Shown here: positions 1 through 64,000 of the stretch, in pieces | Layout: the number at the start of each line of letters is the position of its first letter | Position numbering within the stretch: the stretch's first letter is position 1 | IMG/VR virus record: IMGVR_UViG_3300009182_000039 | Location: 1 to 64,000 of that record | From: a virus | Direction: 5' to 3' (one strand) | DNA: 64,000 bases | Program-made: the position numbers and the translations under genes | The notes under the pieces: model-generated | Databases searched by the model: none | What the model saw: only the letters and a program-made list of their open reading frames with translations | Told to the model about the DNA's origin: nothing

Positions 1-1
1 A

Positions 2-316
2 CGACGAATTAGTGTAGAGTCCGCAAGAGTATCGTGGTGGCATAATGTTAGGCCAACAGGCGGACTACGATTAACTTCTACTGGCTGGCTTGCTCTAGCT
101 GGAGATCTTGATTTAGAATTTTACGAATATAAAATAAAAGATCCTGTAGCATTTAATCAACATATGATATTGGCATTGGATCGAAAATTACAAATGCCTT
201 ATTATATTGTAGCCACAAAAGGCGTGCCAAAAGCTGTGGTATTTTTTGATAGTAAAGAAGCGGTGTTAGCCAATTTATATGGTGATTTAGAAAAGTTTCT
301 TGACAATTATAATTAA
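2..316 (+). CDS. Hypothetical phage protein, 5'-truncated by window edge
   Basis: Open frame from base 2 (RRISVESARVSWWHNVRPTGGLRLT...) to TAA 314-316; absent from ORF track (no start in window). Confidence 0.75.
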   Translation, partial: RRISVESARVSWWHNVRPTGGLRLTSTGWLALAGDLDLEFYEYKIKDPVAFNQHMILALDRKLQMPYYIVATKGVPKAVVFFDSKEAVLANLYGDLEKFLDNYN

Positions 317-328
317 AGGTGTTATATT
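300..328 (+). promoter_or_regulatory. Sigma70-type promoter for tRNA-CAT
   Basis: TTGACA-N17-TATATT, 9 nt before the tRNA. Confidence 0.65.
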
Positions 329-337
329 AACAATATA

Positions 338-412
338 GGGCCAATAGCTTAATGGTAAAGCAATCGACTCATAATCGATTGAGTCTAGGTTCAATTCCTA
401 GTTGGCCCACCA
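338..412 (+). tRNA. tRNA anticodon CAT, probably Ile2 (lysidine type) rather than Met
   Basis: Cloverleaf GGGCCAA/TTGGCCC-ACCA; anticodon arm ATCGA-CTCATAA-TCGAT resembles tRNA-Ile2 GACTCATAATCG. Confidence 0.9.
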
Positions 413-427
413 GAACTAAATAACTTT

Positions 428-595
428 ATGGAACAGAACAAAAAACCCGTTGATAAGTTTTTTTACTCTGAAAAAGAGTGGGATCGTTTAGGATGTGGTC
501 CGTTGCCCGACGAGCGTGATCGTAATAAGTTTCAAGAAGTACACGCAAAAGGTAATCCAAAGATTGACGGCAAGGCTGTAAAAGGATATAACTAA
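428..595 (+). CDS. Small hypothetical protein (55 aa, MEQNKKPVDKFFYSEKEWDRLGCGP...)
   Basis: ATG 428 to TAA 595; TAAATA 5 nt upstream. Confidence 0.6.
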   Translation: MEQNKKPVDKFFYSEKEWDRLGCGPLPDERDRNKFQEVHAKGNPKIDGKAVKGYN

Positions 596-686
596 AATGG
601 CTATGGTAGGTTTATTAGTTTGCGTAGCAATTTTATTATATGCTCTAGTAGTATTAAAAGATTATTATAAAGATAATCAGTAAAGA

Positions 687-1025
687 ATTGTTGTAATTCC
701 TCCGTAAGGAAGGCGCTGTGGACGGGAGTTCGATTCTCCCCGGATCCACCAAAGCATACTCCGAACCAAGTTATTGGTAGCAAGGGTGTAGCCCGAGTAT
801 GCTTTAGTGGGTCCGACCGGTTTCGACATGGTGAGATAATGAAAGAGGCAACACGGTAGGCGATGACCGTTAATCAAGCAAATCTCGTAAATGCAAAAGC
901 ATCTACTGGCGAAGTAACTGTTTCAGCTAAGAACATCAAGTTCCGCACTTTAGCAGCTAAAGGCCAATCATTAGCAGTTTAATCACTGCTTAGGGCAGGA
1001 AATGCCTCGTAACAGAAACCACCAG
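687..1025 (+). ncRNA. ssrA: Circularly permuted (two-piece) tmRNA
   Basis: Acceptor piece ends GGGAG-TTCGATT-CTCCC-CGGATCC-ACCA (CCA 749-751) upstream of coding piece starting GGGTCCG (809); 7-bp acceptor stem with G3.U70; TAAAT-GCA resume at 893, tag frame to TAA 982, helix over stop codon. Outer ends approximate. Confidence 0.92.
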
Positions 1026-1050
1026 AACCCGCTTCGGCGGGTTTCTTTTT
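1026..1050 (+). terminator. Intrinsic terminator after tmRNA
   Basis: AACCCGC-TTCG-GCGGGTT followed by T-tract. Confidence 0.9.
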
Positions 1051-1145
1051 GTCATAATCAACCAAAATCTAGTAATTTTTTGCTGTCTAAGACAAAAACG
1101 CAATAAATATTAGTTCAGTATTACAAACATAAAGGAAATATTAGA

Positions 1146-1598
1146 ATGAAAAAAGTACTATTAGCAGTAGCATTATTAGCATCAACAACTTTTGCGTTTG
1201 CAACTGATGTTGGCGTTTTCGGTGGCCGCAACATGGGCTCTAAGCAAGACGCTGTAGGTGTTTCCGTTGGTCAGTCATTTGGCAAATTTGGCGTTCAAGG
1301 AACATTTGATCGCAGTACAATTGGTCCTATTGATGTAAATCGTTACACTACATCAGTAAGCTACGATGTCGTTAAATTAGGTCCTGTACAAACTAATGTT
1401 CGTGCTGGCGCTGCATTTATTGATACTCAAAAGCCAGGTGTAGGCAATGGCGGTGCCGGATTTGTTGGCGCTGGTGTAGCTTATCAAGTAGTGAAAAATG
1501 TAAATTTGGTTGCTGATTATGCTTACCAAAAAGGTAATAACATTACTAAGGCCTACGATGGTAACATCGTAACCGCAGGTGTTAAGTACTCGTTCTAA
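1146..1598 (+). CDS. Outer-membrane 8-stranded beta-barrel protein (OmpA-TM/Ail/Lom-like)
   Basis: Signal peptide, alternating beta pattern, C-terminal GVKYSF BAM motif; SD AAGGAA. Confidence 0.85.
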   Translation: MKKVLLAVALLASTTFAFATDVGVFGGRNMGSKQDAVGVSVGQSFGKFGVQGTFDRSTIGPIDVNRYTTSVSYDVVKLGPVQTNVRAGAAFIDTQKPGVGNGGAGFVGAGVAYQVVKNVNLVADYAYQKGNNITKAYDGNIVTAGVKYSF

Positions 1599-1614
1599 AT
1601 TTTACGAGTTTAAT

Positions 1615-1639
1615 AAAAAGGACCCTAGGGTCCTTTTTT
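1615..1639. terminator. Bidirectional intrinsic terminator
   Basis: Perfect palindrome AAAAAGGACCCTAGGGTCCTTTTT. Confidence 0.85.
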
Positions 1640-1694
1640 ATTGACCATTTAGTATCGCTATAATGATATGATTTAGTTCTTAAATAGTTGTATC

Positions 1695-1949
1695 ATGCGA
1701 GCACTTTGGGACAAGTATCCCGAGCTTCCTTATAGGGCTGTAGCACCATGGCCTATCATAGAAACCAACGGGAATCTAGATTGGGTTGCCGCAGTTGATA
1801 CGATGAAATCCTGGCTTGAATCCGCAGTTGGTAGGCACTATGTCCGGTGGACTTGGACTATGTGGACTTTGGATCAAACTGATTTATGCGGTGTGAGTTT
1901 TGCCCGTGACACTGATAGTACGCTGTTTTTACTAAAATGGAACCATTAG
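1695..1949 (+). CDS. Small phage protein, C-terminal FxLKW family
   Basis: 84 aa ending FARDTDSTLFLLKWNH. Confidence 0.7.
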   Translation: MRALWDKYPELPYRAVAPWPIIETNGNLDWVAAVDTMKSWLESAVGRHYVRWTWTMWTLDQTDLCGVSFARDTDSTLFLLKWNH

Positions 1950-1961
1950 TACAAACAAAGG

Positions 1962-1990
1962 TTGACAAACAAACATAAATACCTTACAAT
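1962..1990 (+). promoter_or_regulatory. Sigma70 promoter of leader peptide/tRNA region
   Basis: TTGACA-N17-TACAAT. Confidence 0.8.
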
Positions 1991-2000
1991 ATACAATACT

Positions 2001-2111
2001 ATGAAAAACATTATTCATTCTTCATTATTACAGCCAACACAAGGCGGGCTAGCCTATTGGGCAGTGGATTGCGGCATGATTAATGTACTAGAAGCAAAGG
2101 GTCTTAGTTAA
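2001..2111 (+). CDS. Putative attenuator leader peptide (36 aa, MKNIIHSSLLQPTQGGLAYWAVDCGMINVLEAKGLS)
   Basis: ATG 10 nt after the -10 box; stop codon lies within 5' arm of an antiterminator stem. Confidence 0.65.
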   Translation: MKNIIHSSLLQPTQGGLAYWAVDCGMINVLEAKGLS

Positions 2112-2169
2112 TATTGTATTAATATATTTTTAACCAAGACCCTGGAACTAAACACTCCAGGGTTTTTTT
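2098..2169 (+). promoter_or_regulatory. Mutually exclusive antiterminator/terminator (attenuator)
   Basis: 2098-2111 pairs with 2130-2143 (13/14 bp); terminator ACCCTGGA(2139-2146)/TCCAGGGT(2156-2163)+T-tract shares 2139-2143. Confidence 0.75.
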
Positions 2170-2189
2170 ATTTTGAAAAGGAAAGAAAG

Positions 2190-2348
2190 ATGATAGATTA
2201 TACCAAATTGAATGATCGTATTATCGAGCAGGCTTATTCGAACATTTTGACGCCAGAAGAAAAACGCAGGCTGATCGAAGAAAAATTTAATCGTGCTGCT
2301 CAATATTATAAATCGGTACAAGCACCAATCTACCCAATTAAGGACTAG
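2190..2348 (+). CDS. Small hypothetical protein (52 aa, MIDYTKLNDRIIEQAY...)
   Basis: SD AAGGAAAG, ATG 2190, TAG 2348. Confidence 0.6.
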   Translation: MIDYTKLNDRIIEQAYSNILTPEEKRRLIEEKFNRAAQYYKSVQAPIYPIKD

Positions 2349-2374
2349 ACAAAGTAGTTGAATTGTAGTATAAT
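2346..2374 (+). promoter_or_regulatory. Sigma70-type promoter
   Basis: TAGACA-N17-TATAAT. Confidence 0.6.
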
Positions 2375-2380
2375 GTGTTA

Positions 2381-2542
2381 TGGGAAACGAGATCCTGGTC
2401 TGCACGTAAAACATGGACCGAATGGGCGGGCACTAAGATGAAACTCCTTGTGTGGAGCGAAAAATCAGTGTATAGTAAAGCGCATTGGACGATCCGAGTT
2501 ATCGGAAGCAAACATCATAAGTGGCTAGTGCGCTTTACTATA
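2381..2542 (+). ncRNA. Candidate structured RNA(s) preceding tRNA-Cys
   Basis: GC-enriched non-coding segment, then 18-bp stem 2471-2488/2525-2542 enclosing TCCGA-GTTA-TCGGA hairpin. Confidence 0.45.
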
Positions 2543-2551
2543 TATAATAAT

Positions 2552-2629
2552 GGGACGGTGGCGGAGTGGCCCAACGCAAGGGACTGCAAATCCCTAAAAC
2601 CGTGAGTTCAAATCTCACCCGTCCCTCCA
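2552..2629 (+). tRNA. tRNA-Cys(GCA)
   Basis: AGGGA-CTGCAAA-TCCCT anticodon arm; GGGACGG/CCGTCCC-TCCA. Confidence 0.92.
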
Positions 2630-2647
2630 TATTTAATAAATATATCT

Positions 2648-3253
2648 ATGCGTTATACTGATAATATCCCTTTACATTGTTTTCCCGTTGATACTAAAAT
2701 TGATATACCTAAGTTGTATGAAAGTGTAGTAATTTTATTACAAAGATTAGGATTAAGTCTTATCGTAGTCGATAGTATACTCAAAAAACAAAAAGCATTC
2801 GCAATAAATTTAACACATTTGCCGCACTTAACAGGCGATGCAAGGTGGAAGGCTCATACAGGCACACATGATTTGGTTAAAAAAGAAGGTGTAAACGAAG
2901 GTGACTTTGTTACAGTACTAGCCGAGTTAGAGGGATTATATTTAGCTCAAGTGTTTAATGATATACTTAGAATTCATGGCAAACCATTTCAAGGTAGAAC
3001 TCAACTGTCGTGGCGAGGCGCCGGATCATTATATCAATTCCATACTGATCCACATACAGCTAATAGATACCATATACCCATTGTAACCAACAACAAATGT
3101 TATTGGGTATTTAAAAATAAAGAAGAATTCATCAAAGTAACTATGCCAGCTGACGGAAGGGCGTGGTATGTAGACCCAACTAAATTAAAACATACTTTTA
3201 TTAACGATTCAAATGAAGCTAGATTGCATTTATTAATGACTAGCGAAATATAG
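2648..3253 (+). CDS. Fe(II)/2OG-type oxygenase (Asp/Asn beta-hydroxylase-like)
   Basis: HTD...YHIPI...KHT..N...RLHL motif pattern. Confidence 0.7.
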   Translation: MRYTDNIPLHCFPVDTKIDIPKLYESVVILLQRLGLSLIVVDSILKKQKAFAINLTHLPHLTGDARWKAHTGTHDLVKKEGVNEGDFVTVLAELEGLYLAQVFNDILRIHGKPFQGRTQLSWRGAGSLYQFHTDPHTANRYHIPIVTNNKCYWVFKNKEEFIKVTMPADGRAWYVDPTKLKHTFINDSNEARLHLLMTSEI

Positions 3254-3265
3254 TAATATATCTAT

Positions 3266-3335
3266 CGCGGGATAGAGATATAATATCTCGAGGGTCTCGC
3301 CTTATTTCTTGGTGTAATCAAAGATCCCGCAACCA
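3266..3335 (+). pseudogene. Degenerate initiator tRNA-fMet-like remnant
   Basis: CGCGGGA.../TCCCGCA-ACCA with C1.A72 mismatch; anticodon and T arms not formable. Confidence 0.6.
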
Positions 3336-3340
3336 AACAC

Positions 3341-3417
3341 GGTTTGGTAGTTCAATTGGTTAGAGCACCGCCCTGTCACGGCGGAAGTTGCGAGTTCGAG
3401 TCTCGTCCAGACCGCCA
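3341..3417 (+). tRNA. tRNA-Asp(GTC)
   Basis: CCGCC-CTGTCAC-GGCGG; ends GCCA. Confidence 0.95.
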
Positions 3418-3422
3418 AGAAT

Positions 3423-3577
3423 GTCGCCCGACCTAGGGGTTGAAACTAGGGGTTGCTGACTCGCCATAGCAGTCAGGGTTAGGTAGGTTAGACAAAAATC
3501 TCCACGCAGGTTGTAGCGGATACAACTAACAGTGATAACTCAAGCCCGGGGCTCTACGACAATGAGTAGCCGGGCAC
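3423..3577 (+). ncRNA. Candidate multi-hairpin ncRNA between tRNA-Asp and tRNA-Glu
   Basis: Stems CCTAG/CTAGG, CTGACT/AGTCAG, GGTTGTA/TACAACT, GCCCGG/CCGGGC; GC-rich, no credible ORF. Confidence 0.5.
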
Positions 3578-3580
3578 TTC

Positions 3581-3656
3581 GCTCCCATCGTCTAGAGGCC
3601 TAGGACACCGCCCTTTCACGGCGGGTACGCCGGTTCGAATCCGGCTGGGAGCGCCA
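3581..3656 (+). tRNA. tRNA-Glu(TTC)
   Basis: CCGCC-CTTTCAC-GGCGG; GCTCCCA/TGGGAGC-GCCA. Confidence 0.95.
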
Positions 3657-3674
3657 AACATTAAATAATAATAC

Positions 3675-3749
3675 GAGTCCCTGATGTCAACGGTAGCATG
3701 TCGGTCTCCAAAACCGATCGTCGGAGTTCGAATCTCTGGGGATTCGCCA
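3675..3749 (+). tRNA. tRNA-Trp(CCA)
   Basis: TCGGT-CTCCAAA-ACCGA; ends GCCA. Confidence 0.92.
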
Positions 3750-3769
3750 AATAAATTTGAAAGATATTA

Positions 3770-4243
3770 ATGAAATTTAACATACCTCAAATCAAAGAAT
3801 TTGTTGACCGACAGGGTCCTGATACTAGGATTTATATTGGTGTAGACTCTGAGCGAATTAAAAGAGATAAAGTTTGGTATGCTGATTATACTGCGGCCAT
3901 TGTAGTACACATCGATGGCAAGCACGGATGTAAGTTATTTGGCGAAGTAACTCGCGAACGAGATTATGATAGAGTAGACAAGCCTAATACTAGACTAATG
4001 ATGGAAGTGTTTAAGGTTAGTGAGCTATACTTAAAACTTGCTGAAGTCTTAGAAAATAGAGCAGTAGAAGTACACTTAGATATTAATCCAGACGAAAATC
4101 ACACAAGTTCTAATGTGGTGGCGCAGGCAATAGGATATATACGAGGCACTTGTAATGTTGAACCACTTGTTAAACCTCGCGCATTCGCAGCAACTTATGC
4201 GGCAGATAGGATGAAAGGGTTACGAGTAGCAAACGAATTTTAA
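3770..4243 (+). CDS. RNase H-like YkuK/DUF458 family protein
   Basis: IYIGVDS, RLMMEV, EVHLDIN, A.YAAD motifs. Confidence 0.8.
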   Translation: MKFNIPQIKEFVDRQGPDTRIYIGVDSERIKRDKVWYADYTAAIVVHIDGKHGCKLFGEVTRERDYDRVDKPNTRLMMEVFKVSELYLKLAEVLENRAVEVHLDINPDENHTSSNVVAQAIGYIRGTCNVEPLVKPRAFAATYAADRMKGLRVANEF

Positions 4244-4244
4244 T

Positions 4245-4329
4245 GGGAATGTGGAGAAACAGGTATACTCACAAGACTTAAAATCTTGCGCCGTAAGGCA
4301 TGGCGGTTCGATCCCGCCCATTCCTACCA
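4245..4329 (+). tRNA. tRNA-Leu(TAA)
   Basis: CAAGA-CTTAAAA-TCTTG, long variable arm, ACCA. Confidence 0.93.
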
Positions 4330-4346
4330 GGAGTCAAAGTTTTAAT

Positions 4347-4373
4347 GCGAGGTTAGTTTAATGGTATTGAGAG
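4347..4373 (+). pseudogene. 5' fragment of a tRNA-Gly-like gene
   Basis: GCGAGGTTAGTTTAATGGTA acceptor/D-arm start, then TTGAGAG as in the tRNA-Gly(GCC) T-stem. Confidence 0.45.
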
Positions 4374-4381
4374 CATAGCGA

Positions 4382-4453
4382 GCGGGTGTAACTCAGTGGT
4401 AGAGTGTCAGCCTTCCAAGCTGTTCGTCGCAGGTTCAATCCCTGTCACCCGCT
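4382..4453 (+). tRNA. tRNA-Gly(TCC), no encoded CCA
   Basis: TCAGC-CTTCCAA-GCTGT; GCGGGTG/CACCCGC-T. Confidence 0.9.
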
Positions 4454-5171
4454 CGGTATGTTTTTGATTCCAGATATGAATTTTTTCTAATAATTGTTCA
4501 ATAGTTAGGTCGCATTTGCTGTGTTTAATTTTATTTTTTGAATGTAACATTATTCGGCAATTAGCAGGATGAGAAATAATTTTTGGATCAATATTATTAG
4601 CAAATCCGTAACTAACAGATATAATATGATCTCGACTAACTCCTAAAACATTTTTAGGGTGTCCTTTTCTTTTTAATCCTGGGCAAGTATACCATCCATG
4701 TTGTTCTATTAGTGACAGGTCAAATTCTCCTGGATAGTGATATACATTAAATCTAAATCTAGCAGAAGCATAATATTGCTCTTTAATAGTTTTGATATAT
4801 GGTGAAGATTTACGAATAGTGCCGTCTGGATTTTTATTAGAATAATATCGATTAGTATGTTTGCATAATATAAATTTTATTTTAGAATACGGAAATTTTT
4901 CTGTAGCAGTGGGTCCTCTTTTTCGAGAAATACTATTTGTAATTTTAGACGCACAACTATTTGAGCAATATTTATTTTTTCTTTTATTAAACTTGAGGGG
5001 TGTTTGACAACATTTACATTTAACAGGATTGAGGCTATATTTGATTTTAGATTTTTCTAAATTGGTTTTATTTCTAAAAGTAGTTCCGCATGATAAGGAA
5101 CAGAATTTTCCATATGATCCTGGAGTTATATTAAATAGGTTAGAACAATGTTGACAAATAGCAGTTTTCAT
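4407..5171 (-). mobile_element. Free-standing HNH-type homing endonuclease with Cys-rich repeats
   Basis: CxxC...FCS.SC repeats, C-terminal SRDHIIS...HPANC...N..K HNH motif; antisense in tRNA array; likely start ATG 5171. Confidence 0.8.
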
Positions 5172-5197
5172 ACTATTATTTAGCATAGTTTAAGGAA

Positions 5198-5225
5198 AAG
5201 AGTTCGATTCTCTCACTCCGCTCCA
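5198..5225 (+). pseudogene. 3' fragment (T-arm + acceptor + CCA) of tRNA-Gly-like gene
   Basis: AGAG-TTCGATT-CTCT-CACTCCGC-TCCA. Confidence 0.6.
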
Positions 5226-5244
5226 TTATTTAAAGGTCACTATT

Positions 5245-5835
5245 ATGTTTGAAGATTTTAATTTTTTACCAGGAGACAAAATACTATTTGCTGGCAAATT
5301 GCCTGATGAAATTTTTTCGGAAATAGCTCAATTTGTTGAGCATTGTAGGAAAATTAAAGACCATCCATTGGGTCACTTGTATAATCATGTAAATAAAGGT
5401 AAAAATTCATATCAGATATCAGTTCCAAGACATCTATTAGAGCAATCATTTTTATTTCCATATATGATTAAGTTAGGTGAATATTATTTAAAAGAATATA
5501 ATATTAATAATACTTATGTAAAACCGGTAAGATTAAGATCAAACCATAATCATTACGACGGATACGATTGTTGGATTAATTTTACGACTAAAGGCGATAG
5601 TAATCCGCAACATTATCATAGTGGAGCATTGTCAGGCGTAATTTATTATTCTAATATTGATAAATGTCCAACTATTTTTGAAAACGGTGTAAGCTATGCT
5701 GGTAAAGAACAAGAAATTATAATTTTCCCTGCTAAGTTAGAGCATTCTGTAGCTACACATATTAGTGATAATGAACGTATTACATTAAGTTTTAATTTAG
5801 AATTATTAGAGAGTAAAAATGCGGGTATGGTGTAA
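5245..5835 (+). CDS. Putative Fe(II)/2OG oxygenase
   Basis: HYH..LSGVIY...FPAKLEHSV...RITLSFN; last codons overlap tRNA-Gly(GCC). Confidence 0.8.
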   Translation: MFEDFNFLPGDKILFAGKLPDEIFSEIAQFVEHCRKIKDHPLGHLYNHVNKGKNSYQISVPRHLLEQSFLFPYMIKLGEYYLKEYNINNTYVKPVRLRSNHNHYDGYDCWINFTTKGDSNPQHYHSGALSGVIYYSNIDKCPTIFENGVSYAGKEQEIIIFPAKLEHSVATHISDNERITLSFNLELLESKNAGMV

Positions 5836-5894
5836 TGGTAACCCGAGACCTTGCCAAGGTTTAGTTGAGAGTTCGATTCTCTCTACCCGCTCCA
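5821..5894 (+). tRNA. tRNA-Gly(GCC)
   Basis: AGACC-TTGCCAA-GGTTT; GCGGGTA/TACCCGC-TCCA. Confidence 0.93.
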
Positions 5895-5900
5895 ATCAAT

Positions 5901-5976
5901 GGTAACTGTAGTTCAATGGTAGAATCCAGGATTGTGATTCCTGTCGTTGTGGGTTCGAGTCCCATCAGTTACCCCA
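5901..5976 (+). tRNA. tRNA-His(GTG)
   Basis: CAGGA-TTGTGAT-TCCTG; G-1:C73 pair, CCA. Confidence 0.93.
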
Positions 5977-6052
5977 AACTATGTAATTTTGGTAAGATTG
6001 TTGTCAACTTAATGTAAACTTCAAGCGTTAATATAGTATGCTAGGAGGCATT

Positions 6053-6208
6053 ATGTTAACAACTACAAAACCCAATTACAAAGATCCTAAAGTAGGATAC
6101 TCTACGCAAGATTCATATTTGCGAATGAAATGTCCTAACTGTGATAAACGTCGTAGCGGGCCTTGTAGTCATCCCAGCATACTTAACCTTAAAGGAAATT
6201 CAAAATGA
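6053..6208 (+). CDS. Small CxxC-containing protein (51 aa)
   Basis: SD AGGAGG; ...KCPNCDKRRSGPCSH...; stop overlaps next ATG. Confidence 0.55.
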   Translation: MLTTTKPNYKDPKVGYSTQDSYLRMKCPNCDKRRSGPCSHPSILNLKGNSK

Positions 6209-6378
6209 AACAATTAATCGCAATCGTAGCAAGTGTATTCGCATTATCAGCAGTTGCTGCAGACGCACCTAAAGCGCCAGCCGCACCAGCTAAGGTAGAG
6301 AAAAAGGACGCACAGCCTTCCAAAAGCGCCGCGCCTGCTGTCAAAGAAACAAAAACAGCGACTCCAGCTTCTAAGTAA
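6205..6378 (+). CDS. Small secreted Ala/Pro/Lys-rich protein (57 aa)
   Basis: MKQLIAIVASVFALSAVA signal peptide then ADAPKAPAAPAKVEKK...; SD AAGGAA. Confidence 0.7.
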   Translation: MKQLIAIVASVFALSAVAADAPKAPAAPAKVEKKDAQPSKSAAPAVKETKTATPASK

Positions 6379-6627
6379 TTTTAAATTTGAAGATTCAGAC
6401 GATGACTACTACGAGGATACTCCGGATATCCATGTAGGACGTTGTCGTCCTGAACTTATTAAAGTTGATGTTATTGATAACGACATTGACTTAACTGATG
6501 ATATTAAAATTAGATTAGCTGTAGCCAGATTAAAGGCGCTGAAGAAATATGAAAAGGTTTGGGGATAATACTCTAAACCTTTTTCATTTGTAGTACAATT
6601 TTTTATTAATTTAGAAAGGAGCACGAT

Positions 6628-7233
6628 ATGCCAGCAGTATTTTTAGTTAGTGATACGCACTTTGGTCACGCAGGTGTATGTCGCTTCACTCGCAATGATG
6701 GCGTGACAAAACTTCGCCCGTGGGACAATGCCGAGGAAATGGATGAAGCCATGATCAAGGCATGGAACGAGCGAGTACGGCCAAACGATAAAGTTTACCA
6801 CTTAGGCGATGTTGTTATTAATCGTAAGGCCTTGCCTATATTAAATAGGCTCAACGGTGATAAAGTTCTGATCCGTGGTAACCATGATATTTTTAAGGAC
6901 GAAGACTATACTCCTTACTTCCGTAGTCTTCGTGGATACCATGTTATGAACGGAATGATTCTTAGTCATATTCCTCTTCATACGGAAAGCCTTGGACGCT
7001 TTGGTGTTAACATTCACGGACACCTTCACGCTAATCGCGTAAAGAAAATTCGTAGCGTTAATGTTAAGACCGGTGAACTTCTTTACAGTAATGAGAACGA
7101 TGTCCGCTACCATTGCGTATGCGTAGAACAGACCCCGGACTTCGCTCCTATCCTTTTTGAAGATGTTATCAAACGCATTGAAGCCGAAGGTGGTGTAGTT
7201 GGATTTCAAAATGGAAACGGTCCAACGATGTAG
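6628..7233 (+). CDS. Calcineurin-like metallophosphoesterase
   Basis: SDTHFGH, LGD, GNHD, SH, HGHLH motifs. Confidence 0.92.
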   Translation: MPAVFLVSDTHFGHAGVCRFTRNDGVTKLRPWDNAEEMDEAMIKAWNERVRPNDKVYHLGDVVINRKALPILNRLNGDKVLIRGNHDIFKDEDYTPYFRSLRGYHVMNGMILSHIPLHTESLGRFGVNIHGHLHANRVKKIRSVNVKTGELLYSNENDVRYHCVCVEQTPDFAPILFEDVIKRIEAEGGVVGFQNGNGPTM

Positions 7234-7248
7234 TGGGCTAAATATTAT

Positions 7249-7890
7249 ATGCGTAAAATTTTTAGCCCACTGCCCAATATTAAAGTAGATATTAATCGAT
7301 TATATTCGGAGATGCTTTATTACTGGCATCCAAACCTATCGTCTAGAGCTACTAGTGCAAGTTTTACCACAGCAAAAAAATATGTAGATGATCTTAATTG
7401 TGATTTTCTTAAATATACCGGTGCCGCTTATTTGTTGTCAAAAGATTCAATGGTGATGAAGTATCCTGATGGGGAGATCGATCAGGAATTAATATATTGG
7501 CCTAAATTACTGGAAAATAGTTATATGAAAGAATTAGGTGATCGCTTTGCTAATTTATTACAAGTTAAAAATTATCGAGCTAGAGCAAGTTATATGAATA
7601 CCTATGGCCTAATAGAAGATTTCCCCGCAGGAGATCTTCATACAGATCAGCACACGCCTTATAGATTACACATAGCACTAAATACTAGTCTTGGTGTAAA
7701 ATGGAGATTTGAAAACGAAGCCGGGCTAACTCAGTATATACATCAACCAGCCGATGGAGTACCAGTATTGATAGAAACTGGAAAAACTAAACACCAAGTC
7801 ATAATCCCTAAAGATTCTATAAGAATCCATCTGTATTATCAATATTACGAAGATATTGATCAAACTTTGTTAGATAATATACTACAATGA
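7249..7890 (+). CDS. Fe(II)/2OG-type oxygenase-like protein
   Basis: HTD..TPYRLHIAL...KHQV...RIH; paralogue of 2648-3253. Confidence 0.6.
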   Translation: MRKIFSPLPNIKVDINRLYSEMLYYWHPNLSSRATSASFTTAKKYVDDLNCDFLKYTGAAYLLSKDSMVMKYPDGEIDQELIYWPKLLENSYMKELGDRFANLLQVKNYRARASYMNTYGLIEDFPAGDLHTDQHTPYRLHIALNTSLGVKWRFENEAGLTQYIHQPADGVPVLIETGKTKHQVIIPKDSIRIHLYYQYYEDIDQTLLDNILQ

Positions 7891-8507
7891 ATATAATCTG
7901 TGGTCCAGAAAATGATAAGCGTACTATCTCTATTACTCTCCCTAAACAAAAATCTCGAATAGGTATATTTGTTAGTGGCGGATTAGATAGTGCTATACTA
8001 TACTATTTGTTATTAATAGAAAATAACTTGCGTGGAAACTTTCACGAAATTATACCTATCTCTGTTATGCGTAAAGAAGGATCAAAATACTGTAGTAAAA
8101 TTGTAGCAGGCCATATCCACGGACATTTTAAATTACCCCAATTAGATCCATTAATTATGGGAGACAATACGCTACCCGAAGAAGAACAAGTAAAATCTGG
8201 AATTGAACAAGCTCTTGCTAACCAATTTGATTTAGTCTATGCTGGAGTAATTGAACAACTACCGCAACATATGGTTGGGTGGCAACCTATACCTTCACAA
8301 GAAACTAAAAAATTTAAAACTCCTTTTAAAACTCTTAATAAAAGTCATATCATAGATTTAATAAGCAAACTTAATCAAGAAACATTATTTTATATTACAC
8401 ATAGTTGCTCTGTACAAGAAATAGGCAGATGTAACTACTGTAACGGATGTAACGAACGAGCTTGGGGATTCAAGCAGTTAGGATTGTCTGATCCAGGAAC
8501 TATATAA
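7887..8507 (+). CDS. QueC-like PP-loop ATPase
   Basis: SGGLDS and C-terminal THSC...CNYCNGC.ER zinc motif. Confidence 0.7.
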   Translation: MNIICGPENDKRTISITLPKQKSRIGIFVSGGLDSAILYYLLLIENNLRGNFHEIIPISVMRKEGSKYCSKIVAGHIHGHFKLPQLDPLIMGDNTLPEEEQVKSGIEQALANQFDLVYAGVIEQLPQHMVGWQPIPSQETKKFKTPFKTLNKSHIIDLISKLNQETLFYITHSCSVQEIGRCNYCNGCNERAWGFKQLGLSDPGTI

Positions 8508-9090
8508 ATTTTGTTATTATATTAACAAGATCTCGATAATTAGCAGGCCTAGGAGTTGGTTTGGTCTTTGAATTAAATTGAATAATATCTTCATAACATA
8601 ATTCAAGATCTGTAGTAATACTCTCTACTATCTTATTAGACTCTAATATATGCTTTATACAAATATTAATCTTCTCTTCATCTAACATAATAAGATCATT
8701 TGACTGAAACTCTGTTATAGATTTTTCAAACTGTGATAAGTTATTCCTGTTTTCTCCCCAATACACCCAAACATTTCTTATTAGTGCAATGTAGTAGCTA
8801 GCTATTTGTTCAACTATATCTTTGCGACTGAGTTTAATTTTAAAATTTTGATCAGCAAAAATATACTCTGTAAGAGTTGCTGGATAGGTAGGTATGTGAT
8901 CTACTATTATTTTTAAAACATGTTTATTTTTAGATTGTTCAATAAATTGTTCTAGTTGAAAATCTGGCGCTGGCTCGCTATAGTACAACACACCTGGATT
9001 AGAATTTGCAATATGATAACCAATTGCGTTACTTCCTGTTCTGGGACTAGCAAATATAACTACTGGATATTTTGTAATATTAATATTCAT
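8500..9090 (-). CDS. Sulfotransferase-like P-loop protein
   Basis: SPRTGS 5'-PSB-like motif, L.RKD..EQIAS, YED. Confidence 0.6.
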   Translation of the reverse strand: MNINITKYPVVIFASPRTGSNAIGYHIANSNPGVLYYSEPAPDFQLEQFIEQSKNKHVLKIIVDHIPTYPATLTEYIFADQNFKIKLSRKDIVEQIASYYIALIRNVWVYWGENRNNLSQFEKSITEFQSNDLIMLDEEKINICIKHILESNKIVESITTDLELCYEDIIQFNSKTKPTPRPANYRDLVNIITKFI

Positions 9091-9135
9091 TTAACCAAAA
9101 ATCGTATTTGTTTAATAATTCTTTATATAACTTAT

Positions 9136-9669
9136 TCATTTGTGTATAGATAAATCTGGTGTAAAGCGTACACTAAGAATCATTCTAGTGTGATTAGAAA
9201 AATTTGTTACGCTATGTGGAGTATCAATGTCTACAACCATCGGGCAATCAACTTTAACAATTTTTGCTAGATTAGGACCGTGATGCCAAATTATATCTAA
9301 ATATGCTAGCCCACGATTATCTTCTGTTTTTAAAGTATAGGCGCCGTCATACCAAAACATTTCAGCATCGCTTGATGTAATAGGAATATTTACAGCCCAG
9401 TTTGGGTGACCTTCCCTATTAGGTTTTATTCCATCAACATGAATTATTCCTCTTAACTTAGGCGGCTGAATAAAAATTATTGCGTTAGCAACTTTATGTT
9501 CTAATTTAGTAAATGCGTTGACATCGGATAAAATCTGTTCTGCTATCCAATTTCTTTCATCGGCAGATAATACTATGCTCCGTTTATTATGAGCAATTAA
9601 TTCTTTATCTTTGAACTTATCTTGTATAATTTTCCAGTTAGATATAGTAATTGGCTGTGTATATTTCAT
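9136..9669 (-). CDS. Fe(II)/2OG-type oxygenase-like protein
   Basis: IHVDG...AVNIPI...PHSVTN...RMILSVR. Confidence 0.65.
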   Translation of the reverse strand: MKYTQPITISNWKIIQDKFKDKELIAHNKRSIVLSADERNWIAEQILSDVNAFTKLEHKVANAIIFIQPPKLRGIIHVDGIKPNREGHPNWAVNIPITSSDAEMFWYDGAYTLKTEDNRGLAYLDIIWHHGPNLAKIVKVDCPMVVDIDTPHSVTNFSNHTRMILSVRFTPDLSIHK

Positions 9670-9814
9670 AATATATAATCTTTAAAAATTTCAAGTGATT
9701 CTTGCATAGTAACTCGTTCGCGGGTTGATTTATGTTTAAAAACTCTATTACCGATAAGTTAGTGTTAAAAAGAGGCAACCCTAAGTTAAGATCTACACAA
9801 TATTCATTTATCAT
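9666..9814 (-). pseudogene. Internally deleted gene remnant
   Basis: N-terminal frame MINEYCVDLNLGLPLF... joined out of frame to ...VFKHKSTRERVTMQESLEIFKDYIL*, whose TGA overlaps the next ATG. Confidence 0.55.
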
Positions 9815-10388
9815 GATAAGTTATATTAGGTATCGGGGGAAGCGAGAAATCAGTTCGGTTACTCCACGGTAATAATCTAATACTTATACCTATAGCCACT
9901 TCGTCACTAGTATTGGTAAGATTATGCCACTGAGCCACATTAGATATAAACGGTGTTGTACAAAAGATATCTTGCAATGGTCTAGTATCTTTTAATTTTA
10001 TACTAGGTACTGCGTTAAATTTTTTCTTTTCACTGTAGTTAAATATAGCATCTGGGTTAACAACTTTGTGCCAAAACCATTTTAATTTATCGCAATTTTT
10101 CAAAGGTAACATAAGAGTTTGATTTATAAGTAAATCTGCTGGCATATCTTTACGATTATCCGAATGAATAACAATTGATGAATTTGGCAGGAAATATACT
10201 AATAATATGTTATGCCCATCATAGGTTGATTTATCTACTCGTAGTAATTCAAAAATTTGTTGCTGGATATGCTCGTCTAATCTTCCCACAAATCCTATTT
10301 TTGGATTAGGAATATCTGGAGGATCAATTAATTTTAAAATTTTATCTATCGGAGGATCAATCCAAGTTACTGGTTTATGTAGTTCCAT
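9804..10388 (-). CDS. Fe(II)/2OG-type oxygenase-like protein
   Basis: IHSD...WHNLTN...ISIR; start reassigned to ATG 10388 after TAAATA. Confidence 0.6.
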   Translation of the reverse strand: MELHKPVTWIDPPIDKILKLIDPPDIPNPKIGFVGRLDEHIQQQIFELLRVDKSTYDGHNILLVYFLPNSSIVIHSDNRKDMPADLLINQTLMLPLKNCDKLKWFWHKVVNPDAIFNYSEKKKFNAVPSIKLKDTRPLQDIFCTTPFISNVAQWHNLTNTSDEVAIGISIRLLPWSNRTDFSLPPIPNITYHDK

Positions 10389-10432
10389 AGAAATATTTAT
10401 TATAAATATTTTCATGGTAAAAGATAAAAAAC

Positions 10433-10461
10433 TTGACTAATATTAATTTTTATAGTATAAT
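10433..10461 (+). promoter_or_regulatory. Sigma70 promoter
   Basis: TTGACT-N17-TATAAT. Confidence 0.8.
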
Positions 10462-10485
10462 ATATGTAACTTGAAAGGAATCATT

Positions 10486-10656
10486 ATGGCAAAAACACCA
10501 AAACAACAAACTGCTACCGATTTACAACGCACCTTAGCTGGTCAATGGAGTAAAACAGAAAAACGAGCAGAAGCAAGTCGCCAGATCATGGCCAGCAAGA
10601 AAAAAACACACGAAATTAATAAAGCCTTCCGTAACGCACAAATTTTAGCAAGATAA
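10486..10656 (+). CDS. Small basic protein
   Basis: SD AAGGAA, ATG 10486. Confidence 0.65.
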   Translation: MAKTPKQQTATDLQRTLAGQWSKTEKRAEASRQIMASKKKTHEINKAFRNAQILAR

Positions 10657-10675
10657 CCAACCATAAAGGTATAAT

Positions 10676-10975
10676 ATGAAACTAGTAGCTCAATCGCCAA
10701 CTGGCGATAAAATTGTTCCACGCTTAGTCCAATCTAAATATGATCCAACTAGTACAGTAGGCCGCACTTCGGAAGCGGCAGCCAAAGTAGTTGGACGCTA
10801 CGAACTAATTGCGATTGGTGCGGCTCGTATCCGTGAACTTCGGTCAGGTCATGCTAAACGAGTTCCATCAACATACGGCGACCTAGTCACAGTATTATTG
10901 GAAATTGAAGCTGGCGAGATTGATGCTGGCGAATATTTGTTAAAATCTACAGCGCCACCAAAGCGTTACAAGTAA
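10676..10975 (+). CDS. rpoZ: RNA polymerase omega subunit homologue
   Basis: RYELIAIGAARIRELRSG...VTVLLEIEAGEI aligns with omega consensus RFDLVLVAARRARQM...VIALREIEEG. Confidence 0.75.
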   Translation: MKLVAQSPTGDKIVPRLVQSKYDPTSTVGRTSEAAAKVVGRYELIAIGAARIRELRSGHAKRVPSTYGDLVTVLLEIEAGEIDAGEYLLKSTAPPKRYK

Positions 10976-10986
10976 AAAAGTATTAC

Positions 10987-11079
10987 GGAGAGCTGGCCGA
11001 GCGGTCGAAGGCACCCGCCTACTAAGCGGGCATGGATCTAAACAGTCCATCTGGGGTTCGAATCCCTAGCTCTCCGCCA
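10987..11079 (+). tRNA. tRNA-Ser(ACT), rare A34 anticodon
   Basis: CCCGC-CT-ACT-AA-GCGGG, long variable arm, G73, CCA. Confidence 0.88.
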
Positions 11080-11136
11080 AGAATTTTTGCCCGGTATATG
11101 ACCATTAATAAGTAAAATTACAACAAAGGAATACAC

Positions 11137-11376
11137 ATGGCAACCAAAGGTGGAAATCAAAAATCTCATAAATCAGATCCAATGCGTACCAAGAACGGTA
11201 AAGAGCGATTGGGTCCGTTAAATATTAGCCAATTAGAAAAATTATTATCTAATGCCCGTAAAAAAAATGTCGCTAAAATTCATCGTAGAATTAATGAATT
11301 AAAAAGTCGACCAGGATTCGTCAAAGCAGTTGAAGTATCTGCAGCAGAAGCCGCAGTGGTGGAGTCGTTGCTGTAA
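11137..11376 (+). CDS. Small basic hypothetical protein
   Basis: SD AAGGAA; 79 aa. Confidence 0.7.
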   Translation: MATKGGNQKSHKSDPMRTKNGKERLGPLNISQLEKLLSNARKKNVAKIHRRINELKSRPGFVKAVEVSAAEAAVVESLL

Positions 11377-11390
11377 AGTAGTAAATCTGT

Positions 11391-11463
11391 GCCCTTATAG
11401 CTCAGTTGGTAGAGCACCGGTTTTGTAAACCGGTTGTCCCGTGTTCGAATCATGGTGGGGGCA
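11391..11463 (+). tRNA. tRNA-Thr(TGT)
   Basis: CCGGT-TTTGTAA-ACCGG; GCCCTTA/TGGGGGC-A; CCA displaced by 2 nt. Confidence 0.9.
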
Positions 11464-11475
11464 TACCAGTATTAT

Positions 11476-11551
11476 TCCGGTCAAGCAAACACGGTGTAGG
11501 CGGTGGACTATTAATCCATGAAGCCTGGTTCGATTCCAGGGACCGGAGCCA
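11476..11551 (+). tRNA. tRNA-Asn(ATT), rare A34 anticodon
   Basis: GTGGA-CT-ATT-AA-TCCAT; TCCGGTC/GACCGGA-GCCA Asn-type acceptor. Confidence 0.85.
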
Positions 11552-11558
11552 AAAATAT

Positions 11559-11876
11559 ATGACAACTAAGAAAAATATAGACCCGGGTAGACCAATAAGT
11601 CGCCCAATGGCCCCAATAACAACTGATACCAATTGGGGTAAGCAATTAACTAAAGCCGAATGGAAAAAGTTAATGAAAAAGTTAGACGCTAAGAAAAAGG
11701 AAAGAGAAATGTCAAAATTATCAGACACACTAGCCAAAGCATTGGCAAAGAAACAAGGCAAGACTCACGTAGACGGCAGTGATGCTGGCGCTACGGTAGA
11801 AAAAAAATCTAAAGTTAAACCTTCAGCTGGCCCGGCTAAAAAACCGCCTACTCGTAGTGCTGGACGAGGTCGTTAA
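11559..11876 (+). CDS. Lys-rich basic protein (possible internal start MSKLSD at 11709)
   Basis: Track ORF 11406 trimmed to first ATG after tRNAs. Confidence 0.6.
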   Translation: MTTKKNIDPGRPISRPMAPITTDTNWGKQLTKAEWKKLMKKLDAKKKEREMSKLSDTLAKALAKKQGKTHVDGSDAGATVEKKSKVKPSAGPAKKPPTRSAGRGR

Positions 11877-12473
11877 TTATAATCCAAATAATGTTTTTTT
11901 AGCGTCATTGAAATAAAAAGATGCAGGATTGGTTATTCGTAGTGTTAGTACCATTCGTCGATTAGTGGATTGTCTATTATCAAAATCATGCCAGATATCC
12001 GTATTAAATAAAATACATTCGTTAGGTTTAGCCGTCATCGATTTAACTGGAGTATGTTTAGTTTTATCAAATCCGACAGCTTCTCTAGACGCATTTTCCC
12101 AATTAAGCCCTGTAATAGGGTAGTTAGACAAATCATTATCACTGTACCAATTAGTTACGCATTTATCATCTAAAATTTCTACGGTATAATTTAAACTTAT
12201 CCTATTATCACAACCATCTTTGTGTGCGCGGTAATATCTGCCGCCTTTAGTAACAAACATAGATGCCCTATTCTGTTGTAGAGCTAGACTCTGCGACAAT
12301 GGTGTAATAGCTAATATCTCTTGACGAATTTCTGGAGGGAATTTATAATGAGTAAATGTTTTTTCCAAATCTACCCCGTTCATGCCTTGTTTACAAATAT
12401 TGATAATCTTATCAAGACCATCGTGCGTGAATCTAATATAGTAAGGGCTACAATCTTCAATTACGGTGTACAT
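11877..12473 (-). CDS. Fe(II)/2OG-type oxygenase-like protein
   Basis: AHKDG...ISLN...WHDFDN...RMVLTLR. Confidence 0.65.
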   Translation of the reverse strand: MYTVIEDCSPYYIRFTHDGLDKIINICKQGMNGVDLEKTFTHYKFPPEIRQEILAITPLSQSLALQQNRASMFVTKGGRYYRAHKDGCDNRISLNYTVEILDDKCVTNWYSDNDLSNYPITGLNWENASREAVGFDKTKHTPVKSMTAKPNECILFNTDIWHDFDNRQSTNRRMVLTLRITNPASFYFNDAKKTLFGL

Positions 12474-12491
12474 CCAATATTTATTAGGTAG

Positions 12492-12520
12492 TTGACTAGG
12501 AATTGATATTCAGCTATACT
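12492..12520 (+). promoter_or_regulatory. Sigma70 promoter
   Basis: TTGACT-N17-TATACT. Confidence 0.7.
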
Positions 12521-12526
12521 AACATT

Positions 12527-12706
12527 ATGATTAAATTAGAAGAAGCCTGTGAAACCATTTATCATTTTGCCGAAGCTAATCAAACCGATCCGCTTACGGG
12601 TATTGAACTTATGGTTAAGTATTTTAAGCAATTAAACCCAAAAGAACGGCAATCTTTGGTGGTTTTTATGGATGCAACTAAGGTAGTTGACAAAGAATTG
12701 ATTTAA
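12527..12706 (+). CDS. Small hypothetical protein
   Basis: ATG 6 nt after -10 box. Confidence 0.6.
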   Translation: MIKLEEACETIYHFAEANQTDPLTGIELMVKYFKQLNPKERQSLVVFMDATKVVDKELI

Positions 12707-12715
12707 TCGTATAAT
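12687..12715 (+). promoter_or_regulatory. Consensus sigma70 promoter
   Basis: TTGACA-N17-TATAAT. Confidence 0.88.
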
Positions 12716-12769
12716 AGCACTTATAGTAGTATTTTTATTATAGTTTAACTTTAAAAGGAAACACAGCCC

Positions 12770-13855
12770 ATGTCAGAAACAAGACAAGTCACCACTGTAC
12801 AAGCCAAACGTAGTTTACTCAAGGCTTTTAATCATAAGCGTCCATTATTTTTATGGGGCCCTCCAGGAATTGGTAAGTCAGAATTAGTAGCCGACATTGC
12901 CAAAGAACTAGGCGGTTATATGATTGACCTTCGCTTAGGTCAAATGGAGCCCACAGACATTCGTGGTATCCCGTTTTATAATAAAGAAGTCGGTAAAATG
13001 GATTGGGCAGAGCCAATTGATTTGCCAGATGAAGAACTAGCTAGTCAGTATCCAATCGTAGTATTGTTTATGGACGAGATGAATAGTGCGGCTCCTAGTG
13101 TACAGGCGGCGGCTTATCAGCTAATTTTGAATCGTCGTATTGGCAAATATAAACTGCCAGACAATGTTGTAATGGTTGCCGCTGGCAATCGTGAGTCGGA
13201 CAAAGGTGTTACATATCGTATGCCTACTCCACTGGCTAATCGTTTTATTCACCAAGAGATGAAAGTAGACTTTGCTTCTTGGCAAGATTGGGCAGTTACT
13301 CATAATATTCACAAAGATATTATCGGTTACTTAGGCTCTAATAAACAAGACTTATACGACTTTGATCCAAAAAGTTCTAGTCGTGCTTTTGCTACTCCCC
13401 GTAGTTGGTCCTTTGTAAGCGAAATTTTGTCAGACGATGACGGTGATGAAGAAACAATTACCAATTTAATCTCTGGTACAATCGGTGAAGGCTTGGCTAT
13501 TAAATTTAATGGCCACCGTAAGATTTCGGGTCGTATGCCTAAGCCAGAAGAAATTTTGTCTGGTAAAGTAACTACCTTGGATGTCAAAGAAGTTTCAGCT
13601 ATGTACTCTTTGGTTATCAGTATGTGCTATGAACTTAAAGATGCCGTGGAGAAGAAAGTATCCGACAAAGATTTCCACACTATGTCAGATTACTTCTTTG
13701 CCTACATGATGAAAAACTTTGAAACTGAGTTAGTGGTCATGGGTGCTCGTATTGCGTTAACTGTGTACAATCTTCCATTCCAACCAACTAAGTTGAAGAA
13801 CTTTGATGAGTTCCATAAGAAGTACGGCAAGTATATTCTGTCAGCTTCGGCATAA
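12770..13855 (+). CDS. MoxR-like AAA+ ATPase
   Basis: GPPGIGKS Walker A, LFMDE Walker B, AAGN sensor, PLANRF. Confidence 0.92.
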   Translation: MSETRQVTTVQAKRSLLKAFNHKRPLFLWGPPGIGKSELVADIAKELGGYMIDLRLGQMEPTDIRGIPFYNKEVGKMDWAEPIDLPDEELASQYPIVVLFMDEMNSAAPSVQAAAYQLILNRRIGKYKLPDNVVMVAAGNRESDKGVTYRMPTPLANRFIHQEMKVDFASWQDWAVTHNIHKDIIGYLGSNKQDLYDFDPKSSSRAFATPRSWSFVSEILSDDDGDEETITNLISGTIGEGLAIKFNGHRKISGRMPKPEEILSGKVTTLDVKEVSAMYSLVISMCYELKDAVEKKVSDKDFHTMSDYFFAYMMKNFETELVVMGARIALTVYNLPFQPTKLKNFDEFHKKYGKYILSASA

Positions 13856-13863
13856 TAGCTCAC

Positions 13864-13914
13864 AGGAGGGTGGTGTAGTAGTTGTACACAGGGCTGTGTT
13901 CGCACCGCCCTCCT
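13864..13914 (+). other. GC-rich stem-loop after MoxR gene (terminator or processing structure)
   Basis: AGGAGGGTGGTG/CACCGCCCTCCT enclosing ACACAG/CTGTGT. Confidence 0.5.
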
Positions 13915-13935
13915 ACCTTTTATAACTTATAACTT

Positions 13936-14688
13936 ATGACTATACCTAATATTATTGTAAACTCCATACATGGGCCAATGATTGTTAATGAAAATGATCA
14001 ATATATTGGCCAGTCCATACGACAGCTAGGAGCATGGGCACAAGATGACATTGACTTAATTGCCAGTTTTTGTGATATCATACTAGACAATAAACCTAAA
14101 ATGGTATTATACGATGTTGGGGCTAACATTGGTACCCATAGTATAGCATTGGCTAAGAAATATGGCAATCGTATCTCTATTAGATCATTTGAAGCACAAA
14201 GACAAATATACTATATGCTTTGTGGCAATGTTGCTATAAATGGGCTAGACAATATTATCTGTGAATATCTTGCTGTAAGTGATAGGCCCGATGAAACTAT
14301 CGACATAGCATTACCTGATTATAATACTGTTAATAATTTTGGCGGTGTGGAGTTGATCAAAGCTGAACACAGTGATAATCAAAATATGATTAAACCTAAT
14401 ACCGAATCCGTAGTAACCTGTACTCTAGACGACTTTGAAGAAGCTGTTGATTTTATCAAGATGGATGTAGAAGGTATGGAGCATTTGGCATTAGAAGGCG
14501 CCAGGCAACTATTAGCCAAACACAGGCCTGTTTGCTTTGTGGAAATAATGAAAACAGATCAAAATCGTGTTCGGCAAATATTTAAAGAACTTAACTATAT
14601 TGCCTATGCGTATAAACAAGATGATTGGATCTTTTGCCCAGCAGAAGGTGATTTTGAATTAAATGGAGTTAGTACCGTTGATTTATGA
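13936..14688 (+). CDS. FkbM-family SAM methyltransferase
   Basis: DVGANIG and IKMDVEG.E motifs. Confidence 0.9.
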   Translation: MTIPNIIVNSIHGPMIVNENDQYIGQSIRQLGAWAQDDIDLIASFCDIILDNKPKMVLYDVGANIGTHSIALAKKYGNRISIRSFEAQRQIYYMLCGNVAINGLDNIICEYLAVSDRPDETIDIALPDYNTVNNFGGVELIKAEHSDNQNMIKPNTESVVTCTLDDFEEAVDFIKMDVEGMEHLALEGARQLLAKHRPVCFVEIMKTDQNRVRQIFKELNYIAYAYKQDDWIFCPAEGDFELNGVSTVDL

Positions 14689-14926
14689 TTTGAATCCTAT
14701 TAATAATGAGCATTTTAAATATAATATTAAAATACCCATGATGCTTGATTTTCATCGTGTAAGACAATGGTTATCGGTTACTTATGGCTATAGCGATATA
14801 TTAGATGACGATAATCCTGCTAATGAGCATTGGGCATTTATAATTAGGTTAACCAGTAATGTAGTTTATTTAAAAGGCGAAAAAGAAGTTGCTTGGTTTA
14901 AAATTAAGTACGGTGAGTCATTATGA
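14663..14926 (+). CDS. Small phage protein, FxLKW-like family
   Basis: Ends EKEVAWFKIKYG. Confidence 0.65.
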   Translation: MELVPLIYDLNPINNEHFKYNIKIPMMLDFHRVRQWLSVTYGYSDILDDDNPANEHWAFIIRLTSNVVYLKGEKEVAWFKIKYGESL

Positions 14927-15195
14927 ATTACTACTACGAAGTTCCCGAAGGTACTAGTGTACTTGGTCGACCAGGTGGCGGCTACTATTACCAAGCTCAT
15001 TGTAGTCCAGCACAAGGTGGCAGTCTAAATCATCTTGTACATAATCAAGCAGTAAATGTCAGCACCCGAGTATGGTTAGAAAATGCCAATGGAGTTACAC
15101 TGGTCAAAGCGCCGCCTAATGATACCAGTTATGGGCGAATTGACGCACGAGAATTTGTCATGGTAAAACTTAGAGCTAGGAATTTAGTGGGATGA
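14923..15195 (+). CDS. Hypothetical protein
   Basis: ATGA-coupled ORF. Confidence 0.65.
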   Translation: MNYYYEVPEGTSVLGRPGGGYYYQAHCSPAQGGSLNHLVHNQAVNVSTRVWLENANGVTLVKAPPNDTSYGRIDAREFVMVKLRARNLVG

Positions 15196-15437
15196 TTTGT
15201 CGCCCGGGCACTCCAGCTCAATTAAAGTCTAATAGATTTCAATTAACTATTAACCCTATGAGTGGATCACCGGGGCTAATGGTCTTGGATCATATGTACT
15301 GGATAGAAAACGAACGAGAAATACTTAATTGGATGAATGAAACATTGCCGCAAGGTGTCGATCATATTGAAGGTATGACTATCCGGTTTAATAATGATTT
15401 TGATCGTATTAACTTTTTAATGAAGTGGGGGCCATGA
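15192..15437 (+). CDS. Small phage protein, FxLKW family
   Basis: Ends FNNDFDRINFLMKWGP. Confidence 0.7.
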   Translation: MICRPGTPAQLKSNRFQLTINPMSGSPGLMVLDHMYWIENEREILNWMNETLPQGVDHIEGMTIRFNNDFDRINFLMKWGP

Positions 15438-15823
15438 TGGATAGAGACTTACAGGAGGATATGAAAAATTCTTCCTGGTTTATGGAAAAAATTAAAGAAG
15501 ATCGCTATGCCCAAAATATCTATGCCGCATTGTGTAATATGCGTTGGCAATCGCAAGATGTTTGGCCTGTACTTAAAGATGAGTACTGGACTTGTTCTTG
15601 GCGTAGTGCCGGTGGTATCGTAGCTGAATTACAAGGACACGGTGACTATTTAAATTGGTATTGCTCAGGTATAGGCGGGCTGGCTACATATAACGGAGAA
15701 GAAGGCGAACAAACTATGTTGGCTAAGAAACATGTTCCCGAAGGTACTGTTACAGATGAAGTGGCCGAAGATTTATTAAAATTAGGATGGGCGCCAAGTC
15801 CTTGGCCTGATGACAAACAATAA
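15434..15823 (+). CDS. Hypothetical phage protein
   Basis: YAQNIYAALCN...CSWRSAGGIVA...DYLNWYCSG; coupled ORF. Confidence 0.75.
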   Translation: MMDRDLQEDMKNSSWFMEKIKEDRYAQNIYAALCNMRWQSQDVWPVLKDEYWTCSWRSAGGIVAELQGHGDYLNWYCSGIGGLATYNGEEGEQTMLAKKHVPEGTVTDEVAEDLLKLGWAPSPWPDDKQ

Positions 15824-16073
15824 CCTTTATTCTAATACAGCCGCAAGATTAAATACTATCATAGGAGATAGTAAAACTATTTGGCTTCAAATTATATCCG
15901 CAAAAAGAGAGTTTGATACTACTACTCATCCACAGATTGAGTTTTATTCTTGGCTTGATCAAAACTACGGGGTTAAATTAAAATTAACACCTAATGGTGA
16001 AATGAGTTTGGAAAATGATATTACCGATGAGCAAAAATATCTTCTTTTTATGTTAAAGCATAGTAGCAAATGA
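15810..16073 (+). CDS. Small phage protein, FxLKW-like family
   Basis: Ends DEQKYLLFMLKH. Confidence 0.65.
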   Translation: MTNNNLYSNTAARLNTIIGDSKTIWLQIISAKREFDTTTHPQIEFYSWLDQNYGVKLKLTPNGEMSLENDITDEQKYLLFMLKHSSK

Positions 16074-16303
16074 GATTTAACAAAAAATATAGCCAGCCAA
16101 TGTTGGATAACTTAGTTGAAACCCGTGGGTGGGGTAAGATTAAGTATCGTCCTGCTAGATTTGAATACGCTGGCGAAAATCGTAGTCCAGAAGTAGAATG
16201 GACCGAAGAGTATTGTAAAAAAGATGTACAATACCTCGATGGATGTTTTTATTTTGCAGATCCTGCCGAAGCCACAGCGTTTGCATTGGTGTGGATCAAA
16301 TGA
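16070..16303 (+). CDS. Small phage protein, FxLxW family
   Basis: Ends FADPAEATAFALVW. Confidence 0.65.
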   Translation: MRFNKKYSQPMLDNLVETRGWGKIKYRPARFEYAGENRSPEVEWTEEYCKKDVQYLDGCFYFADPAEATAFALVWIK

Positions 16304-16524
16304 TTGACTGGAGTTATTTTATTGCTCGTCTAGTTAGTGCTATTGGATCTTGGATTGATTCTAGTAACCTTAGAAACAGAGTTTATAAGATGGCCGAGGA
16401 ATCAGAAATTATGATGACTGCGTTAGAAGATATCGAACGTATGAGCAAAGAAGAACATATCAAAAAGTACGCTCGAAAAGCCATAGAAACTATTAAAGGA
16501 TTACCTGTTGAAGATACAAATTAA
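16300..16524 (+). CDS. Hypothetical protein
   Basis: Start trimmed to MIDWSYF (ATGA coupling). Confidence 0.6.
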   Translation: MIDWSYFIARLVSAIGSWIDSSNLRNRVYKMAEESEIMMTALEDIERMSKEEHIKKYARKAIETIKGLPVEDTN

Positions 16525-16792
16525 ACGCAATTTAATTATTTTTGAAGATCCGTACGAGTGGACCTTTGTTAGAGATCAAGTCAAAAAAGATTTTGGAGAT
16601 CAAATTTTTGCTATTTCTTGGAGGCTCAAACGAGAACTTGGATTTACTGTTAGACATCATAAGGCATTAGTTCCATGGCACGAAGATAGTACTAGGTTTA
16701 GTTATGCCGACCAAATACACTTAGATTTCTACAACGAATCCATGTTATCTTGGTTTGTACTTAAATATGTGAATACGGGGGATGACGCATGA
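16508..16792 (+). CDS. Small phage protein, FxLKW-like family
   Basis: Ends FYNESMLSWFVLKY. Confidence 0.65.
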   Translation: MKIQIKRNLIIFEDPYEWTFVRDQVKKDFGDQIFAISWRLKRELGFTVRHHKALVPWHEDSTRFSYADQIHLDFYNESMLSWFVLKYVNTGDDA

Positions 16793-16833
16793 TTATTTGG
16801 GCAAAAACCCCTTGTTGCCCTAAAAGTTGCCAG

Positions 16834-16862
16834 TTGACAAACAATTCATTTAAATGTATAAT
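16834..16862 (+). promoter_or_regulatory. Consensus sigma70 promoter
   Basis: TTGACA-N17-TATAAT. Confidence 0.88.
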
Positions 16863-16893
16863 AGTAGTATAGTTAATAATAAAGGACATCGTA

Positions 16894-18186
16894 ATGGCTA
16901 CAGCAAGTACTACTAATAATTCCAAAGAATCTGATAAGTTCAAGGACTTACTAGGTCCTATGGATTTCAAATTAGATGCCCAAGTACGCGAAAAACTTAT
17001 TACAGCTCGTGTAGGTTTATTACTCCGTGCTAGTTTCTTTGGTAATTTAGCGACTCGATTAAAATTGGTTAACGCAGACGAATGGCTTACGACAGCCGCT
17101 ACGGATGGCCGTAACTTTTATTATAATAGTCGTTTTATTGATATGCTCCGACCAAAAGAAATTGAATTTTTGTTTGGGCATGAGGTATTACATTGTGTAT
17201 ATGACCACATGGGACGCCGAGGTGATCGCAATCCGCAACTTTGGAATATTGCCGACGACTATTGTGTAAATGGTGATTTAATCAAACATCGTGTTGGAGA
17301 AAAAATTACTACAGTACCTTGCTTGTATGATCACAAATATGACGGCATGTGTGCCGAAGAAGTCTACGACATCTTGTATGAAAATGCTGAAAAAATTGAT
17401 ATCAATTCATTGGTTGAAAAATTACTCGACGACCATCTAGAAGGTGAAGGCGAGGGCGAAGGTGGCGAGGGAGATGACAATGGCAAATCTGGAGGTAGTG
17501 GTCGTCCAAAATTATCACAAGCCGAAAAAGATGCTATTCGTGATGAAATTAAAGAAGCAGTACTAGCGGCTGCCGCGGCATCAGATAACGCTGGAAACTT
17601 GCCTGCGGGAGTCAAGCGTCTTATTCAAGACATGACAGCACCCAAGATGAATTGGCGCGAATTATTGCGTATGCAACTTGAATCTACAATTAAATCGGAT
17701 TTTACTTGGATGCGAGCAAGTCGTAGAGGTTGGCATATGGATGCGGTAATGCCTGGTATGCAACTTGATCCGATGATTGATATCGCTATAAGTATTGATG
17801 CTTCGGGTAGTATGCTTGATAAAATGCTTAAAGATTTTTTAGCTGAGGTACAGGGCATTATGGATTCCTTCCCAGCATACAAGATTCATATTCTCACTTT
17901 TGATACACAAGTATATAACCCACAACAATATGATAGCGAAAACCTAGACACTATCTGCGATTATGAAGTACACGGGGGCGGTGGCACAGACTTTGATTGT
18001 GTATTTGATTACTTTAAAGAAAACGATATCCAACCTAAGCGTCATATTATGTTTACGGACGGTTATCCAAACGGCAGTTGGGGTGATGAAAACTATTGCG
18101 ATACAGTATTCATTATGCATGGCACTACAAGTATTGTTCCCCCATTTGGACAATATGCTTATTATGAAGAAGAGAAAACACACTAA
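16894..18186 (+). CDS. HExxH metallopeptidase-like + vWA domain protein (DUF2201 type, MoxR partner)
   Basis: TAATDG, HEVLH, acidic Gly linker, DASGS MIDAS, GGGGTDF, FTDG. Confidence 0.9.
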   Translation: MATASTTNNSKESDKFKDLLGPMDFKLDAQVREKLITARVGLLLRASFFGNLATRLKLVNADEWLTTAATDGRNFYYNSRFIDMLRPKEIEFLFGHEVLHCVYDHMGRRGDRNPQLWNIADDYCVNGDLIKHRVGEKITTVPCLYDHKYDGMCAEEVYDILYENAEKIDINSLVEKLLDDHLEGEGEGEGGEGDDNGKSGGSGRPKLSQAEKDAIRDEIKEAVLAAAAASDNAGNLPAGVKRLIQDMTAPKMNWRELLRMQLESTIKSDFTWMRASRRGWHMDAVMPGMQLDPMIDIAISIDASGSMLDKMLKDFLAEVQGIMDSFPAYKIHILTFDTQVYNPQQYDSENLDTICDYEVHGGGGTDFDCVFDYFKENDIQPKRHIMFTDGYPNGSWGDENYCDTVFIMHGTTSIVPPFGQYAYYEEEKTH

Positions 18187-18195
18187 GGAATAATT

Positions 18196-18357
18196 ATGAA
18201 TAAATTTAAATTATGGTATCTTAACAATCGAACTGAAATCACTTGGTTTTTAATGGGTTGGTTAGTATTAGCCGGGATTCAAGATTTGAGTCACGAAAAC
18301 TATATTGGCGCTTTAATTTCATTTGGTTTGGCGTATATTAACTATAAACTCAAGTAA
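18196..18357 (+). CDS. Small membrane protein (53 aa)
   Basis: SD AAGGAA; two hydrophobic segments. Confidence 0.6.
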   Translation: MNKFKLWYLNNRTEITWFLMGWLVLAGIQDLSHENYIGALISFGLAYINYKLK

Positions 18358-18375
18358 ACTCAACCCAATTTTACC

Positions 18376-18408
18376 AAAATGCCTCTTTTATGGGGCATTT
18401 TATTTTTA
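18376..18408 (+). terminator. Intrinsic terminator
   Basis: AAAATGCCTC-TTTTAT-GGGGCATTTT plus T-rich tail. Confidence 0.6.
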
Positions 18409-18437
18409 GCAAGCCTTATTCTTTATTAAATATCTAT

Positions 18438-18695
18438 ATGGAAAATTCAACTCAAATCACTGTAGCAGATCTTGGTGCTCTTCATGGCATAGTAGATCTA
18501 GCGGCGTCTCGCGGAGCATTCCGTGGAGCCGAATTAACACAAGTTGGTGCTATCTACGATAAGCTCACAACTTTTCTAAATGATGTAATGGCACAAGCTA
18601 AAGCAGCTGCTGAAACTAATGCTATTACCGAAGATGGAGAAACAATTACACCCGATGCCGCCAAGCCAACTAGCGACGCACCACAAGGAGAATAA
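18438..18695 (+). CDS. Hypothetical phage protein
   Basis: Start trimmed to MENSTQ after TAAATA; D.A..RGAF...E...VG..Y motif. Confidence 0.75.
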   Translation: MENSTQITVADLGALHGIVDLAASRGAFRGAELTQVGAIYDKLTTFLNDVMAQAKAAAETNAITEDGETITPDAAKPTSDAPQGE

Positions 18696-18696
18696 T

Positions 18697-19449
18697 ATGG
18701 CACAGATTAAACACGTAGGCAGAAATGGTGACCGCAAGGTCCTAGTATTATATCGCGAAGTTCCAGGTGACGAGCACATGTGCTTGGTAGTCTATCCTGA
18801 AATTTTAAATGCTTCATGGCAGGATGCTATTCAAAAGGTTGTAGAAAGTGATGTTGGTCAGCAGGCTATTCAATTAGCTGACGCACTACATCGTTCTTTC
18901 TTGCCAGACGGTCGTCCTATTCTTGAAACATTACACACCGAGCGTATGATTAAAAAAATTCGTTGCTCCGATGTAATTATGACTCCTAGTACAAACGCAA
19001 GTGTTCGTTTAGATGAACTTAACAAGTTAGTCAACGAAATGAACAAAGGCGCAGAAGCTATGAAAAAGATGGAAGAGAACGAAGCATCAAGAGGTATGGT
19101 TGATCCACAAGTTAAACGTGCCGCCGAAGCCAAGTATAAAGAAGAGCAACTTTCTAAACAACAAGCTGCTGAATCTCGTTACCAAACCCCAGATACACTC
19201 AGCGCACCGCAAGATGGTGTATTAAGTGATCGTGCCATTGCCGCCAATATGTTAGCCCAAGCTAAGAAGATGGAGCAAGAAGCTACTGCTATGATTTCAG
19301 AAGCTGCTCGTATGAAAAAAGATGCCGAGCGTATGGTACCAGGAGTTAATCCAGCAGAAGCTACTTGGACTCCAGCAGAACCAGAGGCTCCCAAGCGTCG
19401 TGGCCGTCCACCTAAAGCAGAAGCCGCGGTGACCGATGCTGCCAATTGA
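18697..19449 (+). CDS. Hypothetical phage protein with coiled-coil and AT-hook-like KRRGRPPK tail
   Basis: SD AGGAG, ATG 18697. Confidence 0.8.
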   Translation: MAQIKHVGRNGDRKVLVLYREVPGDEHMCLVVYPEILNASWQDAIQKVVESDVGQQAIQLADALHRSFLPDGRPILETLHTERMIKKIRCSDVIMTPSTNASVRLDELNKLVNEMNKGAEAMKKMEENEASRGMVDPQVKRAAEAKYKEEQLSKQQAAESRYQTPDTLSAPQDGVLSDRAIAANMLAQAKKMEQEATAMISEAARMKKDAERMVPGVNPAEATWTPAEPEAPKRRGRPPKAEAAVTDAAN

Positions 19450-19738
19450 TGAGTTGGTTGACCAGTGGGAAATTATTGTTAAAGAAGTAAACAAAACAGA
19501 TGTACCACTGGAGTGCATTAAAAAAATTATAATTAAGTTAAATAGCGGTAAACAAAAAACTATTAACTTACATACACTTATCAAACAAGGGCTACAAATC
19601 GAAGATATCAACGCATTAGTTTCCAGAACATTTGCTGAAATGGATACTGAGATTAAAGACGTTGACTTTGTTGTAGATATTAAAAGTGTTGCGGCATTAG
19701 TCCAACCTGAAACAGATAAGATATTGGGCAAACTTTAG
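19436..19738 (+). CDS. Hypothetical phage protein
   Basis: 100 aa, coupled ORF. Confidence 0.7.
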   Translation: MLPIDELVDQWEIIVKEVNKTDVPLECIKKIIIKLNSGKQKTINLHTLIKQGLQIEDINALVSRTFAEMDTEIKDVDFVVDIKSVAALVQPETDKILGKL

Positions 19739-19739
19739 G

Positions 19740-19768
19740 TTGTAAAATTCCTAAAGTTCTGCTACAAT
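19740..19768 (+). promoter_or_regulatory. Sigma70-type promoter
   Basis: TTGTAA-N17-TACAAT with TG extension. Confidence 0.55.
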
Positions 19769-19774
19769 ATCAAT

Positions 19775-20014
19775 ATGATTAAAATCAATTTTCATAGTTT
19801 TGGTATGGGTGATGTAGAAGACCCCGAACTTTATGCGGCGTTTCCGTTAGGTGAATTTATGGAGACAGAAAAAGGCAAATGGATCAAATCTAATTGTAAG
19901 GATCCAAAATATATTATTCGACCTGATAATGCTACATTTGGCAATCGCATAATTGTCTACGGCGAAGTAGAAGAAAAACTCGCAACAGAATATTTTTTGA
20001 AGTGGGCTGAATGA
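19775..20014 (+). CDS. Small phage protein, FxLKW-like family
   Basis: GDVEDP..YAA.P; ends ATEYFLKW. Confidence 0.7.
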   Translation: MIKINFHSFGMGDVEDPELYAAFPLGEFMETEKGKWIKSNCKDPKYIIRPDNATFGNRIIVYGEVEEKLATEYFLKWAE

Positions 20015-20961
20015 AAATCTTAGTAACCGGCGGCCTTGGATTTATCGGACATAATGTAGTTCGTATACTCGAAAGTTTCCGTCACGAATGTGCTATTATA
20101 GATAGCAAAACTGATTATGGCATTATACCTAAAAGCGAATTAGATTATCTAATGACCGAACGACTATGTAGAATTCGAACTCGAAATATTACGCTAGCTG
20201 ATATTTCTGAACCATTTGACGATAGTATATTCGACGGTGTGGATGTTGTTATACATTTAGCTAGTTTTCCTAGACAAAAAGTAGTTAACAAGAACCCTGT
20301 ACAAGGTAGCAGGGTAATGATTGAAGGATTACTTAACTTACTAGAGCAAAGTGTTAAACACAATGTAAGGAAATTTGTTTATGTTAGCAGTAGTATGGTG
20401 TATGGCAATTTTAATAAACACGCTGTATTTGATGGCATTGATGAAAGTAGTGATTGTAAACCCATAGGCCAGTACGGCATTATGAAATTAACAGGCGAGT
20501 GGCTAGTAAAAGATTATAGCAGACAACATAAATTAGATTACACTATTGTTCGCCCTAGCGCAGTATACGGTCCATACGATGTTGAAGATAGAGTAATCAG
20601 TAAGTTTTTAACACAAGCCATGCGAGGCGAAGAATTAACAGTTAATGGCATCGACGATGCTTTAGATTTTACTTATATCGACGACGCTGCGATGGGCATA
20701 GCACTAGCGGCTATTAGCGAAGATACAAAAAATACTGTTTACAATATTGCTCGCAGCAAATCTTATACCTTAATAGAAGCTGCCAAACTGATAGTTAATA
20801 TAGTAGGCAAAGGTTCCGTGTGTGTTAAAAATCGTGATGTTGATTTTCCTGTTCGGGGACAATTAAATATACTTAGAGCTAAAAGCGATTTTGGATATTA
20901 CCCTACAGTTGATTTAGAAGCAGGGTTACTAGAATATTATGATTGGCTTAAAAATGCTTGA
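20011..20961 (+). CDS. NAD-dependent nucleotide-sugar epimerase/dehydratase
   Basis: TGGLGFIG, SSSMVYG, YGIMK catalytic motif. Confidence 0.93.
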   Translation: MKILVTGGLGFIGHNVVRILESFRHECAIIDSKTDYGIIPKSELDYLMTERLCRIRTRNITLADISEPFDDSIFDGVDVVIHLASFPRQKVVNKNPVQGSRVMIEGLLNLLEQSVKHNVRKFVYVSSSMVYGNFNKHAVFDGIDESSDCKPIGQYGIMKLTGEWLVKDYSRQHKLDYTIVRPSAVYGPYDVEDRVISKFLTQAMRGEELTVNGIDDALDFTYIDDAAMGIALAAISEDTKNTVYNIARSKSYTLIEAAKLIVNIVGKGSVCVKNRDVDFPVRGQLNILRAKSDFGYYPTVDLEAGLLEYYDWLKNA

Positions 20962-22336
20962 TGTTTATTATATTCCCATAGAAAAAATAAAAAAAATAAA
21001 ATGGGAAGGCAATGCTCAATTATATGACACAAAACTATACAATTTAGGCCAAGATCACAATGAATTTATTATTGCTAATCCTGATTTTTGCAACTATCAG
21101 TTTTATAAAAATATAAAATCTTTGCCTTTAAGAAGTTCTAATCGATGTGTAGTTTGGAAATATGAAGGACAATGGATAGCAAAATATTTTACTGCTGAAT
21201 GGATCAATGAACAAAAGTATTGGGAAGTAGATCTTAAACTTGACTGGGTCAAAAATCCAGCTATCGATTCATCCATTGTATTCGAAGATATAATTATCCA
21301 AGATTGGTATGATTTAAATTATGAAATGACTTGGTATTTAGATTCGCGATTTAACCTTACAGCAGATAAAATTTGGGTGGCAAAATGTCAGTTATCAAAT
21401 ACCGATACGTTAGGTACAAAAGACATGGGATATGTTTCTCCTAAAATAACATATAATCCAGAACTTCCCAATTTAGAATATACGATTACTGAAAGAATTC
21501 CATATTATGATTTAGTATACGAACACATATGGTTAGTCGATGATAGTATGACTGGTAACAAATCAAATATATGGGCTGTTAAAATTACTCCAACAGATTC
21601 ACTAGGTACAAAAATAGCAGGAACAGTTAAAATCAATTTGCCAAAACAGTTAGATGTAGTATTCATAAGTTATAATGAACCTAATGCTGAAGAAAACTGG
21701 CGTCGAGTTTTAGAAAAGTCACCACATGCATATCGGATAAACGGCATCAAAGGTATAGTAAATGCTCATATATGTGCTGCAGAATTATCAACTACTGATA
21801 TGTTTTATGTAGTCGACGGAGATGCGTATTTAACTGATGATTGGGACTTTGAATATCAACCAAGTATTTTTGACCGCGATTGTGTTCATGTATGGCGCAG
21901 TATAAATCCTATAAATGATTTAGAGTATGGGTATGGTGGAGTTAAATTGCTACCTAAACAACTAACTTTAGATGTAGATTTAAATTGTGTCGACATGACT
22001 ACTAGTGTTAGTGATAAATTTAAACTAATGAAAAAAATAAGTAATTCTACTAATTTTAACACTGATGAATTCAATACATTTCGCAGCGCATTTAGAGAGT
22101 GTGCTAAATTAAGTAGCAATATTTTAAAAAGACAACAAGCAAGAGAAAGTATGAAAAGATTAGATGTTTGGTGTACAGCTGGTGAAGATAAAAAGTTTGG
22201 AAAATGGTCTATTGCTGGAGCACTTGCTGGCAAAAAATTTGGATTGTTTTATCAAAATAACACCGATGAATTACAAAAAATAAATGATAGTGAATGGATA
22301 CAAAACAAATTTAATGAATTGTGTTTTAATAAATAG
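20954..22336 (+). CDS. Glycosyltransferase-like protein (C-terminal GT-A domain)
   Basis: ISYNEP..EENW, G.KG...AH, VDGD; paralogue of 48501-49439. Confidence 0.65.
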   Translation: MLDVYYIPIEKIKKIKWEGNAQLYDTKLYNLGQDHNEFIIANPDFCNYQFYKNIKSLPLRSSNRCVVWKYEGQWIAKYFTAEWINEQKYWEVDLKLDWVKNPAIDSSIVFEDIIIQDWYDLNYEMTWYLDSRFNLTADKIWVAKCQLSNTDTLGTKDMGYVSPKITYNPELPNLEYTITERIPYYDLVYEHIWLVDDSMTGNKSNIWAVKITPTDSLGTKIAGTVKINLPKQLDVVFISYNEPNAEENWRRVLEKSPHAYRINGIKGIVNAHICAAELSTTDMFYVVDGDAYLTDDWDFEYQPSIFDRDCVHVWRSINPINDLEYGYGGVKLLPKQLTLDVDLNCVDMTTSVSDKFKLMKKISNSTNFNTDEFNTFRSAFRECAKLSSNILKRQQARESMKRLDVWCTAGEDKKFGKWSIAGALAGKKFGLFYQNNTDELQKINDSEWIQNKFNELCFNK

Positions 22337-22341
22337 GTACT

Positions 22342-23547
22342 ATGGAAAACGAATTAGGTTATTATTCAGTTAATAATCAAAAATATACAAACAAAATTCA
22401 AGCTGTTTTAGAAGCACAAAAAACCTTAGCTGAAATTACTTGGAATTTTCATAATGATATCTTTAATCAAATTGACTGGCTTACTGAGCCCGATCTTTCG
22501 TTAGATATACTGTACAAAATGCGGGCTCAGCAAATACGCGATAGATACGACTATGTTATTGTGATGTGTAGTGGCGGTGCTGATAGTACCAATGTTATAA
22601 AAAGTTTTTTAGATAATAATATTCATGTAGACGAAATAGTAGCAGGAGCGCCCATGTCAGGTTTAAATAACTGGAACTGGAATGATCAAGATACTTCAGT
22701 AAACAATACTATAAGCGAAACCAAATATGCGCTATTTCCACTATTAACTAGTATTGCTAGCCAATATCCTAATGTAAAAATTACATTCAATGACTATTTT
22801 GAAAATATTATAAATTATAAAACAGACGAATGGTTATATAATTGTCAAGACTGGATTAACCCTGTTGTAAATGCTAAAGGTAGATTGGATAAGTTTAAAC
22901 ATATTGTAGACTTAGCCGAACAGGGGAAACGAATTGGAGTAGTATGGGGCATTGACAAGCCAGCTTTGCGATACGACCAAGAAGGTAATATATACACAAT
23001 AATATCTGACACAGGAGTAAATGTTGCCGATGCCCCTTTTGATAAAAATTATCCTAATGTAGATCGTATATTATTTTACTGGGCGGCCAATTTTCCTGAA
23101 ATTATGATTAAACAAGCTCATGTTGTGTCAAAGGTTGCTCACAAAAAAGAAAATTTGTGGTTACTGGATTTAATAAAAAAAATGGGATTAGGCAACAATA
23201 AATGGTGGAAGCCTAACTCGCCGAACGATCTTATGAAAGATAATCATACTAAGAATGATTATCAACGTAGTATTGTTCCTTTAATATATGAAACTACAGT
23301 TGAGCAAGTATTTCAGTGTCAAAAATCTCGATTTACATTCATGCCAAAACAGCATGATTGGTTCTATACCTTACACAAAGATACACCAATATATCAATTA
23401 ATCGACAGTGACTTCCGTTTATTTTATAAAAATTTAAATAAAAAATATTTAAAAATTGATCAAACTGGAACTGTTTTTGGGTTTACATCATTTATCCAAA
23501 CATATAAAATTGGTCACTATACAAAATTTATGGAACCAAAACTATGA
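22342..23547 (+). CDS. PP-loop (adenine nucleotide alpha-hydrolase-like) protein
   Basis: RAQQIRD.YDY...SGGADS, GIDKP. Confidence 0.75.
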   Translation: MENELGYYSVNNQKYTNKIQAVLEAQKTLAEITWNFHNDIFNQIDWLTEPDLSLDILYKMRAQQIRDRYDYVIVMCSGGADSTNVIKSFLDNNIHVDEIVAGAPMSGLNNWNWNDQDTSVNNTISETKYALFPLLTSIASQYPNVKITFNDYFENIINYKTDEWLYNCQDWINPVVNAKGRLDKFKHIVDLAEQGKRIGVVWGIDKPALRYDQEGNIYTIISDTGVNVADAPFDKNYPNVDRILFYWAANFPEIMIKQAHVVSKVAHKKENLWLLDLIKKMGLGNNKWWKPNSPNDLMKDNHTKNDYQRSIVPLIYETTVEQVFQCQKSRFTFMPKQHDWFYTLHKDTPIYQLIDSDFRLFYKNLNKKYLKIDQTGTVFGFTSFIQTYKIGHYTKFMEPKL

Positions 23548-24722
23548 AAGATTATTTAGGAATTTACTCCGTCAATGATAGAGTATACACTGACAAGATT
23601 GAAGCAATATTAGAAGCTAACAAAACTAATGCGGAAATTACTTGGGATTTTCATCAAGCTAGATTTAGAAAAATTAACTGGAGTGTTGAACCCTCCACAT
23701 CTTTAACTGAACTTTATAAAATTAGAGCTCAGCAAATTCGAGACGAGTATGATTATGTTATTGTTATGTTCAGTGGTGGTGCCGATAGTACAAATGTATT
23801 ACATAGCTTTTTAAGTAATAATATTCATGTAGACGAAATAGTATCAAGTATTCCGTTATCAGGGTTGCGTGACTTCAAAGCGTCATATGATACCAGTGCT
23901 ACCAATAATGCTAGTGAGTGGTTTTTAACTACCACTCCTTATTTAAAAGAAGTAGCTCAAAAATATCCTAACATAAAAATTTCAATTAATGATTTTTTTG
24001 AGACTATGTTAGATTTTAAAACTGATGAATGGATATATAAATCATCTGATCATATACATCCTACTACCTCAGCACGATATGATCTTTCTAAATTAACTCA
24101 TATTAGACAACTAGCAGATCAAGGTAAAAAAATTGCGGTTATATATGGTAGCGAAAAACCAATGTTAATAATCCACGAAAATAAAATTTTTAATAGCATA
24201 ACAGATGTAGGTGTAAATGTCCCAAGACCGCCGTTTGCTGATTTTTACTCCAATGTAGATATAGTTCTTTTTTATACTACTCCTCGCATGCCAGAAATTT
24301 TAGCAAAACAATCGCATGAAATTTCAAAAGCTATGTTTAATTTGCCACAACATCAATATATAAAAGATATTATACTCAATAGTTCATGGCCAACAGAAAA
24401 AAAATTAGCTTATGATAATGGGTTTTTACAAAGAGCTACCGTTCCCATAATCTACCCAGATATAAAATATAACTCTTTCCAAGCGTCAAAATCCAAAAGT
24501 GTTTTTATGGCAGATCACGATTGGTGGTTTTATAATTTGCATAAGGATAGCAGATTAAACCAGCTAGTAACAAGCGATTTCACTAACTTTTTTAACAGCA
24601 TAAAACCCACCTATTTACGCGATAATCCATATACAAAAGGACATGCATTTAAATCATATACCAACTATTACGGTATAGGATCCATAGAAAATTTCAAAAT
24701 ACGGTTAGAAAATAATTCTTGA
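23544..24722 (+). CDS. PP-loop protein, tandem paralogue
   Basis: RAQQIRDEYDY...SGGADS, GSEKP. Confidence 0.75.
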   Translation: MKDYLGIYSVNDRVYTDKIEAILEANKTNAEITWDFHQARFRKINWSVEPSTSLTELYKIRAQQIRDEYDYVIVMFSGGADSTNVLHSFLSNNIHVDEIVSSIPLSGLRDFKASYDTSATNNASEWFLTTTPYLKEVAQKYPNIKISINDFFETMLDFKTDEWIYKSSDHIHPTTSARYDLSKLTHIRQLADQGKKIAVIYGSEKPMLIIHENKIFNSITDVGVNVPRPPFADFYSNVDIVLFYTTPRMPEILAKQSHEISKAMFNLPQHQYIKDIILNSSWPTEKKLAYDNGFLQRATVPIIYPDIKYNSFQASKSKSVFMADHDWWFYNLHKDSRLNQLVTSDFTNFFNSIKPTYLRDNPYTKGHAFKSYTNYYGIGSIENFKIRLENNS

Positions 24723-24754
24723 GACTAAATAACAGTATACTTTCACAAGGAGAA

Positions 24755-25714
24755 ATGATGAATCAAACTAAGAAAATTACCTGGGTTATTGCCCATGATC
24801 CCGCGTATTTGTTTATTCGTGCCGCTAAATTTTTCAAGGATGCGCTAGAAAAGCGTGTTCCAGGGCAAATCGAAATTGAAGTATTAACAGACAGTGAATA
24901 TAGCGCCAAGTACAATAATGGTGTACCTGTTGGCAAGAAAGATGTTTTAGATTTAATGGAAGCTGGTAAGATTCAAGTAAGTCAATTATATACAACTTGG
25001 TTAGCAGATCGCTATTCTCGTACAATGAATGTTATCGACATGCCATTTTTGTTTAAAGATCATGATCATGCTGCTCGTGTATTCGACGGTGCTATCGGTG
25101 AAGAGCTTTTAGGCAAACTAGAGTCCGAAGGCGGCGACAAGATCAAAGCATTAGCATTTACATACAGTGGTGGTTTCAGAACTATCCCTGCTACTAAGTC
25201 TATTGCTAGTGTAGAAGATTTTAAAGGCGTTAAATTCCGTGTTAGTAGCGGTCCAGTTATCAAAGATACATTTGATGCGTTGGGTGCTGAAACTACATTC
25301 TTCCCAGTTGAAGAATTAACAGAGCGTACATTGTCTGGCGAAGTAGAAGCCGGCGAATGTACATATACTCGTTACTATCCATTAAACCAAGACAAAGCGA
25401 TGTCGTTTATTAATGATATGGAACACAACATTTCTTGTACCAGTATCATTGTTAATCGCGAATTTTGGAATACTTTAACTGAAGAGCAACAAGCCGCTAT
25501 GAAGGCTGCTGGTGTAGCCAGTGCTAAGATTGAGCGTGTTGAAAGTGTTGAAGATGCTGTTCGTATTGAAGCAGAATGCCGCGAAAATGGTGTTACCATT
25601 ACTAAGTGGGACGATACAGAAGTTGCTAAATTTAAAGCAATGATGACTCCAATCTATGACAAGTATACTACATACTTCTCGGATGATTTGGTTAATCGCA
25701 TTAAAAATGCTTAA
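24755..25714 (+). CDS. dctP: TRAP transporter DctP-like solute-binding protein, no signal peptide
   Basis: DMPFLFKDHDHA, GFR, DFKG.KFR, DALGA motifs; SD AGGAG. Confidence 0.85.
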   Translation: MMNQTKKITWVIAHDPAYLFIRAAKFFKDALEKRVPGQIEIEVLTDSEYSAKYNNGVPVGKKDVLDLMEAGKIQVSQLYTTWLADRYSRTMNVIDMPFLFKDHDHAARVFDGAIGEELLGKLESEGGDKIKALAFTYSGGFRTIPATKSIASVEDFKGVKFRVSSGPVIKDTFDALGAETTFFPVEELTERTLSGEVEAGECTYTRYYPLNQDKAMSFINDMEHNISCTSIIVNREFWNTLTEEQQAAMKAAGVASAKIERVESVEDAVRIEAECRENGVTITKWDDTEVAKFKAMMTPIYDKYTTYFSDDLVNRIKNA

Positions 25715-25732
25715 TTAACAAGTATTGAAATC

Positions 25733-25760
25733 AAAGGACTCTTCGGAGTCCTTTTTTTTT
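25733..25760 (+). terminator. Intrinsic terminator
   Basis: AAAGGACTC-TTCG-GAGTCCTTT plus T-tract. Confidence 0.92.
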
Positions 25761-25812
25761 GGTGAGCAATTTGTATGCTAAGTATTGAACTTATATAAAG
25801 AAAAACAGCACA

Positions 25813-26691
25813 ATGAAAAAAATATTATTAATATTAACATTACTCGTCGGCAATGCGTGGGCATCAACAGATACAACGACTATTACGGTAGGCTACGGGC
25901 CCGGTGGTACCGACACTATCATTCGAACACTAGCGGGCGATGCTGAGGCCTATACTGATTTTAAATTTACAGTAGAAAATAAAGTAGGTGCGAATGGTGT
26001 TATCGCATTAAAATATTATTTTGCTCTGCCAGTTGGCAATAAGAATGCGTTAGGAATATCAGGCGGGCAAGTACTATTTGAAGCTATTGCTAATCCTGAA
26101 AATAATTTTATTCAACGATTAAAATTTGTTGGCCCGGTGTTGTCTAGTCCATTAGCAATTGGTGTTAGTAGCAAGAGTCAATTTAAAACCTTAGACAAAT
26201 TGTTTAATAAAAATATACCACGCCAGCGTATTAATATTGGAGTGGCCGGCGAATCACATAATATGTTAGTCGAACAACTAAAAAAATATAGTCATCACGA
26301 TATACAAGCTATACGATTTAAGGGTAGTACCGAATCGTACACCGCATTATTAGGAGGCCATATAGATATGCAATCAGATGCTTATGGCTTTTTTAAACAA
26401 AAAGAAGGCGCTGTTCGTATTTTAGGTGTAGCCGATGCTGATTCTATTGACGGAGTGCCTAGTTTACACAAATATGCGCCTACCGCAAATTTAGTTAATT
26501 TTTTTGCTGTTGCGGTAAATCGAGATACCCCGGATAATCGTAATCTAGCAGATGCGTTGACTGTTGGATTTGTAAAAGCAAATAGATACGAATATTTTAA
26601 AAATCTAGGATATAATGTTGATATGAATCGCAAATCTGACTATGTAGAGCGAGTAGTAGTCCCAACTTATAAAAAATGGGCGACTAAATAG
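25813..26691 (+). CDS. Bug/TctC solute-binding protein
   Basis: Signal peptide, GPGGTD, VENKVGANG.IA, FKG...ALLGGHID. Confidence 0.85.
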   Translation: MKKILLILTLLVGNAWASTDTTTITVGYGPGGTDTIIRTLAGDAEAYTDFKFTVENKVGANGVIALKYYFALPVGNKNALGISGGQVLFEAIANPENNFIQRLKFVGPVLSSPLAIGVSSKSQFKTLDKLFNKNIPRQRINIGVAGESHNMLVEQLKKYSHHDIQAIRFKGSTESYTALLGGHIDMQSDAYGFFKQKEGAVRILGVADADSIDGVPSLHKYAPTANLVNFFAVAVNRDTPDNRNLADALTVGFVKANRYEYFKNLGYNVDMNRKSDYVERVVVPTYKKWATK

Positions 26692-26695
26692 CTGC

Positions 26696-27760
26696 ATGCG
26701 AATCATCGACTGCGACAGTCATTTTTTAACTTGTGATATTTACAAAAATATTGAAGAACAATATCAACAGTTTCTTCCTAGATATGTTTTTGACTCACAC
26801 AATCGTGTAATCGATATACAATTTGATCAAGACCCTTGTGCCTTCGAGGACCCTACTAACAAATTTAATAATTATTGTGACGAAGCTGGAATTAACAATA
26901 TTGATATAAGATTAAACGATTTTAAAAAATTAAAAATAGATTTACAACTACTTGCTCCGCAAGAAAGAGCAATGCGATTTAATTACTCTGTAGAAAAAAA
27001 TCTTGCGGCAGCAATGGCTCATAGTTATAATATAGAAATTAAAAAAATTGTTGATCAATATCCTGATAAATTTTTTGCTGTAGCTTTAGTGCCTTTACAA
27101 GATATAGAGCTTGCTCTTAAAGAAATAAAATGGATTATTTCTAACAATTTTAAAGCCATCTATATAGATTGTGTTTCATATAACCCAGCACAATTTGCCG
27201 GATGTCCAATATCAAATCAAGAAAGAATAGATGAAATTTTTGCTATATGCGAAGAAAAAGAATTAATAATATATCAGCATCATTTTATGCATAAAATTAC
27301 ATCCAATGGCAACAATACTATTAATGATGTATTAAACGGAAACCCAATTAGCAGAGTTAGAATATCTATCTACGATTGGATAACAAATGGTACTTTTGAT
27401 AGGTTTCCTAAACTTCGGGTAATATTCAGCGAAACTGCTGAAAAATTTATAAAACCTATATTTGAAAATTTAAAAAGTGCGTATAACGAAACTAAACTAA
27501 TCTGTAAAGAAGATCCAATAGTATACTTTAAAAAAAACATATTCATTACTATAGAAGTAGAAAATAAAGACAATGTTTACTACTTAATAAACCAATTTGG
27601 CAGCGACCGTTTACTATTTAATACTGATTATCCGCACGTTGACCCAGCAGGGTCAAATAAATGGAACGATGTCGACGATTTATATAAATTAGAATTATCG
27701 CAAAAAGATTTAGAAAATATCGCATTTCGCAATGCTGAAAAGCTATTTAAACTAATATAA
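26696..27760 (+). CDS. Amidohydrolase-2 family (decarboxylase/hydrolase-like)
   Basis: IIDCDSH, FDRFPKLR..FSE, DRLLFNTDYPH. Confidence 0.85.
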   Translation: MRIIDCDSHFLTCDIYKNIEEQYQQFLPRYVFDSHNRVIDIQFDQDPCAFEDPTNKFNNYCDEAGINNIDIRLNDFKKLKIDLQLLAPQERAMRFNYSVEKNLAAAMAHSYNIEIKKIVDQYPDKFFAVALVPLQDIELALKEIKWIISNNFKAIYIDCVSYNPAQFAGCPISNQERIDEIFAICEEKELIIYQHHFMHKITSNGNNTINDVLNGNPISRVRISIYDWITNGTFDRFPKLRVIFSETAEKFIKPIFENLKSAYNETKLICKEDPIVYFKKNIFITIEVENKDNVYYLINQFGSDRLLFNTDYPHVDPAGSNKWNDVDDLYKLELSQKDLENIAFRNAEKLFKLI

Positions 27761-27806
27761 ATAATAACCGCTTCTTCGATAAATAGATTATAAGGAGCAG
27801 CACAAT

Positions 27807-28112
27807 ATGCTACTAACATTCACATTAACAACAACTAAACCAGACGGTGTATTATGGTTTCCCGATTTTTCTGAAGAGAATCGGCAGATTGTTACTCGTA
27901 TTAATACCTGGACTAGTTTGCAACCAGGATTTATTAGACAAACTACCGTAGATATAGATGTAAATACCAGAGTTATGACTTTTGAATTTGATTCTGTAGA
28001 AAATTATGCTAATTGGTTTTCATTAAGAAATCAACTACCGGAGCAAAGTATTCGATTTGCGTATATTAGAGCTAATGGCATGACCGTTACAACAAACGAA
28101 ACTTTATCATAA
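27807..28112 (+). CDS. Small hypothetical protein (alpha/beta)
   Basis: Strong SD AAGGAG; two TAAATA motifs upstream. Confidence 0.75.
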   Translation: MLLTFTLTTTKPDGVLWFPDFSEENRQIVTRINTWTSLQPGFIRQTTVDIDVNTRVMTFEFDSVENYANWFSLRNQLPEQSIRFAYIRANGMTVTTNETLS

Positions 28113-28220
28113 ATTAACCTAGTTCTTTTAATTTTTAGTATAGCACTATACTAGGATATATACTTGTCTCAAAGATGAATAACTTCAAAATTTTTTGAGC
28201 AACTACACTAGGGTACTAAT

Positions 28221-29363
28221 ATGGATGCATTTGACAATTTTCCGCAAGGATATTGGTTAGTCAACAATCAAAAATTTATCAATAAGTACGAAGCATTACT
28301 TTATGCCACAAAACAAAATTTACCGGTACATTATAAATTTTTTAACGAGGTATGGGAATCGTTTGATAGATCGCAACTAGGAAATTTTAGTTTACAAGAA
28401 GTATATAAACAACGAGCACAACAATTAAGAGACAAATACGATTATTTAATTTTATATTTTTCTGGCGGAGCAGATAGTTATAATGTGTTGCGCTCGTTTA
28501 TCGATAATGGAATTAAATTAGACGAAATATGCGTTAAGTGGTGTAATGATACATTAACAGCAAATTCAGTAATTTATAAACCAAATACAACAGAAAAATC
28601 AGCTCGTAACTATTTGAGCGAATGGGATTACGCTATTAAGCCTGTACTCGATGATATTTCTAAAACTTATCCAGAAATTAAAATAGAAATAGTTGATTGG
28701 TTTAAAGATAGAAGTTTAATCGGTAGTGAAGAAATTTTTAAAATAGTTAATCACTGGCACGATGTTGAAGTTCCATCATTAGCTACTTGGTCTCCATCGG
28801 AATTAAAATTAATTGACCAAGGTAAGCGAGTTGGTTCAATATATGGTATTGATAAACCTCAAATTTATTTTGAAGATGATGGGTCAGCTTATATGTTTTT
28901 TCTCGATTCTGCTACAACTATGGGTACTCCAAATCCATGTAATGTATACGGTACTGAATATTTTTACTGGGCGCCAAGTTTTCCGTTAATTACTTTTGAA
29001 ACTGCTAGTGCGGCTATTGCTGCATTTAGAACTGACACTATTTTAAAATCTGCTGTGTTTGATAAAGAAGTTAAAACTAATTTAAGAAAATTTGTTGAAC
29101 GAATACAAATACAACAAAAAAATTTAAGAAGTGTACTGTATGATAATTGGACTAATCGATTTCAAGCATCAAAACCACTAGCTCTCAATCGTTCCGATAA
29201 ACACTTTTGGATTTACAGAAGTCCAGAATTAAAGAATTTTAAAAATAGTTACCAGGATATGATAAAGTTGCATACTAGCCAACTGAGACCCGATATGATT
29301 TATACTGGGCTTACTACAACTATGTATAAATTTATAGCATCTAAAAAATTTTTTATATCATGA
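28221..29363 (+). CDS. PP-loop protein, third paralogue
   Basis: RAQQLRDKYDY...SGGADS, GIDKP. Confidence 0.75.
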   Translation: MDAFDNFPQGYWLVNNQKFINKYEALLYATKQNLPVHYKFFNEVWESFDRSQLGNFSLQEVYKQRAQQLRDKYDYLILYFSGGADSYNVLRSFIDNGIKLDEICVKWCNDTLTANSVIYKPNTTEKSARNYLSEWDYAIKPVLDDISKTYPEIKIEIVDWFKDRSLIGSEEIFKIVNHWHDVEVPSLATWSPSELKLIDQGKRVGSIYGIDKPQIYFEDDGSAYMFFLDSATTMGTPNPCNVYGTEYFYWAPSFPLITFETASAAIAAFRTDTILKSAVFDKEVKTNLRKFVERIQIQQKNLRSVLYDNWTNRFQASKPLALNRSDKHFWIYRSPELKNFKNSYQDMIKLHTSQLRPDMIYTGLTTTMYKFIASKKFFIS

Positions 29364-30265
29364 CACCACAAGAATTATTAAAATTAAAAAGTCTTCCGTA
29401 TGGTAGCATTCACGCAATTTCTGATCCTTATATGGAAGCAGAAGTTAATAAAATTATTACCAAAGTTACACGAGACGGATGCTTGAATAACCCTACTATA
29501 CACACTAAATTTTTAAATAGATTCTACGACTGGATTTTAGAAACAAAGAACAACACAATTACAGGATTAGAAAACTTTACTGCTAAAGTAATTACTAACG
29601 GATCAACAGAAGCATTCGATAAGTTTTATTTAAAAAATAAAACTCGTAGACTACGCTATTTTAAAGGCGAGTATATGTATCATGCCGCCGCTAGTAAAAG
29701 TTATTTTGAATTAGCACCGCATATAGACGATGCGCCAATAGATTCCAACGATGTTATAGTAATAAGTTTACCATTTGCCGACACAGGCGGCGAGCATACA
29801 AGAATGAATGAAATATTAACTACTTGTAGCAAGTTGGATGTGCCTGTATTAATAGATTGCTGTTATTACGGTGCGTGTGCCAACTTAACTATGAATTTTA
29901 ATTATAGTTGTATTACTGATATTACCTTTAGTCTAGCAAAAAGTTTTCCTGTAGGTTTTATGCGAGTGGGCATGCGTTTAACTCGAGAAGATAACAATGA
30001 TCCATTATTTGTTTATAATAAGAATAACTATGTTAATCGTATTGCAGCCGCGGTAGGATTAGAATTGCTAAATGTGTATAGTCCTGATTATAACTACAAT
30101 GCCTATCAGTATGTACAAAAATATTTTTGTAAAGAGTTAGGAGTTGAGCCTTCTAAATGTGTATTTTTTGCTACGAGTAAAGACAAATTTCCAGAATATA
30201 ATCGCGGAACAGATTCAAATCGGTTGTGCTTTTCAAAATACTTGTATCAGCAAAAACTGCCGTAA
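29360..30265 (+). CDS. PLP-dependent fold-type I enzyme-like
   Basis: NGSTEA, PVLID, FSLAKSF...RVG (putative Schiff-base Lys). Confidence 0.65.
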   Translation: MTPQELLKLKSLPYGSIHAISDPYMEAEVNKIITKVTRDGCLNNPTIHTKFLNRFYDWILETKNNTITGLENFTAKVITNGSTEAFDKFYLKNKTRRLRYFKGEYMYHAAASKSYFELAPHIDDAPIDSNDVIVISLPFADTGGEHTRMNEILTTCSKLDVPVLIDCCYYGACANLTMNFNYSCITDITFSLAKSFPVGFMRVGMRLTREDNNDPLFVYNKNNYVNRIAAAVGLELLNVYSPDYNYNAYQYVQKYFCKELGVEPSKCVFFATSKDKFPEYNRGTDSNRLCFSKYLYQQKLP

Positions 30266-30267
30266 AT

Positions 30268-30951
30268 TTATTTTTGTTTAGCATCATCTAAGTATTTTTC
30301 CCACAGTGGTAACAAACAGTTGTCGTATGATTTTTTAACTCCGATTTCATCTAACCATTTGTATACTTCAGGTGTATTTGAATGTTCTTTAATCGTGACT
30401 GCCGTTTCGTTGGCCGGTAGCACATCAATAACAGCAGTATATATATTTGTAATACTATTATTTTGCGCCCAGTGAGGAATATATCCGTTAGTGTCATATA
30501 CAACACCATCTTCAAAAATATACTGATCATCATCAAAGTACAAATAAGGAGTACTGTCGTGTATTATTGGCAGAACAATCCTACGGCAATATTTAAATAT
30601 GTTATATGGGCCATCTGTATGTCTATGAACTTTATGCCCTGGCGGTAATCTTATGATGCAAGCCCGTACAGTAGAACCATTAATTATTTTTTCTACCTGA
30701 TTTAATAAATTTACCCAACTGTTTTTAAATTCTTCATTTTCGCATATATTAATATTATTAATAGTATGTAGAAAATTGTCAAGAGTTTCGGTATGATTTT
30801 GTAGCCACAAACTATGACAATCGCTAAAATTTTTATTGACTTTACGCCTGGAATCTTGAGCCCATACCATTTCAGGTAGTTCTAATAATGGTTTTTTAAT
30901 ATCAGTAACATTAAGTTTTCCTAATATCTGAACTTTCCCGTCAAGATACAT
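30268..30951 (-). CDS. Asp/Asn beta-hydroxylase-like Fe/2OG oxygenase
   Basis: RLPPG..V.RHTD...PHWAQN. Confidence 0.7.
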   Translation of the reverse strand: MYLDGKVQILGKLNVTDIKKPLLELPEMVWAQDSRRKVNKNFSDCHSLWLQNHTETLDNFLHTINNINICENEEFKNSWVNLLNQVEKIINGSTVRACIIRLPPGHKVHRHTDGPYNIFKYCRRIVLPIIHDSTPYLYFDDDQYIFEDGVVYDTNGYIPHWAQNNSITNIYTAVIDVLPANETAVTIKEHSNTPEVYKWLDEIGVKKSYDNCLLPLWEKYLDDAKQK

Positions 30952-32388
30952 TTAATACTCCATAGCTTTATCGTAATATTTACTAATCATTATATCTGTT
31001 AAATTTTGTTCTTTTCTTATTTTGTGTATTTTTTTGTAAGTAGAATTTAAAATAACATCGCGAGTAAACCCTAGATTTTTTAAAGACGAATAATTCCACA
31101 CGCTTGGAATTCTGATTGATCTTGTTTGTTTACGATTATTTTCGCACCAAGCGTGAGCCTGTCTTTCTGTTACAAAATCTGTTTCCCAATCTGGTCCATT
31201 AAATCTGTAACCATATTTTTCTGGTTCTTTTTCAAATTCGCTTAACCCTAATGTAGGCGCTATATACAATTTATTATAATGCCAGTCGTGTACTTTAGAT
31301 TGTATTAACCAATCGTTGGATTCTTCCCAATCTTGTTCTGTTTCTTTACCTAATCCAGCAATCATAGAAACATTAACAATAACATCATCTCCCCATGTTT
31401 CGCCAATGTATGTTAAAAACTTTTTGTTATTCTTAGCTCCCCATCCCTTGCCAATCATAGTACACGAAAGCGGATCAAATGATTCAATTCCAAAATGACA
31501 ACTAGACAATCCAGACTCAGGCAATATTTCAAGTTGCTCCGGCCATATACTTAATAAATCCATTCTAACATACCCAATAAATTCTATTTTAAACGGTAAC
31601 TCTTTAGTCATAGCATAGAATTGTTTAGTTCTTTCCCTGTGCGAGTTTAATGTATCATCTGTGATGTGATAAGCTGTGGTTCCAAATTTTTCGTAGTTAG
31701 ATATAAGAGAATCTCTAATGTTCGACATATCTTTGTTAAAATCATCTTTGTCTTTTCCAATATGTGGATACTGACAGAACTTACATTTAAAAATACAACC
31801 CCGACTAAATTCTAAAGGTAAAGATTCGCCTGGCAAAATAAAATCATTTTCAGCAAATGTCATATTACATGATTGAATATTGTATAAAGTAGTGGCGTTA
31901 TAAATTTTGTTAAGTCCTGGTCCTAGCGTAAAAACAGGAGCTAGTGTGCCTTTAAAAATATAATTACAATATTCTAAAAAAGAATGTTCTGCTTCGCCAT
32001 CAAATATCCCATCTAATTTAAAATTAATTTTTTTATACCCCCCAGACATAAATCCCCTTACCCATTGGCCTCCGGCAACTATTTTAACCCAGGGAAAGTT
32101 ATCCTTGATTTCATTAAGAATATCAAATATTGGTTGTTCACCTTTTGTCATTTGTTGCGGACTTTCTAGCATACAAAATGGAGAATATCCTATTACTTTT
32201 GTTTCGTGCGTTATAAACTTTTTAAACAATGTTAATCTTTGTTCACTAGTCATAAAATATAAGAACTCTAGTACTTGTGTTGAAAATCCATGTTGCCGTA
32301 GCCACCACGCAATTTGGTATGGCCCTAAATATCTTACTTGTCGACCAGGGTCTGTATTAGTTGTTAGTATTACTACTTGCATTAGCAA
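30952..32388 (-). CDS. B12-binding radical SAM enzyme
   Basis: N-terminal cobalamin-binding-like domain, RGCIFKCKFC, GIES. Confidence 0.85.
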   Translation of the reverse strand: MLMQVVILTTNTDPGRQVRYLGPYQIAWWLRQHGFSTQVLEFLYFMTSEQRLTLFKKFITHETKVIGYSPFCMLESPQQMTKGEQPIFDILNEIKDNFPWVKIVAGGQWVRGFMSGGYKKINFKLDGIFDGEAEHSFLEYCNYIFKGTLAPVFTLGPGLNKIYNATTLYNIQSCNMTFAENDFILPGESLPLEFSRGCIFKCKFCQYPHIGKDKDDFNKDMSNIRDSLISNYEKFGTTAYHITDDTLNSHRERTKQFYAMTKELPFKIEFIGYVRMDLLSIWPEQLEILPESGLSSCHFGIESFDPLSCTMIGKGWGAKNNKKFLTYIGETWGDDVIVNVSMIAGLGKETEQDWEESNDWLIQSKVHDWHYNKLYIAPTLGLSEFEKEPEKYGYRFNGPDWETDFVTERQAHAWCENNRKQTRSIRIPSVWNYSSLKNLGFTRDVILNSTYKKIHKIRKEQNLTDIMISKYYDKAMEY

Positions 32389-32968
32389 TTAATCCTTGTT
32401 GGTCCAAATCTGACACTAAATTATTATAAGATGTAAAATCAGCCGGACCACCTAACAATGTAGTTGTTGGTGTTTTACTAAATGCAGCAAGAGTTAATAC
32501 ATACCTATTTTTTTTACTATAGTTAATTGCCATATGTGGAATTTGAGCATTTAACAGATAAAAAGTCTGCGGTTCGTATTTTAAACGACTAAATCGCTGA
32601 TAGGTAAATTGAGTAATATCCAAATTAATTTCTTTAGGATATTCATGAGCAAAAAGTGTTAGATAGTCATCGTCATCTGTTAATAACAAATTAAATGACC
32701 ACATTCTCCACGCATCTCGATGCCAGTTATATTGATGTTCTGACTCTATTAAAAATATTTTAGCCCCTAAATTATATTTTTTCATTAAATCGTAAATAGG
32801 TTCTCCCTTAAAATAATCTGCTGTCAAATTATGTCTAAGAAAAGTTCTATTACTATCATATAGCTTAACATCTACATGTTGGTAATTGTAATTTAAGTGA
32901 TCCGTAAAAATTGGATGATCTTTCGGAAGTGTGATATTTAATTTTTCAAAACAACTATTGTTATTCAT
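32357..32968 (-). CDS. Fe(II)/2OG-type oxygenase-like protein
   Basis: WHRD...FN...PHMAIN...RYVLTL. Confidence 0.65.
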   Translation of the reverse strand: MNNNSCFEKLNITLPKDHPIFTDHLNYNYQHVDVKLYDSNRTFLRHNLTADYFKGEPIYDLMKKYNLGAKIFLIESEHQYNWHRDAWRMWSFNLLLTDDDDYLTLFAHEYPKEINLDITQFTYQRFSRLKYEPQTFYLLNAQIPHMAINYSKKNRYVLTLAAFSKTPTTTLLGGPADFTSYNNLVSDLDQQGLIANASSNTNN

Positions 32969-33729
32969 AGTTTATACACAGAGGTAGGGGTGGCTTCTGC
33001 TAATCGCTTATCTGTTTCAGCAGTCCGTAACCCAGTAATCGTTAAATTAGGTCTAGGTTTAGTACTAACATTGGCTGTACTATGCGGTACATTTAATGTA
33101 TCAAAAATGTGTACATCGCCGGCGTGCCATTGATTGTGAAATAAATTGCCGTATGTTACATATTGGCCTGGTTCAAAATCATCTAAATTTACAATAATAC
33201 GAACAATGCGTGATGGATCTCCTGGATTTCTATGCCATAGTTTATCGACGTGAACAGCAAAAAATTGACCGGGCCATTGTACATGAGCGCGGTAACTTAC
33301 ATTTTCTAAACACCAATAATCCACAATCTTTTTAATACTGGAAAACTGATCTAAATAATCTTCTAATACAACATTAGTGTATTCAATGTCCTTAAGACCG
33401 CGAACTTCTCTATCGTGTTCTTCTTGACTAATCATCGGGCTAACACCACCCTTAAATCCTGGACGATTGCCTGACTTAGTAATGGCCGCCCAATCCAGTT
33501 CTTTAGATTTTTCTATAATTTTAGCAACATCAGCAGGATCTATACCTTCAAAATTTCCTAATAAATGAAACCAATCGCCAATTTGTTCTTCTTTAAATTT
33601 ATCAAAATGATAATTACTCAAAGTTTTACTATAATCCCAGGAGCTTTTAAATTTGGCACCATCTTGGTGATTAAAGTCTGCTGGTAGTTGTTTAAATTTA
33701 GTTCTATTAGCATATTGATTGATGTCCAT
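32965..33729 (-). CDS. Fe(II)/2OG-type oxygenase-like protein
   Basis: Q.PGQ...HVD...PHSTAN...R..L.ITG. Confidence 0.65.
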   Translation of the reverse strand: MDINQYANRTKFKQLPADFNHQDGAKFKSSWDYSKTLSNYHFDKFKEEQIGDWFHLLGNFEGIDPADVAKIIEKSKELDWAAITKSGNRPGFKGGVSPMISQEEHDREVRGLKDIEYTNVVLEDYLDQFSSIKKIVDYWCLENVSYRAHVQWPGQFFAVHVDKLWHRNPGDPSRIVRIIVNLDDFEPGQYVTYGNLFHNQWHAGDVHIFDTLNVPHSTANVSTKPRPNLTITGLRTAETDKRLAEATPTSVYKL

Positions 33730-33745
33730 AATACTATTTATACTC

Positions 33746-34669
33746 TTAATTTTTAATCTTAGCTAATTTTTGTTTACTAGCATTCACAGCTTCGATAAAC
33801 GGCTGTGCGCCTGGAGTAGCTTTGATTGTAAAATCTTTTACAAATTCTTCTTGAACTTGTTTGTTACTGAGGTAATTGTTTAAATATTCGCCCCAAAATC
33901 TTACAGCAGAAGGATCTGTGTTTTTGTGTACAACAATACCAAACCCATCATATTCTTTCCACTTAGGAAATTTAGATTCTATTGTTGGAGCATTATATTC
34001 AGGAAGTTTAGCTCTTGTAGTAGCCAACAATCTAAGTTTACCAGCATCTACATGACCTTTCACTAAGGTAAAAGGAACTTGTGCTACATCAACTGTGCCG
34101 CTTAATAAATCGTTGATCACTGGACCGCCTCCCTTATAAGGAACTAATAAAGGTTTGTTTTTAGATTTAGCAAATACAAACAACTGTTCCAACAACATAA
34201 GTTGGCCTGGCGCACCGTAACCAAATTTTATATCGTCACCACGAGCTAATCCTTTAGTGAGATCGTCTATGGACATAATAGATGTTTTTGGATTAGTTAC
34301 AAAAGCACCTATACTGTCGCGGATGCCGCCGATTACTTGTACTTGTTCATTAGGATATTGTAGCGTATAGTTAGCTACTACTCCTACTGTAGTAACTGTA
34401 ATAGTGTATCCGTCTGCGGATGCTGTTTGTAATTCGCGCATACTTACAATCCCGTCTGCTCCAGGTTTGTACACAGCAACTAATTCAATTCCTCTATCTA
34501 TAGAATATTTTTGTAAATTTCTAAAAGTCATGTCTACACCACCACCTGGCGCAAACGGAATAATAACTGTAACTGGTTTTTTGTTAGGATAAAATCCAGC
34601 GGCATTTCCTGAAATAGAAACTGCCATAGCCAAAATAAACGCCAAGGTAAATCGATTTAAAAAATTCAT
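33746..34669 (-). CDS. Bug/TctC solute-binding protein
   Basis: Signal peptide, IIPFAPGGGVD, KPGADG, ADGYT, VPYKGG. Confidence 0.92.
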   Translation of the reverse strand: MNFLNRFTLAFILAMAVSISGNAAGFYPNKKPVTVIIPFAPGGGVDMTFRNLQKYSIDRGIELVAVYKPGADGIVSMRELQTASADGYTITVTTVGVVANYTLQYPNEQVQVIGGIRDSIGAFVTNPKTSIMSIDDLTKGLARGDDIKFGYGAPGQLMLLEQLFVFAKSKNKPLLVPYKGGGPVINDLLSGTVDVAQVPFTLVKGHVDAGKLRLLATTRAKLPEYNAPTIESKFPKWKEYDGFGIVVHKNTDPSAVRFWGEYLNNYLSNKQVQEEFVKDFTIKATPGAQPFIEAVNASKQKLAKIKN

Positions 34670-34704
34670 AATTTCTCCGAATAATAATTTATAATACAGT
34701 TTTT

Positions 34705-36246
34705 TTACAACAAAGTCAAGTACTTTTGAAAGTGGTTTATATCTAATTGTTTGATATATTCTTCGGTTTCAGAAACGGTCATTCCATCAAATGGACGATT
34801 ATTGATTACAGCCGGGAGTAATTGAGCTTTATACTGTTCTGGAAGTAATGATTTAACAAAGGCAAAATTATGTTTACCAATCTTACCTTTTGCTAATTTT
34901 AATTTATTATACTTTTCATGAATTATGTCAGCATCGCGGGTCGCTTCGATAAAATTGTAAGTATCTGTTTGCCAAATTAAACAATCATCTTGAACTACCG
35001 TTCGTATTCTATCACTAATAATTTTAAATTCACTAGTATCCATAATTCTATAACCACTTTCAGCATAATGTTCATCTAAATAGCTAATACCAGTAGTTGG
35101 CATAATATACAAAGGCTTAACAAAAAATGAATGTAATGTTTTGTTTTTGTATTGTTCTGCTAACCACGCATCAAGCTCGTGTGCTGTAGCTGGTGTATCA
35201 TAACGCAAACCAAGAATAAAACTAGCATTAACAAATACATCATCTTTCCACACTTTGTGAATTTTGTTAAGTGTTTCTTCTATACGTTTTACTCCCAAGC
35301 CCTTACCTACTGCTTTACCGCTACGATCATTAATAGTTTCAAGTCCAAAGGAGCAAGCTTCTAAACCCATGTCTTTTAACTTTTGTGTCATACTAGGAAA
35401 CTTCCATAGCAAGTCTAATCGTAAAAAGCCGCCGAATGTAGGTTTAAAAGGTAAGTTGCTAACGGCATCTAATAACATATCTACTTTTTCTTCACTATCG
35501 TTAATAGTTTCGTCGGCAACATAGTAATCAGTTGTGCCCCATTCGTTGTAATTGCGAATTAATTCTTCACGAATGAGATTTTTTTGTTTAGTATAGTCGC
35601 CCATCTTCTTACCAATAAGGTCATACCCACAAAACTTACATTTAAAAATACAGCCGCGGGCTATTTCAATAGGCAAGCCTTCCCCGTGTTGGATTCCATC
35701 CTCGTTAGTAAAATAGTTAAATGTAGAATTAAAGTCATCAAAGGCATAAGTCTTATCTGTGATAATTCTAGGTTTAGTCACAGTATTAAATGTAATCTTT
35801 TCACCTTGTGTAATATGTTTAAGCAATTTTATAATAGCGGTTTCGCCCTGTCCTTTGACTGCGTAGTCAAAGTAATTAAAGTTTGCTAAAAACGCATCGT
35901 TTGCTCCAGTAACTTGTGCTCCACCTAAACATAATTTTATGTGCGGAAATAGTTCTTTTAGTTGTGTGAAACGTTCGCGAGTTTTGTCATTTGTAATACC
36001 AAAGAACTGAGAGTCTTCTAAATTTGCTAGTACTGTGGCCCCAAGCCCGACTAATACTGTACTATCAGAGATAAATTGATTAGCCAATTCATAGAATTGT
36101 TCGTCGGATAACTTTACATATCCGTGTATGACTTTTACAGTATAACCATTTTCTCTCAAATGATTTGCTAGACGGTATACTCCCATACCTTTACCGTGTA
36201 GCGGACGATATATATCGGAAAATAAAATAATGTTATAATTTGGCAT
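34705..36246 (-). CDS. B12-binding radical SAM enzyme, paralogue
   Basis: RGCIFKCKFC, DET.ND, GLET. Confidence 0.85.
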   Translation of the reverse strand: MPNYNIILFSDIYRPLHGKGMGVYRLANHLRENGYTVKVIHGYVKLSDEQFYELANQFISDSTVLVGLGATVLANLEDSQFFGITNDKTRERFTQLKELFPHIKLCLGGAQVTGANDAFLANFNYFDYAVKGQGETAIIKLLKHITQGEKITFNTVTKPRIITDKTYAFDDFNSTFNYFTNEDGIQHGEGLPIEIARGCIFKCKFCGYDLIGKKMGDYTKQKNLIREELIRNYNEWGTTDYYVADETINDSEEKVDMLLDAVSNLPFKPTFGGFLRLDLLWKFPSMTQKLKDMGLEACSFGLETINDRSGKAVGKGLGVKRIEETLNKIHKVWKDDVFVNASFILGLRYDTPATAHELDAWLAEQYKNKTLHSFFVKPLYIMPTTGISYLDEHYAESGYRIMDTSEFKIISDRIRTVVQDDCLIWQTDTYNFIEATRDADIIHEKYNKLKLAKGKIGKHNFAFVKSLLPEQYKAQLLPAVINNRPFDGMTVSETEEYIKQLDINHFQKYLTLL

Positions 36247-36291
36247 GATCTATTTATTTTAACATAAATTCACACTAATGTAAATACATTT

Positions 36292-37134
36292 ATGCTATTT
36301 GACAACCCTCCTAAAATACTATCACATATTTCAGCATTAGATTTTGGAAATTTCGTTGCTCCAGAATATATTCTTAATAAAGGCGATACCGATGTAAATT
36401 TATTTCACCGGTATTGTCCCCATCGTATGTATCCACTTGGCGAACCTGGAAAAATTGTAAATGAAATAGTTTGTAAATTTCATGGCTACAAGTGGGCTAA
36501 AGATGGAACTGCTGTCAATAATGATAAAAAATTATCATGCGGTGTTGCTGTAGTTGGTAAATCTGGATTAGTATTTAAAGATTTTGTAGAACCCGATCAC
36601 TACTGGGTAGAAGATCTTGCTAAAGAAACTAATTTAGAATTTAGTCATATAGTAGAAGGTAAAAGTTCTGGTAGTTGGCTTTGGATGATGGAAATTCAAG
36701 CAGACTTATTACATATACGCAAAGGCGATGATGTCGTACACCCTACTCTTGCCAAGGTAACAAACTTAGACAATGTTGGCATGGAGCAAGGCAATGGTTG
36801 GATACTCCAAACGTGTAGTACCGGATGGTGGTTGTTTATCTATCCCTTTACATTTATTGAATATAGCCCAGGATGTTTATCGGTCAACTATACAATACCT
36901 AATGATACAGATAATGAGTTTGGCTTTGATTGGATTACACAATTTTTCTACGACCCAGTAACTACAACCGACAAACGACATGACTTTGAAACATTAAGCG
37001 ATGTATTTAACGAAGATGTTAGCACAATCGAATTACAAAAAGGAAAATATTTTCCTTTGATGAAAACCGTTAATCACTTAGAAGATCACTGCATTCATTT
37101 CGGACAATGGGTTACTAAGAACCGATCTGCTTAA
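36292..37134 (+). CDS. Rieske non-heme iron oxygenase
   Basis: CPHR...CKFHG Rieske motif; E...D..H....H and EDV catalytic-type residues. Confidence 0.85.
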   Translation: MLFDNPPKILSHISALDFGNFVAPEYILNKGDTDVNLFHRYCPHRMYPLGEPGKIVNEIVCKFHGYKWAKDGTAVNNDKKLSCGVAVVGKSGLVFKDFVEPDHYWVEDLAKETNLEFSHIVEGKSSGSWLWMMEIQADLLHIRKGDDVVHPTLAKVTNLDNVGMEQGNGWILQTCSTGWWLFIYPFTFIEYSPGCLSVNYTIPNDTDNEFGFDWITQFFYDPVTTTDKRHDFETLSDVFNEDVSTIELQKGKYFPLMKTVNHLEDHCIHFGQWVTKNRSA

Positions 37135-38041
37135 TTAATTCTTCTTGTGAAAAAATATAACTCTTGTCTGAAACTACCCCACGAATATATTTTTTTCCAA
37201 ATTCTAGCATAAAGGGCTGTACCAACGATTTGGATTTATCTGGATGTTGCCCTTCGAACCCAACTAGCTTTTGTCGTAAATCTAAAGTGGGCCAATATTC
37301 TTGATGTACTTGACACTTTGTAGACTCATTAGATAGCTTACCAGAAATTTCATCATTTAATAATTGCCGAACAAAAGGCAAGTTAAAATATGATACCAGT
37401 AATTCTGGAGAATATTCATACCAATCAGTTATACATGGACGATTTATGGTTTTATGATATATAGCCCAGTGATGACATTTCTCGTCTAGTTCAAATACCC
37501 AAGGATATTTCTTACTCATATCACGACTTCTGCGTCTAATGTATGGATTGCCACTTCCTAAAATAGGTAGTCCATCACAGTACTCTGTTAATTTCATATG
37601 CGGTAGCCAACCAGATTCAGAAGCAAATACTTTTTGTTGTATATCGTATGCTTCATTTTCAAAAAACTTTTGCAAGTTAAAGTCTATAATCTTAGGAGTA
37701 ACATTTAGATCCTTACAAGTTTTGAGTGCGTGTGTATATTCTGGAAGATTATAATTATTTTCGTATTTAAAAATGTAAACATTAATCGGGACGCCGAGGT
37801 CTTTATAGACTCGTAAGATAATTTCACTATCTACTCCGCCAGAAAATAATAAATCAAGCGGTCCAGAAAATGTATCTCTGATAATCCTGCCATTTTCAAG
37901 TAATTCTTCGTAGTAACTTTTTACAGGACGATCAATCGTATTTTTGAGTATTATTTTGAATTCTGCCTTGGGGTGTAACTTAGGGCCGTATTCAGGACCA
38001 TTGTCATATGTCCACGAAAACCAATTATTTTTATAAAACAT
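37115..38041 (-). CDS. PP-loop protein (second subfamily)
   Basis: LFSGGVDSE, W..YSPE, K..GFE. Confidence 0.7.
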   Translation of the reverse strand: MFYKNNWFSWTYDNGPEYGPKLHPKAEFKIILKNTIDRPVKSYYEELLENGRIIRDTFSGPLDLLFSGGVDSEIILRVYKDLGVPINVYIFKYENNYNLPEYTHALKTCKDLNVTPKIIDFNLQKFFENEAYDIQQKVFASESGWLPHMKLTEYCDGLPILGSGNPYIRRRSRDMSKKYPWVFELDEKCHHWAIYHKTINRPCITDWYEYSPELLVSYFNLPFVRQLLNDEISGKLSNESTKCQVHQEYWPTLDLRQKLVGFEGQHPDKSKSLVQPFMLEFGKKYIRGVVSDKSYIFSQEELIKQIGS

Positions 38042-38609
38042 ATTTTTCCATATTCCTATTCCAGCACTCTTCGCCTTGATCTGTTAAATGATGTAGCATT
38101 ACCCATTGTTTCATACTATTTGGATCTTCTATATAAGCAGGACCATTTATAGCATACTTGTTAGGTTTCATTGTAAAAATAGTATTACAATTAACTTCAA
38201 TTAATTTTAAGTATTCTTCAAAGCCTGTTAAGTTATCTCCCCGACTAATAAACACACAATCTAACCCAATTAGCCTTGCTTTGGCTAACTGCAACGGTAA
38301 ACAATATGTAGTATTCAGGAATTTTGACCCACTAGTAAATTTTCCTGAATGTCTGTAGTCTGGATGAATCCACATTCTTGTACTAACTCTACCAATACCA
38401 GAGCCCCACCATTCGTTATTAATTTGTAACCCACTAAAGCATACAATTACATTGTTGATTATTACTACGGGAAATGAAACGTAATTACGAGGGTCTAGAT
38501 CGATGTAATTATATTTTAAATTATCCGTTGTTGTCATCACATATTGTTGAAATTGGTTCCAAAGTTTGCTATCAAAACTTGTGGCAAAGTCAACTATTTT
38601 TGTCATCAT
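38031..38609 (-). CDS. Hypothetical protein, possible GNAT-like fold
   Basis: RMWIHPDYR resembles GNAT motif A. Confidence 0.45.
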   Translation of the reverse strand: MMTKIVDFATSFDSKLWNQFQQYVMTTTDNLKYNYIDLDPRNYVSFPVVIINNVIVCFSGLQINNEWWGSGIGRVSTRMWIHPDYRHSGKFTSGSKFLNTTYCLPLQLAKARLIGLDCVFISRGDNLTGFEEYLKLIEVNCNTIFTMKPNKYAINGPAYIEDPNSMKQWVMLHHLTDQGEECWNRNMEKYVL

Positions 38610-38632
38610 CTCATATTTACTTAAATAGCAGC

Positions 38633-39451
38633 ATGCCTAAAACTAATTCTTTCCTTAACTATATCCTTTATCCTACTCACGCTATTGCTTGGTTGGGTAC
38701 AATCCTTTATTTGATATTTTTTGATTTTACTTGGGTCAATTTTTTACAAGTATTAATTGGATGGATTATAATCGAAGGATTGGGCGTTGCTGTTATACTA
38801 CACAGATATGTAAGCCACAGAGCCGTTGAATTACGCCCAGGATTAAAACCAATTTTACTTTGGATCAGCTGTTTGAGTTTACAAGGAAGTCCTTTGGGTT
38901 GGGCCGCTGTACATCGAGGAAGCCATCATAGATATTCTGATACTGAAAAAGATGCTCATGCTCCTAGTAAAGGAAAATGGTATGCTTGGCATAGTTGGTT
39001 ACATGACTGGGACAAATATTTCAATCCTAAATATGCCATCGACTTGATTAAAGATCCAATGCACATGTGGTTTGCTAAAAATTATAATTGGATTATATTA
39101 GTTACTTACACTATAGTCGGACTAATGTCATGGGAGTTACTATTATTTGGTTTTATGATACCAGCCGCCTTAAGTTTATATATGGAAAGTAATATCAATG
39201 TATTCTGTCATACGCCAGGCTATGGTTATAGAAACTTTGATACTAAAGATGATAGTCGTAATGTTCCGCTACTTGCTTGGATTACATGGGGACAGGGTTG
39301 GCATAACAATCATCATTCTAAAGCAAGCGCCTACGATTTTGGGACTAGTGTTAGCGGTAAGAAATCTGAATGGGATTTTAGTTTAATATTTTTACCATTA
39401 ATTGCTACTAAGGAAAGTAGAAAACAAATACTCGATGGACGCAAGGTTTAA
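38633..39451 (+). CDS. Membrane fatty-acid desaturase (delta-9-like)
   Basis: His boxes HRYVSH, HRGSHH, HNNHH; TM helices. Confidence 0.92.
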   Translation: MPKTNSFLNYILYPTHAIAWLGTILYLIFFDFTWVNFLQVLIGWIIIEGLGVAVILHRYVSHRAVELRPGLKPILLWISCLSLQGSPLGWAAVHRGSHHRYSDTEKDAHAPSKGKWYAWHSWLHDWDKYFNPKYAIDLIKDPMHMWFAKNYNWIILVTYTIVGLMSWELLLFGFMIPAALSLYMESNINVFCHTPGYGYRNFDTKDDSRNVPLLAWITWGQGWHNNHHSKASAYDFGTSVSGKKSEWDFSLIFLPLIATKESRKQILDGRKV

Positions 39452-40371
39452 TGAATTTTACCCATCAAAATCATCTAAAGTATTCTATAGGTGGCAGAGA
39501 ATATGGATATCGAGAAACTCCTACTGAAAAATTTGAAGTTATTTTAGGCGCTGTAGATCCAGATCAATATAGAACTAGTTCATTTTCAAATGAAATGCAC
39601 CGTACGGCGGATTTAGTACATAAAGATTTAGGAAATGATCTTGTATTGTTTTTATCAGGTGGCACAGATAGTGAACTTGTATTAAGAAGTTTTATACATA
39701 ACGGGGTTAAACCTCAGTGCGCGGTAGTGAGATTTGAAAATGACTATAATGCCTCTGAAGTTGAGGAAGCAAAAAGTGTAGCTGAAGAATTAGATGTAAA
39801 ATTAGAAATTTTAGATTTTAATGTAAAAGAATTTTATTATTCGGGCGAAGCTAAAGAATTTGGCGAGAGTGTACAAGGTACGCAAATAACTTATCTAACA
39901 ATATTTAAAAATATCTTAAAATTAGGTGCTCCAGCAGTCATGGGCGGCGAGGCTGGGCTTACAAGACAAGTTAATAAAACTGATAGTTTTTGGTATTATG
40001 CCTTTCGCGAAAACGAAGACGGTGGTGCTATGCGATTTTCTAACAAGTTTAATATCCCGCTAGTCAACGAATGGTTTTCTTATACACCAGAAATGTTGCT
40101 ATATTATTTAGAATGCGAGAGTGTTAAAAAGTTAGTAACAGAAAAATTTAATTATAAACTTACCGCGGCCTCAAGTAAAAATAAAATTTTAAAAGAATTG
40201 TTTGATAATTTTAGGCAAAAATTTAAAAGACACGGATTCGAAAAATTAATCGCTTTTAATAGTGTTGCTTATGCTGGCATTGGTATCGATCAAGTTCCTA
40301 GATTAGAGTCCAGTTTAGACGGTATACCCTATGATGTCGCAGTCAAACAATTAAAGGGGCTAGTAGAATGA
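39451..40371 (+). CDS. PP-loop protein (second subfamily paralogue)
   Basis: LSGGTDSE, WFSYTPE, K.HGFE. Confidence 0.7.
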   Translation: MNFTHQNHLKYSIGGREYGYRETPTEKFEVILGAVDPDQYRTSSFSNEMHRTADLVHKDLGNDLVLFLSGGTDSELVLRSFIHNGVKPQCAVVRFENDYNASEVEEAKSVAEELDVKLEILDFNVKEFYYSGEAKEFGESVQGTQITYLTIFKNILKLGAPAVMGGEAGLTRQVNKTDSFWYYAFRENEDGGAMRFSNKFNIPLVNEWFSYTPEMLLYYLECESVKKLVTEKFNYKLTAASSKNKILKELFDNFRQKFKRHGFEKLIAFNSVAYAGIGIDQVPRLESSLDGIPYDVAVKQLKGLVE

Positions 40372-40967
40372 AACTTATAGAATTAAACGAAACGCATAAA
40401 GATGCTATCTTACATTTGTTTTATACTAAAAACTATATGGGGGCAGATTTTCAAACTTATTTTGGGACCGGTGATCCCAACGATGGCGTTGAAAAAATTT
40501 ATCATGCTGCTTTTTCAAATACCTATCTTACAGGATTAAAACAATATAAAGCATTAGGATTACAAGACGAAAATGGCGACATTCAAGGATTAATAGCATT
40601 TTATATTAGTTCAACAGAACCTTGTTGGTATGGTACTATGATTCGATCAGCTAAAAATAAAGATCATGTCAGATTATTATTAGATGCGGCTATAAATTTT
40701 CATGAACACGAGGGACGATATAAGTTTTACACATTGTGGTCAGTCAAACATGCTAAATTATTAAGAAGATTTGCGTTTAGTAACGATGCTAATAATCGAT
40801 ACGATTATTTTGACGAATGTATAGTCCCAACTAAAACTAGATGTATCTATCAAAATTTTTGGACTATCTTGTTTAATCGTGTATTGTTGCCTACCGATAC
40901 TGTTGTACGTTGTACCTATCTTAAAAAGGAACATAGACCGAACACGCCGATTGGAGGTAATTTATGA
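40368..40967 (+). CDS. Hypothetical protein (possibly GNAT-like)
   Basis: ATGA-coupled ORF. Confidence 0.55.
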   Translation: MKLIELNETHKDAILHLFYTKNYMGADFQTYFGTGDPNDGVEKIYHAAFSNTYLTGLKQYKALGLQDENGDIQGLIAFYISSTEPCWYGTMIRSAKNKDHVRLLLDAAINFHEHEGRYKFYTLWSVKHAKLLRRFAFSNDANNRYDYFDECIVPTKTRCIYQNFWTILFNRVLLPTDTVVRCTYLKKEHRPNTPIGGNL

Positions 40968-41572
40968 ATTGTTTAGTTAGTTCATTTAAATTATTTCAAG
41001 AAGATTTAAATAGTTTTATAATAGACACAAATGTCGAATTAGGCGATGATCTACGAAAGTATTTTAAAGATTCTGAAAACAATTACTTATGGAAAATTAG
41101 TACGCATAGACAAACTGTTACACAGGCATTAAGATTTACCGAATCAATACATTTGAGACATTTAAAAGATTTGCCACCAAAATCAAATACACTACAAGCT
41201 AATCAACACATGAATGTAGTTCAGTCGAACATCGCTAATTTCCCTATATTTAAAAAATCCATCGAATGGGTTGAATTGGCACTAAAATCTAAAGGGGCAA
41301 AAAATGTTGAATTTGGTAGAATTTTTGTAAGCAAACTAGCAGCTAATTCTAAAGTTGATCCACACACAGACAGTGGTAAATATTTTTCTTACTACGACCG
41401 ATTTCATTTTACAGTTACTGCCGCAAAAGAAAATATCTTTTCAATCAGAGATGAGAATTGTATTTTAGAAATGGATTCTTTATACTGGGTTAATAATCAT
41501 GTGCCGCATTGGCTAGAAAATAGAAGTGACGAAGATAGGATTAACTTTATTATAGATGCAAGATTATCATGA
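40964..41572 (+). CDS. Asp/Asn beta-hydroxylase-like Fe/2OG oxygenase
   Basis: PHTD...RFH...PHWLEN...RI. Confidence 0.78.
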   Translation: MNCLVSSFKLFQEDLNSFIIDTNVELGDDLRKYFKDSENNYLWKISTHRQTVTQALRFTESIHLRHLKDLPPKSNTLQANQHMNVVQSNIANFPIFKKSIEWVELALKSKGAKNVEFGRIFVSKLAANSKVDPHTDSGKYFSYYDRFHFTVTAAKENIFSIRDENCILEMDSLYWVNNHVPHWLENRSDEDRINFIIDARLS

Positions 41573-42450
41573 ATATTACAAACATAAAAAACAACTGGGG
41601 TTCAGTAGTTGAGTTAGATTCGCCCGGCGAATTTTTTAGTTATAGCGCAGATTACTGGCGCAAGTTAGCTTACGAACGCGAAGTAATTTTTTTTAAAAAA
41701 GTTAAATTTACAAAAGAACAATATTCAGAATTTAGTTTTTATTTTGGATCGCCTTGGAAGGGCGAAGACTATGTTTATTCTAGAGAGATTGTAGAAAAAG
41801 TAAAAACTAAAAACGGCGATCAAGTTATAAGTCCATTTAGTAATACCCTTATTAAGAGAATAGCCCCTAAACACATGCCATGGCATGCTGATATCCCTAA
41901 CAGAGATTATAAACCGTATCCATTTAGAAGTTTATGGATTACTGATAATCCTAATCCAGAAAAATCAGGAAAAACTAGTTGGCTTAATTTAGAAGATGCG
42001 TATGATTATCTTACACCTGAAATGTTAGATTTAGTTAATCGGGTGACCGTAGTACAGCAAAGCTGGTATGAGCCGGGGGCCGACATTAAAGAATTTCCTT
42101 TGTTAAAAATACATCCTATTACTGGTAAAAAATCATTAAGATTAAATCATTACAATTGGGGCAGTAACAAAGTTGCTTGGATTATTGATGTTAAAATTGA
42201 CGGTGTATCGCAAGGGCATTGTTTTTTAATTAGACAATGGATTAATTTTTTAGAAAATATTCCTGAGCTAATATATGAACATCAATGGGATCTATATGAT
42301 ATTTCAATTTATGATAATTACCCGTTTATACACTCGAGAAGTGCATTGAAACTCGATTCCAATGCCGCAACTAGACATTTTTACAGAATTAACATTGATC
42401 ATTTAGACGAACAAGAGTGGATTGAACACAAAAACAAATATTTTTTATGA
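41569..42450 (+). CDS. TauD/TfdA-family dioxygenase
   Basis: WHAD, HPITG.KSL, W...D..I.DN...HSR. Confidence 0.85.
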   Translation: MNITNIKNNWGSVVELDSPGEFFSYSADYWRKLAYEREVIFFKKVKFTKEQYSEFSFYFGSPWKGEDYVYSREIVEKVKTKNGDQVISPFSNTLIKRIAPKHMPWHADIPNRDYKPYPFRSLWITDNPNPEKSGKTSWLNLEDAYDYLTPEMLDLVNRVTVVQQSWYEPGADIKEFPLLKIHPITGKKSLRLNHYNWGSNKVAWIIDVKIDGVSQGHCFLIRQWINFLENIPELIYEHQWDLYDISIYDNYPFIHSRSALKLDSNAATRHFYRINIDHLDEQEWIEHKNKYFL

Positions 42451-43049
42451 CAACACTAGTTATTCCTAAAAGAAATTACGGCGGTCGCGATGATCAAAAA
42501 TTTCATCCACTAATTAGTCCCGACGACGATAACAACGGGTGGACTGTAAGATATCTATGGATCCAACATCGACATAACAACGATGCGTTTTATGAAAATT
42601 ACTTCGACCCAACAAAAAAACAAACTGGCATGAATGTAAGGAAACAAACTGTTGCGTTACAAAAAGACTGGACCGCTCATAATCAAATCTTCCACGATTC
42701 ACACAAAAACGGAAATTTAGTATGGCGTCTTAAGGTAGGCAATCCTATTAGTCGTAGTATAGATTATATTGAAATCTGGCGCAATGCTGATATTATAACT
42801 CAATATTTTTCGCCGCAACCTATTACACAAATTAATGAAAATATTAGTTGGCCGAAAGAAGATAGACTTAACTTTAACAAAGAATTATATGATGCTGGGT
42901 TTGATATAAGATCTTGGGTGCCGTATCGCAATATATCAAAGTTACACGCTATGAAAACTTATAAAAAATTTATAGACCTATATGAAAGCGGTTCTGGTAA
43001 TATTATTTTTAACTCTTGGTGGAAGCGAGAGCTTAATCCTTACCAATAA
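42447..43049 (+). CDS. Hypothetical protein
   Basis: 200 aa coupled ORF. Confidence 0.7.
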   Translation: MTTLVIPKRNYGGRDDQKFHPLISPDDDNNGWTVRYLWIQHRHNNDAFYENYFDPTKKQTGMNVRKQTVALQKDWTAHNQIFHDSHKNGNLVWRLKVGNPISRSIDYIEIWRNADIITQYFSPQPITQINENISWPKEDRLNFNKELYDAGFDIRSWVPYRNISKLHAMKTYKKFIDLYESGSGNIIFNSWWKRELNPYQ

Positions 43050-43797
43050 GTTTTGCTTTTATTTCTGGTTTAAATTTGCCGTCAATTCTAATAGAAAAAC
43101 TAAAATGATCAACTGGGTCAGTGCCGTGATAATCCATTTCATTCCACCATACAAACTTTTTAGTAGGATCAGGATAAACTTTTTCTAGTGTTTCACCGTC
43201 CATTACATATATACCCTTAGAATTTGGTTTTGTTGAAAGCCATATAAAATCATCGTTGGGTTTTTCAGCTCGTTGTTCATCGTTAGCGACATCATAATGC
43301 GGAACTGTTTGATTGTTGGCCTCTGTCATAAAAAACATTACACGACCTATACCTTCAAATGGCATTGATTCAATAAGTTTCACTAATGATGGAAATAATG
43401 TAGCAGTTGGAGTCCAAAAACAATCTTCAGGAGTAGCTTTGTTATATACTCCTGTTTTTTCAACTCTTTTATTCCATCTTAAAAATATAACCCAAAACGG
43501 GTGCGGGGTATGAGTTAATGCGTTAAGGAATTTTATTTTTTCATCTGTTGAATTTAATGAAACAAAAATTTTCAATTGTTCTTCAGTTAATCTATTTTTT
43601 AAATCCATGAATGTTGTGGTTATTTCTTTTTCCGCCCAATTTTTGTGGACGCCACTAGATACAAATTTTTTATTCCATTCGGCTTTAGCAATACCTAAGG
43701 ATACTTCGTTGTGAAGTTTTTCCCAGTCTGGTGCCTCTATATATTCATCTAAATATTTAAAAGGAGTTTGGATCGAATCTAATCCGATTATTGCCAT
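43033..43797 (-). CDS. Fe(II)/2OG-type oxygenase-like protein
   Basis: GRV.F...PHYD...DYHG...SIRIDG. Confidence 0.6.
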   Translation of the reverse strand: MAIIGLDSIQTPFKYLDEYIEAPDWEKLHNEVSLGIAKAEWNKKFVSSGVHKNWAEKEITTTFMDLKNRLTEEQLKIFVSLNSTDEKIKFLNALTHTPHPFWVIFLRWNKRVEKTGVYNKATPEDCFWTPTATLFPSLVKLIESMPFEGIGRVMFFMTEANNQTVPHYDVANDEQRAEKPNDDFIWLSTKPNSKGIYVMDGETLEKVYPDPTKKFVWWNEMDYHGTDPVDHFSFSIRIDGKFKPEIKAKLIGKD

Positions 43798-43824
43798 CGT
43801 GAAGTGCCTTTATTTGTACAGTAA

Positions 43825-43842
43825 TATTTATACCTATAAATA
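43825..43842. promoter_or_regulatory. Back-to-back T4-late-type TATAAATA promoters
   Basis: TATTTATA (43825-43832) and TATAAATA (43835-43842) between divergent genes. Confidence 0.7.
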
Positions 43843-43858
43843 TGACAAAGAGAAAAAC

Positions 43859-44911
43859 ATGGACTTTACACCTGGAAAACCAATCAGAACTTATGACGAA
43901 AATGGATCATGGAGAGATTGGAGTACCGACGAATTAGTTGGCGCTAAATTAAATTATTTGCCAGGATGGAAGTGTGGTGCTGGTGTCGATAGTCTGTATA
44001 TCGACATGGACGGTGGTGTGTGGACTGCTAGTTGTCGGGTAGGCGGCAAATTAGGCAATGTATGGGAAAAATTTAAAAGTCCTGAAGATTGGATTAACTG
44101 TACAAGAAATGTCTGTAGCTGCGGAGCTGACCTTTTTATTCCCAAAGTAAGTAAAATAGAATTTAAAAATTTACTTCGCAAAGGTCAAAATTTATCTCCC
44201 CAGAATGATTTGCGTGACAACGAGCAAACAGAGTTTATTGCGTTGGAAAGGACCCACGCTAGTACACAAAAACAAGTTTATTGGGAAATTGGTCGTAGAT
44301 GTAACTACGACTGCGGCTATTGTTGGCCTTGGATACATAATAACACAGATCCACATAAAACATTAGAAGAACTAATGAAAGCTACACATAATATTGAAGA
44401 AAATTTTACACAAGGTGAAAGTGTAAACTTTATTATTAGTGGCGGTGAGCCTACTGTAAACAAACACTTTTTAGAGTGGTTGCGTTACTTGAATAGTTGC
44501 GGGCATCATGTTAGTTTACATAGTAATGGTTCTAGACTGCCTGAATATTACAAAGAAATTATTCATTTTGGAGATTTAAATTTAAGCGTACACTTTGAAT
44601 TTTACGACAAGGAAAAATTTTTAAAAGTAGTAGAAGCTGTTACTGCTGAAAAAGTTGCTAATAAAAACCGAGGAGTTGGGCATCTAGAAATTAAGTTTAT
44701 GATGCCTCCGCATAATCGTGAAGAAGCATTAGAATTAGAAGCAGAACTTAAAAATATTCCTGAATTTATCAACTACTGTACTTGGGCTATCGTGCCTATT
44801 CGTGGTAGTTTAGATAATAATAAGATTACTGATATGACTCGTGGTGCTGGCAGCGAAATTATGACGGGATATACTAAAGAAGATTATTTGTTATTTGGCG
44901 ACCGTAAGTAA
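43859..44911 (+). CDS. Radical SAM enzyme with N-terminal SPASM/Twitch-like domain
   Basis: CNYDCGYC, GGEPT; N-terminal C.AG...C...C....C.C. Confidence 0.85.
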   Translation: MDFTPGKPIRTYDENGSWRDWSTDELVGAKLNYLPGWKCGAGVDSLYIDMDGGVWTASCRVGGKLGNVWEKFKSPEDWINCTRNVCSCGADLFIPKVSKIEFKNLLRKGQNLSPQNDLRDNEQTEFIALERTHASTQKQVYWEIGRRCNYDCGYCWPWIHNNTDPHKTLEELMKATHNIEENFTQGESVNFIISGGEPTVNKHFLEWLRYLNSCGHHVSLHSNGSRLPEYYKEIIHFGDLNLSVHFEFYDKEKFLKVVEAVTAEKVANKNRGVGHLEIKFMMPPHNREEALELEAELKNIPEFINYCTWAIVPIRGSLDNNKITDMTRGAGSEIMTGYTKEDYLLFGDRK

Positions 44912-46282
44912 TTTACATTCGTTATAAAAATCAACCATTTCAGGAAATGTAGCAGCAAAATTTAAATTTCTTCTTGCTGTAAGTTTATCAATATTTTCCG
45001 CAAACTCTTTCTTAGCTTGATCATTTTTATCAGGATTTAGAATACCATTTTTAATTGTTTTAAGAAATTCTACATAAGCTGGCCATGGTCCGTATGGCGA
45101 ATATTTAGAATGATCGTTAATTGCGACCATTTCTTTCTTTAATATTTCGATGCTTTCATCAATGTATCTGGCATACTCGGGCGGCAAGATATAAGGATCT
45201 AACCATTGCGGATAAACAATTTGGTTGGGTCTAAGATGAACCCTGCGTCCTGTCTTTTTCTGTAGTTCAATGACAAATTTAAAAAAGTTAGGTAAATCAC
45301 TAATACACAATGCGTTTAACGCTATTTGAAAATTAAAAATAACTCTAAATTGTGCTGGGTCGTGTTCTTGTAAAAATACTAAAAACTTATCTATGTTAGC
45401 TGTCATTAATTGCCAATCGGTGCCGGTCCTAATAAATTCAGCACGATCGCCAATTGCTTCACAACTAACATTAAAATCTAATTTCAATTGCTTTGAACTT
45501 GCAATCTTCTTGACTGTATCTAGAAATCTATTGTAAAATTTAATTGGCGTATTAAAATTACTTACAATGCTTATGTTACGCCAATAGTCGGTTGTATTTG
45601 TGTTATAAAAATCTATTATTCTGTTGCTATACAAATAAAATTTTTCAATAATTAGTGGTTCACCACCGATAAAGTTAATTGCCGATGCGGTTGGCCCGGC
45701 ACTATTGTCAAACCATGCCCACCATAAATCTTCATAAACAGTATCTGTAATTTTTGGAAGCTCGCGTTCAACGTCTTGTATACGAATTTCGCCATATTTT
45801 AAATTTTCGGCTGCCCATTGACTACTATAATGATGATGGCAGTACATACATTTTAAATCACATGTATTACCTAAAGAAATTTCTATCATCCTAACAGATT
45901 CTAAATTTACGAGAGTGTCTATTTCTTCAGGGGTAAGAGATTTTAATTTTTCTTTTAACTGTTCTTTAGATAAGCCAGGCCATACTTGATTTTTATTTAC
46001 AAAATTAACAAAACTATCCATTCGCGACCGTGGACCACGACCGCCGCTTGCTTCAATACTCCAACAAGAATTGCAATCCTTATGTTGTACTCCTGTAAGT
46101 AAACTACGTCTAACATCTACTATTGGAATAAATTTATTGAATAATTCTATCCCTGTTTTAAAATCTTCTTCTGCTAATGTATTCGATCTGGCTCTACAAC
46201 AATACCGTAACTCGTTTCGAGATAGATTTAATACAGGATAGTCCCAAGCAAAAATACAAATAGTATCTTCAATATTATTCAT
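44891..46282 (-). CDS. Radical SAM enzyme with N-terminal Cys-rich (twitch-type) domain
   Basis: C...W...CC...C..C..E; CDLKCMYC....SS.W; GGEPL. Confidence 0.85.
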   Translation of the reverse strand: MNNIEDTICIFAWDYPVLNLSRNELRYCCRARSNTLAEEDFKTGIELFNKFIPIVDVRRSLLTGVQHKDCNSCWSIEASGGRGPRSRMDSFVNFVNKNQVWPGLSKEQLKEKLKSLTPEEIDTLVNLESVRMIEISLGNTCDLKCMYCHHHYSSQWAAENLKYGEIRIQDVERELPKITDTVYEDLWWAWFDNSAGPTASAINFIGGEPLIIEKFYLYSNRIIDFYNTNTTDYWRNISIVSNFNTPIKFYNRFLDTVKKIASSKQLKLDFNVSCEAIGDRAEFIRTGTDWQLMTANIDKFLVFLQEHDPAQFRVIFNFQIALNALCISDLPNFFKFVIELQKKTGRRVHLRPNQIVYPQWLDPYILPPEYARYIDESIEILKKEMVAINDHSKYSPYGPWPAYVEFLKTIKNGILNPDKNDQAKKEFAENIDKLTARRNLNFAATFPEMVDFYNECKLLTVAK

Positions 46283-47007
46283 TGTGTTAATTTTGTTATA
46301 AAATTCTTTACTTCTTCGGCATTAATTATAAATTGATAAGTATCAACTGGAAGCTGTTTCTGTACCGTTACATCTAGAATACTTATAGGCATCTGTAATA
46401 TCTTAGACAAATCTTCTATTGCTGTTTCATAATGAATCACTGGTAAATTTGTTAAATTAAATATTCTTAATATACCGTCAAATCCTTTCAAATTCATGTA
46501 CGCCCAATAAATTGTTCTGAATCCCTCTCCATCGATCATCACCGAAGAATTTAGTATACCGTTTCCGTAAAAACTATTCCAATTGTGTGTTTTATGTGCT
46601 ACAGCATGACTTAATAGTTGTTTTTTTATATCATTTCGTTTAAGTATCATAAATTCAAAACCACAATCATGTAATACTTTTAATATTTTATCTAAATGGG
46701 GTAACAAATAATCGTAAGGAAATAATTTAACTACAAGAGGTTGTTCTGGATCACCTTCCATAAGAACAGATATTACATTGTTTATACGATCAGTTAACAA
46801 CAGATTTCCGTCTACCTGCTCAGAGTGTTGTATGGCTTTATCATTAGTTAATATGGGTTTGTAAGGTTGATTCTCAGTAAATGGTTCAAGCATATCATAA
46901 ACATGACAGTTTACATATTGTTTAATTGTTCCTGCAATAATTTGTGCTACGTATTGACTGCCAGACCGAGGGGTTCCTATAATACACCATCGATTATTCA
47001 TCAACAA
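46279..47007 (-). CDS. Sulfotransferase-like P-loop protein
   Basis: TPRSGS, L.R.D...Q.LS, YE. Confidence 0.6.
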   Translation of the reverse strand: MLMNNRWCIIGTPRSGSQYVAQIIAGTIKQYVNCHVYDMLEPFTENQPYKPILTNDKAIQHSEQVDGNLLLTDRINNVISVLMEGDPEQPLVVKLFPYDYLLPHLDKILKVLHDCGFEFMILKRNDIKKQLLSHAVAHKTHNWNSFYGNGILNSSVMIDGEGFRTIYWAYMNLKGFDGILRIFNLTNLPVIHYETAIEDLSKILQMPISILDVTVQKQLPVDTYQFIINAEEVKNFITKLTQ

Positions 47008-47950
47008 ATTCCTTTGTGCTCATAATATCAAAATTGCAATGGCACATTTTTTTAGTACACCGCACAGGTTGTGTAGGTAAACTTAAATCTGGGTCAACAA
47101 TATTACCTAGCAAGCCGCCTTCTTTACACCAACCTCGAAAGATGGCTCCGCGTTGATCCACAATTAATTGTTCGACGCCAGCATAACAATCCCACCCTGA
47201 CCAGTCATTTGCTTTTTCATTGATAAACCTATGGGCACTTGCTACCAAAGAAGTATCATTTGGATACAACATTTTCATAGCGCCTCTGTAATAATCAAAT
47301 GACTTATCAAATTTTATATATTTGCTAATTAATTCGTGCTGGCGATCGATAATTTGTTTTTGTTCTGGTGTGTAGTCATATAACACTTCGCCAAAATCGT
47401 GTATTAGAGGCTGGAGGGCCATGGAAATGTTACCAAGAAGTTTTATTTTGTCTGCTATTTCATAGCAGTAGTCAAATTTTTCAGGACTCATCATAATATT
47501 AACATGAGTTCTTACAGTCTTGTTCAATATTTTTACAACTTCAATGAAATGTTCTGAATCTCCAAATTCTGGATGGAAACTTAAACATACATGATCAAAA
47601 TACTGTTTGTTTTCTTCCCAATATCTTAAAGTTCTGGATCCGTTAGAAATTAAACCTACTCTAACTCCTTGTTCTGTACAAAACTGACAAATATCAATAA
47701 AATGTTTGTACAATGTAACTTCGCCGCCAGTAAATTCAAAATAAAGTTTTTTATTGGGGTGTGTTTCTTTAACTTTTAAGATAAAATTTTTAATAGTCTC
47801 TGGAGTCGGCCACGGATTAGACCCATCGTGTAAATTTGCTGGACAATAACTGCAGCTAAAATTACAAGTATTACCCAAACACCAGTTAACTACAAACCAG
47901 TCTGTATTAGTTTCTTGAGCGTGCACTAATTTAAAATATTTTTTCTTCAT
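46994..47950 (-). CDS. Radical SAM enzyme with C-terminal SPASM/Twitch-like domain
   Basis: CNFSCSYC, GGE.T; C-terminal CYAG...C...C....C.C. Confidence 0.88.
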   Translation of the reverse strand: MKKKYFKLVHAQETNTDWFVVNWCLGNTCNFSCSYCPANLHDGSNPWPTPETIKNFILKVKETHPNKKLYFEFTGGEVTLYKHFIDICQFCTEQGVRVGLISNGSRTLRYWEENKQYFDHVCLSFHPEFGDSEHFIEVVKILNKTVRTHVNIMMSPEKFDYCYEIADKIKLLGNISMALQPLIHDFGEVLYDYTPEQKQIIDRQHELISKYIKFDKSFDYYRGAMKMLYPNDTSLVASAHRFINEKANDWSGWDCYAGVEQLIVDQRGAIFRGWCKEGGLLGNIVDPDLSLPTQPVRCTKKMCHCNFDIMSTKEFVDE

Positions 47951-47958
47951 TATAATTT

Positions 47959-48501
47959 TTATTTAATTCCGATTAACATATATCTGGTAAATTTCCATTC
48001 TGGATACACAAAGCGTAATTCGCCTCGGTAAACAATTTCCGACAACGGATAATGATTTGCAAAATCGGATATAGTTGTAGAATGTACAACATGGTCATCG
48101 TGCGGCATATTATTGCCTTGTAGTATAACTCTAGTACCTTTAGGGATACAGTCAAACCATTCCATGCTTTCAAAATGTTCTGTACTAGTATTTATAATTA
48201 AATCTGGTGTGCCCTTTACACCTTGATTACAATCTAATGTAAAGGCTTTGAACTGCCATTCTTTAATTACCCAATTTTCATTAATCACATCAGCAATCGC
48301 TTCGCATGACGGATCAATGTCAAAACTTTCTATACGGTCAACTTTAAATCGTTCTCTACTAAGCAATAAAAATCCTAATACACCGTACCACCCACCGTAG
48401 ATATGTGTTAGTTCACTAGTCCAGCCGAGTTTTTCTAATTCTTGGCACAACCAAAGTTTGCTATCAATTTGTCCATTAGAAAACGCATCTTTATTGAACA
48501 T
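47959..48501 (-). CDS. SAM-dependent methyltransferase-like protein
   Basis: GGWYG, SFDID, INTS.EH. Confidence 0.65.
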   Translation of the reverse strand: MFNKDAFSNGQIDSKLWLCQELEKLGWTSELTHIYGGWYGVLGFLLLSRERFKVDRIESFDIDPSCEAIADVINENWVIKEWQFKAFTLDCNQGVKGTPDLIINTSTEHFESMEWFDCIPKGTRVILQGNNMPHDDHVVHSTTISDFANHYPLSEIVYRGELRFVYPEWKFTRYMLIGIK

Positions 48502-49439
48502 TACCACCCCTCTAACTGACGGATAACATCAATTTCTCGAACCATAATACCTTTATTATGCCAGTCGTTTCGATAATGTGCTTTAAAAAATTTACTTGCT
48601 GTTTCATCTAACATGGTAATAGGTAAGTCTAACTGAGTCAATAAATCTGCGGCTATTCTGCCGGCAATTTGTTCTGGATTGTGTCCGTCGATGGTGTCGT
48701 ATATTGTTTTAAGCGCATCAAAGTTTTGAACTTCTTTGTAATCCCAAGTAGGATTAAGCATTAACATATAAGTACCCATTCGTGCGCCTAATATAGCCCA
48801 AACCCCATTTTCTACATCACGGCCAACATTTTGCCAGATGGTTAAATGATCAAGATTTCGACTGTTCACTTTATTTTTAAATTCTGTAACACTTGGTTTA
48901 ACTCCGCGGTTTAAACACATCTTTACGCCTTCTCTAAATCCCGACCGCCATGCTTGATAGGGAGTAGCATTAGGATAAGTGGTACTATAACAATCGTACA
49001 TAGCAATATAGTTAGGATAGAAACAAAACTCTACATCATTTGCCGCTGTGCCATCGCTGTTTTCGTGAGTTTTCATATTGTAAATAAAATCTTTAGTCCA
49101 ACAACTTAGTCCGCCATTGCCATACATTAATCCGTTAATGATATTACGAGCTCGCCACCGGAAAACGCAATCTTTATCGTTATCATCGATAGAAAGAGCA
49201 AGGTCAAAAAAGTTATCGTCAGGAACATTGTCGCCATCGATCAATACAAATCGATCTGTAATAGCAGCATCGGCGGCGGCTTTATGTGCTGCATCTGAAC
49301 CTTTAACTCCGTCAACACGCATTGCCCAAGGCACCATATTTTTAATTTTAACCCAATTTTCTTCTTTATTGGGTTCATCATATGTCAAGTATATGCAGTC
49401 TAATTCTGCTATATCTATTTTGTTCACCTTAAACTCCAT
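48501..49439 (-). CDS. Glycosyltransferase-like protein (GT-A)
   Basis: YDEP..EENW, GVKGSDAAH, IDGD, YGNGG, RSGFRE. Confidence 0.7.
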   Translation of the reverse strand: MEFKVNKIDIAELDCIYLTYDEPNKEENWVKIKNMVPWAMRVDGVKGSDAAHKAAADAAITDRFVLIDGDNVPDDNFFDLALSIDDNDKDCVFRWRARNIINGLMYGNGGLSCWTKDFIYNMKTHENSDGTAANDVEFCFYPNYIAMYDCYSTTYPNATPYQAWRSGFREGVKMCLNRGVKPSVTEFKNKVNSRNLDHLTIWQNVGRDVENGVWAILGARMGTYMLMLNPTWDYKEVQNFDALKTIYDTIDGHNPEQIAGRIAADLLTQLDLPITMLDETASKFFKAHYRNDWHNKGIMVREIDVIRQLEGW

Positions 49440-49741
49440 TTAATATTTGGTTCCGTTTTTTTAACTACTATACTGACATCGGTGGGATGACACGGAATAC
49501 CAGTTTTGGCAGGGTACAATCTTTTTACTATCGATGTATCGAGCACAACTATGTTATTATCAACTACTCTTATGTGTGTAGGAGGATTAACATATACTTC
49601 TCTAGTAATGTCTATATAATTACCTGGCAAATCCTCTTGGCTATAAAAAAGTGGCTGGCCTTGATCATCATAATACAGCCTATATAGAATAGGTTTTGGT
49701 TCTGCGGGTGTTAATGCCGCCCAAAATTCTTGTTCATTCAT
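49424..49741 (-). CDS. Hypothetical phage protein
   Basis: Coupled ORF, YRLYYD..G motif. Confidence 0.7.
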   Translation of the reverse strand: MNEQEFWAALTPAEPKPILYRLYYDDQGQPLFYSQEDLPGNYIDITREVYVNPPTHIRVVDNNIVVLDTSIVKRLYPAKTGIPCHPTDVSIVVKKTEPNIKWSLR

Positions 49742-50021
49742 CGTGTAAGCCGTGATGTGGTCGGTCGATATCTTGGAATAAGCGTTTTTCCTGTGCTGTT
49801 AGTTTATCTTTTCCTTTGGCCGTTTCGTTATGCCGAGGATTAGAGCACATAGGACAATGCGGGATGCCGCAATCCATAGCATGATGTTTAGCCAAGCGAT
49901 GCGGTTCCTCGATTGGTTTAGTAAGCCCATGAGACTTAGCAATTCTTAATTGTTTTTTAATTGCGGTCCAGGCTTTGTGTAAACGCTTACTATGTTTAAT
50001 CTTATCTTCATCTTTACTCAT
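49734..50021 (-). CDS. Small basic Cys/His (Zn-binding-like) protein
   Basis: CGIPHCPMCSNPRH. Confidence 0.7.
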   Translation of the reverse strand: MSKDEDKIKHSKRLHKAWTAIKKQLRIAKSHGLTKPIEEPHRLAKHHAMDCGIPHCPMCSNPRHNETAKGKDKLTAQEKRLFQDIDRPHHGLHDE

Positions 50022-50736
50022 TTACTAGATCCTTTATATGATAATGTACTAAACCCCACTGTGCTACTGTGTTAATTCTAACTCCAGGATTAGTATGTTC
50101 GCATACTAATTCCCTACTCCAATCTTCTGAAATAATAGGTATCATATGTTTTTTCATATGAACTATAGTCGGCCCTGCTGGTAAGGTAACTTGTTCAACG
50201 CCTATAATAACTGAAGCTAATCCATAAACTACATCAGTAGTAGGTATTTCGTCTGGGAATTTTAATAATGTTTTATAACTTTTCCAATTTTCAAATATAT
50301 TACGAACCAATGTAAAAAATTCTTTAGCTAAGTCACTCGCTTCCCAATATGTGATGGCATTGTAAACATCCGGCAAGTTATTGTTATCAAATATTTTACG
50401 ATAGACCCTTGATTTACCAGGTTGATCATAAAAATCTCTACACCCTTGGCTGATGACTACATTGCGATTGGAAAATAATTCCCACCAATGATCGATAGGA
50501 CTAGCGCACCACATATCAGCTTCTAACTTAATAGTTTTTTTATAAGGGCTTGCCTCGTAACATTGCCAGTCATTGGCAAAACCTTTAAGTTTTCCATAGG
50601 GCAACATATCTTCTGTTAAAATTGTAATATTAGCACTAGGATGCCACGCTAATATACTATCCGCTAATTGTTTAGCACATTTAACATAGACATCGCCTAT
50701 AGCTGGAATTAAATAACCTTGATCAACTAGCAACAA
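50014..50736 (-). CDS. Glycosyltransferase-like protein
   Basis: SPY..TI.LEAD, TDV, HMK, HY; paralogue of next gene. Confidence 0.6.
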   Translation of the reverse strand: MLLVDQGYLIPAIGDVYVKCAKQLADSILAWHPSANITILTEDMLPYGKLKGFANDWQCYEASPYKKTIKLEADMWCASPIDHWWELFSNRNVVISQGCRDFYDQPGKSRVYRKIFDNNNLPDVYNAITYWEASDLAKEFFTLVRNIFENWKSYKTLLKFPDEIPTTDVVYGLASVIIGVEQVTLPAGPTIVHMKKHMIPIISEDWSRELVCEHTNPGVRINTVAQWGLVHYHIKDLVNE

Positions 50737-51517
50737 TATCTCCTAAATGCTTTTTACCCATGGCATGAAAATCTTGTGCCAAAGTTATATAGCGTGGTTT
50801 TAGATCAGGAGTTAAAAAATCTACGCGATAGTTATCTTCGCTAACTTTTGTTAATTTATGTGCCGGAGTAACTGATGCTAAACCCCAAGGAATATCAGTG
50901 TAATTAAGTATGTGTCCGTTAACAATGCCTAACGCTATACTTAACGCAAAATCGTTGCGATATGTTGGTCTATTAACACCATATAAATTTTTAAAGTGTT
51001 GCCAATTATTTTTTATCATAGCCATACAATCAAAAATCATTTTAGCTTCTGTAGAACGTCTAAACATCATTACAGTTGCCCACCACATAGGCATATTATA
51101 ATTTCCAAAATTGTTAAGCTCGTCAAAATTATCTTGCTTGACTACATCGTACGCTGTTTTGTGTGCTACAAAATTTTCTTTTATATTTAAAATTTTTTTT
51201 AATTCGCTACTGGCTACAACATAATCAGCATCTAACACCAAAGTTTGACCCCACGGCGTTAACTCATATGCGTTAACTCGATTGCCGTTATACCATGTTA
51301 CATTTTCTGCTTGATCTTCAAATTTTCTAGAATAGTTGCCTTCGGGAATAGCCGGGATTACCTGTTCAAAAAAATAGTTATGAGGAATTGTTTGATCTGT
51401 TACTACTGCTACTGGTAATTGTAAATGTCTGCGGATATTTTTAGCTGACCAATTAGCCATGGCAAGATAATCTATATGTTCATTATTAAAAGCAAATATT
51501 AATACACCAGTTGTCAT
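50723..51517 (-). CDS. Glycosyltransferase-like protein (DxD)
   Basis: TPW..TLVLDADY, WATV, RNDFA, H.M.K. Confidence 0.65.
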   Translation of the reverse strand: MTTGVLIFAFNNEHIDYLAMANWSAKNIRRHLQLPVAVVTDQTIPHNYFFEQVIPAIPEGNYSRKFEDQAENVTWYNGNRVNAYELTPWGQTLVLDADYVVASSELKKILNIKENFVAHKTAYDVVKQDNFDELNNFGNYNMPMWWATVMMFRRSTEAKMIFDCMAMIKNNWQHFKNLYGVNRPTYRNDFALSIALGIVNGHILNYTDIPWGLASVTPAHKLTKVSEDNYRVDFLTPDLKPRYITLAQDFHAMGKKHLGDIVAS

Positions 51518-51822
51518 CTATTTTTGCTAAGTTGTTCGTGTTCTTCAAACCATAACTTCATAGTTTCTTGCCAGCGGGTTTTTGCTAAATTTAATAATTC
51601 TTTATAATCAACTATAACTGGAGTTTCATACAAATCAAATAAGTATAATACTTGTTGACCTTCTGATGCTTTAAGTATGTTAATCAATTCGGGCCCAGCT
51701 TTAAACATTCCACCATTATAAGCAAAAATAAGTTTGCTTTGATATTTTTCTTTGAGTGTCCGTTTGGCTGCCGCATGTTCAAAACGACTACGGCCGTGAG
51801 CAACTAAATTATCAGTATCCAT
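51514..51822 (-). CDS. Hypothetical phage protein
   Basis: YNGGMFKA.PELI motif. Confidence 0.7.
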   Translation of the reverse strand: MDTDNLVAHGRSRFEHAAAKRTLKEKYQSKLIFAYNGGMFKAGPELINILKASEGQQVLYLFDLYETPVIVDYKELLNLAKTRWQETMKLWFEEHEQLSKNR

Positions 51823-51847
51823 GTGTTTATTATACTACGAAAAGGGA

Positions 51848-51874
51848 CAAAAGTAAAGGGGCTATACCCCTTTT
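51848..51874 (-). terminator. Probable terminator after structural operon
   Basis: AAAGGGG-CTATA-CCCCTTT hairpin with T-rich tail on minus strand. Confidence 0.55.
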
Positions 51875-51890
51875 GGTAAAAATAAAACGA

Positions 51891-52838
51891 TTAAACTACG
51901 CCAACGGTTGACGCAACACTTGGAGTGCCCCAAGTATTTGTCAAATAGGTTGTTGCTGGTGGGAAATAGGTTACAACAGTAGCCGGCGCTGTGCCGAAAG
52001 CTATACCGGTAGTAGCAGTTCCGCCAGCAATAGCGGCGTTGATGTCATCGCCGTTACTATACCATGTTGTAACTAAAGTAAGATTAGTGGATCCATTCCA
52101 TGCTGCAGTAACTTGAACATAATTACTGGAATAAGCCGCGCCAGAATCAAATTGTTTGTAAATGATTGTAGGGCTTGATATAAGTTGAGCAAACCCTGTG
52201 CTTGTGGTTAAAATAGTCGGAGTTCCCGTACCACCAATTTTAGTAGTACCTGTATAAGTTACACCATTAATACTTTTACTAGCACCAGTACTTGACAAAT
52301 AAATTGCGCCGCAGGTTGTACCAATAAAGCTATTCCATTCAGTATCAACCCCTGTACCTGTGGATGTTTTACTAAATTGAATTTTAACTGTTGCTCCAGA
52401 ATTAAAGAAATTACTTGCTGCTGTAGCATTGGCAAAGGTAACGGTATCAGTAAATGTTATTGTCCAAGACGCAGTTCCAGAGCCAGCGCCCGAAGTAGCA
52501 CTGGCAGATCCAGTCCATCCAGTAAATTGTGTGCCTTGTGTTGACGCATTATACTTATTGGTATTAATGCTAGTAATATCAGTACTTAAATTATTTAAAA
52601 CTGAGATTACATTACCTGTTTGAGGATTAGTTCTTGTTGTAATACTTGTGCCTTGATGACTGGCAGCACTACTAACCGTTGTATTTAAATTTGCCCAAGA
52701 ATTAGCGTTAACTGTATCTCCAGCTGATATATTGGCAGCAACTGATTGACCGTAGCTCGCATTCCAAACAGCATTAACATTGCCATTAAAGCCATTATAA
52801 TCTGATGCTTGTATCAGGCCACCGGTTACATACGTCAT
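51891..52838 (-). CDS. Virion structural protein (Thr/Gly/Ser-rich, tail-associated)
   Basis: G.LI.A.DYN N-terminus, FFN.G motif, beta-rich composition. Confidence 0.7.
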   Translation of the reverse strand: MTYVTGGLIQASDYNGFNGNVNAVWNASYGQSVAANISAGDTVNANSWANLNTTVSSAASHQGTSITTRTNPQTGNVISVLNNLSTDITSINTNKYNASTQGTQFTGWTGSASATSGAGSGTASWTITFTDTVTFANATAASNFFNSGATVKIQFSKTSTGTGVDTEWNSFIGTTCGAIYLSSTGASKSINGVTYTGTTKIGGTGTPTILTTSTGFAQLISSPTIIYKQFDSGAAYSSNYVQVTAAWNGSTNLTLVTTWYSNGDDINAAIAGGTATTGIAFGTAPATVVTYFPPATTYLTNTWGTPSVASTVGVV

Positions 52839-52853
52839 TGTTGTTCCTAATTT

Positions 52854-54140
52854 TTATTTGATGGTTACAATAGCTTCAACGGTACCAATACCAGAATCTA
52901 ATTTATTTACAAGTGATCGACCAATAACATTAAATGCCGTTGCTTCGCCTGCTTTAGCTGCTCTTGCCATACCAGCGCCTGCGGAAACTAAACGGTCACC
53001 TTTGTTGACTACACCTGTAACTTGAACTGGCACACGACCTGTCATAGCCACCGGCGGGTGGGTTAAATCATTACCGGCTCCGTTATTCATCAAGTAAGCA
53101 GCGTTTGTACTGATAACTCCAAATACAGATTCACTTAGTTCTGTATTAGATTGAGTAATTTCAGCAATACCGCCTAGCTCAACTACTGTACCTGGAGCAT
53201 ATTCTGTATCGGCTTCAAAGCGTTCTGCCACGTCGGCATAATTAGCTGTAATTCCAAATTGACTACTTACAATGCCAGTGGAGCCATTAATTGTCAATGC
53301 TGTCGAAGGAGTACTTGCTTTATTAACGCTAAAATTAATATTACCATTTAAATCAGCATTACTTAAAGTAACTGTTGTACCCGAAACTCCTACAGCAAAA
53401 TCATTACCAGCACCTACAGATAAACCTGTGTTGTTAACTACTCTTAATGTTCCTGTTGTTGATGTATTAGCATCTGAACGCATAAATGAATTGCCATACA
53501 CACCATTTAATTGTAGTGCGTTGGTTGCTGTACCTGTGAACAACGGAACTTGTGAGTTAATTGTTGAAGCAAGCGTGATGCCTGGATAAACTTGTGTAAA
53601 TCCTGGAATAGCTGTTTGCGGAGTAAACGCAGCATCTTCAGAAATAAATCCAATAATAGCATTATTAACATACAGTTCAACAACAACGTGAGATGTTGCT
53701 GTATTATCAAGGATTGTGGCAGGAATAGCACCAGTAATACCTGTAGTTGAATTGTAAATTGGGCCCACTAATAACCACGCTGTGCCGGTCCATACATTAA
53801 GTTGTTGTGTTGTAGTATTATACCACAAATCACCAGTAGAATTATTAGTTGGTGCTGAACTAGCTGACTGAGCTCCGCCTAATGATTTCCATCCAACGCC
53901 GTTATAAACTTGTAATACAGATGTAGTGGTATTAAACCATAACTGGCCTTTTAACGGAGTTGAAGGTGATGTGCTATTGGCGGCATTTTCTAATAAATGT
54001 ACAAAATTGTCGTCTAAAAACTGACCGTATCCTGCGTAATTTTTACCAACCAATGTTTGCGAACAAGCTGTAGTGTTGATAGTTCCATCTGGTATTGTAG
54101 TTAAAACATTACCATTTGTTAGATTAATTGTGTATGACAT
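52854..54140 (-). CDS. Tail fibre/baseplate-associated structural protein
   Basis: LVGKNYAGYG, repeated G.LW.NT motifs, C-terminal YADVAERFEAD...GRVPV domain. Confidence 0.75.
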   Translation of the reverse strand: MSYTINLTNGNVLTTIPDGTINTTACSQTLVGKNYAGYGQFLDDNFVHLLENAANSTSPSTPLKGQLWFNTTTSVLQVYNGVGWKSLGGAQSASSAPTNNSTGDLWYNTTTQQLNVWTGTAWLLVGPIYNSTTGITGAIPATILDNTATSHVVVELYVNNAIIGFISEDAAFTPQTAIPGFTQVYPGITLASTINSQVPLFTGTATNALQLNGVYGNSFMRSDANTSTTGTLRVVNNTGLSVGAGNDFAVGVSGTTVTLSNADLNGNINFSVNKASTPSTALTINGSTGIVSSQFGITANYADVAERFEADTEYAPGTVVELGGIAEITQSNTELSESVFGVISTNAAYLMNNGAGNDLTHPPVAMTGRVPVQVTGVVNKGDRLVSAGAGMARAAKAGEATAFNVIGRSLVNKLDSGIGTVEAIVTIK

Positions 54141-54189
54141 TTAGTTTACTCCGTCCTTTTTATTATTTATGGCCATTTAATATACATAT

Positions 54190-54798
54190 TTATGCGGCGC
54201 TTAAATTTGTTAATGTCTGTATTCTAAGGGTATAATCTATCTGAATTTGGCGATTTAAACTCTTTTGTACAGGATGAAAAATAACATGGGTAATTAGGAA
54301 TAAATCAGTGGCTGAACCGTTCCAGCATTGTAATCCTAACTCATCAAAAACATATTCTCCATTAAAATTGGTGCTATTATCGAACGCTTGCTGGCCAGCA
54401 GGCTGTCCGTAGTCTAATAAACATGAAACTAGTATGTCTGTATATGGATTTCCTGAAGTGTGCAACACCGTCATATTGTTATTAGCGGGATCTAAATTAT
54501 CAGCAGAATTGCCATCCACTACTTGAACGTATGTTTCGTTGTATAAACTAGCATTTTGTCCGGTGACATTAGGCGGCAAATATGTGATAACTCCTGTGGG
54601 ATCTACAGCTGATCCACCATTACCAAAAGCCATGGAATAAATCCAACCTTTACCTTGATCACTGAGTGTATTAGCCATAGCAATGCTAATATTTTCATAA
54701 TTAATGGCGTTCTTTTTATCTACCAAAACTTCCCCAGTTGTGGGGTCGGTAATTTTAATAAATCCTTCTATCTTTGCTAAACCTGGCTGAATAATCAT
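54190..54798 (-). CDS. Virion structural protein (baseplate region)
   Basis: MAFGNGG, FDELGL, THVIFHPVQKS motifs; operon context. Confidence 0.7.
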   Translation of the reverse strand: MIIQPGLAKIEGFIKITDPTTGEVLVDKKNAINYENISIAMANTLSDQGKGWIYSMAFGNGGSAVDPTGVITYLPPNVTGQNASLYNETYVQVVDGNSADNLDPANNNMTVLHTSGNPYTDILVSCLLDYGQPAGQQAFDNSTNFNGEYVFDELGLQCWNGSATDLFLITHVIFHPVQKSLNRQIQIDYTLRIQTLTNLSAA

Positions 54799-54935
54799 GC
54801 TTTCTGCTCCACAAATACTTTATGGGTCTGTGGATCAAAAATCTTCACAAAACCATCGACTGTTACAGAGCCCGTATCATTCGGACGCTTTTCAGGTTGA
54901 ACTTGTTGCTGTTGTGTTGGTGTTTTATTTTCCAT
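54795..54935 (-). CDS. 46-aa protein similar to N-terminus of the downstream gene
   Basis: MENKTP...GSVTVDGFVKIFDPQTHKVFVEQKA; TGA overlaps next ATG. Confidence 0.7.
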   Translation of the reverse strand: MENKTPTQQQQVQPEKRPNDTGSVTVDGFVKIFDPQTHKVFVEQKA

Positions 54936-54988
54936 CGTTCTTTATTTATTATGATTTATATCCATGTCAAACCTTATAGATATTTACC

Positions 54989-57900
54989 TTAATTTAGACC
55001 CCTTAAAAATAGCGCCGCAGGGTTATTGGTTTGCTGTAGCGGAACCCCATCGGATGCTGTCCCAACTCCTGGATTATACCAACTGACTCCGCGACGAACT
55101 ATGATAGTAACTTCAACCCCATCTGCTGGCGGAGTAGCAAAAGATACAATTATCGGAGTTAAGTTTGTTACTCCATACCCGCTAGTTTGTAACGCTCCGC
55201 CAAGATATACCTCTACAGTTTCTATATTACTACCCATACCTACGTCATAATTTCCATCACCTTCTGGATATGAATAATTTGTACTGTCATAAGGAATAGA
55301 TCCAGTCCAATCATTAGCATTATTAACAGTAATATCTGTAGTAAAGTTAGTAGTTGTGCCGTTGCCTAAGAAAGAATTAGTTTCAATATAATTTTGGAAC
55401 TGTTCCGGCATTAAATTGCCTCGGCCCATATTGTATACATAAGCACCAACGGCATGAGAATCTGCTCCGGTACCAGCTGTGCCACGCAATAAGCTACTAA
55501 TAGTATTAGCTTCTATATCAATTTCACGATACATAATGCGCTCGCCGTTGATACTTACTACACCCCATATATTGGCAGCAAACTCAGGAATACTCAATGC
55601 GCCAGCGTTGACTACATGAATGATATCATCGGTTGCTGTGACTGCTTCTGTCACTGTTGTAGTAGTAGAAGGGGTCATGCGATATGTAGCTTGCACACCG
55701 CGCATATCTTGGAATATTCTAAATTCCATAGATTCTGGAACTACTGAATTTGTAACGTTTGTTATTATAATAACATCAGTTGGACCAATTACTCCATTAT
55801 TTAATGTTAATGTGTTATCAACAATAGTATAATCTGTATAAGCTGTTAAGACTCTTCCATTTCTGGATACCCACGGCCGAGATATATCTGTATATGATTG
55901 ATATAGTGTAAAGTCATTAAAATAAATTGTATCGCCTACTGTGGCATCAAATAATCCAGGATCAGCCGACGGAGCACCAGGAGGATTATCATATAAAGTT
56001 GAGTCATATTTTTCATAAATTGAAATACCTTGACTTACTGGCCCAACAAATATTTGTTGGGATAATCGTTGTTCGCGAGTATCATTAAATGTAGTAACTG
56101 AAATTATATCGCCTGCGTGTGGGACAATACCTGTTCCAGAAATAATTGTTAATGTATATGCCATTGGATCAATAATATATTGAGCCGTTACATCAACCGC
56201 AACATATACTTCAGCACCGTCAGCTGGAGCAGTATCTAACACTATATCAGGATAAGCGAATATATATGTAGCTGGCTCTTGTAGTATGCCATCGACATAA
56301 ACACTTAAATTATCTTTAATAATAGTAGTTGGATCAACTCCTAATCTAGTAGGTAACGCAAATGCATCATTTGTGCCATCACCTACACTAGGTTTTCCTG
56401 CACTGCCACTAGCAGTAATGCCACCAATAGTAACTATAGCAGTTACTGGATTTGTATATTCTAAACTAATTGTTGGATCTAAATCATACTCTAGTTGTCC
56501 CGTTGTAGGAACTGTTATAGTTTGAGTTACTGGTATACTCCAGCTATAATTTGTAGTAACGCTATCAATTGTAGTAGGGCTAATGGCTACTAAACTAATA
56601 AAATCATCCGAAGCATAAGTAGAATCAAAAGTTAACGTTGTAGTATTAAAGGCTGTGCCGGCTTCGTATGAATATTCTGTAGTTGGTACGCAACTTCCAT
56701 TTACGAAAATAACAAATTCTTGTATCAAACTATACTGTACTGGTACTGTTAAAGAATTTCCAACATCGGCACCGTTGTATATATTTTTGTAAAGCTGATT
56801 CCCGCCACCAACTTGATATACATAAATGCCTAATTGATCGCCGTTAGCAACCAACGACGAGGAATTTAAAATAGTAAATGTTTGATTTACCCAATTGACT
56901 GTATAATCAGTACCTTCATTTAAATTATAACCTTGTGTTACATCTGTAATTTCTAAATCTGCTGGGAACGATTGTAATCCATCAAAACTTATAGTTGGAT
57001 TTACACTATCGTATATAACTTGTAGTGTTCCTTGTGCAAACCCGTGTCCTAATCCTTGCCAGTCGGCCCCAGGAGTAGTATAAACTCGAAGATCTAAAGT
57101 GTCAAACTCGATACCAGGAACTAATTCTTCTGGTGCGTGGCTTTCGTAGGCATCAACATACTTACCGCCATCAATATTAATGTCGGATGGCCGAGTACCC
57201 AAGTATGGATCAAGATAACTACTTTGGAATATAGTATCAAGTATACCCAAATCGTATGTAGGTTGGCCGTTTGGATCTAATGAAATGTTATCGAATGGGT
57301 TAATATCAAAATTACCGCGGTCAAAACCAGTGTCTTGGTCAAATCTTACAGCAGCAACTTGTACACCTGGGTAATCAATGCCGTCAATCAGTAATGGCAA
57401 CGACAATCCAGGAGTATTAACTGTACTTACATAAAAACCCATTGTGCGATCAGCACCACTTAATACACCAGCATCAACTTGTAACCATTCTGCTGGATCA
57501 AACACAGAATTTGTTACTGATCCACTAGTGCTATCGGCGGCCCAGACCAGATTATCGTAGCGAACTTGTGTTCCATTTTCATATGTTATGTTGGCTTCCC
57601 AGTCGATAATAGTCGATTGATATTCGCAACGGTCATATTTAATTGTAGTATTGAAAGAACGAACTAACGAGTTGTTCATAATAGTTACTGCTTGAGCAAT
57701 TTGTCCTACAAATGTCAATTCCGCTGTTCCATTAACTTCAGTAGCTGTGCCAATTGGTTCTACATTACCTAAAATGCCGGCAGTATCAACTACATAAATG
57801 TTATTCCATGATGTAATAATATTTTCATTCTCTACAACCGATATTCCTGCAGCCCACGGTGTAGGATCGCCAGGTAATCCACCGCCACTAATGGTAATAA

Positions 57901-60900
57901 TTGCATCCGTACTATAACCTGATCCTGGATTTACAACAATAATTTCAATTACTTGTCCAGCAGGATTAATAATAGCTGTCATAGTAGCTTGTGTGATACA
58001 AGTTCCTGTTACAGTAACTACTGGTACCGAGGTATAGCCAGAACCACTATTAACAATACTAACAGCTTGAATGCTTAATAAATAATTTTCAAACCATTGA
58101 CTATACAAACTTGGCAATTGCCATATTTGAGCATTGGGAGCAGTATTACTAGCATTTGAATGATAAGCAGTAATAGCTTCTGTGTATGGGGTTAGTATCG
58201 GACTTACAAATTGCGATACTGGCAGCGATGAATTCCAATAAGCTGGCAAATCATAATCGGTAATATCGCCTAAGAAGTCATCTTCTCCAGTATAAATTAA
58301 ATTAAATTGGCGCACTTGTACGTGATACGGTTTAATTTCTTGAAAATAATTTATAACAAAGTCTTGGTTATCGGCAAGATATGTTTGATAGGGTTTTAAT
58401 GAACGAATTTCGTGATTTACATCAACATAACTAGTTTTAACTAACCAAGAGGGATCAGTAAATTCACTATAAACATAATTAAAGATTAAAATTAAACTGC
58501 TATTTCTTTCAAATAATAAATCGCCAATATAAATTTCTTCATTCAACGCACGAAGAATGTAACGTGTTTCAGTTTGCGGAGTTTCATCAAAATATAATGA
58601 ATCAAATACTTGAGCATCAAATCCAAAATTTCCAACAGTATAGTTCCATAATTCTTCTTTAAATGCAATGGTGCCATCTTCTAACCCAACACGAGTCCAA
58701 TCCTTAACTAAGTCAATGCCTGTTCTTAAATATATTTCCCATTTGCCGGCACCATTACTTATAACTCGCACAGAAGAACCCACTGGTACTGTTTCATAAC
58801 TTAATGTTGCCAATTGAGAATAATTTTGAACAGCCGCTACTGGTGAAAGTGTAGAATTATAACCTGGTAAGTACCAATTAATATAATACCAATATTCGGG
58901 TGTGTCGTAACTTTGGACGCGAATTAACGCTAATGTTTGTCCTGTTTGAACTTCATAAATTGTCCAGCGGCCAAATTGACTACTGTCCGACAATACAAGA
59001 TATTTGTAGCCTACTGGAACTATACTGAGATTTTGATAGCCTAAAATTTCTAAATTGGCTACTTTATAATCCCATGCGCCACTATTTGCTTGTGGAATTG
59101 ATTCAGCGGCATTTAATAAATTAAAACTTCGAGTTTCAGAAATTGGGTATTGTGCTAATATTGTATTTGCCCGGCCTAAATAATTTTCCAAAGCTGTAAA
59201 TCTATCAGTCACCATACTTTGACGGGGTCGGAATTGCACTCCATAACGCATACCAAAACTTAAATTAGGATCCGGCACAGCACTACCTGCAGTGTCAACC
59301 CCGCATAAACTATCTAAAAATTTACGATATAGGTTTGAATTTAAGAACGATTTAGCTACACCATCTTTAATAATTTGATATTCTTGATGGATTACTGCGT
59401 CGTTAAGTTTACGGTCAAACCCAATACTTAAAATAGTATTTGTTGCGTTTAATAAACTTTGTGCGTTGTAAATAGCAATGGTACTAGCATTAAGTCCAGC
59501 AATATATGGTAATCCACTGCTACGAGGATCGGTAATATAGCTAGCCACACCACTAGGACTTAATGTTTTTCCGGCACCAGTAGAAATAGTTGTAATTCCT
59601 CTTACCCAGAAATAATAAAATGTAGTAAAAATATTATTTGTGCCTAGCTGCGAAGTTACACAATAACTTGTGGTACTAAGTGGTGTACCTTGTCCAGTAT
59701 AGCCAGCTGGTGGATTAGAACTTTCTACCCATTGATAAATGTCCACTCTACTTCCTGGGAATATTGATCCCCAACGGCGACTAGCATATACTATATCATC
59801 TTGATTTGGATCAATAAATCTTACAGTATCAGTATCCCACCACATTTGTCCAATACGTTCACGACCCCAAGATTGACCATTATTATGGACTGATCCTTGA
59901 TTATATTGAGCTGGATCTACGGCACCAATATAATTAATGTTGCTTCGAGCTACTCCTAATATTTTACCTTGTAGTGGATCAAAGAAATCAAAATATGTTT
60001 GTGCTTGCCCAGTAACCGTAGTGTTAACTCCGGCCGCTTGTTCTCCGTTATAAGAAAATACTCCGTCGATAGCGTAGACATCAACTACAGGTTGTTGTAC
60101 TCTTATCGGAGCCCAAGCTGGCGTATCATTTAAATTTTTAAATATTGTAACATAACCCGAGTTTGTTGTTTCATAAATCGTACCGCCAGTTGCCCCGACC
60201 ATTAATTTGCCACTTGTATAATTTACTGCGGTTCCAAAAAAGTTACCAGATTGTACTTTGCTATTATAAATTTGTTGCCCAAACGCAAATTGTCCAGGAT
60301 TTTTAATACTACTTTGACTACTTGGGAAATAATCAAAAGTATATGCTACTCCACCATTGTTAACTGGATTAAAGAATGTTGTGCTATGTTCATCAAAATA
60401 TGTTTGGCCGGCATCAAAAGTTGTTGGTTCATAAACGTCGCCGTTCGGAGACCCGACAATTAGATTAACTGCGCTAGTGTCAATGCTTAAACTTGCTCCA
60501 AATTGTCCATTGAATGCTGGCAGCGGGCTTAATATTTGTTGAGTAAACACAAGAGTATTAAATCCTAGTTGGTTGAAAACAGAGGCTACTGTCCCGGGCA
60601 GTACTGTAATTAAATTATACGGTGTACCGGCATCAATATTTTTTACAGATAATGTTAATCTTCCTGATACAACAGTTATAATTCTCCCAGTTGTCGGGGC
60701 ATAAACAAAATAAATGTTTTCTGTGACAGGATCATAAGAATAATCAGTACCGGCGATTTGTAATATGTTGTCTAGGTATACTACAGTTGTGTAAGAACTA
60801 GCATCAGAATATAAAGTTCCAATATTAAAAATTTTAGTGATGCCATCTGCTACAAATTCTAAATCAGAAGTTAATGTGGCTAAAACATTTGGTATATTAG

Positions 60901-63900
60901 CAGAGTTAATTGCAGCAACAAACCCGGCTATTGTATTATTCAAGCCAGTAGGAACCGATACCTGTGTATCATTAATACGCAATGTTCCATTAGCAGTGAG
61001 CGTTGGATTGGCAATTGTAGAGGTTGTGATTCCGTAAACTCTTGATTGATTAATTTGATAATCTACCGATCCAGATAAATCAGTATAGGTACTATCAAAT
61101 GGAGCTCCGACGTATAAACTGCAATTTAATGGACATGAATCAACAGCAAATCCATATTGTGCGTTTTCGTTAACTGTATTACTAGTTAAAGTTTGAATTT
61201 GACTTATTTGATTTGTTTCAATTTCAATTATATCACCGTAGTTGAATATTATATTAGAAAATACAATATCATTACCATCTACAGTAAATTGTCCGCTTGG
61301 CGATTGCTCAATAGTTAATAAGAAAATTCCATTTACACTTACAGCGACTGGTCCAGTAACATTTCCAGGAACAATATATGTTGTTTGTGATGGAGTTGAT
61401 ACTACATAACGTAGAACACTTCTATCAAACACATATACAGTTCCAGTTTCTGTTAAACTATTAGTATCGGTTTTTGGGGCGCCGATCATTATTTGTCTGC
61501 CATCGGTAGTGGCTGCTATACTAGCACCAAAATTATCTCCAGACATCGAATCAGGAGTAGTAATACTTAAAACATATTGCCAATAAGTTGAAGTAGACGC
61601 AATAATTTTTGCGCCGGCGGGTGGTATTGTTATAAATGTTAAAACTGTAGTATTTGAATTGAATGTATAATCTAAATAAGGGCGTTGTACTACATCATTT
61701 ACTCTAATAACGACATTGTTAATAGATGTAGCATTATACAAATATTGATTTAATGTAAAATTATTTGTATTACTAATTCCAGAGCCAGAATAAGAAAATC
61801 CAATTATTTGACCTAGTATATTAATACCTGTTACAGTTATAACTAAATTATTAGCAGGAGTTGCCCCGCCTATTTGCGAACCGTTGATTGTAAGTGTATT
61901 GCCCACCGCATAATTTTGGCCGCCAAATTCTAATGTGGGATAATATACTCCTCTTATAACTTCAACTGTGAAGAGTGCCCCGGTTCCTACACCAGTTGCT
62001 GTATTTTGATGAATAGTATAATAAAAATACTCATCTAATTGTTTAGCTAGGTTACGAGCTATTACTAATGTTTGGCCGTTTACGGGAGGATTAGTGAATA
62101 TTAAATTATTTTGATTTAATGTATAATCTACCCCATAAGTTAATCTAGTTTTGTTAAGAGTAACTATTAACTGATTAGGATAGGTATAGTCAATCTGTAT
62201 TGCGTTAGAATATTCATATATTGATGCGCTATCGGCTGTGGTATATTCAATAGCTTGTGTTTCTACCATTACTTTTTCGTAAGCATATACAGTATTAGCG
62301 CCAGGAGCGCCTATGTACATCCAGTTTTCATCAAGACTAACTATACCCGATGTGCCAAAGCCAATAGGGTCAAAATTTTGGTCAGGTGGTACTAATAACT
62401 GTGATATAGTAATAGTATTTGTGCCGGCTTCTCTATAAATTACTGCAGCATATCCCATACCAGACAGACTAGTATTAGCACCGACTACTGCCCAATTTGA
62501 TTTACCAAACGATATCATATTACCAAAGTTACTAGTATCACTAACGCCTAAACTTATAGTTCTACTAAATTGATAATCACTCAATGGATCTTTAAAATAT
62601 GCTAGTACTGTTCCTACCCCGTTCGCGCCGTTTGGTGCTCCAACTAACGCAAAAAGATTGTTTTGTGTTTGTGCTACACTTGCGCCAAACTGATTGTTTG
62701 CTGATAACCCAGGAGTAATGGTTGAACTTGTAATAAACGGAGCTTGTTTTTGGACCGTCTCCCAGTGGCCGTTGCCATCGTTATCTACCCAAGCAATGGC
62801 ACCGGGCACTAAACTGTTTACATATGGCAATGTTGAAATATCGCTTGCTTGACTTACTCTAGCACTTTGCAAATCAAGTACTAATCCTGTGCCAGTAACC
62901 GTTGTTATATTTGTATTTGTAAAACTATACGAAATAGTAATAGTAGTCGGCGAGGGGCTTGATAAAACACGATAGACACCATTAACAGCATCATTAAAAT
63001 ATTTAATAATAATTAAAGCGCCTGCTGACAAATTGTGTGCGGCACTAAACTGAACAATACTTGTACCATTTAAATTATCAGTAAGTTGAGTCATTTGACC
63101 GTTTACAGCCGTACAGCGATATACTCCCCAATTATAAGGATTAATTTTAGCAATCCAGATGTAAGTACCAATACCTATACTATTAATCTTAGCATCAATT
63201 GCAGTAGGATCGTCAAGACTGAATACAGTAACGTCAACATCATCTAAACATACATAACCAGCAGAAGGTAATGCAGTTGGAATATTACTGCCTTCGTAGG
63301 TAGTAGGTAAAATTTCAGTAGATGTAATGTTGTAACTTTCTCTCCATAAATTTTTTAAATAAATTTGTTGGTTAGCTTGACTTGTTTCTCCAGGATTAAT
63401 AATTTGTATTGTTGATGGGTTATACGACAATAACGATGCGTCCAATTGAATATCAAAATAACTCTTATTAGCTTGAGCGCCGTATGTTCCTGCTAAGACT
63501 CCCCAGTTTTCATAGACATTATAGGCTCCACTTTCTTTGCCGCCTAATAGTGTAGAGTTAAATATTTCTGCTGCTTGTAATGTCCCTTTAGTTCCAATAA
63601 ATTGTTGATAAAGCTGTACCTGGGTTACTCCGTTTAGATTCATCTCGCTCATATATTGTCGAGGACGGAATCCAATTAGTCCAAATGCAAACAAATCATT
63701 ATCAGAAGTTAAATTTGCTTGGTAAACATCATAAGATGTAGTTAATTGATCAGCTTTATTAGCTAGGTTAGGTAATAATCCCTTGTCAATTGCTTGAAAA
63801 TCGCTCTTGACCCAGTCGTTATAATTAAATGTTTCTTGCGGTTCACTAATTGTAATAGCTTGCCAATATGTATTTTTATATAATACAATTTCACCTTTAG

Positions 63901-64000
63901 TGTATTTGGTATAGGCTTTCCATTGCTCAACATTGTTTAAATTAAGAATAAATCCTTGGGCGTTAAGTTGACCGTCCCATTCTGTTGTAGTGGAGGCTAT
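54989..64000 (-). CDS. Giant virion structural protein (>3000 aa, baseplate/tail), 5'-truncated
   Basis: Frame stays open 102 codons beyond the track start to the window edge; FG-GAP-like FGAS/VGAP repeats, Ig-like repeats, FD-rich motifs. Confidence 0.85.
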   Translation of the reverse strand: MASTTTEWDGQLNAQGFILNLNNVEQWKAYTKYTKGEIVLYKNTYWQAITISEPQETFNYNDWVKSDFQAIDKGLLPNLANKADQLTTSYDVYQANLTSDNDLFAFGLIGFRPRQYMSEMNLNGVTQVQLYQQFIGTKGTLQAAEIFNSTLLGGKESGAYNVYENWGVLAGTYGAQANKSYFDIQLDASLLSYNPSTIQIINPGETSQANQQIYLKNLWRESYNITSTEILPTTYEGSNIPTALPSAGYVCLDDVDVTVFSLDDPTAIDAKINSIGIGTYIWIAKINPYNWGVYRCTAVNGQMTQLTDNLNGTSIVQFSAAHNLSAGALIIIKYFNDAVNGVYRVLSSPSPTTITISYSFTNTNITTVTGTGLVLDLQSARVSQASDISTLPYVNSLVPGAIAWVDNDGNGHWETVQKQAPFITSSTITPGLSANNQFGASVAQTQNNLFALVGAPNGANGVGTVLAYFKDPLSDYQFSRTISLGVSDTSNFGNMISFGKSNWAVVGANTSLSGMGYAAVIYREAGTNTITISQLLVPPDQNFDPIGFGTSGIVSLDENWMYIGAPGANTVYAYEKVMVETQAIEYTTADSASIYEYSNAIQIDYTYPNQLIVTLNKTRLTYGVDYTLNQNNLIFTNPPVNGQTLVIARNLAKQLDEYFYYTIHQNTATGVGTGALFTVEVIRGVYYPTLEFGGQNYAVGNTLTINGSQIGGATPANNLVITVTGINILGQIIGFSYSGSGISNTNNFTLNQYLYNATSINNVVIRVNDVVQRPYLDYTFNSNTTVLTFITIPPAGAKIIASTSTYWQYVLSITTPDSMSGDNFGASIAATTDGRQIMIGAPKTDTNSLTETGTVYVFDRSVLRYVVSTPSQTTYIVPGNVTGPVAVSVNGIFLLTIEQSPSGQFTVDGNDIVFSNIIFNYGDIIEIETNQISQIQTLTSNTVNENAQYGFAVDSCPLNCSLYVGAPFDSTYTDLSGSVDYQINQSRVYGITTSTIANPTLTANGTLRINDTQVSVPTGLNNTIAGFVAAINSANIPNVLATLTSDLEFVADGITKIFNIGTLYSDASSYTTVVYLDNILQIAGTDYSYDPVTENIYFVYAPTTGRIITVVSGRLTLSVKNIDAGTPYNLITVLPGTVASVFNQLGFNTLVFTQQILSPLPAFNGQFGASLSIDTSAVNLIVGSPNGDVYEPTTFDAGQTYFDEHSTTFFNPVNNGGVAYTFDYFPSSQSSIKNPGQFAFGQQIYNSKVQSGNFFGTAVNYTSGKLMVGATGGTIYETTNSGYVTIFKNLNDTPAWAPIRVQQPVVDVYAIDGVFSYNGEQAAGVNTTVTGQAQTYFDFFDPLQGKILGVARSNINYIGAVDPAQYNQGSVHNNGQSWGRERIGQMWWDTDTVRFIDPNQDDIVYASRRWGSIFPGSRVDIYQWVESSNPPAGYTGQGTPLSTTSYCVTSQLGTNNIFTTFYYFWVRGITTISTGAGKTLSPSGVASYITDPRSSGLPYIAGLNASTIAIYNAQSLLNATNTILSIGFDRKLNDAVIHQEYQIIKDGVAKSFLNSNLYRKFLDSLCGVDTAGSAVPDPNLSFGMRYGVQFRPRQSMVTDRFTALENYLGRANTILAQYPISETRSFNLLNAAESIPQANSGAWDYKVANLEILGYQNLSIVPVGYKYLVLSDSSQFGRWTIYEVQTGQTLALIRVQSYDTPEYWYYINWYLPGYNSTLSPVAAVQNYSQLATLSYETVPVGSSVRVISNGAGKWEIYLRTGIDLVKDWTRVGLEDGTIAFKEELWNYTVGNFGFDAQVFDSLYFDETPQTETRYILRALNEEIYIGDLLFERNSSLILIFNYVYSEFTDPSWLVKTSYVDVNHEIRSLKPYQTYLADNQDFVINYFQEIKPYHVQVRQFNLIYTGEDDFLGDITDYDLPAYWNSSLPVSQFVSPILTPYTEAITAYHSNASNTAPNAQIWQLPSLYSQWFENYLLSIQAVSIVNSGSGYTSVPVVTVTGTCITQATMTAIINPAGQVIEIIVVNPGSGYSTDAIITISGGGLPGDPTPWAAGISVVENENIITSWNNIYVVDTAGILGNVEPIGTATEVNGTAELTFVGQIAQAVTIMNNSLVRSFNTTIKYDRCEYQSTIIDWEANITYENGTQVRYDNLVWAADSTSGSVTNSVFDPAEWLQVDAGVLSGADRTMGFYVSTVNTPGLSLPLLIDGIDYPGVQVAAVRFDQDTGFDRGNFDINPFDNISLDPNGQPTYDLGILDTIFQSSYLDPYLGTRPSDINIDGGKYVDAYESHAPEELVPGIEFDTLDLRVYTTPGADWQGLGHGFAQGTLQVIYDSVNPTISFDGLQSFPADLEITDVTQGYNLNEGTDYTVNWVNQTFTILNSSSLVANGDQLGIYVYQVGGGNQLYKNIYNGADVGNSLTVPVQYSLIQEFVIFVNGSCVPTTEYSYEAGTAFNTTTLTFDSTYASDDFISLVAISPTTIDSVTTNYSWSIPVTQTITVPTTGQLEYDLDPTISLEYTNPVTAIVTIGGITASGSAGKPSVGDGTNDAFALPTRLGVDPTTIIKDNLSVYVDGILQEPATYIFAYPDIVLDTAPADGAEVYVAVDVTAQYIIDPMAYTLTIISGTGIVPHAGDIISVTTFNDTREQRLSQQIFVGPVSQGISIYEKYDSTLYDNPPGAPSADPGLFDATVGDTIYFNDFTLYQSYTDISRPWVSRNGRVLTAYTDYTIVDNTLTLNNGVIGPTDVIIITNVTNSVVPESMEFRIFQDMRGVQATYRMTPSTTTTVTEAVTATDDIIHVVNAGALSIPEFAANIWGVVSINGERIMYREIDIEANTISSLLRGTAGTGADSHAVGAYVYNMGRGNLMPEQFQNYIETNSFLGNGTTTNFTTDITVNNANDWTGSIPYDSTNYSYPEGDGNYDVGMGSNIETVEVYLGGALQTSGYGVTNLTPIIVSFATPPADGVEVTIIVRRGVSWYNPGVGTASDGVPLQQTNNPAALFLRGLN

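Follow-up and report, generated by a model that had tools for sequence, protein, structure and literature searches.

An uncultured giant lake phage carries, directly in front of a small conserved gene, a structured RNA and an array of tRNA genes, an element of ~210 nt that is probably a ribosome-mediated leader-peptide attenuator, sensing a shortage of any charged tRNA or slow elongation upstream of the phage tRNAs. That the attenuator is real and conserved can be held with high confidence from the comparison of related sequences; the sensing of tRNA supply and the link to tRNA expression are well-motivated proposals.

In the proposed mechanism, transcription would start from the promoter at 1962-1990, and the near-leaderless ORF would be translated at once. 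A ribosome keeping pace with the polymerase, and thus standing on the last ~8 codons or the stop (2088-2111) during synthesis of 2130-2169, would mask the 5' arm of the antiterminator; CCC at 2140-2142 would then pair downstream, the terminator would form, and transcription would end at ~2165-2170. With the ribosome absent, or held within the first ~28 codons, 2098-2111 would pair with 2130-2143, the terminator would lose its G-C base, and antitermination would let the polymerase continue through the 52-aa gene and the structured RNA to the tRNA array. The leaders of the family hold close to one codon per amino acid, and read-through would therefore rise whenever any charged tRNA runs short or elongation is slow in general; phage tRNA supply would then be under a loop that serves homeostasis or counter-defence.

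The leader region and its relatives

The window, as the sequence analyzed here is called, takes up the first 64 kb of an IMG/VR virus record 88.9 kb in length. The completeness of the record was given by CheckV as 17%, suggesting a total genome length of several hundred kb. Public sequencing runs holding the region are almost all freshwater or lake metagenomes.

An earlier note on this DNA had described a sigma70 promoter followed by a near-leaderless 36-codon ORF, a stem of 13 out of 14 bp involving the end of that ORF, and a strong intrinsic terminator, all of which are present (Table 1). The 5' UTR of the leader ORF measures ~3-4 nt and has no SD. The program-made list of ORFs gives the leader inside a TTG-extended ORF (1962..2111). 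The sole mismatch of the antiterminator stem is A2106.C2135. In the terminator, C2140-A2146 pair with T2156-G2162 and G2138 with T2164, and the stem runs into seven T residues (2163-2169); a consensus terminator scanner missed this structure solely through its loop limit of 3-8 nt. In the minimum free energy (MFE) fold of 1997-2175 the antiterminator is formed and the terminator is cut to 3 bp (z = -2.45, with 3/200 shuffles as good). The region has a leader ORF with start signals, a terminator before a gene and a mutually exclusive antiterminator, three features of ribosome-mediated attenuators; a general model of this type of regulation is set out in PMC1183508.

Table 1. Features of the leader region and of the unit that follows it (positions in the window)
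Feature	Position	Strand	Details
Sigma70-type promoter	1962..1990	+	-35 TTGACA 1962-1967; -10 TACAAT 1985-1990; 17-nt spacer; 11/12 matches
Predicted transcription start	~1997-1998	+	
Leader ORF	2001..2111	+	ATG 2001; 36 codons; TAA 2109-2111; 18 amino-acid types
Hairpin H1	2033..2062	+	Outer stem, Trp codon with upstream CCA; inner stem covaries between clades
Invariant Trp codon	2058..2060	+	Codon 20
Antiterminator 5' arm	2098..2111	+	Last four sense codons and stop
Antiterminator 3' arm	2130..2143	+	2140-2143 double as base of terminator 5' arm
Intrinsic terminator	2138..2174	+	Stem 2138-2146/2156-2164; 9-nt loop; U-tract from 2163; dG -13.9 kcal/mol
52-aa gene, 'IDYTKLN' family	2190-2348	+	SD AAGGAA 2178-2183; element with SD 2178..2348
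Second sigma70-like site	2346..2374	+	TAGACA-17-TATAAT; 11/12
Conserved structured RNA	2381..2551	+	Between small gene and first tRNA; motifs conserved
tRNA array	2552..5976	+	Cys, Asp, Glu, Trp, Leu, Gly, Gly, His; interspersed with ORFs

Related viral contigs were reached through two entry points, an 84-aa ORF upstream and the 52-aa ORF downstream. A profile search with the small protein returned 63 loci in viral contigs of up to 356 kb, among which 47 upstream sequences were distinct; each of these 47 has the element immediately before the 'IDYTKLN' gene. The complete arrangement was seen again in a separate scan of metagenome contigs, in 73 of the 75 loci whose upstream sequence was long enough. 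The leader ORF and antiterminator, which the earlier note had proposed to look for in related phages, are found in both sets. The promoter, the small ORF, the stem and the terminator occur directly upstream even where the small protein is ~50% identical; at these loci the stem takes in the end of the ORF, and the terminator shares its C-run with the stem. Counts of composition were made on 91 distinct leaders. Searches of GenBank phages, with DNA in distant mode and with protein, returned no relative and no cultured phage with the element. The element is present in one copy only, a covariance model of it (R1) finding no second one in the window or in the complete record of 88.9 kb.

The family has two architectures. 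That of the window has a continuous stem of ~14 bp containing the stop, whereas the other has a longer branched hairpin with the stop near its apex. A promoter adjoining the ATG, as in the window, occurs in ~20/47 relatives, and an SD-like leader in the others. The frame of the leader and the position of its stop are conserved in the 91 distinct relatives, with in-frame indels, at lengths of 32-56 codons (53 at most once an upstream in-frame extension in clade A is discounted). Each of the 47 relatives has a terminator, with a dG between -10 and -19, that leads into a T-run, and in all 47 the C-run pairs with a G-run in the last codons of the ORF, as judged from the MFE fold of a nascent RNA ending at the C-run. 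Among these relatives the stop lies 8-29 nt into the antiterminator hairpin, and its distance to the C-run is nearly constant, at 25-34 nt. The antiterminator and the terminator, with median dG values of -20.6 and -13.6 in the family, overlap in the C-run by 2-4 nt in 46/47 relatives and by 1 nt in the other one (L070).

Covariation in relatives, by which the earlier note had suggested its proposal be judged, was seen in both stems. A plain MAFFT alignment misaligned the 5' arms, and the energies of swapped arms and an alignment on a covariance model of the antiterminator were therefore used. Cognate antiterminator arms form duplexes of -15.6 kcal/mol, as against -9.1 for swapped arms, and none of 5000 permutations was as good. 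In the model-based alignment 9/13 antiterminator pairs change on both sides, and the covariation score is 0.291 versus 0.156 in shuffles (0/500), with controls of slid partners at 0.10 or below. The paired fraction of this alignment, 74%, is an underestimate, some rows with long stems being mis-registered. The terminator is paired in 97% of cells and has compensatory changes in 5/8 pairs (score 0.39 versus 0.234; 0/500). Three alignment columns (89-91) are common to both helices, and the two folds are thus mutually exclusive throughout the family. Moreover, the motif of the 5' arm falls in different reading frames by clade (AAG|GGT in the window, AGG|GTC in the clade of L004), which indicates a constraint on the RNA and not on the peptide.

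Fold choice and constraint on the leader

Partition-function folding was carried out with a ribosome-sized mask extending from -12 to +14 around the A-site. In the window, with the A-site at codons 1-28, the antiterminator has a probability of 0.53-0.86 in these in silico folds, and with the A-site at codons 30-37 the terminator has a probability of 1.00. Masking the last eight codons or the stop thus turns the antiterminator into the terminator, in line with the fold check that the earlier note had proposed. In the family, the free RNA favors the antiterminator in 33/46 relatives and a ribosome at the stop favors the terminator in 36/46; at equilibrium without a ribosome the terminator wins in 13/46. 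In relatives with long stems, a mask at the stop alone leaves the outer G-run uncovered. The two folds of the window are nearly isoenergetic in free RNA (0.55 for the antiterminator against 0.45 for the terminator), and the regulatory range in this phage is perhaps modest for that reason. On these models, the position of the ribosome would select the outcome of termination.

The likeness to the trp and his attenuators that had been claimed for this region stands for the general layout and fails for one part of it. No anti-antiterminator, that is, no part of the upstream ORF pairing with 2098-2111, was found in MFE or ensemble folds, and read-through is therefore the predicted outcome when the leader goes untranslated. 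The hairpin H1, within the ORF, does not overlap the antiterminator.

The leader ORF has a pN/pS of 0.35-0.74 and a pS of 0.09-0.20, whereas the adjacent small-protein gene, in the same genomes, has values of 0.12-0.18 and 0.23-0.42. Its pN/pS is thus three to four times that of its neighbor, with pS depressed, and its variable sites are spread evenly across the three codon positions. Judged from these substitution patterns, the leader ORF is under strong synonymous and weak peptide constraint, and evolves as a leader and not as a protein gene. In the proposed mechanism it is presumed to be translated. Neither the leader peptide nor the 84-aa upstream ORF has a match in Pfam or PHROGs.

Composition of the leaders and what may be sensed

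The leader of the window contains 18 of the 20 amino-acid types, lacking Phe and Arg, and includes Cys, Asp, Glu, Trp, Leu, Gly and His, all of those served by the downstream tRNAs. This count, which had been put forward as a sign of general sensing, is correct, but for the window alone it is not significant, 18 types in 36 residues being expected with p ~0.09 from random windows or random draws. Nor is the leader matched to the array beyond chance: the eight downstream tRNAs read 31% of its codons, and 28% of those in the phage genes (p = 0.39).

The picture is different at the level of the family. All 20 amino acids occur in 49 of the 91 distinct leaders, at lengths of 35-53 aa; none of the 91 lacks Trp or His, and Cys is found in 98% of them. 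Among random windows of this phage's own proteins, 1% of those of 48 aa and 0.05% of those of 38 aa have the full set of 20, and the neighboring proteins of 52-60 aa reach 18 types at most. When the leaders were grouped into 16 clusters at <45% identity, diversity exceeded that of shuffles of their own nucleotides in 16/16, and all 20 types occurred in 9/16, compared with 0.55 expected from shuffles of own composition (0/500,000 simulations), statistics that overstate independence since the clusters share ancestry. Among the leaders of 43-53 aa, 45/47 have all 20 types and 43/47 have exactly one Cys, for which at least 12 positions, counted from the Trp, occur; the single His stands at eight. 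Residues present in single copy thus shift position, being lost and regained elsewhere while one of each is kept, and this pattern is, on the sequence comparison, beyond what shared ancestry alone would give. Within the ~36 codons at which a stall leaves the antiterminator free, a mean of 19.1 of the 20 types is found, the usual exception being a Glu codon at the boundary.

The proposal of a general tRNA sensor, which the window by itself does not carry, is thus supported at the family level by the pan-amino-acid leaders and their turnover, and the leaders of the family look like a general sensor of tRNA supply. More tRNA gives no relief of amino-acid starvation, and the adaptive logic is therefore limited to the loss or limitation of tRNA. 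A more specific version, which we hold only tentatively, is that the 'pangrammatic' leader is a universal probe of tRNA integrity, responding to defenses that cleave or modify tRNA or to codon-specific slowdown, and switching on a module of counter-measures. Under this version, the candidate defenses could include anticodon nucleases, PARIS, retron effectors and Schlafen-type nucleases, and the module might consist of the small protein with its predicted helices, the structured RNA and the set of tRNAs that the phage itself encodes.

The central Trp occupies a homologous place in 91/91 distinct leaders, and is the only invariant residue besides Met1. Its UGG codon pairs with an upstream CC(A) in ~38/45 leaders, forming the outer stem of H1, which may serve as a pause or synchronizing hairpin for RNA polymerase. 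An attenuator specific for Trp, in which low charged tRNA-Trp would stall the ribosome at the single UGG and cause read-through, with the remaining peptide as filler, is unlikely. It would account for the invariance of the residue; the UGG lies 25-79 nt before the antiterminator, so that a stall there leaves the antiterminator free, and tRNA-Trp is frequent in the downstream arrays. However, characterized attenuators use runs of regulatory codons, and most leaders here have a single Trp codon, a minority having two or three; the pairing of the UGG to a conserved CCA means that an RNA constraint can explain the invariance. This reading also gives no account of the upkeep of Cys, His and other residues at shifting positions, or of the 45/47 leaders with all 20 types, and nothing connects the regulated genes with the metabolism of Trp. 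The invariance of the UGG may reflect a Trp-specific component of the response, a constraint on the RNA, or both. The invariant Trp has also to be considered in an arrest sensor of the TnaC or Erm-leader type, in which Trp and its neighbors would contact the tunnel and a small molecule would stall the ribosome. One clade has the motif W-L-A-I-N-S-L-S-x-D-R-x-P, with a W-to-P spacing of 12 as in TnaC, but the spacing is absent in the clade of the window and in other clades, and the window peptide has no Pro after its Trp. In the clade that bears the motif, the UGG can alternatively pair with the downstream CCA codon for Pro, and a stall at that Pro would mask the base of the antiterminator and lead to termination; with a peptide that is weakly constrained in addition, such an arrest sensor is most improbable.

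An element that responds to coupling or initiation alone, reading ribosome loading, the balance of initiation factors or polymerase speed, with no sensing role for the diversity of the peptide, fits several of the observations: the predicted read-through of an untranslated leader that has no anti-antiterminator, the ~20/47 relatives that are leaderless with the ATG directly after the -10, and the weak peptide constraint. We nevertheless consider it rather unlikely, as the pan-amino-acid content and the turnover of single residues go far past what chance would give and call for an explanation by selection, and half of the family is led by an SD and is not leaderless. It is very unlikely that the region is simply a stand-alone gene for a small peptide or small RNA, ending in a leaky constitutive terminator and with the upstream stem as a stabilizing or processing hairpin. 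Phage genomes often contain units of promoter, small ORF and terminator, the leader peptides can be recognized as a family, and the near isoenergetic folds of the window would suit such a gene. Against it stand the sharing of the C-run in 47/47 relatives, which covary while the overlap is kept, the 5' arm motif maintained in different reading frames by clade, the raised pN/pS and depressed pS of the leader relative to its neighbor, and the lack, in the window, of a listed promoter-like site of the small gene's own lying wholly upstream of its ATG.

Known attenuators and the downstream unit

Leader-peptide attenuation is a textbook mechanism, and to our knowledge every characterized leader attenuator responds either to a single amino acid, by means of a codon run, or to a single drug. 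The element resembles the attenuators of amino-acid operons (trpL, hisL, thrL, leuL, pheL, ilvL) in its short leader ORF, its terminator and the exclusive antiterminator, and, on the proposed mechanism, in that the position of the ribosome would decide the outcome; a hairpin within the ORF could likewise synchronize polymerase and ribosome. Unlike the trpL/hisL type, it has about one codon of every amino acid instead of a regulatory codon run, and no hairpin of the 1:2 type competing with the antiterminator, so that no superattenuation is expected without translation. It further differs from the amino-acid operon attenuators in its targets, which are a small protein, a structured RNA and phage tRNAs and not biosynthetic enzymes, in a start that is leaderless in about half of the family, and in matching no Rfam leader family.

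T-box riboswitches would be alike in function, reading tRNA charging through a choice between terminator and antiterminator. They bind one specific uncharged tRNA directly, are untranslated and precede aminoacyl-tRNA synthetase or amino-acid genes, whereas the present element has a conserved ORF and no T-box match in Rfam. As in pyrBI and pyrE, the outcome would be set by the closeness of ribosome and polymerase on a leader ORF that ends near the terminator, but there tight coupling turns expression on and here it would turn it off. TnaC, of the tna operon, has a conserved W-x3-D-x7-P with a W-to-P spacing of 12. It shares with this element a short leader and a single critical Trp, together with the similar spacing in one clade, but TnaC stalls at its stop on free Trp and blocks Rho, whereas here the terminator is intrinsic and the spacing specific to a clade. 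A TnaC-like motif as a feature of the whole family was rejected, the spacing of 12 occurring in one clade only and being explicable by RNA pairing.

Drug-inducible leaders, such as those of vmlR, mef/msrD and ermK, follow the same logic (PMC9226507, PMC4335068): free translation leads to termination, stalling leads to antitermination, and the output is a factor that restores translation. Their stalling depends on particular peptide or drug contexts, and what they control are resistance proteins of bacteria (PMC9226507, PMC4335068), whereas the presumed trigger of the present element is the supply of any aminoacyl-tRNA and its output includes phage tRNA genes.

What is new with respect to classical attenuation is the pan-amino-acid leader in place of a codon run, the lack of an anti-antiterminator, and a phage module that ends in tRNAs. 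A full-text literature search for leader-peptide attenuators linked to phage tRNA genes gave nothing relevant, and we know of essentially no work on how phage tRNA genes are regulated. A leader selected for one codon per amino acid would sense in a new way, reporting on the supply of aminoacyl-tRNA in general, and could also provide synthetic biology with a compact part reporting translation stress. Phage tRNAs are reported to counter immunity that targets tRNA (PMC11555353, PMC11464382), and an inducible, self-correcting tRNA supply would add a new layer to the arms race between phages and immunity.

The first regulated gene, and the unit under direct control, would be the 52-aa gene. Its SD lies 6 nt before the ATG, which follows the T-run by 20 nt (~20-25 nt in relatives), and the list of sigma70 sites has no promoter-like site wholly upstream of the ATG in this 20-nt gap between terminator and ATG. 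In relatives, too, the terminator is followed by an SD and a conserved gene of 52-60 aa. The 'IDYTKLN' family comprises 681 protein clusters of 54-60 aa, none of them annotated; the 52-aa protein, which is predicted to form a two-helix hairpin (pLDDT 85), had no match in Pfam, PHROGs, the ESM Atlas or the PDB (Foldseek), and a cluster look-up returned no names.

The earlier note had cautioned that a second promoter might bypass the attenuator, so that only the 52-aa ORF would be controlled. The sigma70-like site at 2346-2374 is indeed present, a bypass is possible in the clade of the window, and the expression of tRNAs in this phage may consequently be largely independent of the attenuator. 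The caution thus holds as far as direct control of the 52-aa ORF is concerned, but does not extend to most relatives, which have no strong intervening promoter. A comparable 11/12 site between the small gene and the RNA occurs only in the clade of the window and in that of L038, and in L078 a sigma70-like site overlaps the conserved 5' end of the structured RNA; the other 39 of the 45 scored junctions have at best 8/12 or, in L072, no site at all, in a scan that is blind to phage-specific promoters. In most relatives, the RNA and the tRNAs thus appear to be transcribed through the attenuator.

The structured RNA measures ~170-300 nt in relatives, and 12 of its 15 predicted pairs have compensatory changes. 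Rfam has no family for it or for the leader (cmscan at E <=1 on 1-12000 of the window, with nothing at 1962-2550). The only RNA library with part of the region is a fish-gut metatranscriptome, one contig of which matches 2356-2542 exactly. A second contig matches the terminator of a relative and extends 29 nt past its T-run; the library is kept as contigs, in which RNA ends are not readable and DNA is not excluded, and this match was not counted as read-through.

The tRNA array starts 190-500 nt after the small gene in 37 of the 39 relatives scanned. The window has a GC content of ~35% and carries, in all, 13 tRNA genes and a two-piece tmRNA of betaproteobacterial type.

A structured RNA ahead of the tRNA array

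The gap between the small gene (the 52-aa 'IDYTKLN'-family gene that is the first after the attenuator) and the first tRNA of the array is occupied by a conserved structured RNA, which is also present in relatives and for which no family was found in Rfam. Its 5' end forms a hairpin with an AACGAG loop. Next comes another hairpin, whose loop reads GCAC..TAAACAT, and after it the motif ACGGGCGG. When relatives were compared, 12 of the 15 predicted pairs displayed compensatory changes. Positions 2356-2542 of the window match exactly a contig from a fish-gut metatranscriptome.

Features of the window and of related viral loci of the attenuator family (L numbers; positions there after the colon)
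Feature	Window	Relatives	Remarks
Two-piece (permuted) tmRNA	640-1073		betaproteobacterial model, 112.6 bits; permuted-tmRNA model, 109 bits
84-aa ORF	1695-1949		immediately 5' of attenuator promoter
Conserved structured RNA	2381-2551	e.g. L021:1687-1881	small gene to first tRNA
Two 2OG-Fe(II)/Asp-Arg-hydroxylase-like ORFs	2648-3253, 5245-5835		inside tRNA array; Pfam PF05118 + PF13759
RNase H-like ORF	3770-4243		PF04308
Single ORF, 2901 codons	54989-63694		minus strand
A34-anticodon tRNAs	10987-11079, 11476-11551, 49678-49751	L060:2157-2249, L060:2625-2701, L071:1811-1903, L068:2547-2623	
Four-base anticodon (ttga) tRNA		L028:2593-2661	ARAGORN prediction

Surroundings of the leader

The 84-aa ORF shares 76-90% identity across 12 viral contigs and has no family in Pfam or PHROG. 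In the long-leader clade (L019-L054-type loci), the leader ORF does not sit next to a promoter; instead, an SD-like stretch rich in A and a short palindrome (..GCTAGC..) that is conserved lie ahead of it, about 45 nt before the leader ATG.

tmRNA and unusual tRNAs

The tmRNA, whose tag was given as 29 residues by ARAGORN, matches the betaproteobacterial model and thus hints at a betaproteobacterial host for the phage. The four-base anticodon tRNA, located in the array of a relative, may resemble frameshift suppressors, or its prediction may be an artefact. tRNAs with A34 anticodons (Ser-ACT, Asn-ATT, Ile-AAT, Phe-AAA, and Leu-AAG) occur across several related phages besides that of the window.

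Follow-up and report, generated by a model that had tools for sequence, protein, structure and literature searches.

A hypervariable slot of enzyme genes beside the tail fibre genes of a freshwater jumbo phage

Related islands in described phages

Hypervariable islands that are linked to tail fibre genes and carry glycosyltransferase and radical-SAM cassettes have already been described for pelagi- and cyanomyophages (PMC7029224). The published islands of the pelagimyophages, the host recognition cluster (HRC), are similar to the locus reported here. In the cultured pelagiphage Mosig, genes for an epimerase, a DegT-type aminotransferase, a carbamoyltransferase and MoaA-like radical SAM proteins are located directly before the fibre genes, and Asp_Arg_Hydrox, FA_desaturase, TauD and N-acetyltransferase genes are found in the same place. 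A preliminary description of the present DNA had called such a breadth of chemistry in a phage uncharacterised. This holds at the bench but not for the literature (PMC7029224; Mosig island).

The cultured Ralstonia phage RsoM2USA contains a one-enzyme version of the gene slot described below and keeps the order fibre, g37, g36, g35, g32, twitch radical SAM, g02-like, g31-like. Its clade-mate XacN1 reportedly possesses at least two glycoproteins in the virion (PMC5852040), although it lacks a g32-type gene.

Conserved core and hypervariable slot

The analysed stretch of DNA (the window, 64,000 nucleotides) originates from an uncultured freshwater (lake) phage, a jumbo phage of the T4 superfamily with a size of ~340 kb. 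Between positions 20011 and 54798, 40 tightly packed genes (g01-g40) were called. Positions 24000-43999 are fully covered by contigs from three further freshwater runs, mostly with at least 99% identity, and the same gene junctions were observed again in independent viral contigs. The stretch is thus no assembly chimera, which speaks against the chimeric host-derived segment considered previously.

Synteny was analyzed across about 70 relatives, likewise freshwater jumbo phages of ~340 kb. The genes of the locus co-occur across these relatives and are enclosed by a conserved flank on each side. The left one ends with the SDR gene g01 and the GT-like gene g02, beyond which several small genes are also kept in the lineage. 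In the right one, the conserved genes are the GT-A gene g32, g33-g37, those of the tail fibres and the one for a giant protein of 4919 aa; the order giant baseplate-type protein, g40, g39, g38, g37, g36, g35, (g34), g33, g32 is fixed in the lineage. The hypervariable slot extends from 22342 to about 47950, between the paralogs g02 and g32. In this phage it measures 26 kb and consists of five modules (A-E), compared to about 6, 11 and 22 kb in the relatives G001, G003 and G002, respectively. Slot content varies from phage to phage: modules common to relatives at 60-92% identity are present or absent even among close ones. The locus therefore consists of a conserved core (g01-g02 and g31/g32-g37) and a hypervariable slot of separable modules, which contradicts the earlier proposal of a single ~31-kb pathway. 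More distant relatives fill the slot with tandem twitch radical SAM, DegT aminotransferase and carbamoyltransferase genes. In G004, a 98%-complete relative, a DegT/DnrJ/EryC1 sugar aminotransferase gene (E 3e-55) is located next to the SDR gene, immediately beyond the slot, and a carbamoyltransferase gene is found inside the slot in both G004 and G005.

The gene g01 (20011..20961, plus strand) encodes a protein resembling extended-SDR NDP-sugar epimerases/dehydratases (Pfam Epimerase, E 3.5e-41). Its best NCBIfam match, dTDP-glucose 4,6-dehydratase, scored 113 bits, which is under the cut-off of that model; orthologs with 63-84% identity were found in G001, G002, G003 and G005. The left slot boundary, g02 (20939..22336, plus strand), is GT-like, and its C-terminal half is paralogous to g32 (blastp, 32% identity over 212 aa, E 1.5e-25), in agreement with the bracketing paralogs reported at 20954 and 48501. 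In G001-G003 the g02 ortholog is located 6-22 kb from the g32 ortholog.

On the right, g32 (48501..49439, minus strand) forms the slot boundary and is syntenic in about 70 relatives. It resembles a GT-A-fold glycosyltransferase with a nearly invariant D68-G69-D70. Foldseek matches listed for its AF2 model (pLDDT 76) were all nucleotide-sugar enzymes, mostly GT-A (RmlT, PBCV-1 capsid GT, SunS), with a best E of 1.1e-3 and a TM of about 0.3. The paralogs g35 and g36 (50014..51517, minus strand; E 5e-4) keep their position in about 70 relatives as well as in RsoM2USA. A match to phrog_1903 was obtained for g35. Only a weak match of profile A3 to NleB (E 0.28) could place both, as previously listed, among GT-like, possibly GT8/NleB-like, proteins. 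All glycosyltransferase assignments in the locus, drawn from sequence and models, are weak. The small conserved proteins g33 and g34 (49424..50021, minus strand) are syntenic across most relatives and gave no family match; g34 carries a His/Cys-rich CPMC motif. A further small conserved protein, g37 (51514..51822, minus strand), separates the GT-like from the fibre genes and is syntenic in the relatives and RsoM2USA.

The adjoining block g38-g40 (51891..54798, minus strand), in which PHROG tail-fibre matches were obtained, encodes a Thr/Ser/Gly/Asn-rich fibre-like protein (g38), a tail fibre that carries an intramolecular-chaperone protease domain at its C-terminus (g39, Peptidase_G2 match) and a conserved virion-module protein (g40). 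Of the 595 relatives of g40 confirmed in IMG/VR, the best 80 share at least 80% identity with it. Inspection of the fibre proteins revealed no obvious acceptor motif. Homologs of g39 and g40 adjoin the giant structural gene of Atu_ph07. Here, the giant structural protein (4919 aa; match to the virion structural protein phrog_10938) was called as an ORF on the full contig; it occupies 54989..64000 on the minus strand and continues beyond the window to 69748 of the contig. Related proteins are encoded by PA5oct, Atu_ph07, Phosso and Prochlorococcus phages, and a baseplate wedge gene adjoins the giant gene. Tail fibre and baseplate genes thus directly border the locus, as described before.

Gene content of the slot

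The five PP-loop ATPases listed initially were recovered as five proteins with an SGGxDS motif, namely the ~390-aa paralogs g03, g04 and g09 and the ~305-aa paralogs g18 and g21. Module A starts with the large PP-loop genes g03 and g04 (22342..24722, g04 from 23544, plus strand; SGGADS motif). Their products matched no Pfam, NCBIfam or PHROG family, have more than 466 metagenomic homologs and possess the shape of the synthetase domain of asparagine synthetase without the glutaminase domain; large PP-loop proteins were found solely in viral or metagenomic sequence. An AF2 model of a large PP-loop protein reached a pLDDT of 92. The g03 model matched the AsnB synthetase domain (VIA; Z 10.5, 284 aligned residues), followed by beta-lactam synthetase (Z 8.8), TsnB9 (8.6) and carbapenam synthetase (8.0). 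From these models we infer that the large PP-loop proteins are AsnB-like with amide-forming adenylating chemistry. The absence of any cysteine from g04 argues against sulfur transfer.

The remaining genes of module A are also located on the plus strand. A DctP-fold ligand-binding protein is encoded by g05 (24719..25714, likely true start 24755; Pfam DctP, E 3.7e-46). It lacks a signal peptide, as do all five inspected homologs, and its homologs comprise 312-319 aa. A terminator-like hairpin was noticed 3' of g05 (25733-25754). The TctC/Bug-family solute-binding protein g06 (25813..26691; Pfam TctC, 33.9 bits, cut-off 27) has an N-terminus that reads as a signal peptide. The amidohydrolase of the preliminary description corresponds to g07 (26696..27760), a member of the Amidohydro_2 metal hydrolase/decarboxylase family (Pfam, E 3.2e-17). 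Next to module A lies g08 (27807..28112, plus strand), which encodes a 101-aa protein without a family match and travels with the slot; its homologs adjoin g02 in G001 and G002.

Module B contains two plus-strand genes. The third large AsnB-like PP-loop protein, g09 (28221..29363; SGGADS motif), shares 31-34% identity with g03 and g04. The PLP enzyme noted earlier is g10 (29360..30265), a class I/II aminotransferase-like protein with an invariant Lys within an SLSK motif in its family alignment; its profile A7 matched histidinol-phosphate aminotransferase (HisC-type) with E 3.3e-5. The other genes of module B lie on the minus strand, where g16 (34705..36246) leads an operon. This B12-binding radical SAM protein combines a Radical_SAM domain with a B12-binding domain scoring 29.6 bits, slightly below the cut-off of 32.1. 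The second B12-type radical SAM protein, g12 (30952..32388; Radical_SAM E 1.8e-13, CIFKCKFC motif), is 33% identical to g16, with the alignment starting at residue 21, and weakly matches PhpK and RiPP C-methyltransferase families. An Asp/Arg-hydroxylase-type cupin oxygenase is encoded by g11 (30268..30951; PF05118, 26.7 bits, cut-off 22.6). The cupin oxygenase-like g13 and g14 (32357..33729, g14 from 33729 to 32965) joined the family of g11 and g23 by local profile iteration; about 80 members of this family were counted, spread over 37 of 80 loci. The TctC/Bug protein g15 (33746..34669; Pfam TctC, E 2.7e-18) carries a signal peptide with a hydrophobic segment at residues 7-26. Three solute-binding proteins are thus present as described (DctP g05, TctC g06 and g15), and only g06 and g15 have signal peptides.

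Module C consists of the Rieske oxygenase g17 (36292-37134, plus strand; Rieske E 5e-8) and the small PP-loop protein g18 (37115-38041, minus strand; SGGVDS motif, weak QueC-type PP-loop match). This pair was seen again in five loci (L049, L005, L053, L022 and G002). In module D a second small PP-loop protein, g21 (39451..40371, plus strand; SGGTDS motif), is 26% identical to g18 (E 2e-27). It is preceded by g20 (38474..39451, likely true start 38633, plus strand), a membrane di-iron FA_desaturase-like protein (Pfam E 1e-15) in which His boxes, among them HNNHH, and three TM-like segments were seen; its homologs comprise about 270 aa. Two GNAT proteins missing from the earlier inventory were observed in this module: the GNAT-like acyltransferase g19 (38031..38609, minus strand; profile A6 versus GNAT, E 0.001) and the GNAT N-acyltransferase g22 (40368..40967, plus strand; profile A5 versus N-acetyltransferase 4lua, E 9.9e-7). 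The region 40964..42450 (plus strand) is shared by the Asp_Arg_Hydrox cupin g23 (PF05118, 33.7 bits) and the TauD-family Fe/2OG oxygenase g24 (start 41569; TauD, 61.2 bits). Rieske oxygenase, desaturase and TauD protein were all named before. Six Fe/2OG-type oxygenases had been counted; five were found (cupins g11, g13, g14 and g23, and TauD g24), but not a sixth. The following genes g25 (42447-43049, plus strand) and g26 (43033-43797, minus strand) gave no family matches and have orthologs only in G002 (50% and 82%).

Module E completes the five radical SAM proteins with CxxxCxxC motifs, two of them B12-type, that had been reported. The paralogs g27 (43799..44911, plus strand; Radical_SAM E 8.6e-17) and g30 (46994..47950, minus strand; E 1.3e-12) align via the N-terminal domain of the former and the C-terminal domain of the latter; in close relatives, orthologs of g30 (83-88%) adjoin g31/g32. 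The N-terminal-twitch radical SAM protein g28 (44891..46282, minus strand) matched NF033640 (N_Twi_rSAM) with 209 bits (cut-off 170), and up to 5-6 tandem paralogs occupy the same slot in relatives. The proposed sulfotransferase-like nature of g29 (46279..47007, minus strand) is based on a GTPRSGS P-loop-like motif only; Pfam, NCBIfam and PDB sequences gave no matches, and no homolog was present in any retrieved locus. Similarly, it is a Rossmann-type glycine motif that makes g31 (47959..48507, minus strand), a small conserved protein that also borders the conserved core, a putative methyltransferase; no profile match was obtained in the libraries or among PDB sequences. Its family occurs in 12 of 80 B12-radical SAM loci and stands beside g32 in close relatives and RsoM2USA.

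Possible role of the locus

A TAAATA motif 9-16 nt upstream of the start codon was found for 11 ORFs of the contig compared to 0.5 expected. Six of the 11 are island genes; the motif is located at -11 of g07 and g14 and at -10 of g16, and g19 carries it too (at -10). The contig also encodes a gp55-like late sigma factor. Both features support the late expression suggested previously, but the timing itself is deduced from them: by analogy to T4, the genes of the locus are probably expressed late.

The overall reading of the preliminary description was borne out in part. Its option of glycan or virion-protein decoration fits the context best, because an NDP-sugar-type SDR and GT-like flanks are fixed beside the tail fibres and because slots of relatives hold DegT sugar aminotransferase and carbamoyltransferase genes. 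We tentatively propose, at slightly less than an even chance, that the locus tailors, module by module, a decoration of the sugar or N-acyl type, which would probably be carried by virion proteins. The hypervariable cassette site lies within a conserved, tail-fibre-adjacent module, whose glycosylation-like character is viewed with the same reserve, just short of evenly balanced. The conserved SDR and GT-like proteins would make and transfer a sugar which the slot modules would edit. TctC/DctP-type binding proteins may scavenge carboxylates, which the AsnB-like enzymes would adenylate and join as amides; aminotransferases would supply amino groups for N-acylation by the GNATs. Cupin, TauD, Rieske and di-iron enzymes could hydroxylate or desaturate, and B12 and twitch radical SAM enzymes could methylate or rearrange unactivated carbons. 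The TAAATA T4-late-type motif and the linkage to fibre genes make a surface protein of the virion, either of the fibre or of the baseplate, the most likely acceptor. If so, each phage would carry its own surface chemistry.

Two binding proteins (g06 and g15) are predicted to be exported and g20 to reside in the membrane, which agrees with envelope or lipid chemistry no less than with glycosylation of virions in the cytoplasm. AsnB-like, B12 radical SAM, Fe/2OG, GNAT and amidohydrolase families are also employed for amino-acid-derived antibiotics. The modules occur independently of one another and hence need not have one common substrate. The B12-radical SAM family has 306 relatives in IMG/VR, and about 24% of the 1356 ORFs within 10 kb of these belong to the same families as the locus. 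The commonest neighbour pairs were cupin and B12-radical SAM, desaturase and PP-loop, twitch radical SAM and g27/g30-type radical SAM, and large PP-loop and TctC.

Phage lineage and architecture of the slot

The window covers the first 64 kb of a contig from IMG/VR that is 88.9 kb long. Outside the island, the enzyme locus g01–g37 beside the tail fiber genes, this contig encodes a gp55-like late sigma factor, gp5-, gp6- and gp26-like baseplate proteins and gp46/47-like nucleases. The nearest relatives of its MoxR-type ATPase are found in the phages PA5oct, Phosso and Atu_ph07, and its 4919-aa structural protein has homologs among the giant proteins of PA5oct, Atu_ph07, SCTP-2 and some Prochlorococcus phages. 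Because of this content of sigma factor, baseplate, nuclease, ATPase and giant-protein genes the contig was assigned as a fragment of a jumbo phage of the T4 superfamily. The nearest cultured relatives are RsoM2USA, PA5oct, Atu_ph07 and Phosso; a relative that is 98% complete has a size of 340 kb. For g40 (54190–54798) 595 relatives were confirmed in IMG/VR on contigs of up to ~347 kb, and the best 80 of these showed at least 80% identity. Therefore, this jumbo-phage lineage is very common in freshwater metagenomes and appears to be one of the commonest there. A megablast search of the whole island against deposited phages gave no match.

The preliminary description had raised the possibility of a chimeric host-derived segment. 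A host fragment or a chimera of the assembly would be in line with the G+C content of the island (0.31–0.36), which is slightly below that of the flanks (0.38–0.40), and with the presence of DctP, TctC and Amidohydro_2 proteins, families typical of bacteria. However, contigs of three other freshwater runs covered all 30 bins of positions 24000–43999, mostly with at least 99% identity. Joints in this alignment that skip 4–9 kb had sides of only 21–26 letters and were disregarded. Moreover, the gene junctions g32-g31-g30, g17-g18-g20 and g03-g08-g02 were found again in independent viral contigs, and phage-type start-proximal motifs are present within the island. The same DNA is carried by three further runs and its junctions by independent contigs, and a chimeric or host-fragment origin is effectively excluded.

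The locus had been described as bracketed by paralogous GT-A genes. This bracket marks its true architecture, since the two paralogs g02 and g32 (32% identical) stay fixed as walls while the contents between them, the slot, change among relatives. In ~70 related phages, the loci of which were fetched with g40, the genes are arranged in the order g40, g39 (tail fiber), g38, g37, g36, g35, (g34), g33, g32, and the gene content diverges beyond g32. The other conserved flank consists of an HNH-type gene, three small genes, the SDR gene g01 and g02, whose ortholog was located in longer contigs. The distance between g32 and g02 amounts to 26 kb in the window and to ~6 kb, 22 kb and 11 kb in the related phage contigs G001, G002 and G003, respectively. 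The synteny comparison that had been proposed for separating core from cassettes was carried out and yielded conserved flanks and, between g02 and g32, the exchangeable modules A (g03–g07, with g08), B (g09–g16), C (g17–g18), D (g19–g24, with g25 and g26) and E (g27–g31).

The slot of G001 contains only homologs of g31, g30, g22, g21, g20, g19 and g08 and a g27-like gene, that of G002 nearly all window genes except g09–g16, g27 and g29, and in G003 the g19–g24 block is found on the opposite side of g02. The slots of the related contigs G004 and G005 are filled with five or six tandem N_Twi radical SAM genes and a carbamoyltransferase gene, and in G004 a DegT/DnrJ/EryC1 sugar aminotransferase gene lies just off the slot, adjoining the SDR gene. 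Radical-SAM sugar-tailoring islands and islands of PP-loop, TctC, oxygenase and desaturase genes are alternative fillings of one slot. A repeat scan of the island detected only paralog-derived repeats and no mobile-cassette signal; scans for sigma-70 and terminator signals revealed no enrichment.

Two further observations were made in G004 (98% complete). A D-Ala-D-Ala carboxypeptidase gene (L171:8001–8786; Peptidase_S11, E 1e-36) lies within its slot, adjoining the carbamoyltransferase gene. Its single homolog of the large PP-loop proteins is located at G004:C1:113309–113638, ~14 kb outside the g02–g32 slot; therefore, such genes can also reside elsewhere.

In IMG/VR, 306 relatives of the B12 radical SAM family were confirmed. 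In 66 non-redundant 20-kb neighborhoods of these genes 24% of the 1356 ORFs belonged to window gene families, and tandem paralogs were frequent, with up to eight desaturase-like genes per locus. Recurrent neighbors were cupin and B12 radical SAM genes, desaturase and PP-loop genes, GNAT and PP-loop genes, Rieske and PP-loop genes, large PP-loop and TctC genes (seen four times), and twitch radical SAM genes with radical SAM genes of the g27/g30 type. The toolkit is widespread, and nearly all of its detected occurrences are in viral or metagenomic sequences. The locus L022 (IMGVR_UViG_3300042484_002676, 2969–15300) holds eight desaturase-like paralogs around B12 radical SAM, Rieske and PP-loop genes.

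Enzymes encoded by the island

Between positions 20011 and 54798, 40 tightly packed genes (g01–g40) were called. The enzyme-rich locus of the preliminary description was confirmed, and nearly all of its listed genes were recovered by Pfam, NCBIfam, motif and all-against-all comparisons. The five PP-loop proteins form two paralog families (g03, g04 and g09 with ~390 aa; g18 and g21 with ~305 aa). The five radical SAM proteins comprise the B12-type proteins g12 and g16, the paralogs g27 and g30, and the N_Twi_rSAM protein g28. Also identified as announced were the Rieske protein g17, the membrane desaturase-like protein g20 with its three His boxes, the Amidohydro_2 protein g07, the NDP-sugar-type SDR g01, the HisC-like PLP aminotransferase g10 and three solute-binding proteins, namely the DctP-type g05 and the TctC-type g06 and g15. 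Among six proposed Fe/2OG-type oxygenases five were retrieved (the cupins g11, g13, g14 and g23 and the TauD protein g24), and a sixth was not found. The assignments of g29 as sulfotransferase-like and of g31 as methyltransferase are motif-level guesses with no match to a profile or PDB sequence, and they stay at that level because PDB-chain sequence searches, performed with g29 alone, g03 alone and the family profiles A1, A2 (g32/g02) and A4 (g31), gave nothing useful. The GNAT acyltransferases g19 and g22 had been absent from the earlier list. For g25, g26 and g29 almost no relatives were found.

The statement that the locus has no NRPS/PKS or obvious scaffold gene held in Pfam and NCBIfam scans of the island genes, which detected neither an NRPS, PKS or RiPP scaffold enzyme nor a precursor peptide; the small ORFs g08, g33, g34 and g37 encode conserved proteins without the look of a leader and core. 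The small proteins g33 (49424–49741), g34 (49734–50021) and g37 (51514–51822) are kept in synteny among the GT-like genes, and a CPMC motif lies in a His/Cys-rich segment of g34.

Both B12-type radical SAM proteins contain the motif CIFKCKFC and matched PF04055 with 51.5 (g12) and 44.2 bits (g16; cut-off 29.5). The B12-binding domain PF02310 scored 29.6 bits in g16, just below the cut-off of 32.1; g12 gave no direct match to a B12-binding domain, but its alignment with g16 begins at residue 21. In NCBIfam, both proteins matched B12 radical SAM families best, all far below cut-off. For g28 the N_Twi_rSAM family NF033640 was matched with 209.1 bits (cut-off 170) by residues 6–453, corresponding to model positions 2–398. 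The paralogs g27 (43799–44911) and g30 (46994–47950) have their domains in opposite order, residues 160–318 of g27 aligning to 21–170 of g30 (radical SAM core) and residues 14–116 to 210–313 (auxiliary Cys-rich domain).

Among the oxygenases, PF05118 was matched by g11 with 26.7 and by g23 with 33.7 bits (cut-off 22.6), and the TauD family by g24 with 61.2 bits (cut-off 27); g13 and g14 were assigned to the cupin family through local profile iteration alone. HxD iron-ligand motifs are present in all of g11, g13, g14, g23 and g24. The divergent genes g19 (38031–38609) and g20 (38474–39451) overlap by 136 nt as called. The g20 start is probably the ATG at 38633, because g20 homologs have ~270 aa.

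The PP-loop proteins carry the motif SGGxDS as SGGADS in g03, g04 and g09, SGGVDS in g18 and SGGTDS in g21, and S77, G78, G79, D81 and S82 are invariant across 34 family members. No Pfam match was obtained for g03, g04 and g09 and no NCBIfam match for g03 and g09. The g21 protein reached 16 bits with Asn_synthase (cut-off 21). An AF2 model was built of g03 as the sole family member (pLDDT 92). Foldseek returned only the generic PP-loop domain for this model. An exhaustive structural aligner found AsnB (1ct9_A) with a Z score of 10.5 over 284 aligned residues (model 4–383, chain 142–516), followed by human ASNS, beta-lactam synthetase, the hydroxamate-forming TsnB9 and carbapenam synthetase (Z 8.0–9.9). 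Other PP-loop enzymes scored about 7, below the AsnB-type matches. An N-terminal Ntn glutaminase domain is absent from these PP-loop proteins of the window, which have 300–400 aa; the g03 match begins at AsnB residue 142. The g04 protein contains no cysteine.

On the basis of the model, the likely chemistry of g03-type proteins would be carboxylate adenylation followed by amide formation rather than sulfur transfer, because of the AsnB-synthetase fold, the lack of a glutaminase domain and the cysteine-free g04. With the synthetase domain of AsnB, beta-lactam synthetase, carbapenam synthetase and TsnB9 the g03 protein shares the SGGxDS motif and the modeled fold over residues 4–383, which implies that an adenylated carboxylate might be attacked by a nitrogen nucleophile. 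The PP-loop proteins of the window differ from these enzymes in lacking the glutaminase domain, in a sequence identity of only ~10% and in the detection of their family solely in viral or metagenomic sequence.

The collected metagenomic homologs of the large PP-loop family number more than 466; none has a Pfam domain, and none is named beyond one automatic label. For three NCBI-sourced g03 homologs the cluster listing gave no names, and the nearest ESM Atlas clusters are labeled 100% viral. By tblastn, g03, g12 and g18 matched none of the 50,697 deposited phage records. When 185,579 species genomes were scanned for patterns, no relative of the g03-family alignment or of g12 emerged; this is weak evidence of absence, because the search hangs on a few exact peptide patterns. 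An IMG/VR scan with g03 as single query was empty, its exact peptide patterns being absent, and the family was later met in loci fetched with other queries.

The solute-binding proteins were recognized by DctP (158 bits, g05) and TctC (33.9 bits, g06; 66.9 bits, g15). Signal peptides are present in g06 and g15 and absent from g05 and five inspected homologs, which makes a cytoplasmic subfamily within the TRAP-type binding proteins the probable assignment of g05. A TctA membrane subunit was not found in the 88.9-kb contig. Since both families bind carboxylates, TctC- and DctP-type proteins could hand over an acid that the AsnB-like enzymes would activate. The g05 gene was called at 24719–25714, and its true start is likely 24755. 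Its leaderless homologs P0123, P0145, P0173, P0178 and P0236 have 312–319 aa; one of them is located on a 1.26-Mb contig, and another was taken from a Bacteriovorax MAG.

Product and target of the island enzymes

The residues D68-G69-D70 of g32 are at least 90% conserved among 12 members of the g32/g02 family. All listed Foldseek matches of the g32 model (pLDDT 76) were nucleotide-sugar enzymes, mostly GT-A transferases, and were weak (best E 1.1e-3, TM ~0.3). The protein had no Pfam or PDB-sequence match; a neighboring ESM Atlas cluster is auto-named "GT2-like". For g35 and g36 the sole match to a GT family was that of their profile A3 to NleB, which was faint (E 0.28–0.58 over ~70 residues).

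We favor a sugar-type product of the island because its conserved walls and neighbors are an NDP-sugar-type SDR and GT-like proteins (the DGD motif of g32 and its weak GT-A model matches), because relatives hold two enzymes typical of sugar tailoring, a DegT aminotransferase and a carbamoyltransferase, in or beside the same slot, and because the cultured Pelagibacter phage Mosig has an analogous island directly before its fiber genes. Aminotransferase, GNAT and amide ligase are what is needed for N-acylated amino sugars or uronamides, as in O-antigen chemistry, and the corresponding island proteins would suit such products.

Concerning the target, we lean towards the virion. The GT-like core stays fixed to the fiber genes in every relative, and the cultured phage RsoM2USA keeps the fiber-to-GT-like gene order. 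For XacN1, a clade-mate of RsoM2USA, at least two virion glycoproteins were reported (PMC5852040), although this phage has no g32-type gene (tblastn, E 1e-5). The late-type TAAATA motifs and the gp55-like factor argue in the same direction. TAAATA was found 9–16 nt upstream of the start codon of 11 ORFs in the contig (0.5 expected). Island genes account for six of these, and the motif also precedes g19; examples are the ORFs at 1695, 2648, 7249, 12473(-), 22342, 26696, 33729(-), 36246(-), 36292 and 47950(-). This excess together with the gp55-like factor suggests late transcription of the island genes, possibly as leaderless mRNAs, since only 4–6 nt separate motif and ATG. Eight short contigs of one lake metatranscriptome matched island genes exactly or nearly so (151–212 nt, 0–1 mismatches; positions 24810–25369, 33392–33578, 36107–36257, 36743–37025 and 42273–42484 in g05, g15, g16, g17 and g24). 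These were not counted as expression because DNA carry-over is possible. The fiber proteins and the giant protein contained no collagen-like (GXY)n run.

The preliminary description had interpreted the locus as one pathway that decorates virion proteins or glycans or makes a small molecule. Its decoration option gained support from the gene context; its single fixed locus gave way to a slot of exchangeable modules. Tentatively, and with more doubt than belief, we suggest that the slot generates combinatorial chemistry for the phage surface. A toolkit of stand-alone AsnB-like amide ligases, B12 and N-twitch radical SAM enzymes, cupin hydroxylases, desaturase-like enzymes and carboxylate-binding proteins would be shuffled between two fixed glycosyltransferase genes, and the fibers or baseplate of each population might bear their own extensively edited decoration of glycan or acyl type. 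If true, this would be a non-templated counterpart of the diversification of receptor-binding proteins that sets host range or evades host surface defenses. Abundant freshwater giant phages would then diversify their surface by enzyme-made chemistry besides mutation of fiber proteins, which would add a layer of host recognition invisible to sequence-based host prediction.

Instead of the virion, the envelope of the infected host (LPS, O-antigen, capsule or membrane lipids) could be remodeled by the enzymes, for instance for a superinfection block, for progeny not to stick to debris or for an adjustment of membrane properties; we regard this as possible but rather improbable. The lipid A hydroxylase LpxO belongs to the Asp_Arg_Hydrox family. 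Considering the envelope is justified by the exported TctC proteins g06 and g15 with their signal peptides, the membrane di-iron desaturase-like g20 and the D-Ala-D-Ala carboxypeptidase within the slot of one relative. Modification of the O-chain is a published speculation for pelagimyophage islands (PMC7029224), and cyanophage desaturases act on host lipids (PMC5776448). However, Pfam scans of the island ORFs detected no flippase, polymerase, ligase or lipid-carrier initiating transferase, the GT-like proteins contain no membrane segments, the conserved core is fixed to fiber genes and not to early or host-takeover genes, and the start-proximal motif is of the late type. Furthermore, at E 1e-5 g20 matched no cyanophage vFAD, and its only matches among deposited phages were to pelagiphage Mosig and two Acinetobacter phage records. 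It is unlikely that a common pathway is missing altogether and that the slot is a recombination hot spot which gathers auxiliary genes without relation to one another, whose products would act singly on the metabolism of the host. The gain and loss of modules independently of one another keeps this explanation alive. Several flips in gene orientation, the near lack of relatives of g25, g26 and g29 and the hyperplastic regions typical of T4-like genomes (PMC7029224) are consistent with it. On the other hand, hundreds of viral contigs contain the same few families again, multiplied as paralogs and with neighbor pairs that are not random, the two largest families have no detected cellular relatives, unlike what is expected of host-captured genes, and the slot is in every case flanked by two GT-like paralogs.

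Quite unlikely in our view is a diffusible small molecule made by the modules out of amino acids or organic acids, for instance a siderophore, a signal or an antibiotic with an amide or lactam. The combination of AsnB-like synthetase, B12 radical SAM enzyme, Fe/2OG oxygenase, GNAT and amidohydrolase is that of complex carbapenem pathways, and because of this similar enzyme mix the idea deserves mention. Beta-lactam synthetase, carbapenam synthetase and TsnB9 are among the nearest folds of g03, a HisC-like aminotransferase is present, and roles in secondary metabolism have been proposed for cyanophage dioxygenase arrays (Iyer et al., PMC2938197). Against it stand the lack of any NRPS, PKS, crotonase-type, ATP-grasp, precursor-peptide or exporter gene found in the island, the GT-like and SDR genes as conserved partners, and the late-type motifs, as a diffusible product would have little time to act in a lytic jumbo phage. 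Hypermodification of the phage DNA or of the tRNAs of the phage is very improbable. PP-loop, radical SAM, 2OG and GT enzymes are all known from nucleic-acid modification pathways, and g18 and g21 weakly matched QueC with 24.5 and 22.1 bits. However, these scores lie at or just above the cut-off of 22 and the matches span the PP-loop motif only, no DpdA/TGT, hydroxymethylase, kinase or TET/JBP-type gene is present in the island, exported and membrane proteins fit poorly, and the location is the fiber module, not the replication module.

Relation to known phage systems

The host recognition cluster (HRC) of pelagi- and cyanomyophages is a hypervariable island by the giant VrlC protein and fibers with GTs and radical-SAM cassettes (Zaragoza-Solas et al. 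2020, PMC7029224). Like the HRC, the window island is large and non-syntenic and lies among the structural genes, adjoining a giant baseplate-type protein and the tail fibers; GTs, sugar-nucleotide enzymes and radical-SAM cassettes vary there between near-identical phages. In the cultured example, Pelagibacter phage Mosig EXVC030M, the analogous island before the fibers encodes two Asp_Arg_Hydrox proteins, FA_desaturase, TauD, an N-acetyltransferase, methyltransferases, MoaA-like radical SAM proteins, a carbamoyltransferase, a DegT-type aminotransferase and an epimerase. In contrast to the 130–250-kb Kyanoviridae with an HRC, the window lineage consists of ~340-kb jumbo phages near RsoM2USA, Atu_ph07 and PA5oct. 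Its slot is bounded by two paralogous GT-A-like genes and contains TctC/DctP-type binding proteins and the AsnB-like PP-loop and B12 radical SAM families without a match in the deposited phage records. The far boundary of the HRC at gp14 was not seen; the left flank in the window consists of the HNH-type gene, small ORFs and the MoxR ATPase gene.

The putative GT-A proteins of the window resemble the capsid glycosyltransferase A64R of chlorovirus PBCV-1, a cytoplasmic, virus-encoded GT-A that decorates structural proteins without host machinery. The g32 model matched A64R as one of its best structural hits (prob 1.00, rmsd 6.0 over 210 columns, E 1.6e-3), with a sequence identity of ~11%. The hypervariable tailoring slot of the window lineage has no chlorovirus counterpart. 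Tandem dioxygenase arrays of cyanophage Syn9 and beta-hydroxylase/sulfotransferase neighborhoods with tail-collar proteins were described by Iyer et al. 2010, who proposed computationally a modification of peptides or fiber-like proteins or a secondary metabolism (PMC2938197). Many paralogous cupin/2OG hydroxylases in a single phage locus are common to both systems, whereas the window oxygenases are of the Asp_Arg_Hydrox and TauD types and interleaved with B12 radical SAM and PP-loop enzymes, and halogenases or collagen-like acceptor proteins were not found in the window. Interchangeable modules of several radical SAM genes are also shared with T4-like phages carrying 11–12 such genes, i.e., Campylobacter phages CP220/CPt10 (PMC2853527) and the marine EVG with 12 genes (PMC5332604). 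The window has only five, two of them B12-type, and tblastn of g12 and g28 against Campylobacter phages gave no match.

The general phenomenon of hypervariable enzyme islands beside fiber genes is already published. New are the slot between two paralogous GT-A-like genes as the precise architecture, the demonstration of two island types as alternative contents of one slot, the predicted AsnB-type fold of an orphan PP-loop family, and RsoM2USA as a named cultured handle. Overall, the system is worth bench work but not categorically new. The AsnB-like PP-loop and B12 radical SAM families, which have no characterized member, are candidates for new amide-forming and C-H-functionalizing reactions.

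RsoM2USA is the only deposited phage that carries a g32-type gene; in tblastn searches of deposited phages g28 and g32 matched this phage only. Its ORF347–358 (MG752970), all annotated as hypothetical, share the gene order of the window: a fiber-like gene, g37, g36, g35, one small ORF, g32 (44%), an N_Twi radical SAM gene, a g02-type gene (41%) and g31, with an SDR gene nearby. Its slot consists of a single radical SAM gene, whereas that of the window holds ~28 genes. In RsoM2USA virions the giant protein encoded next to the ORF347–358 region and a 21-kDa protein were identified, modifications being outside that study (PMC8504454). RsoM2USA is a cultured phage in which a combinatorial decoration of the phage surface can be tested.
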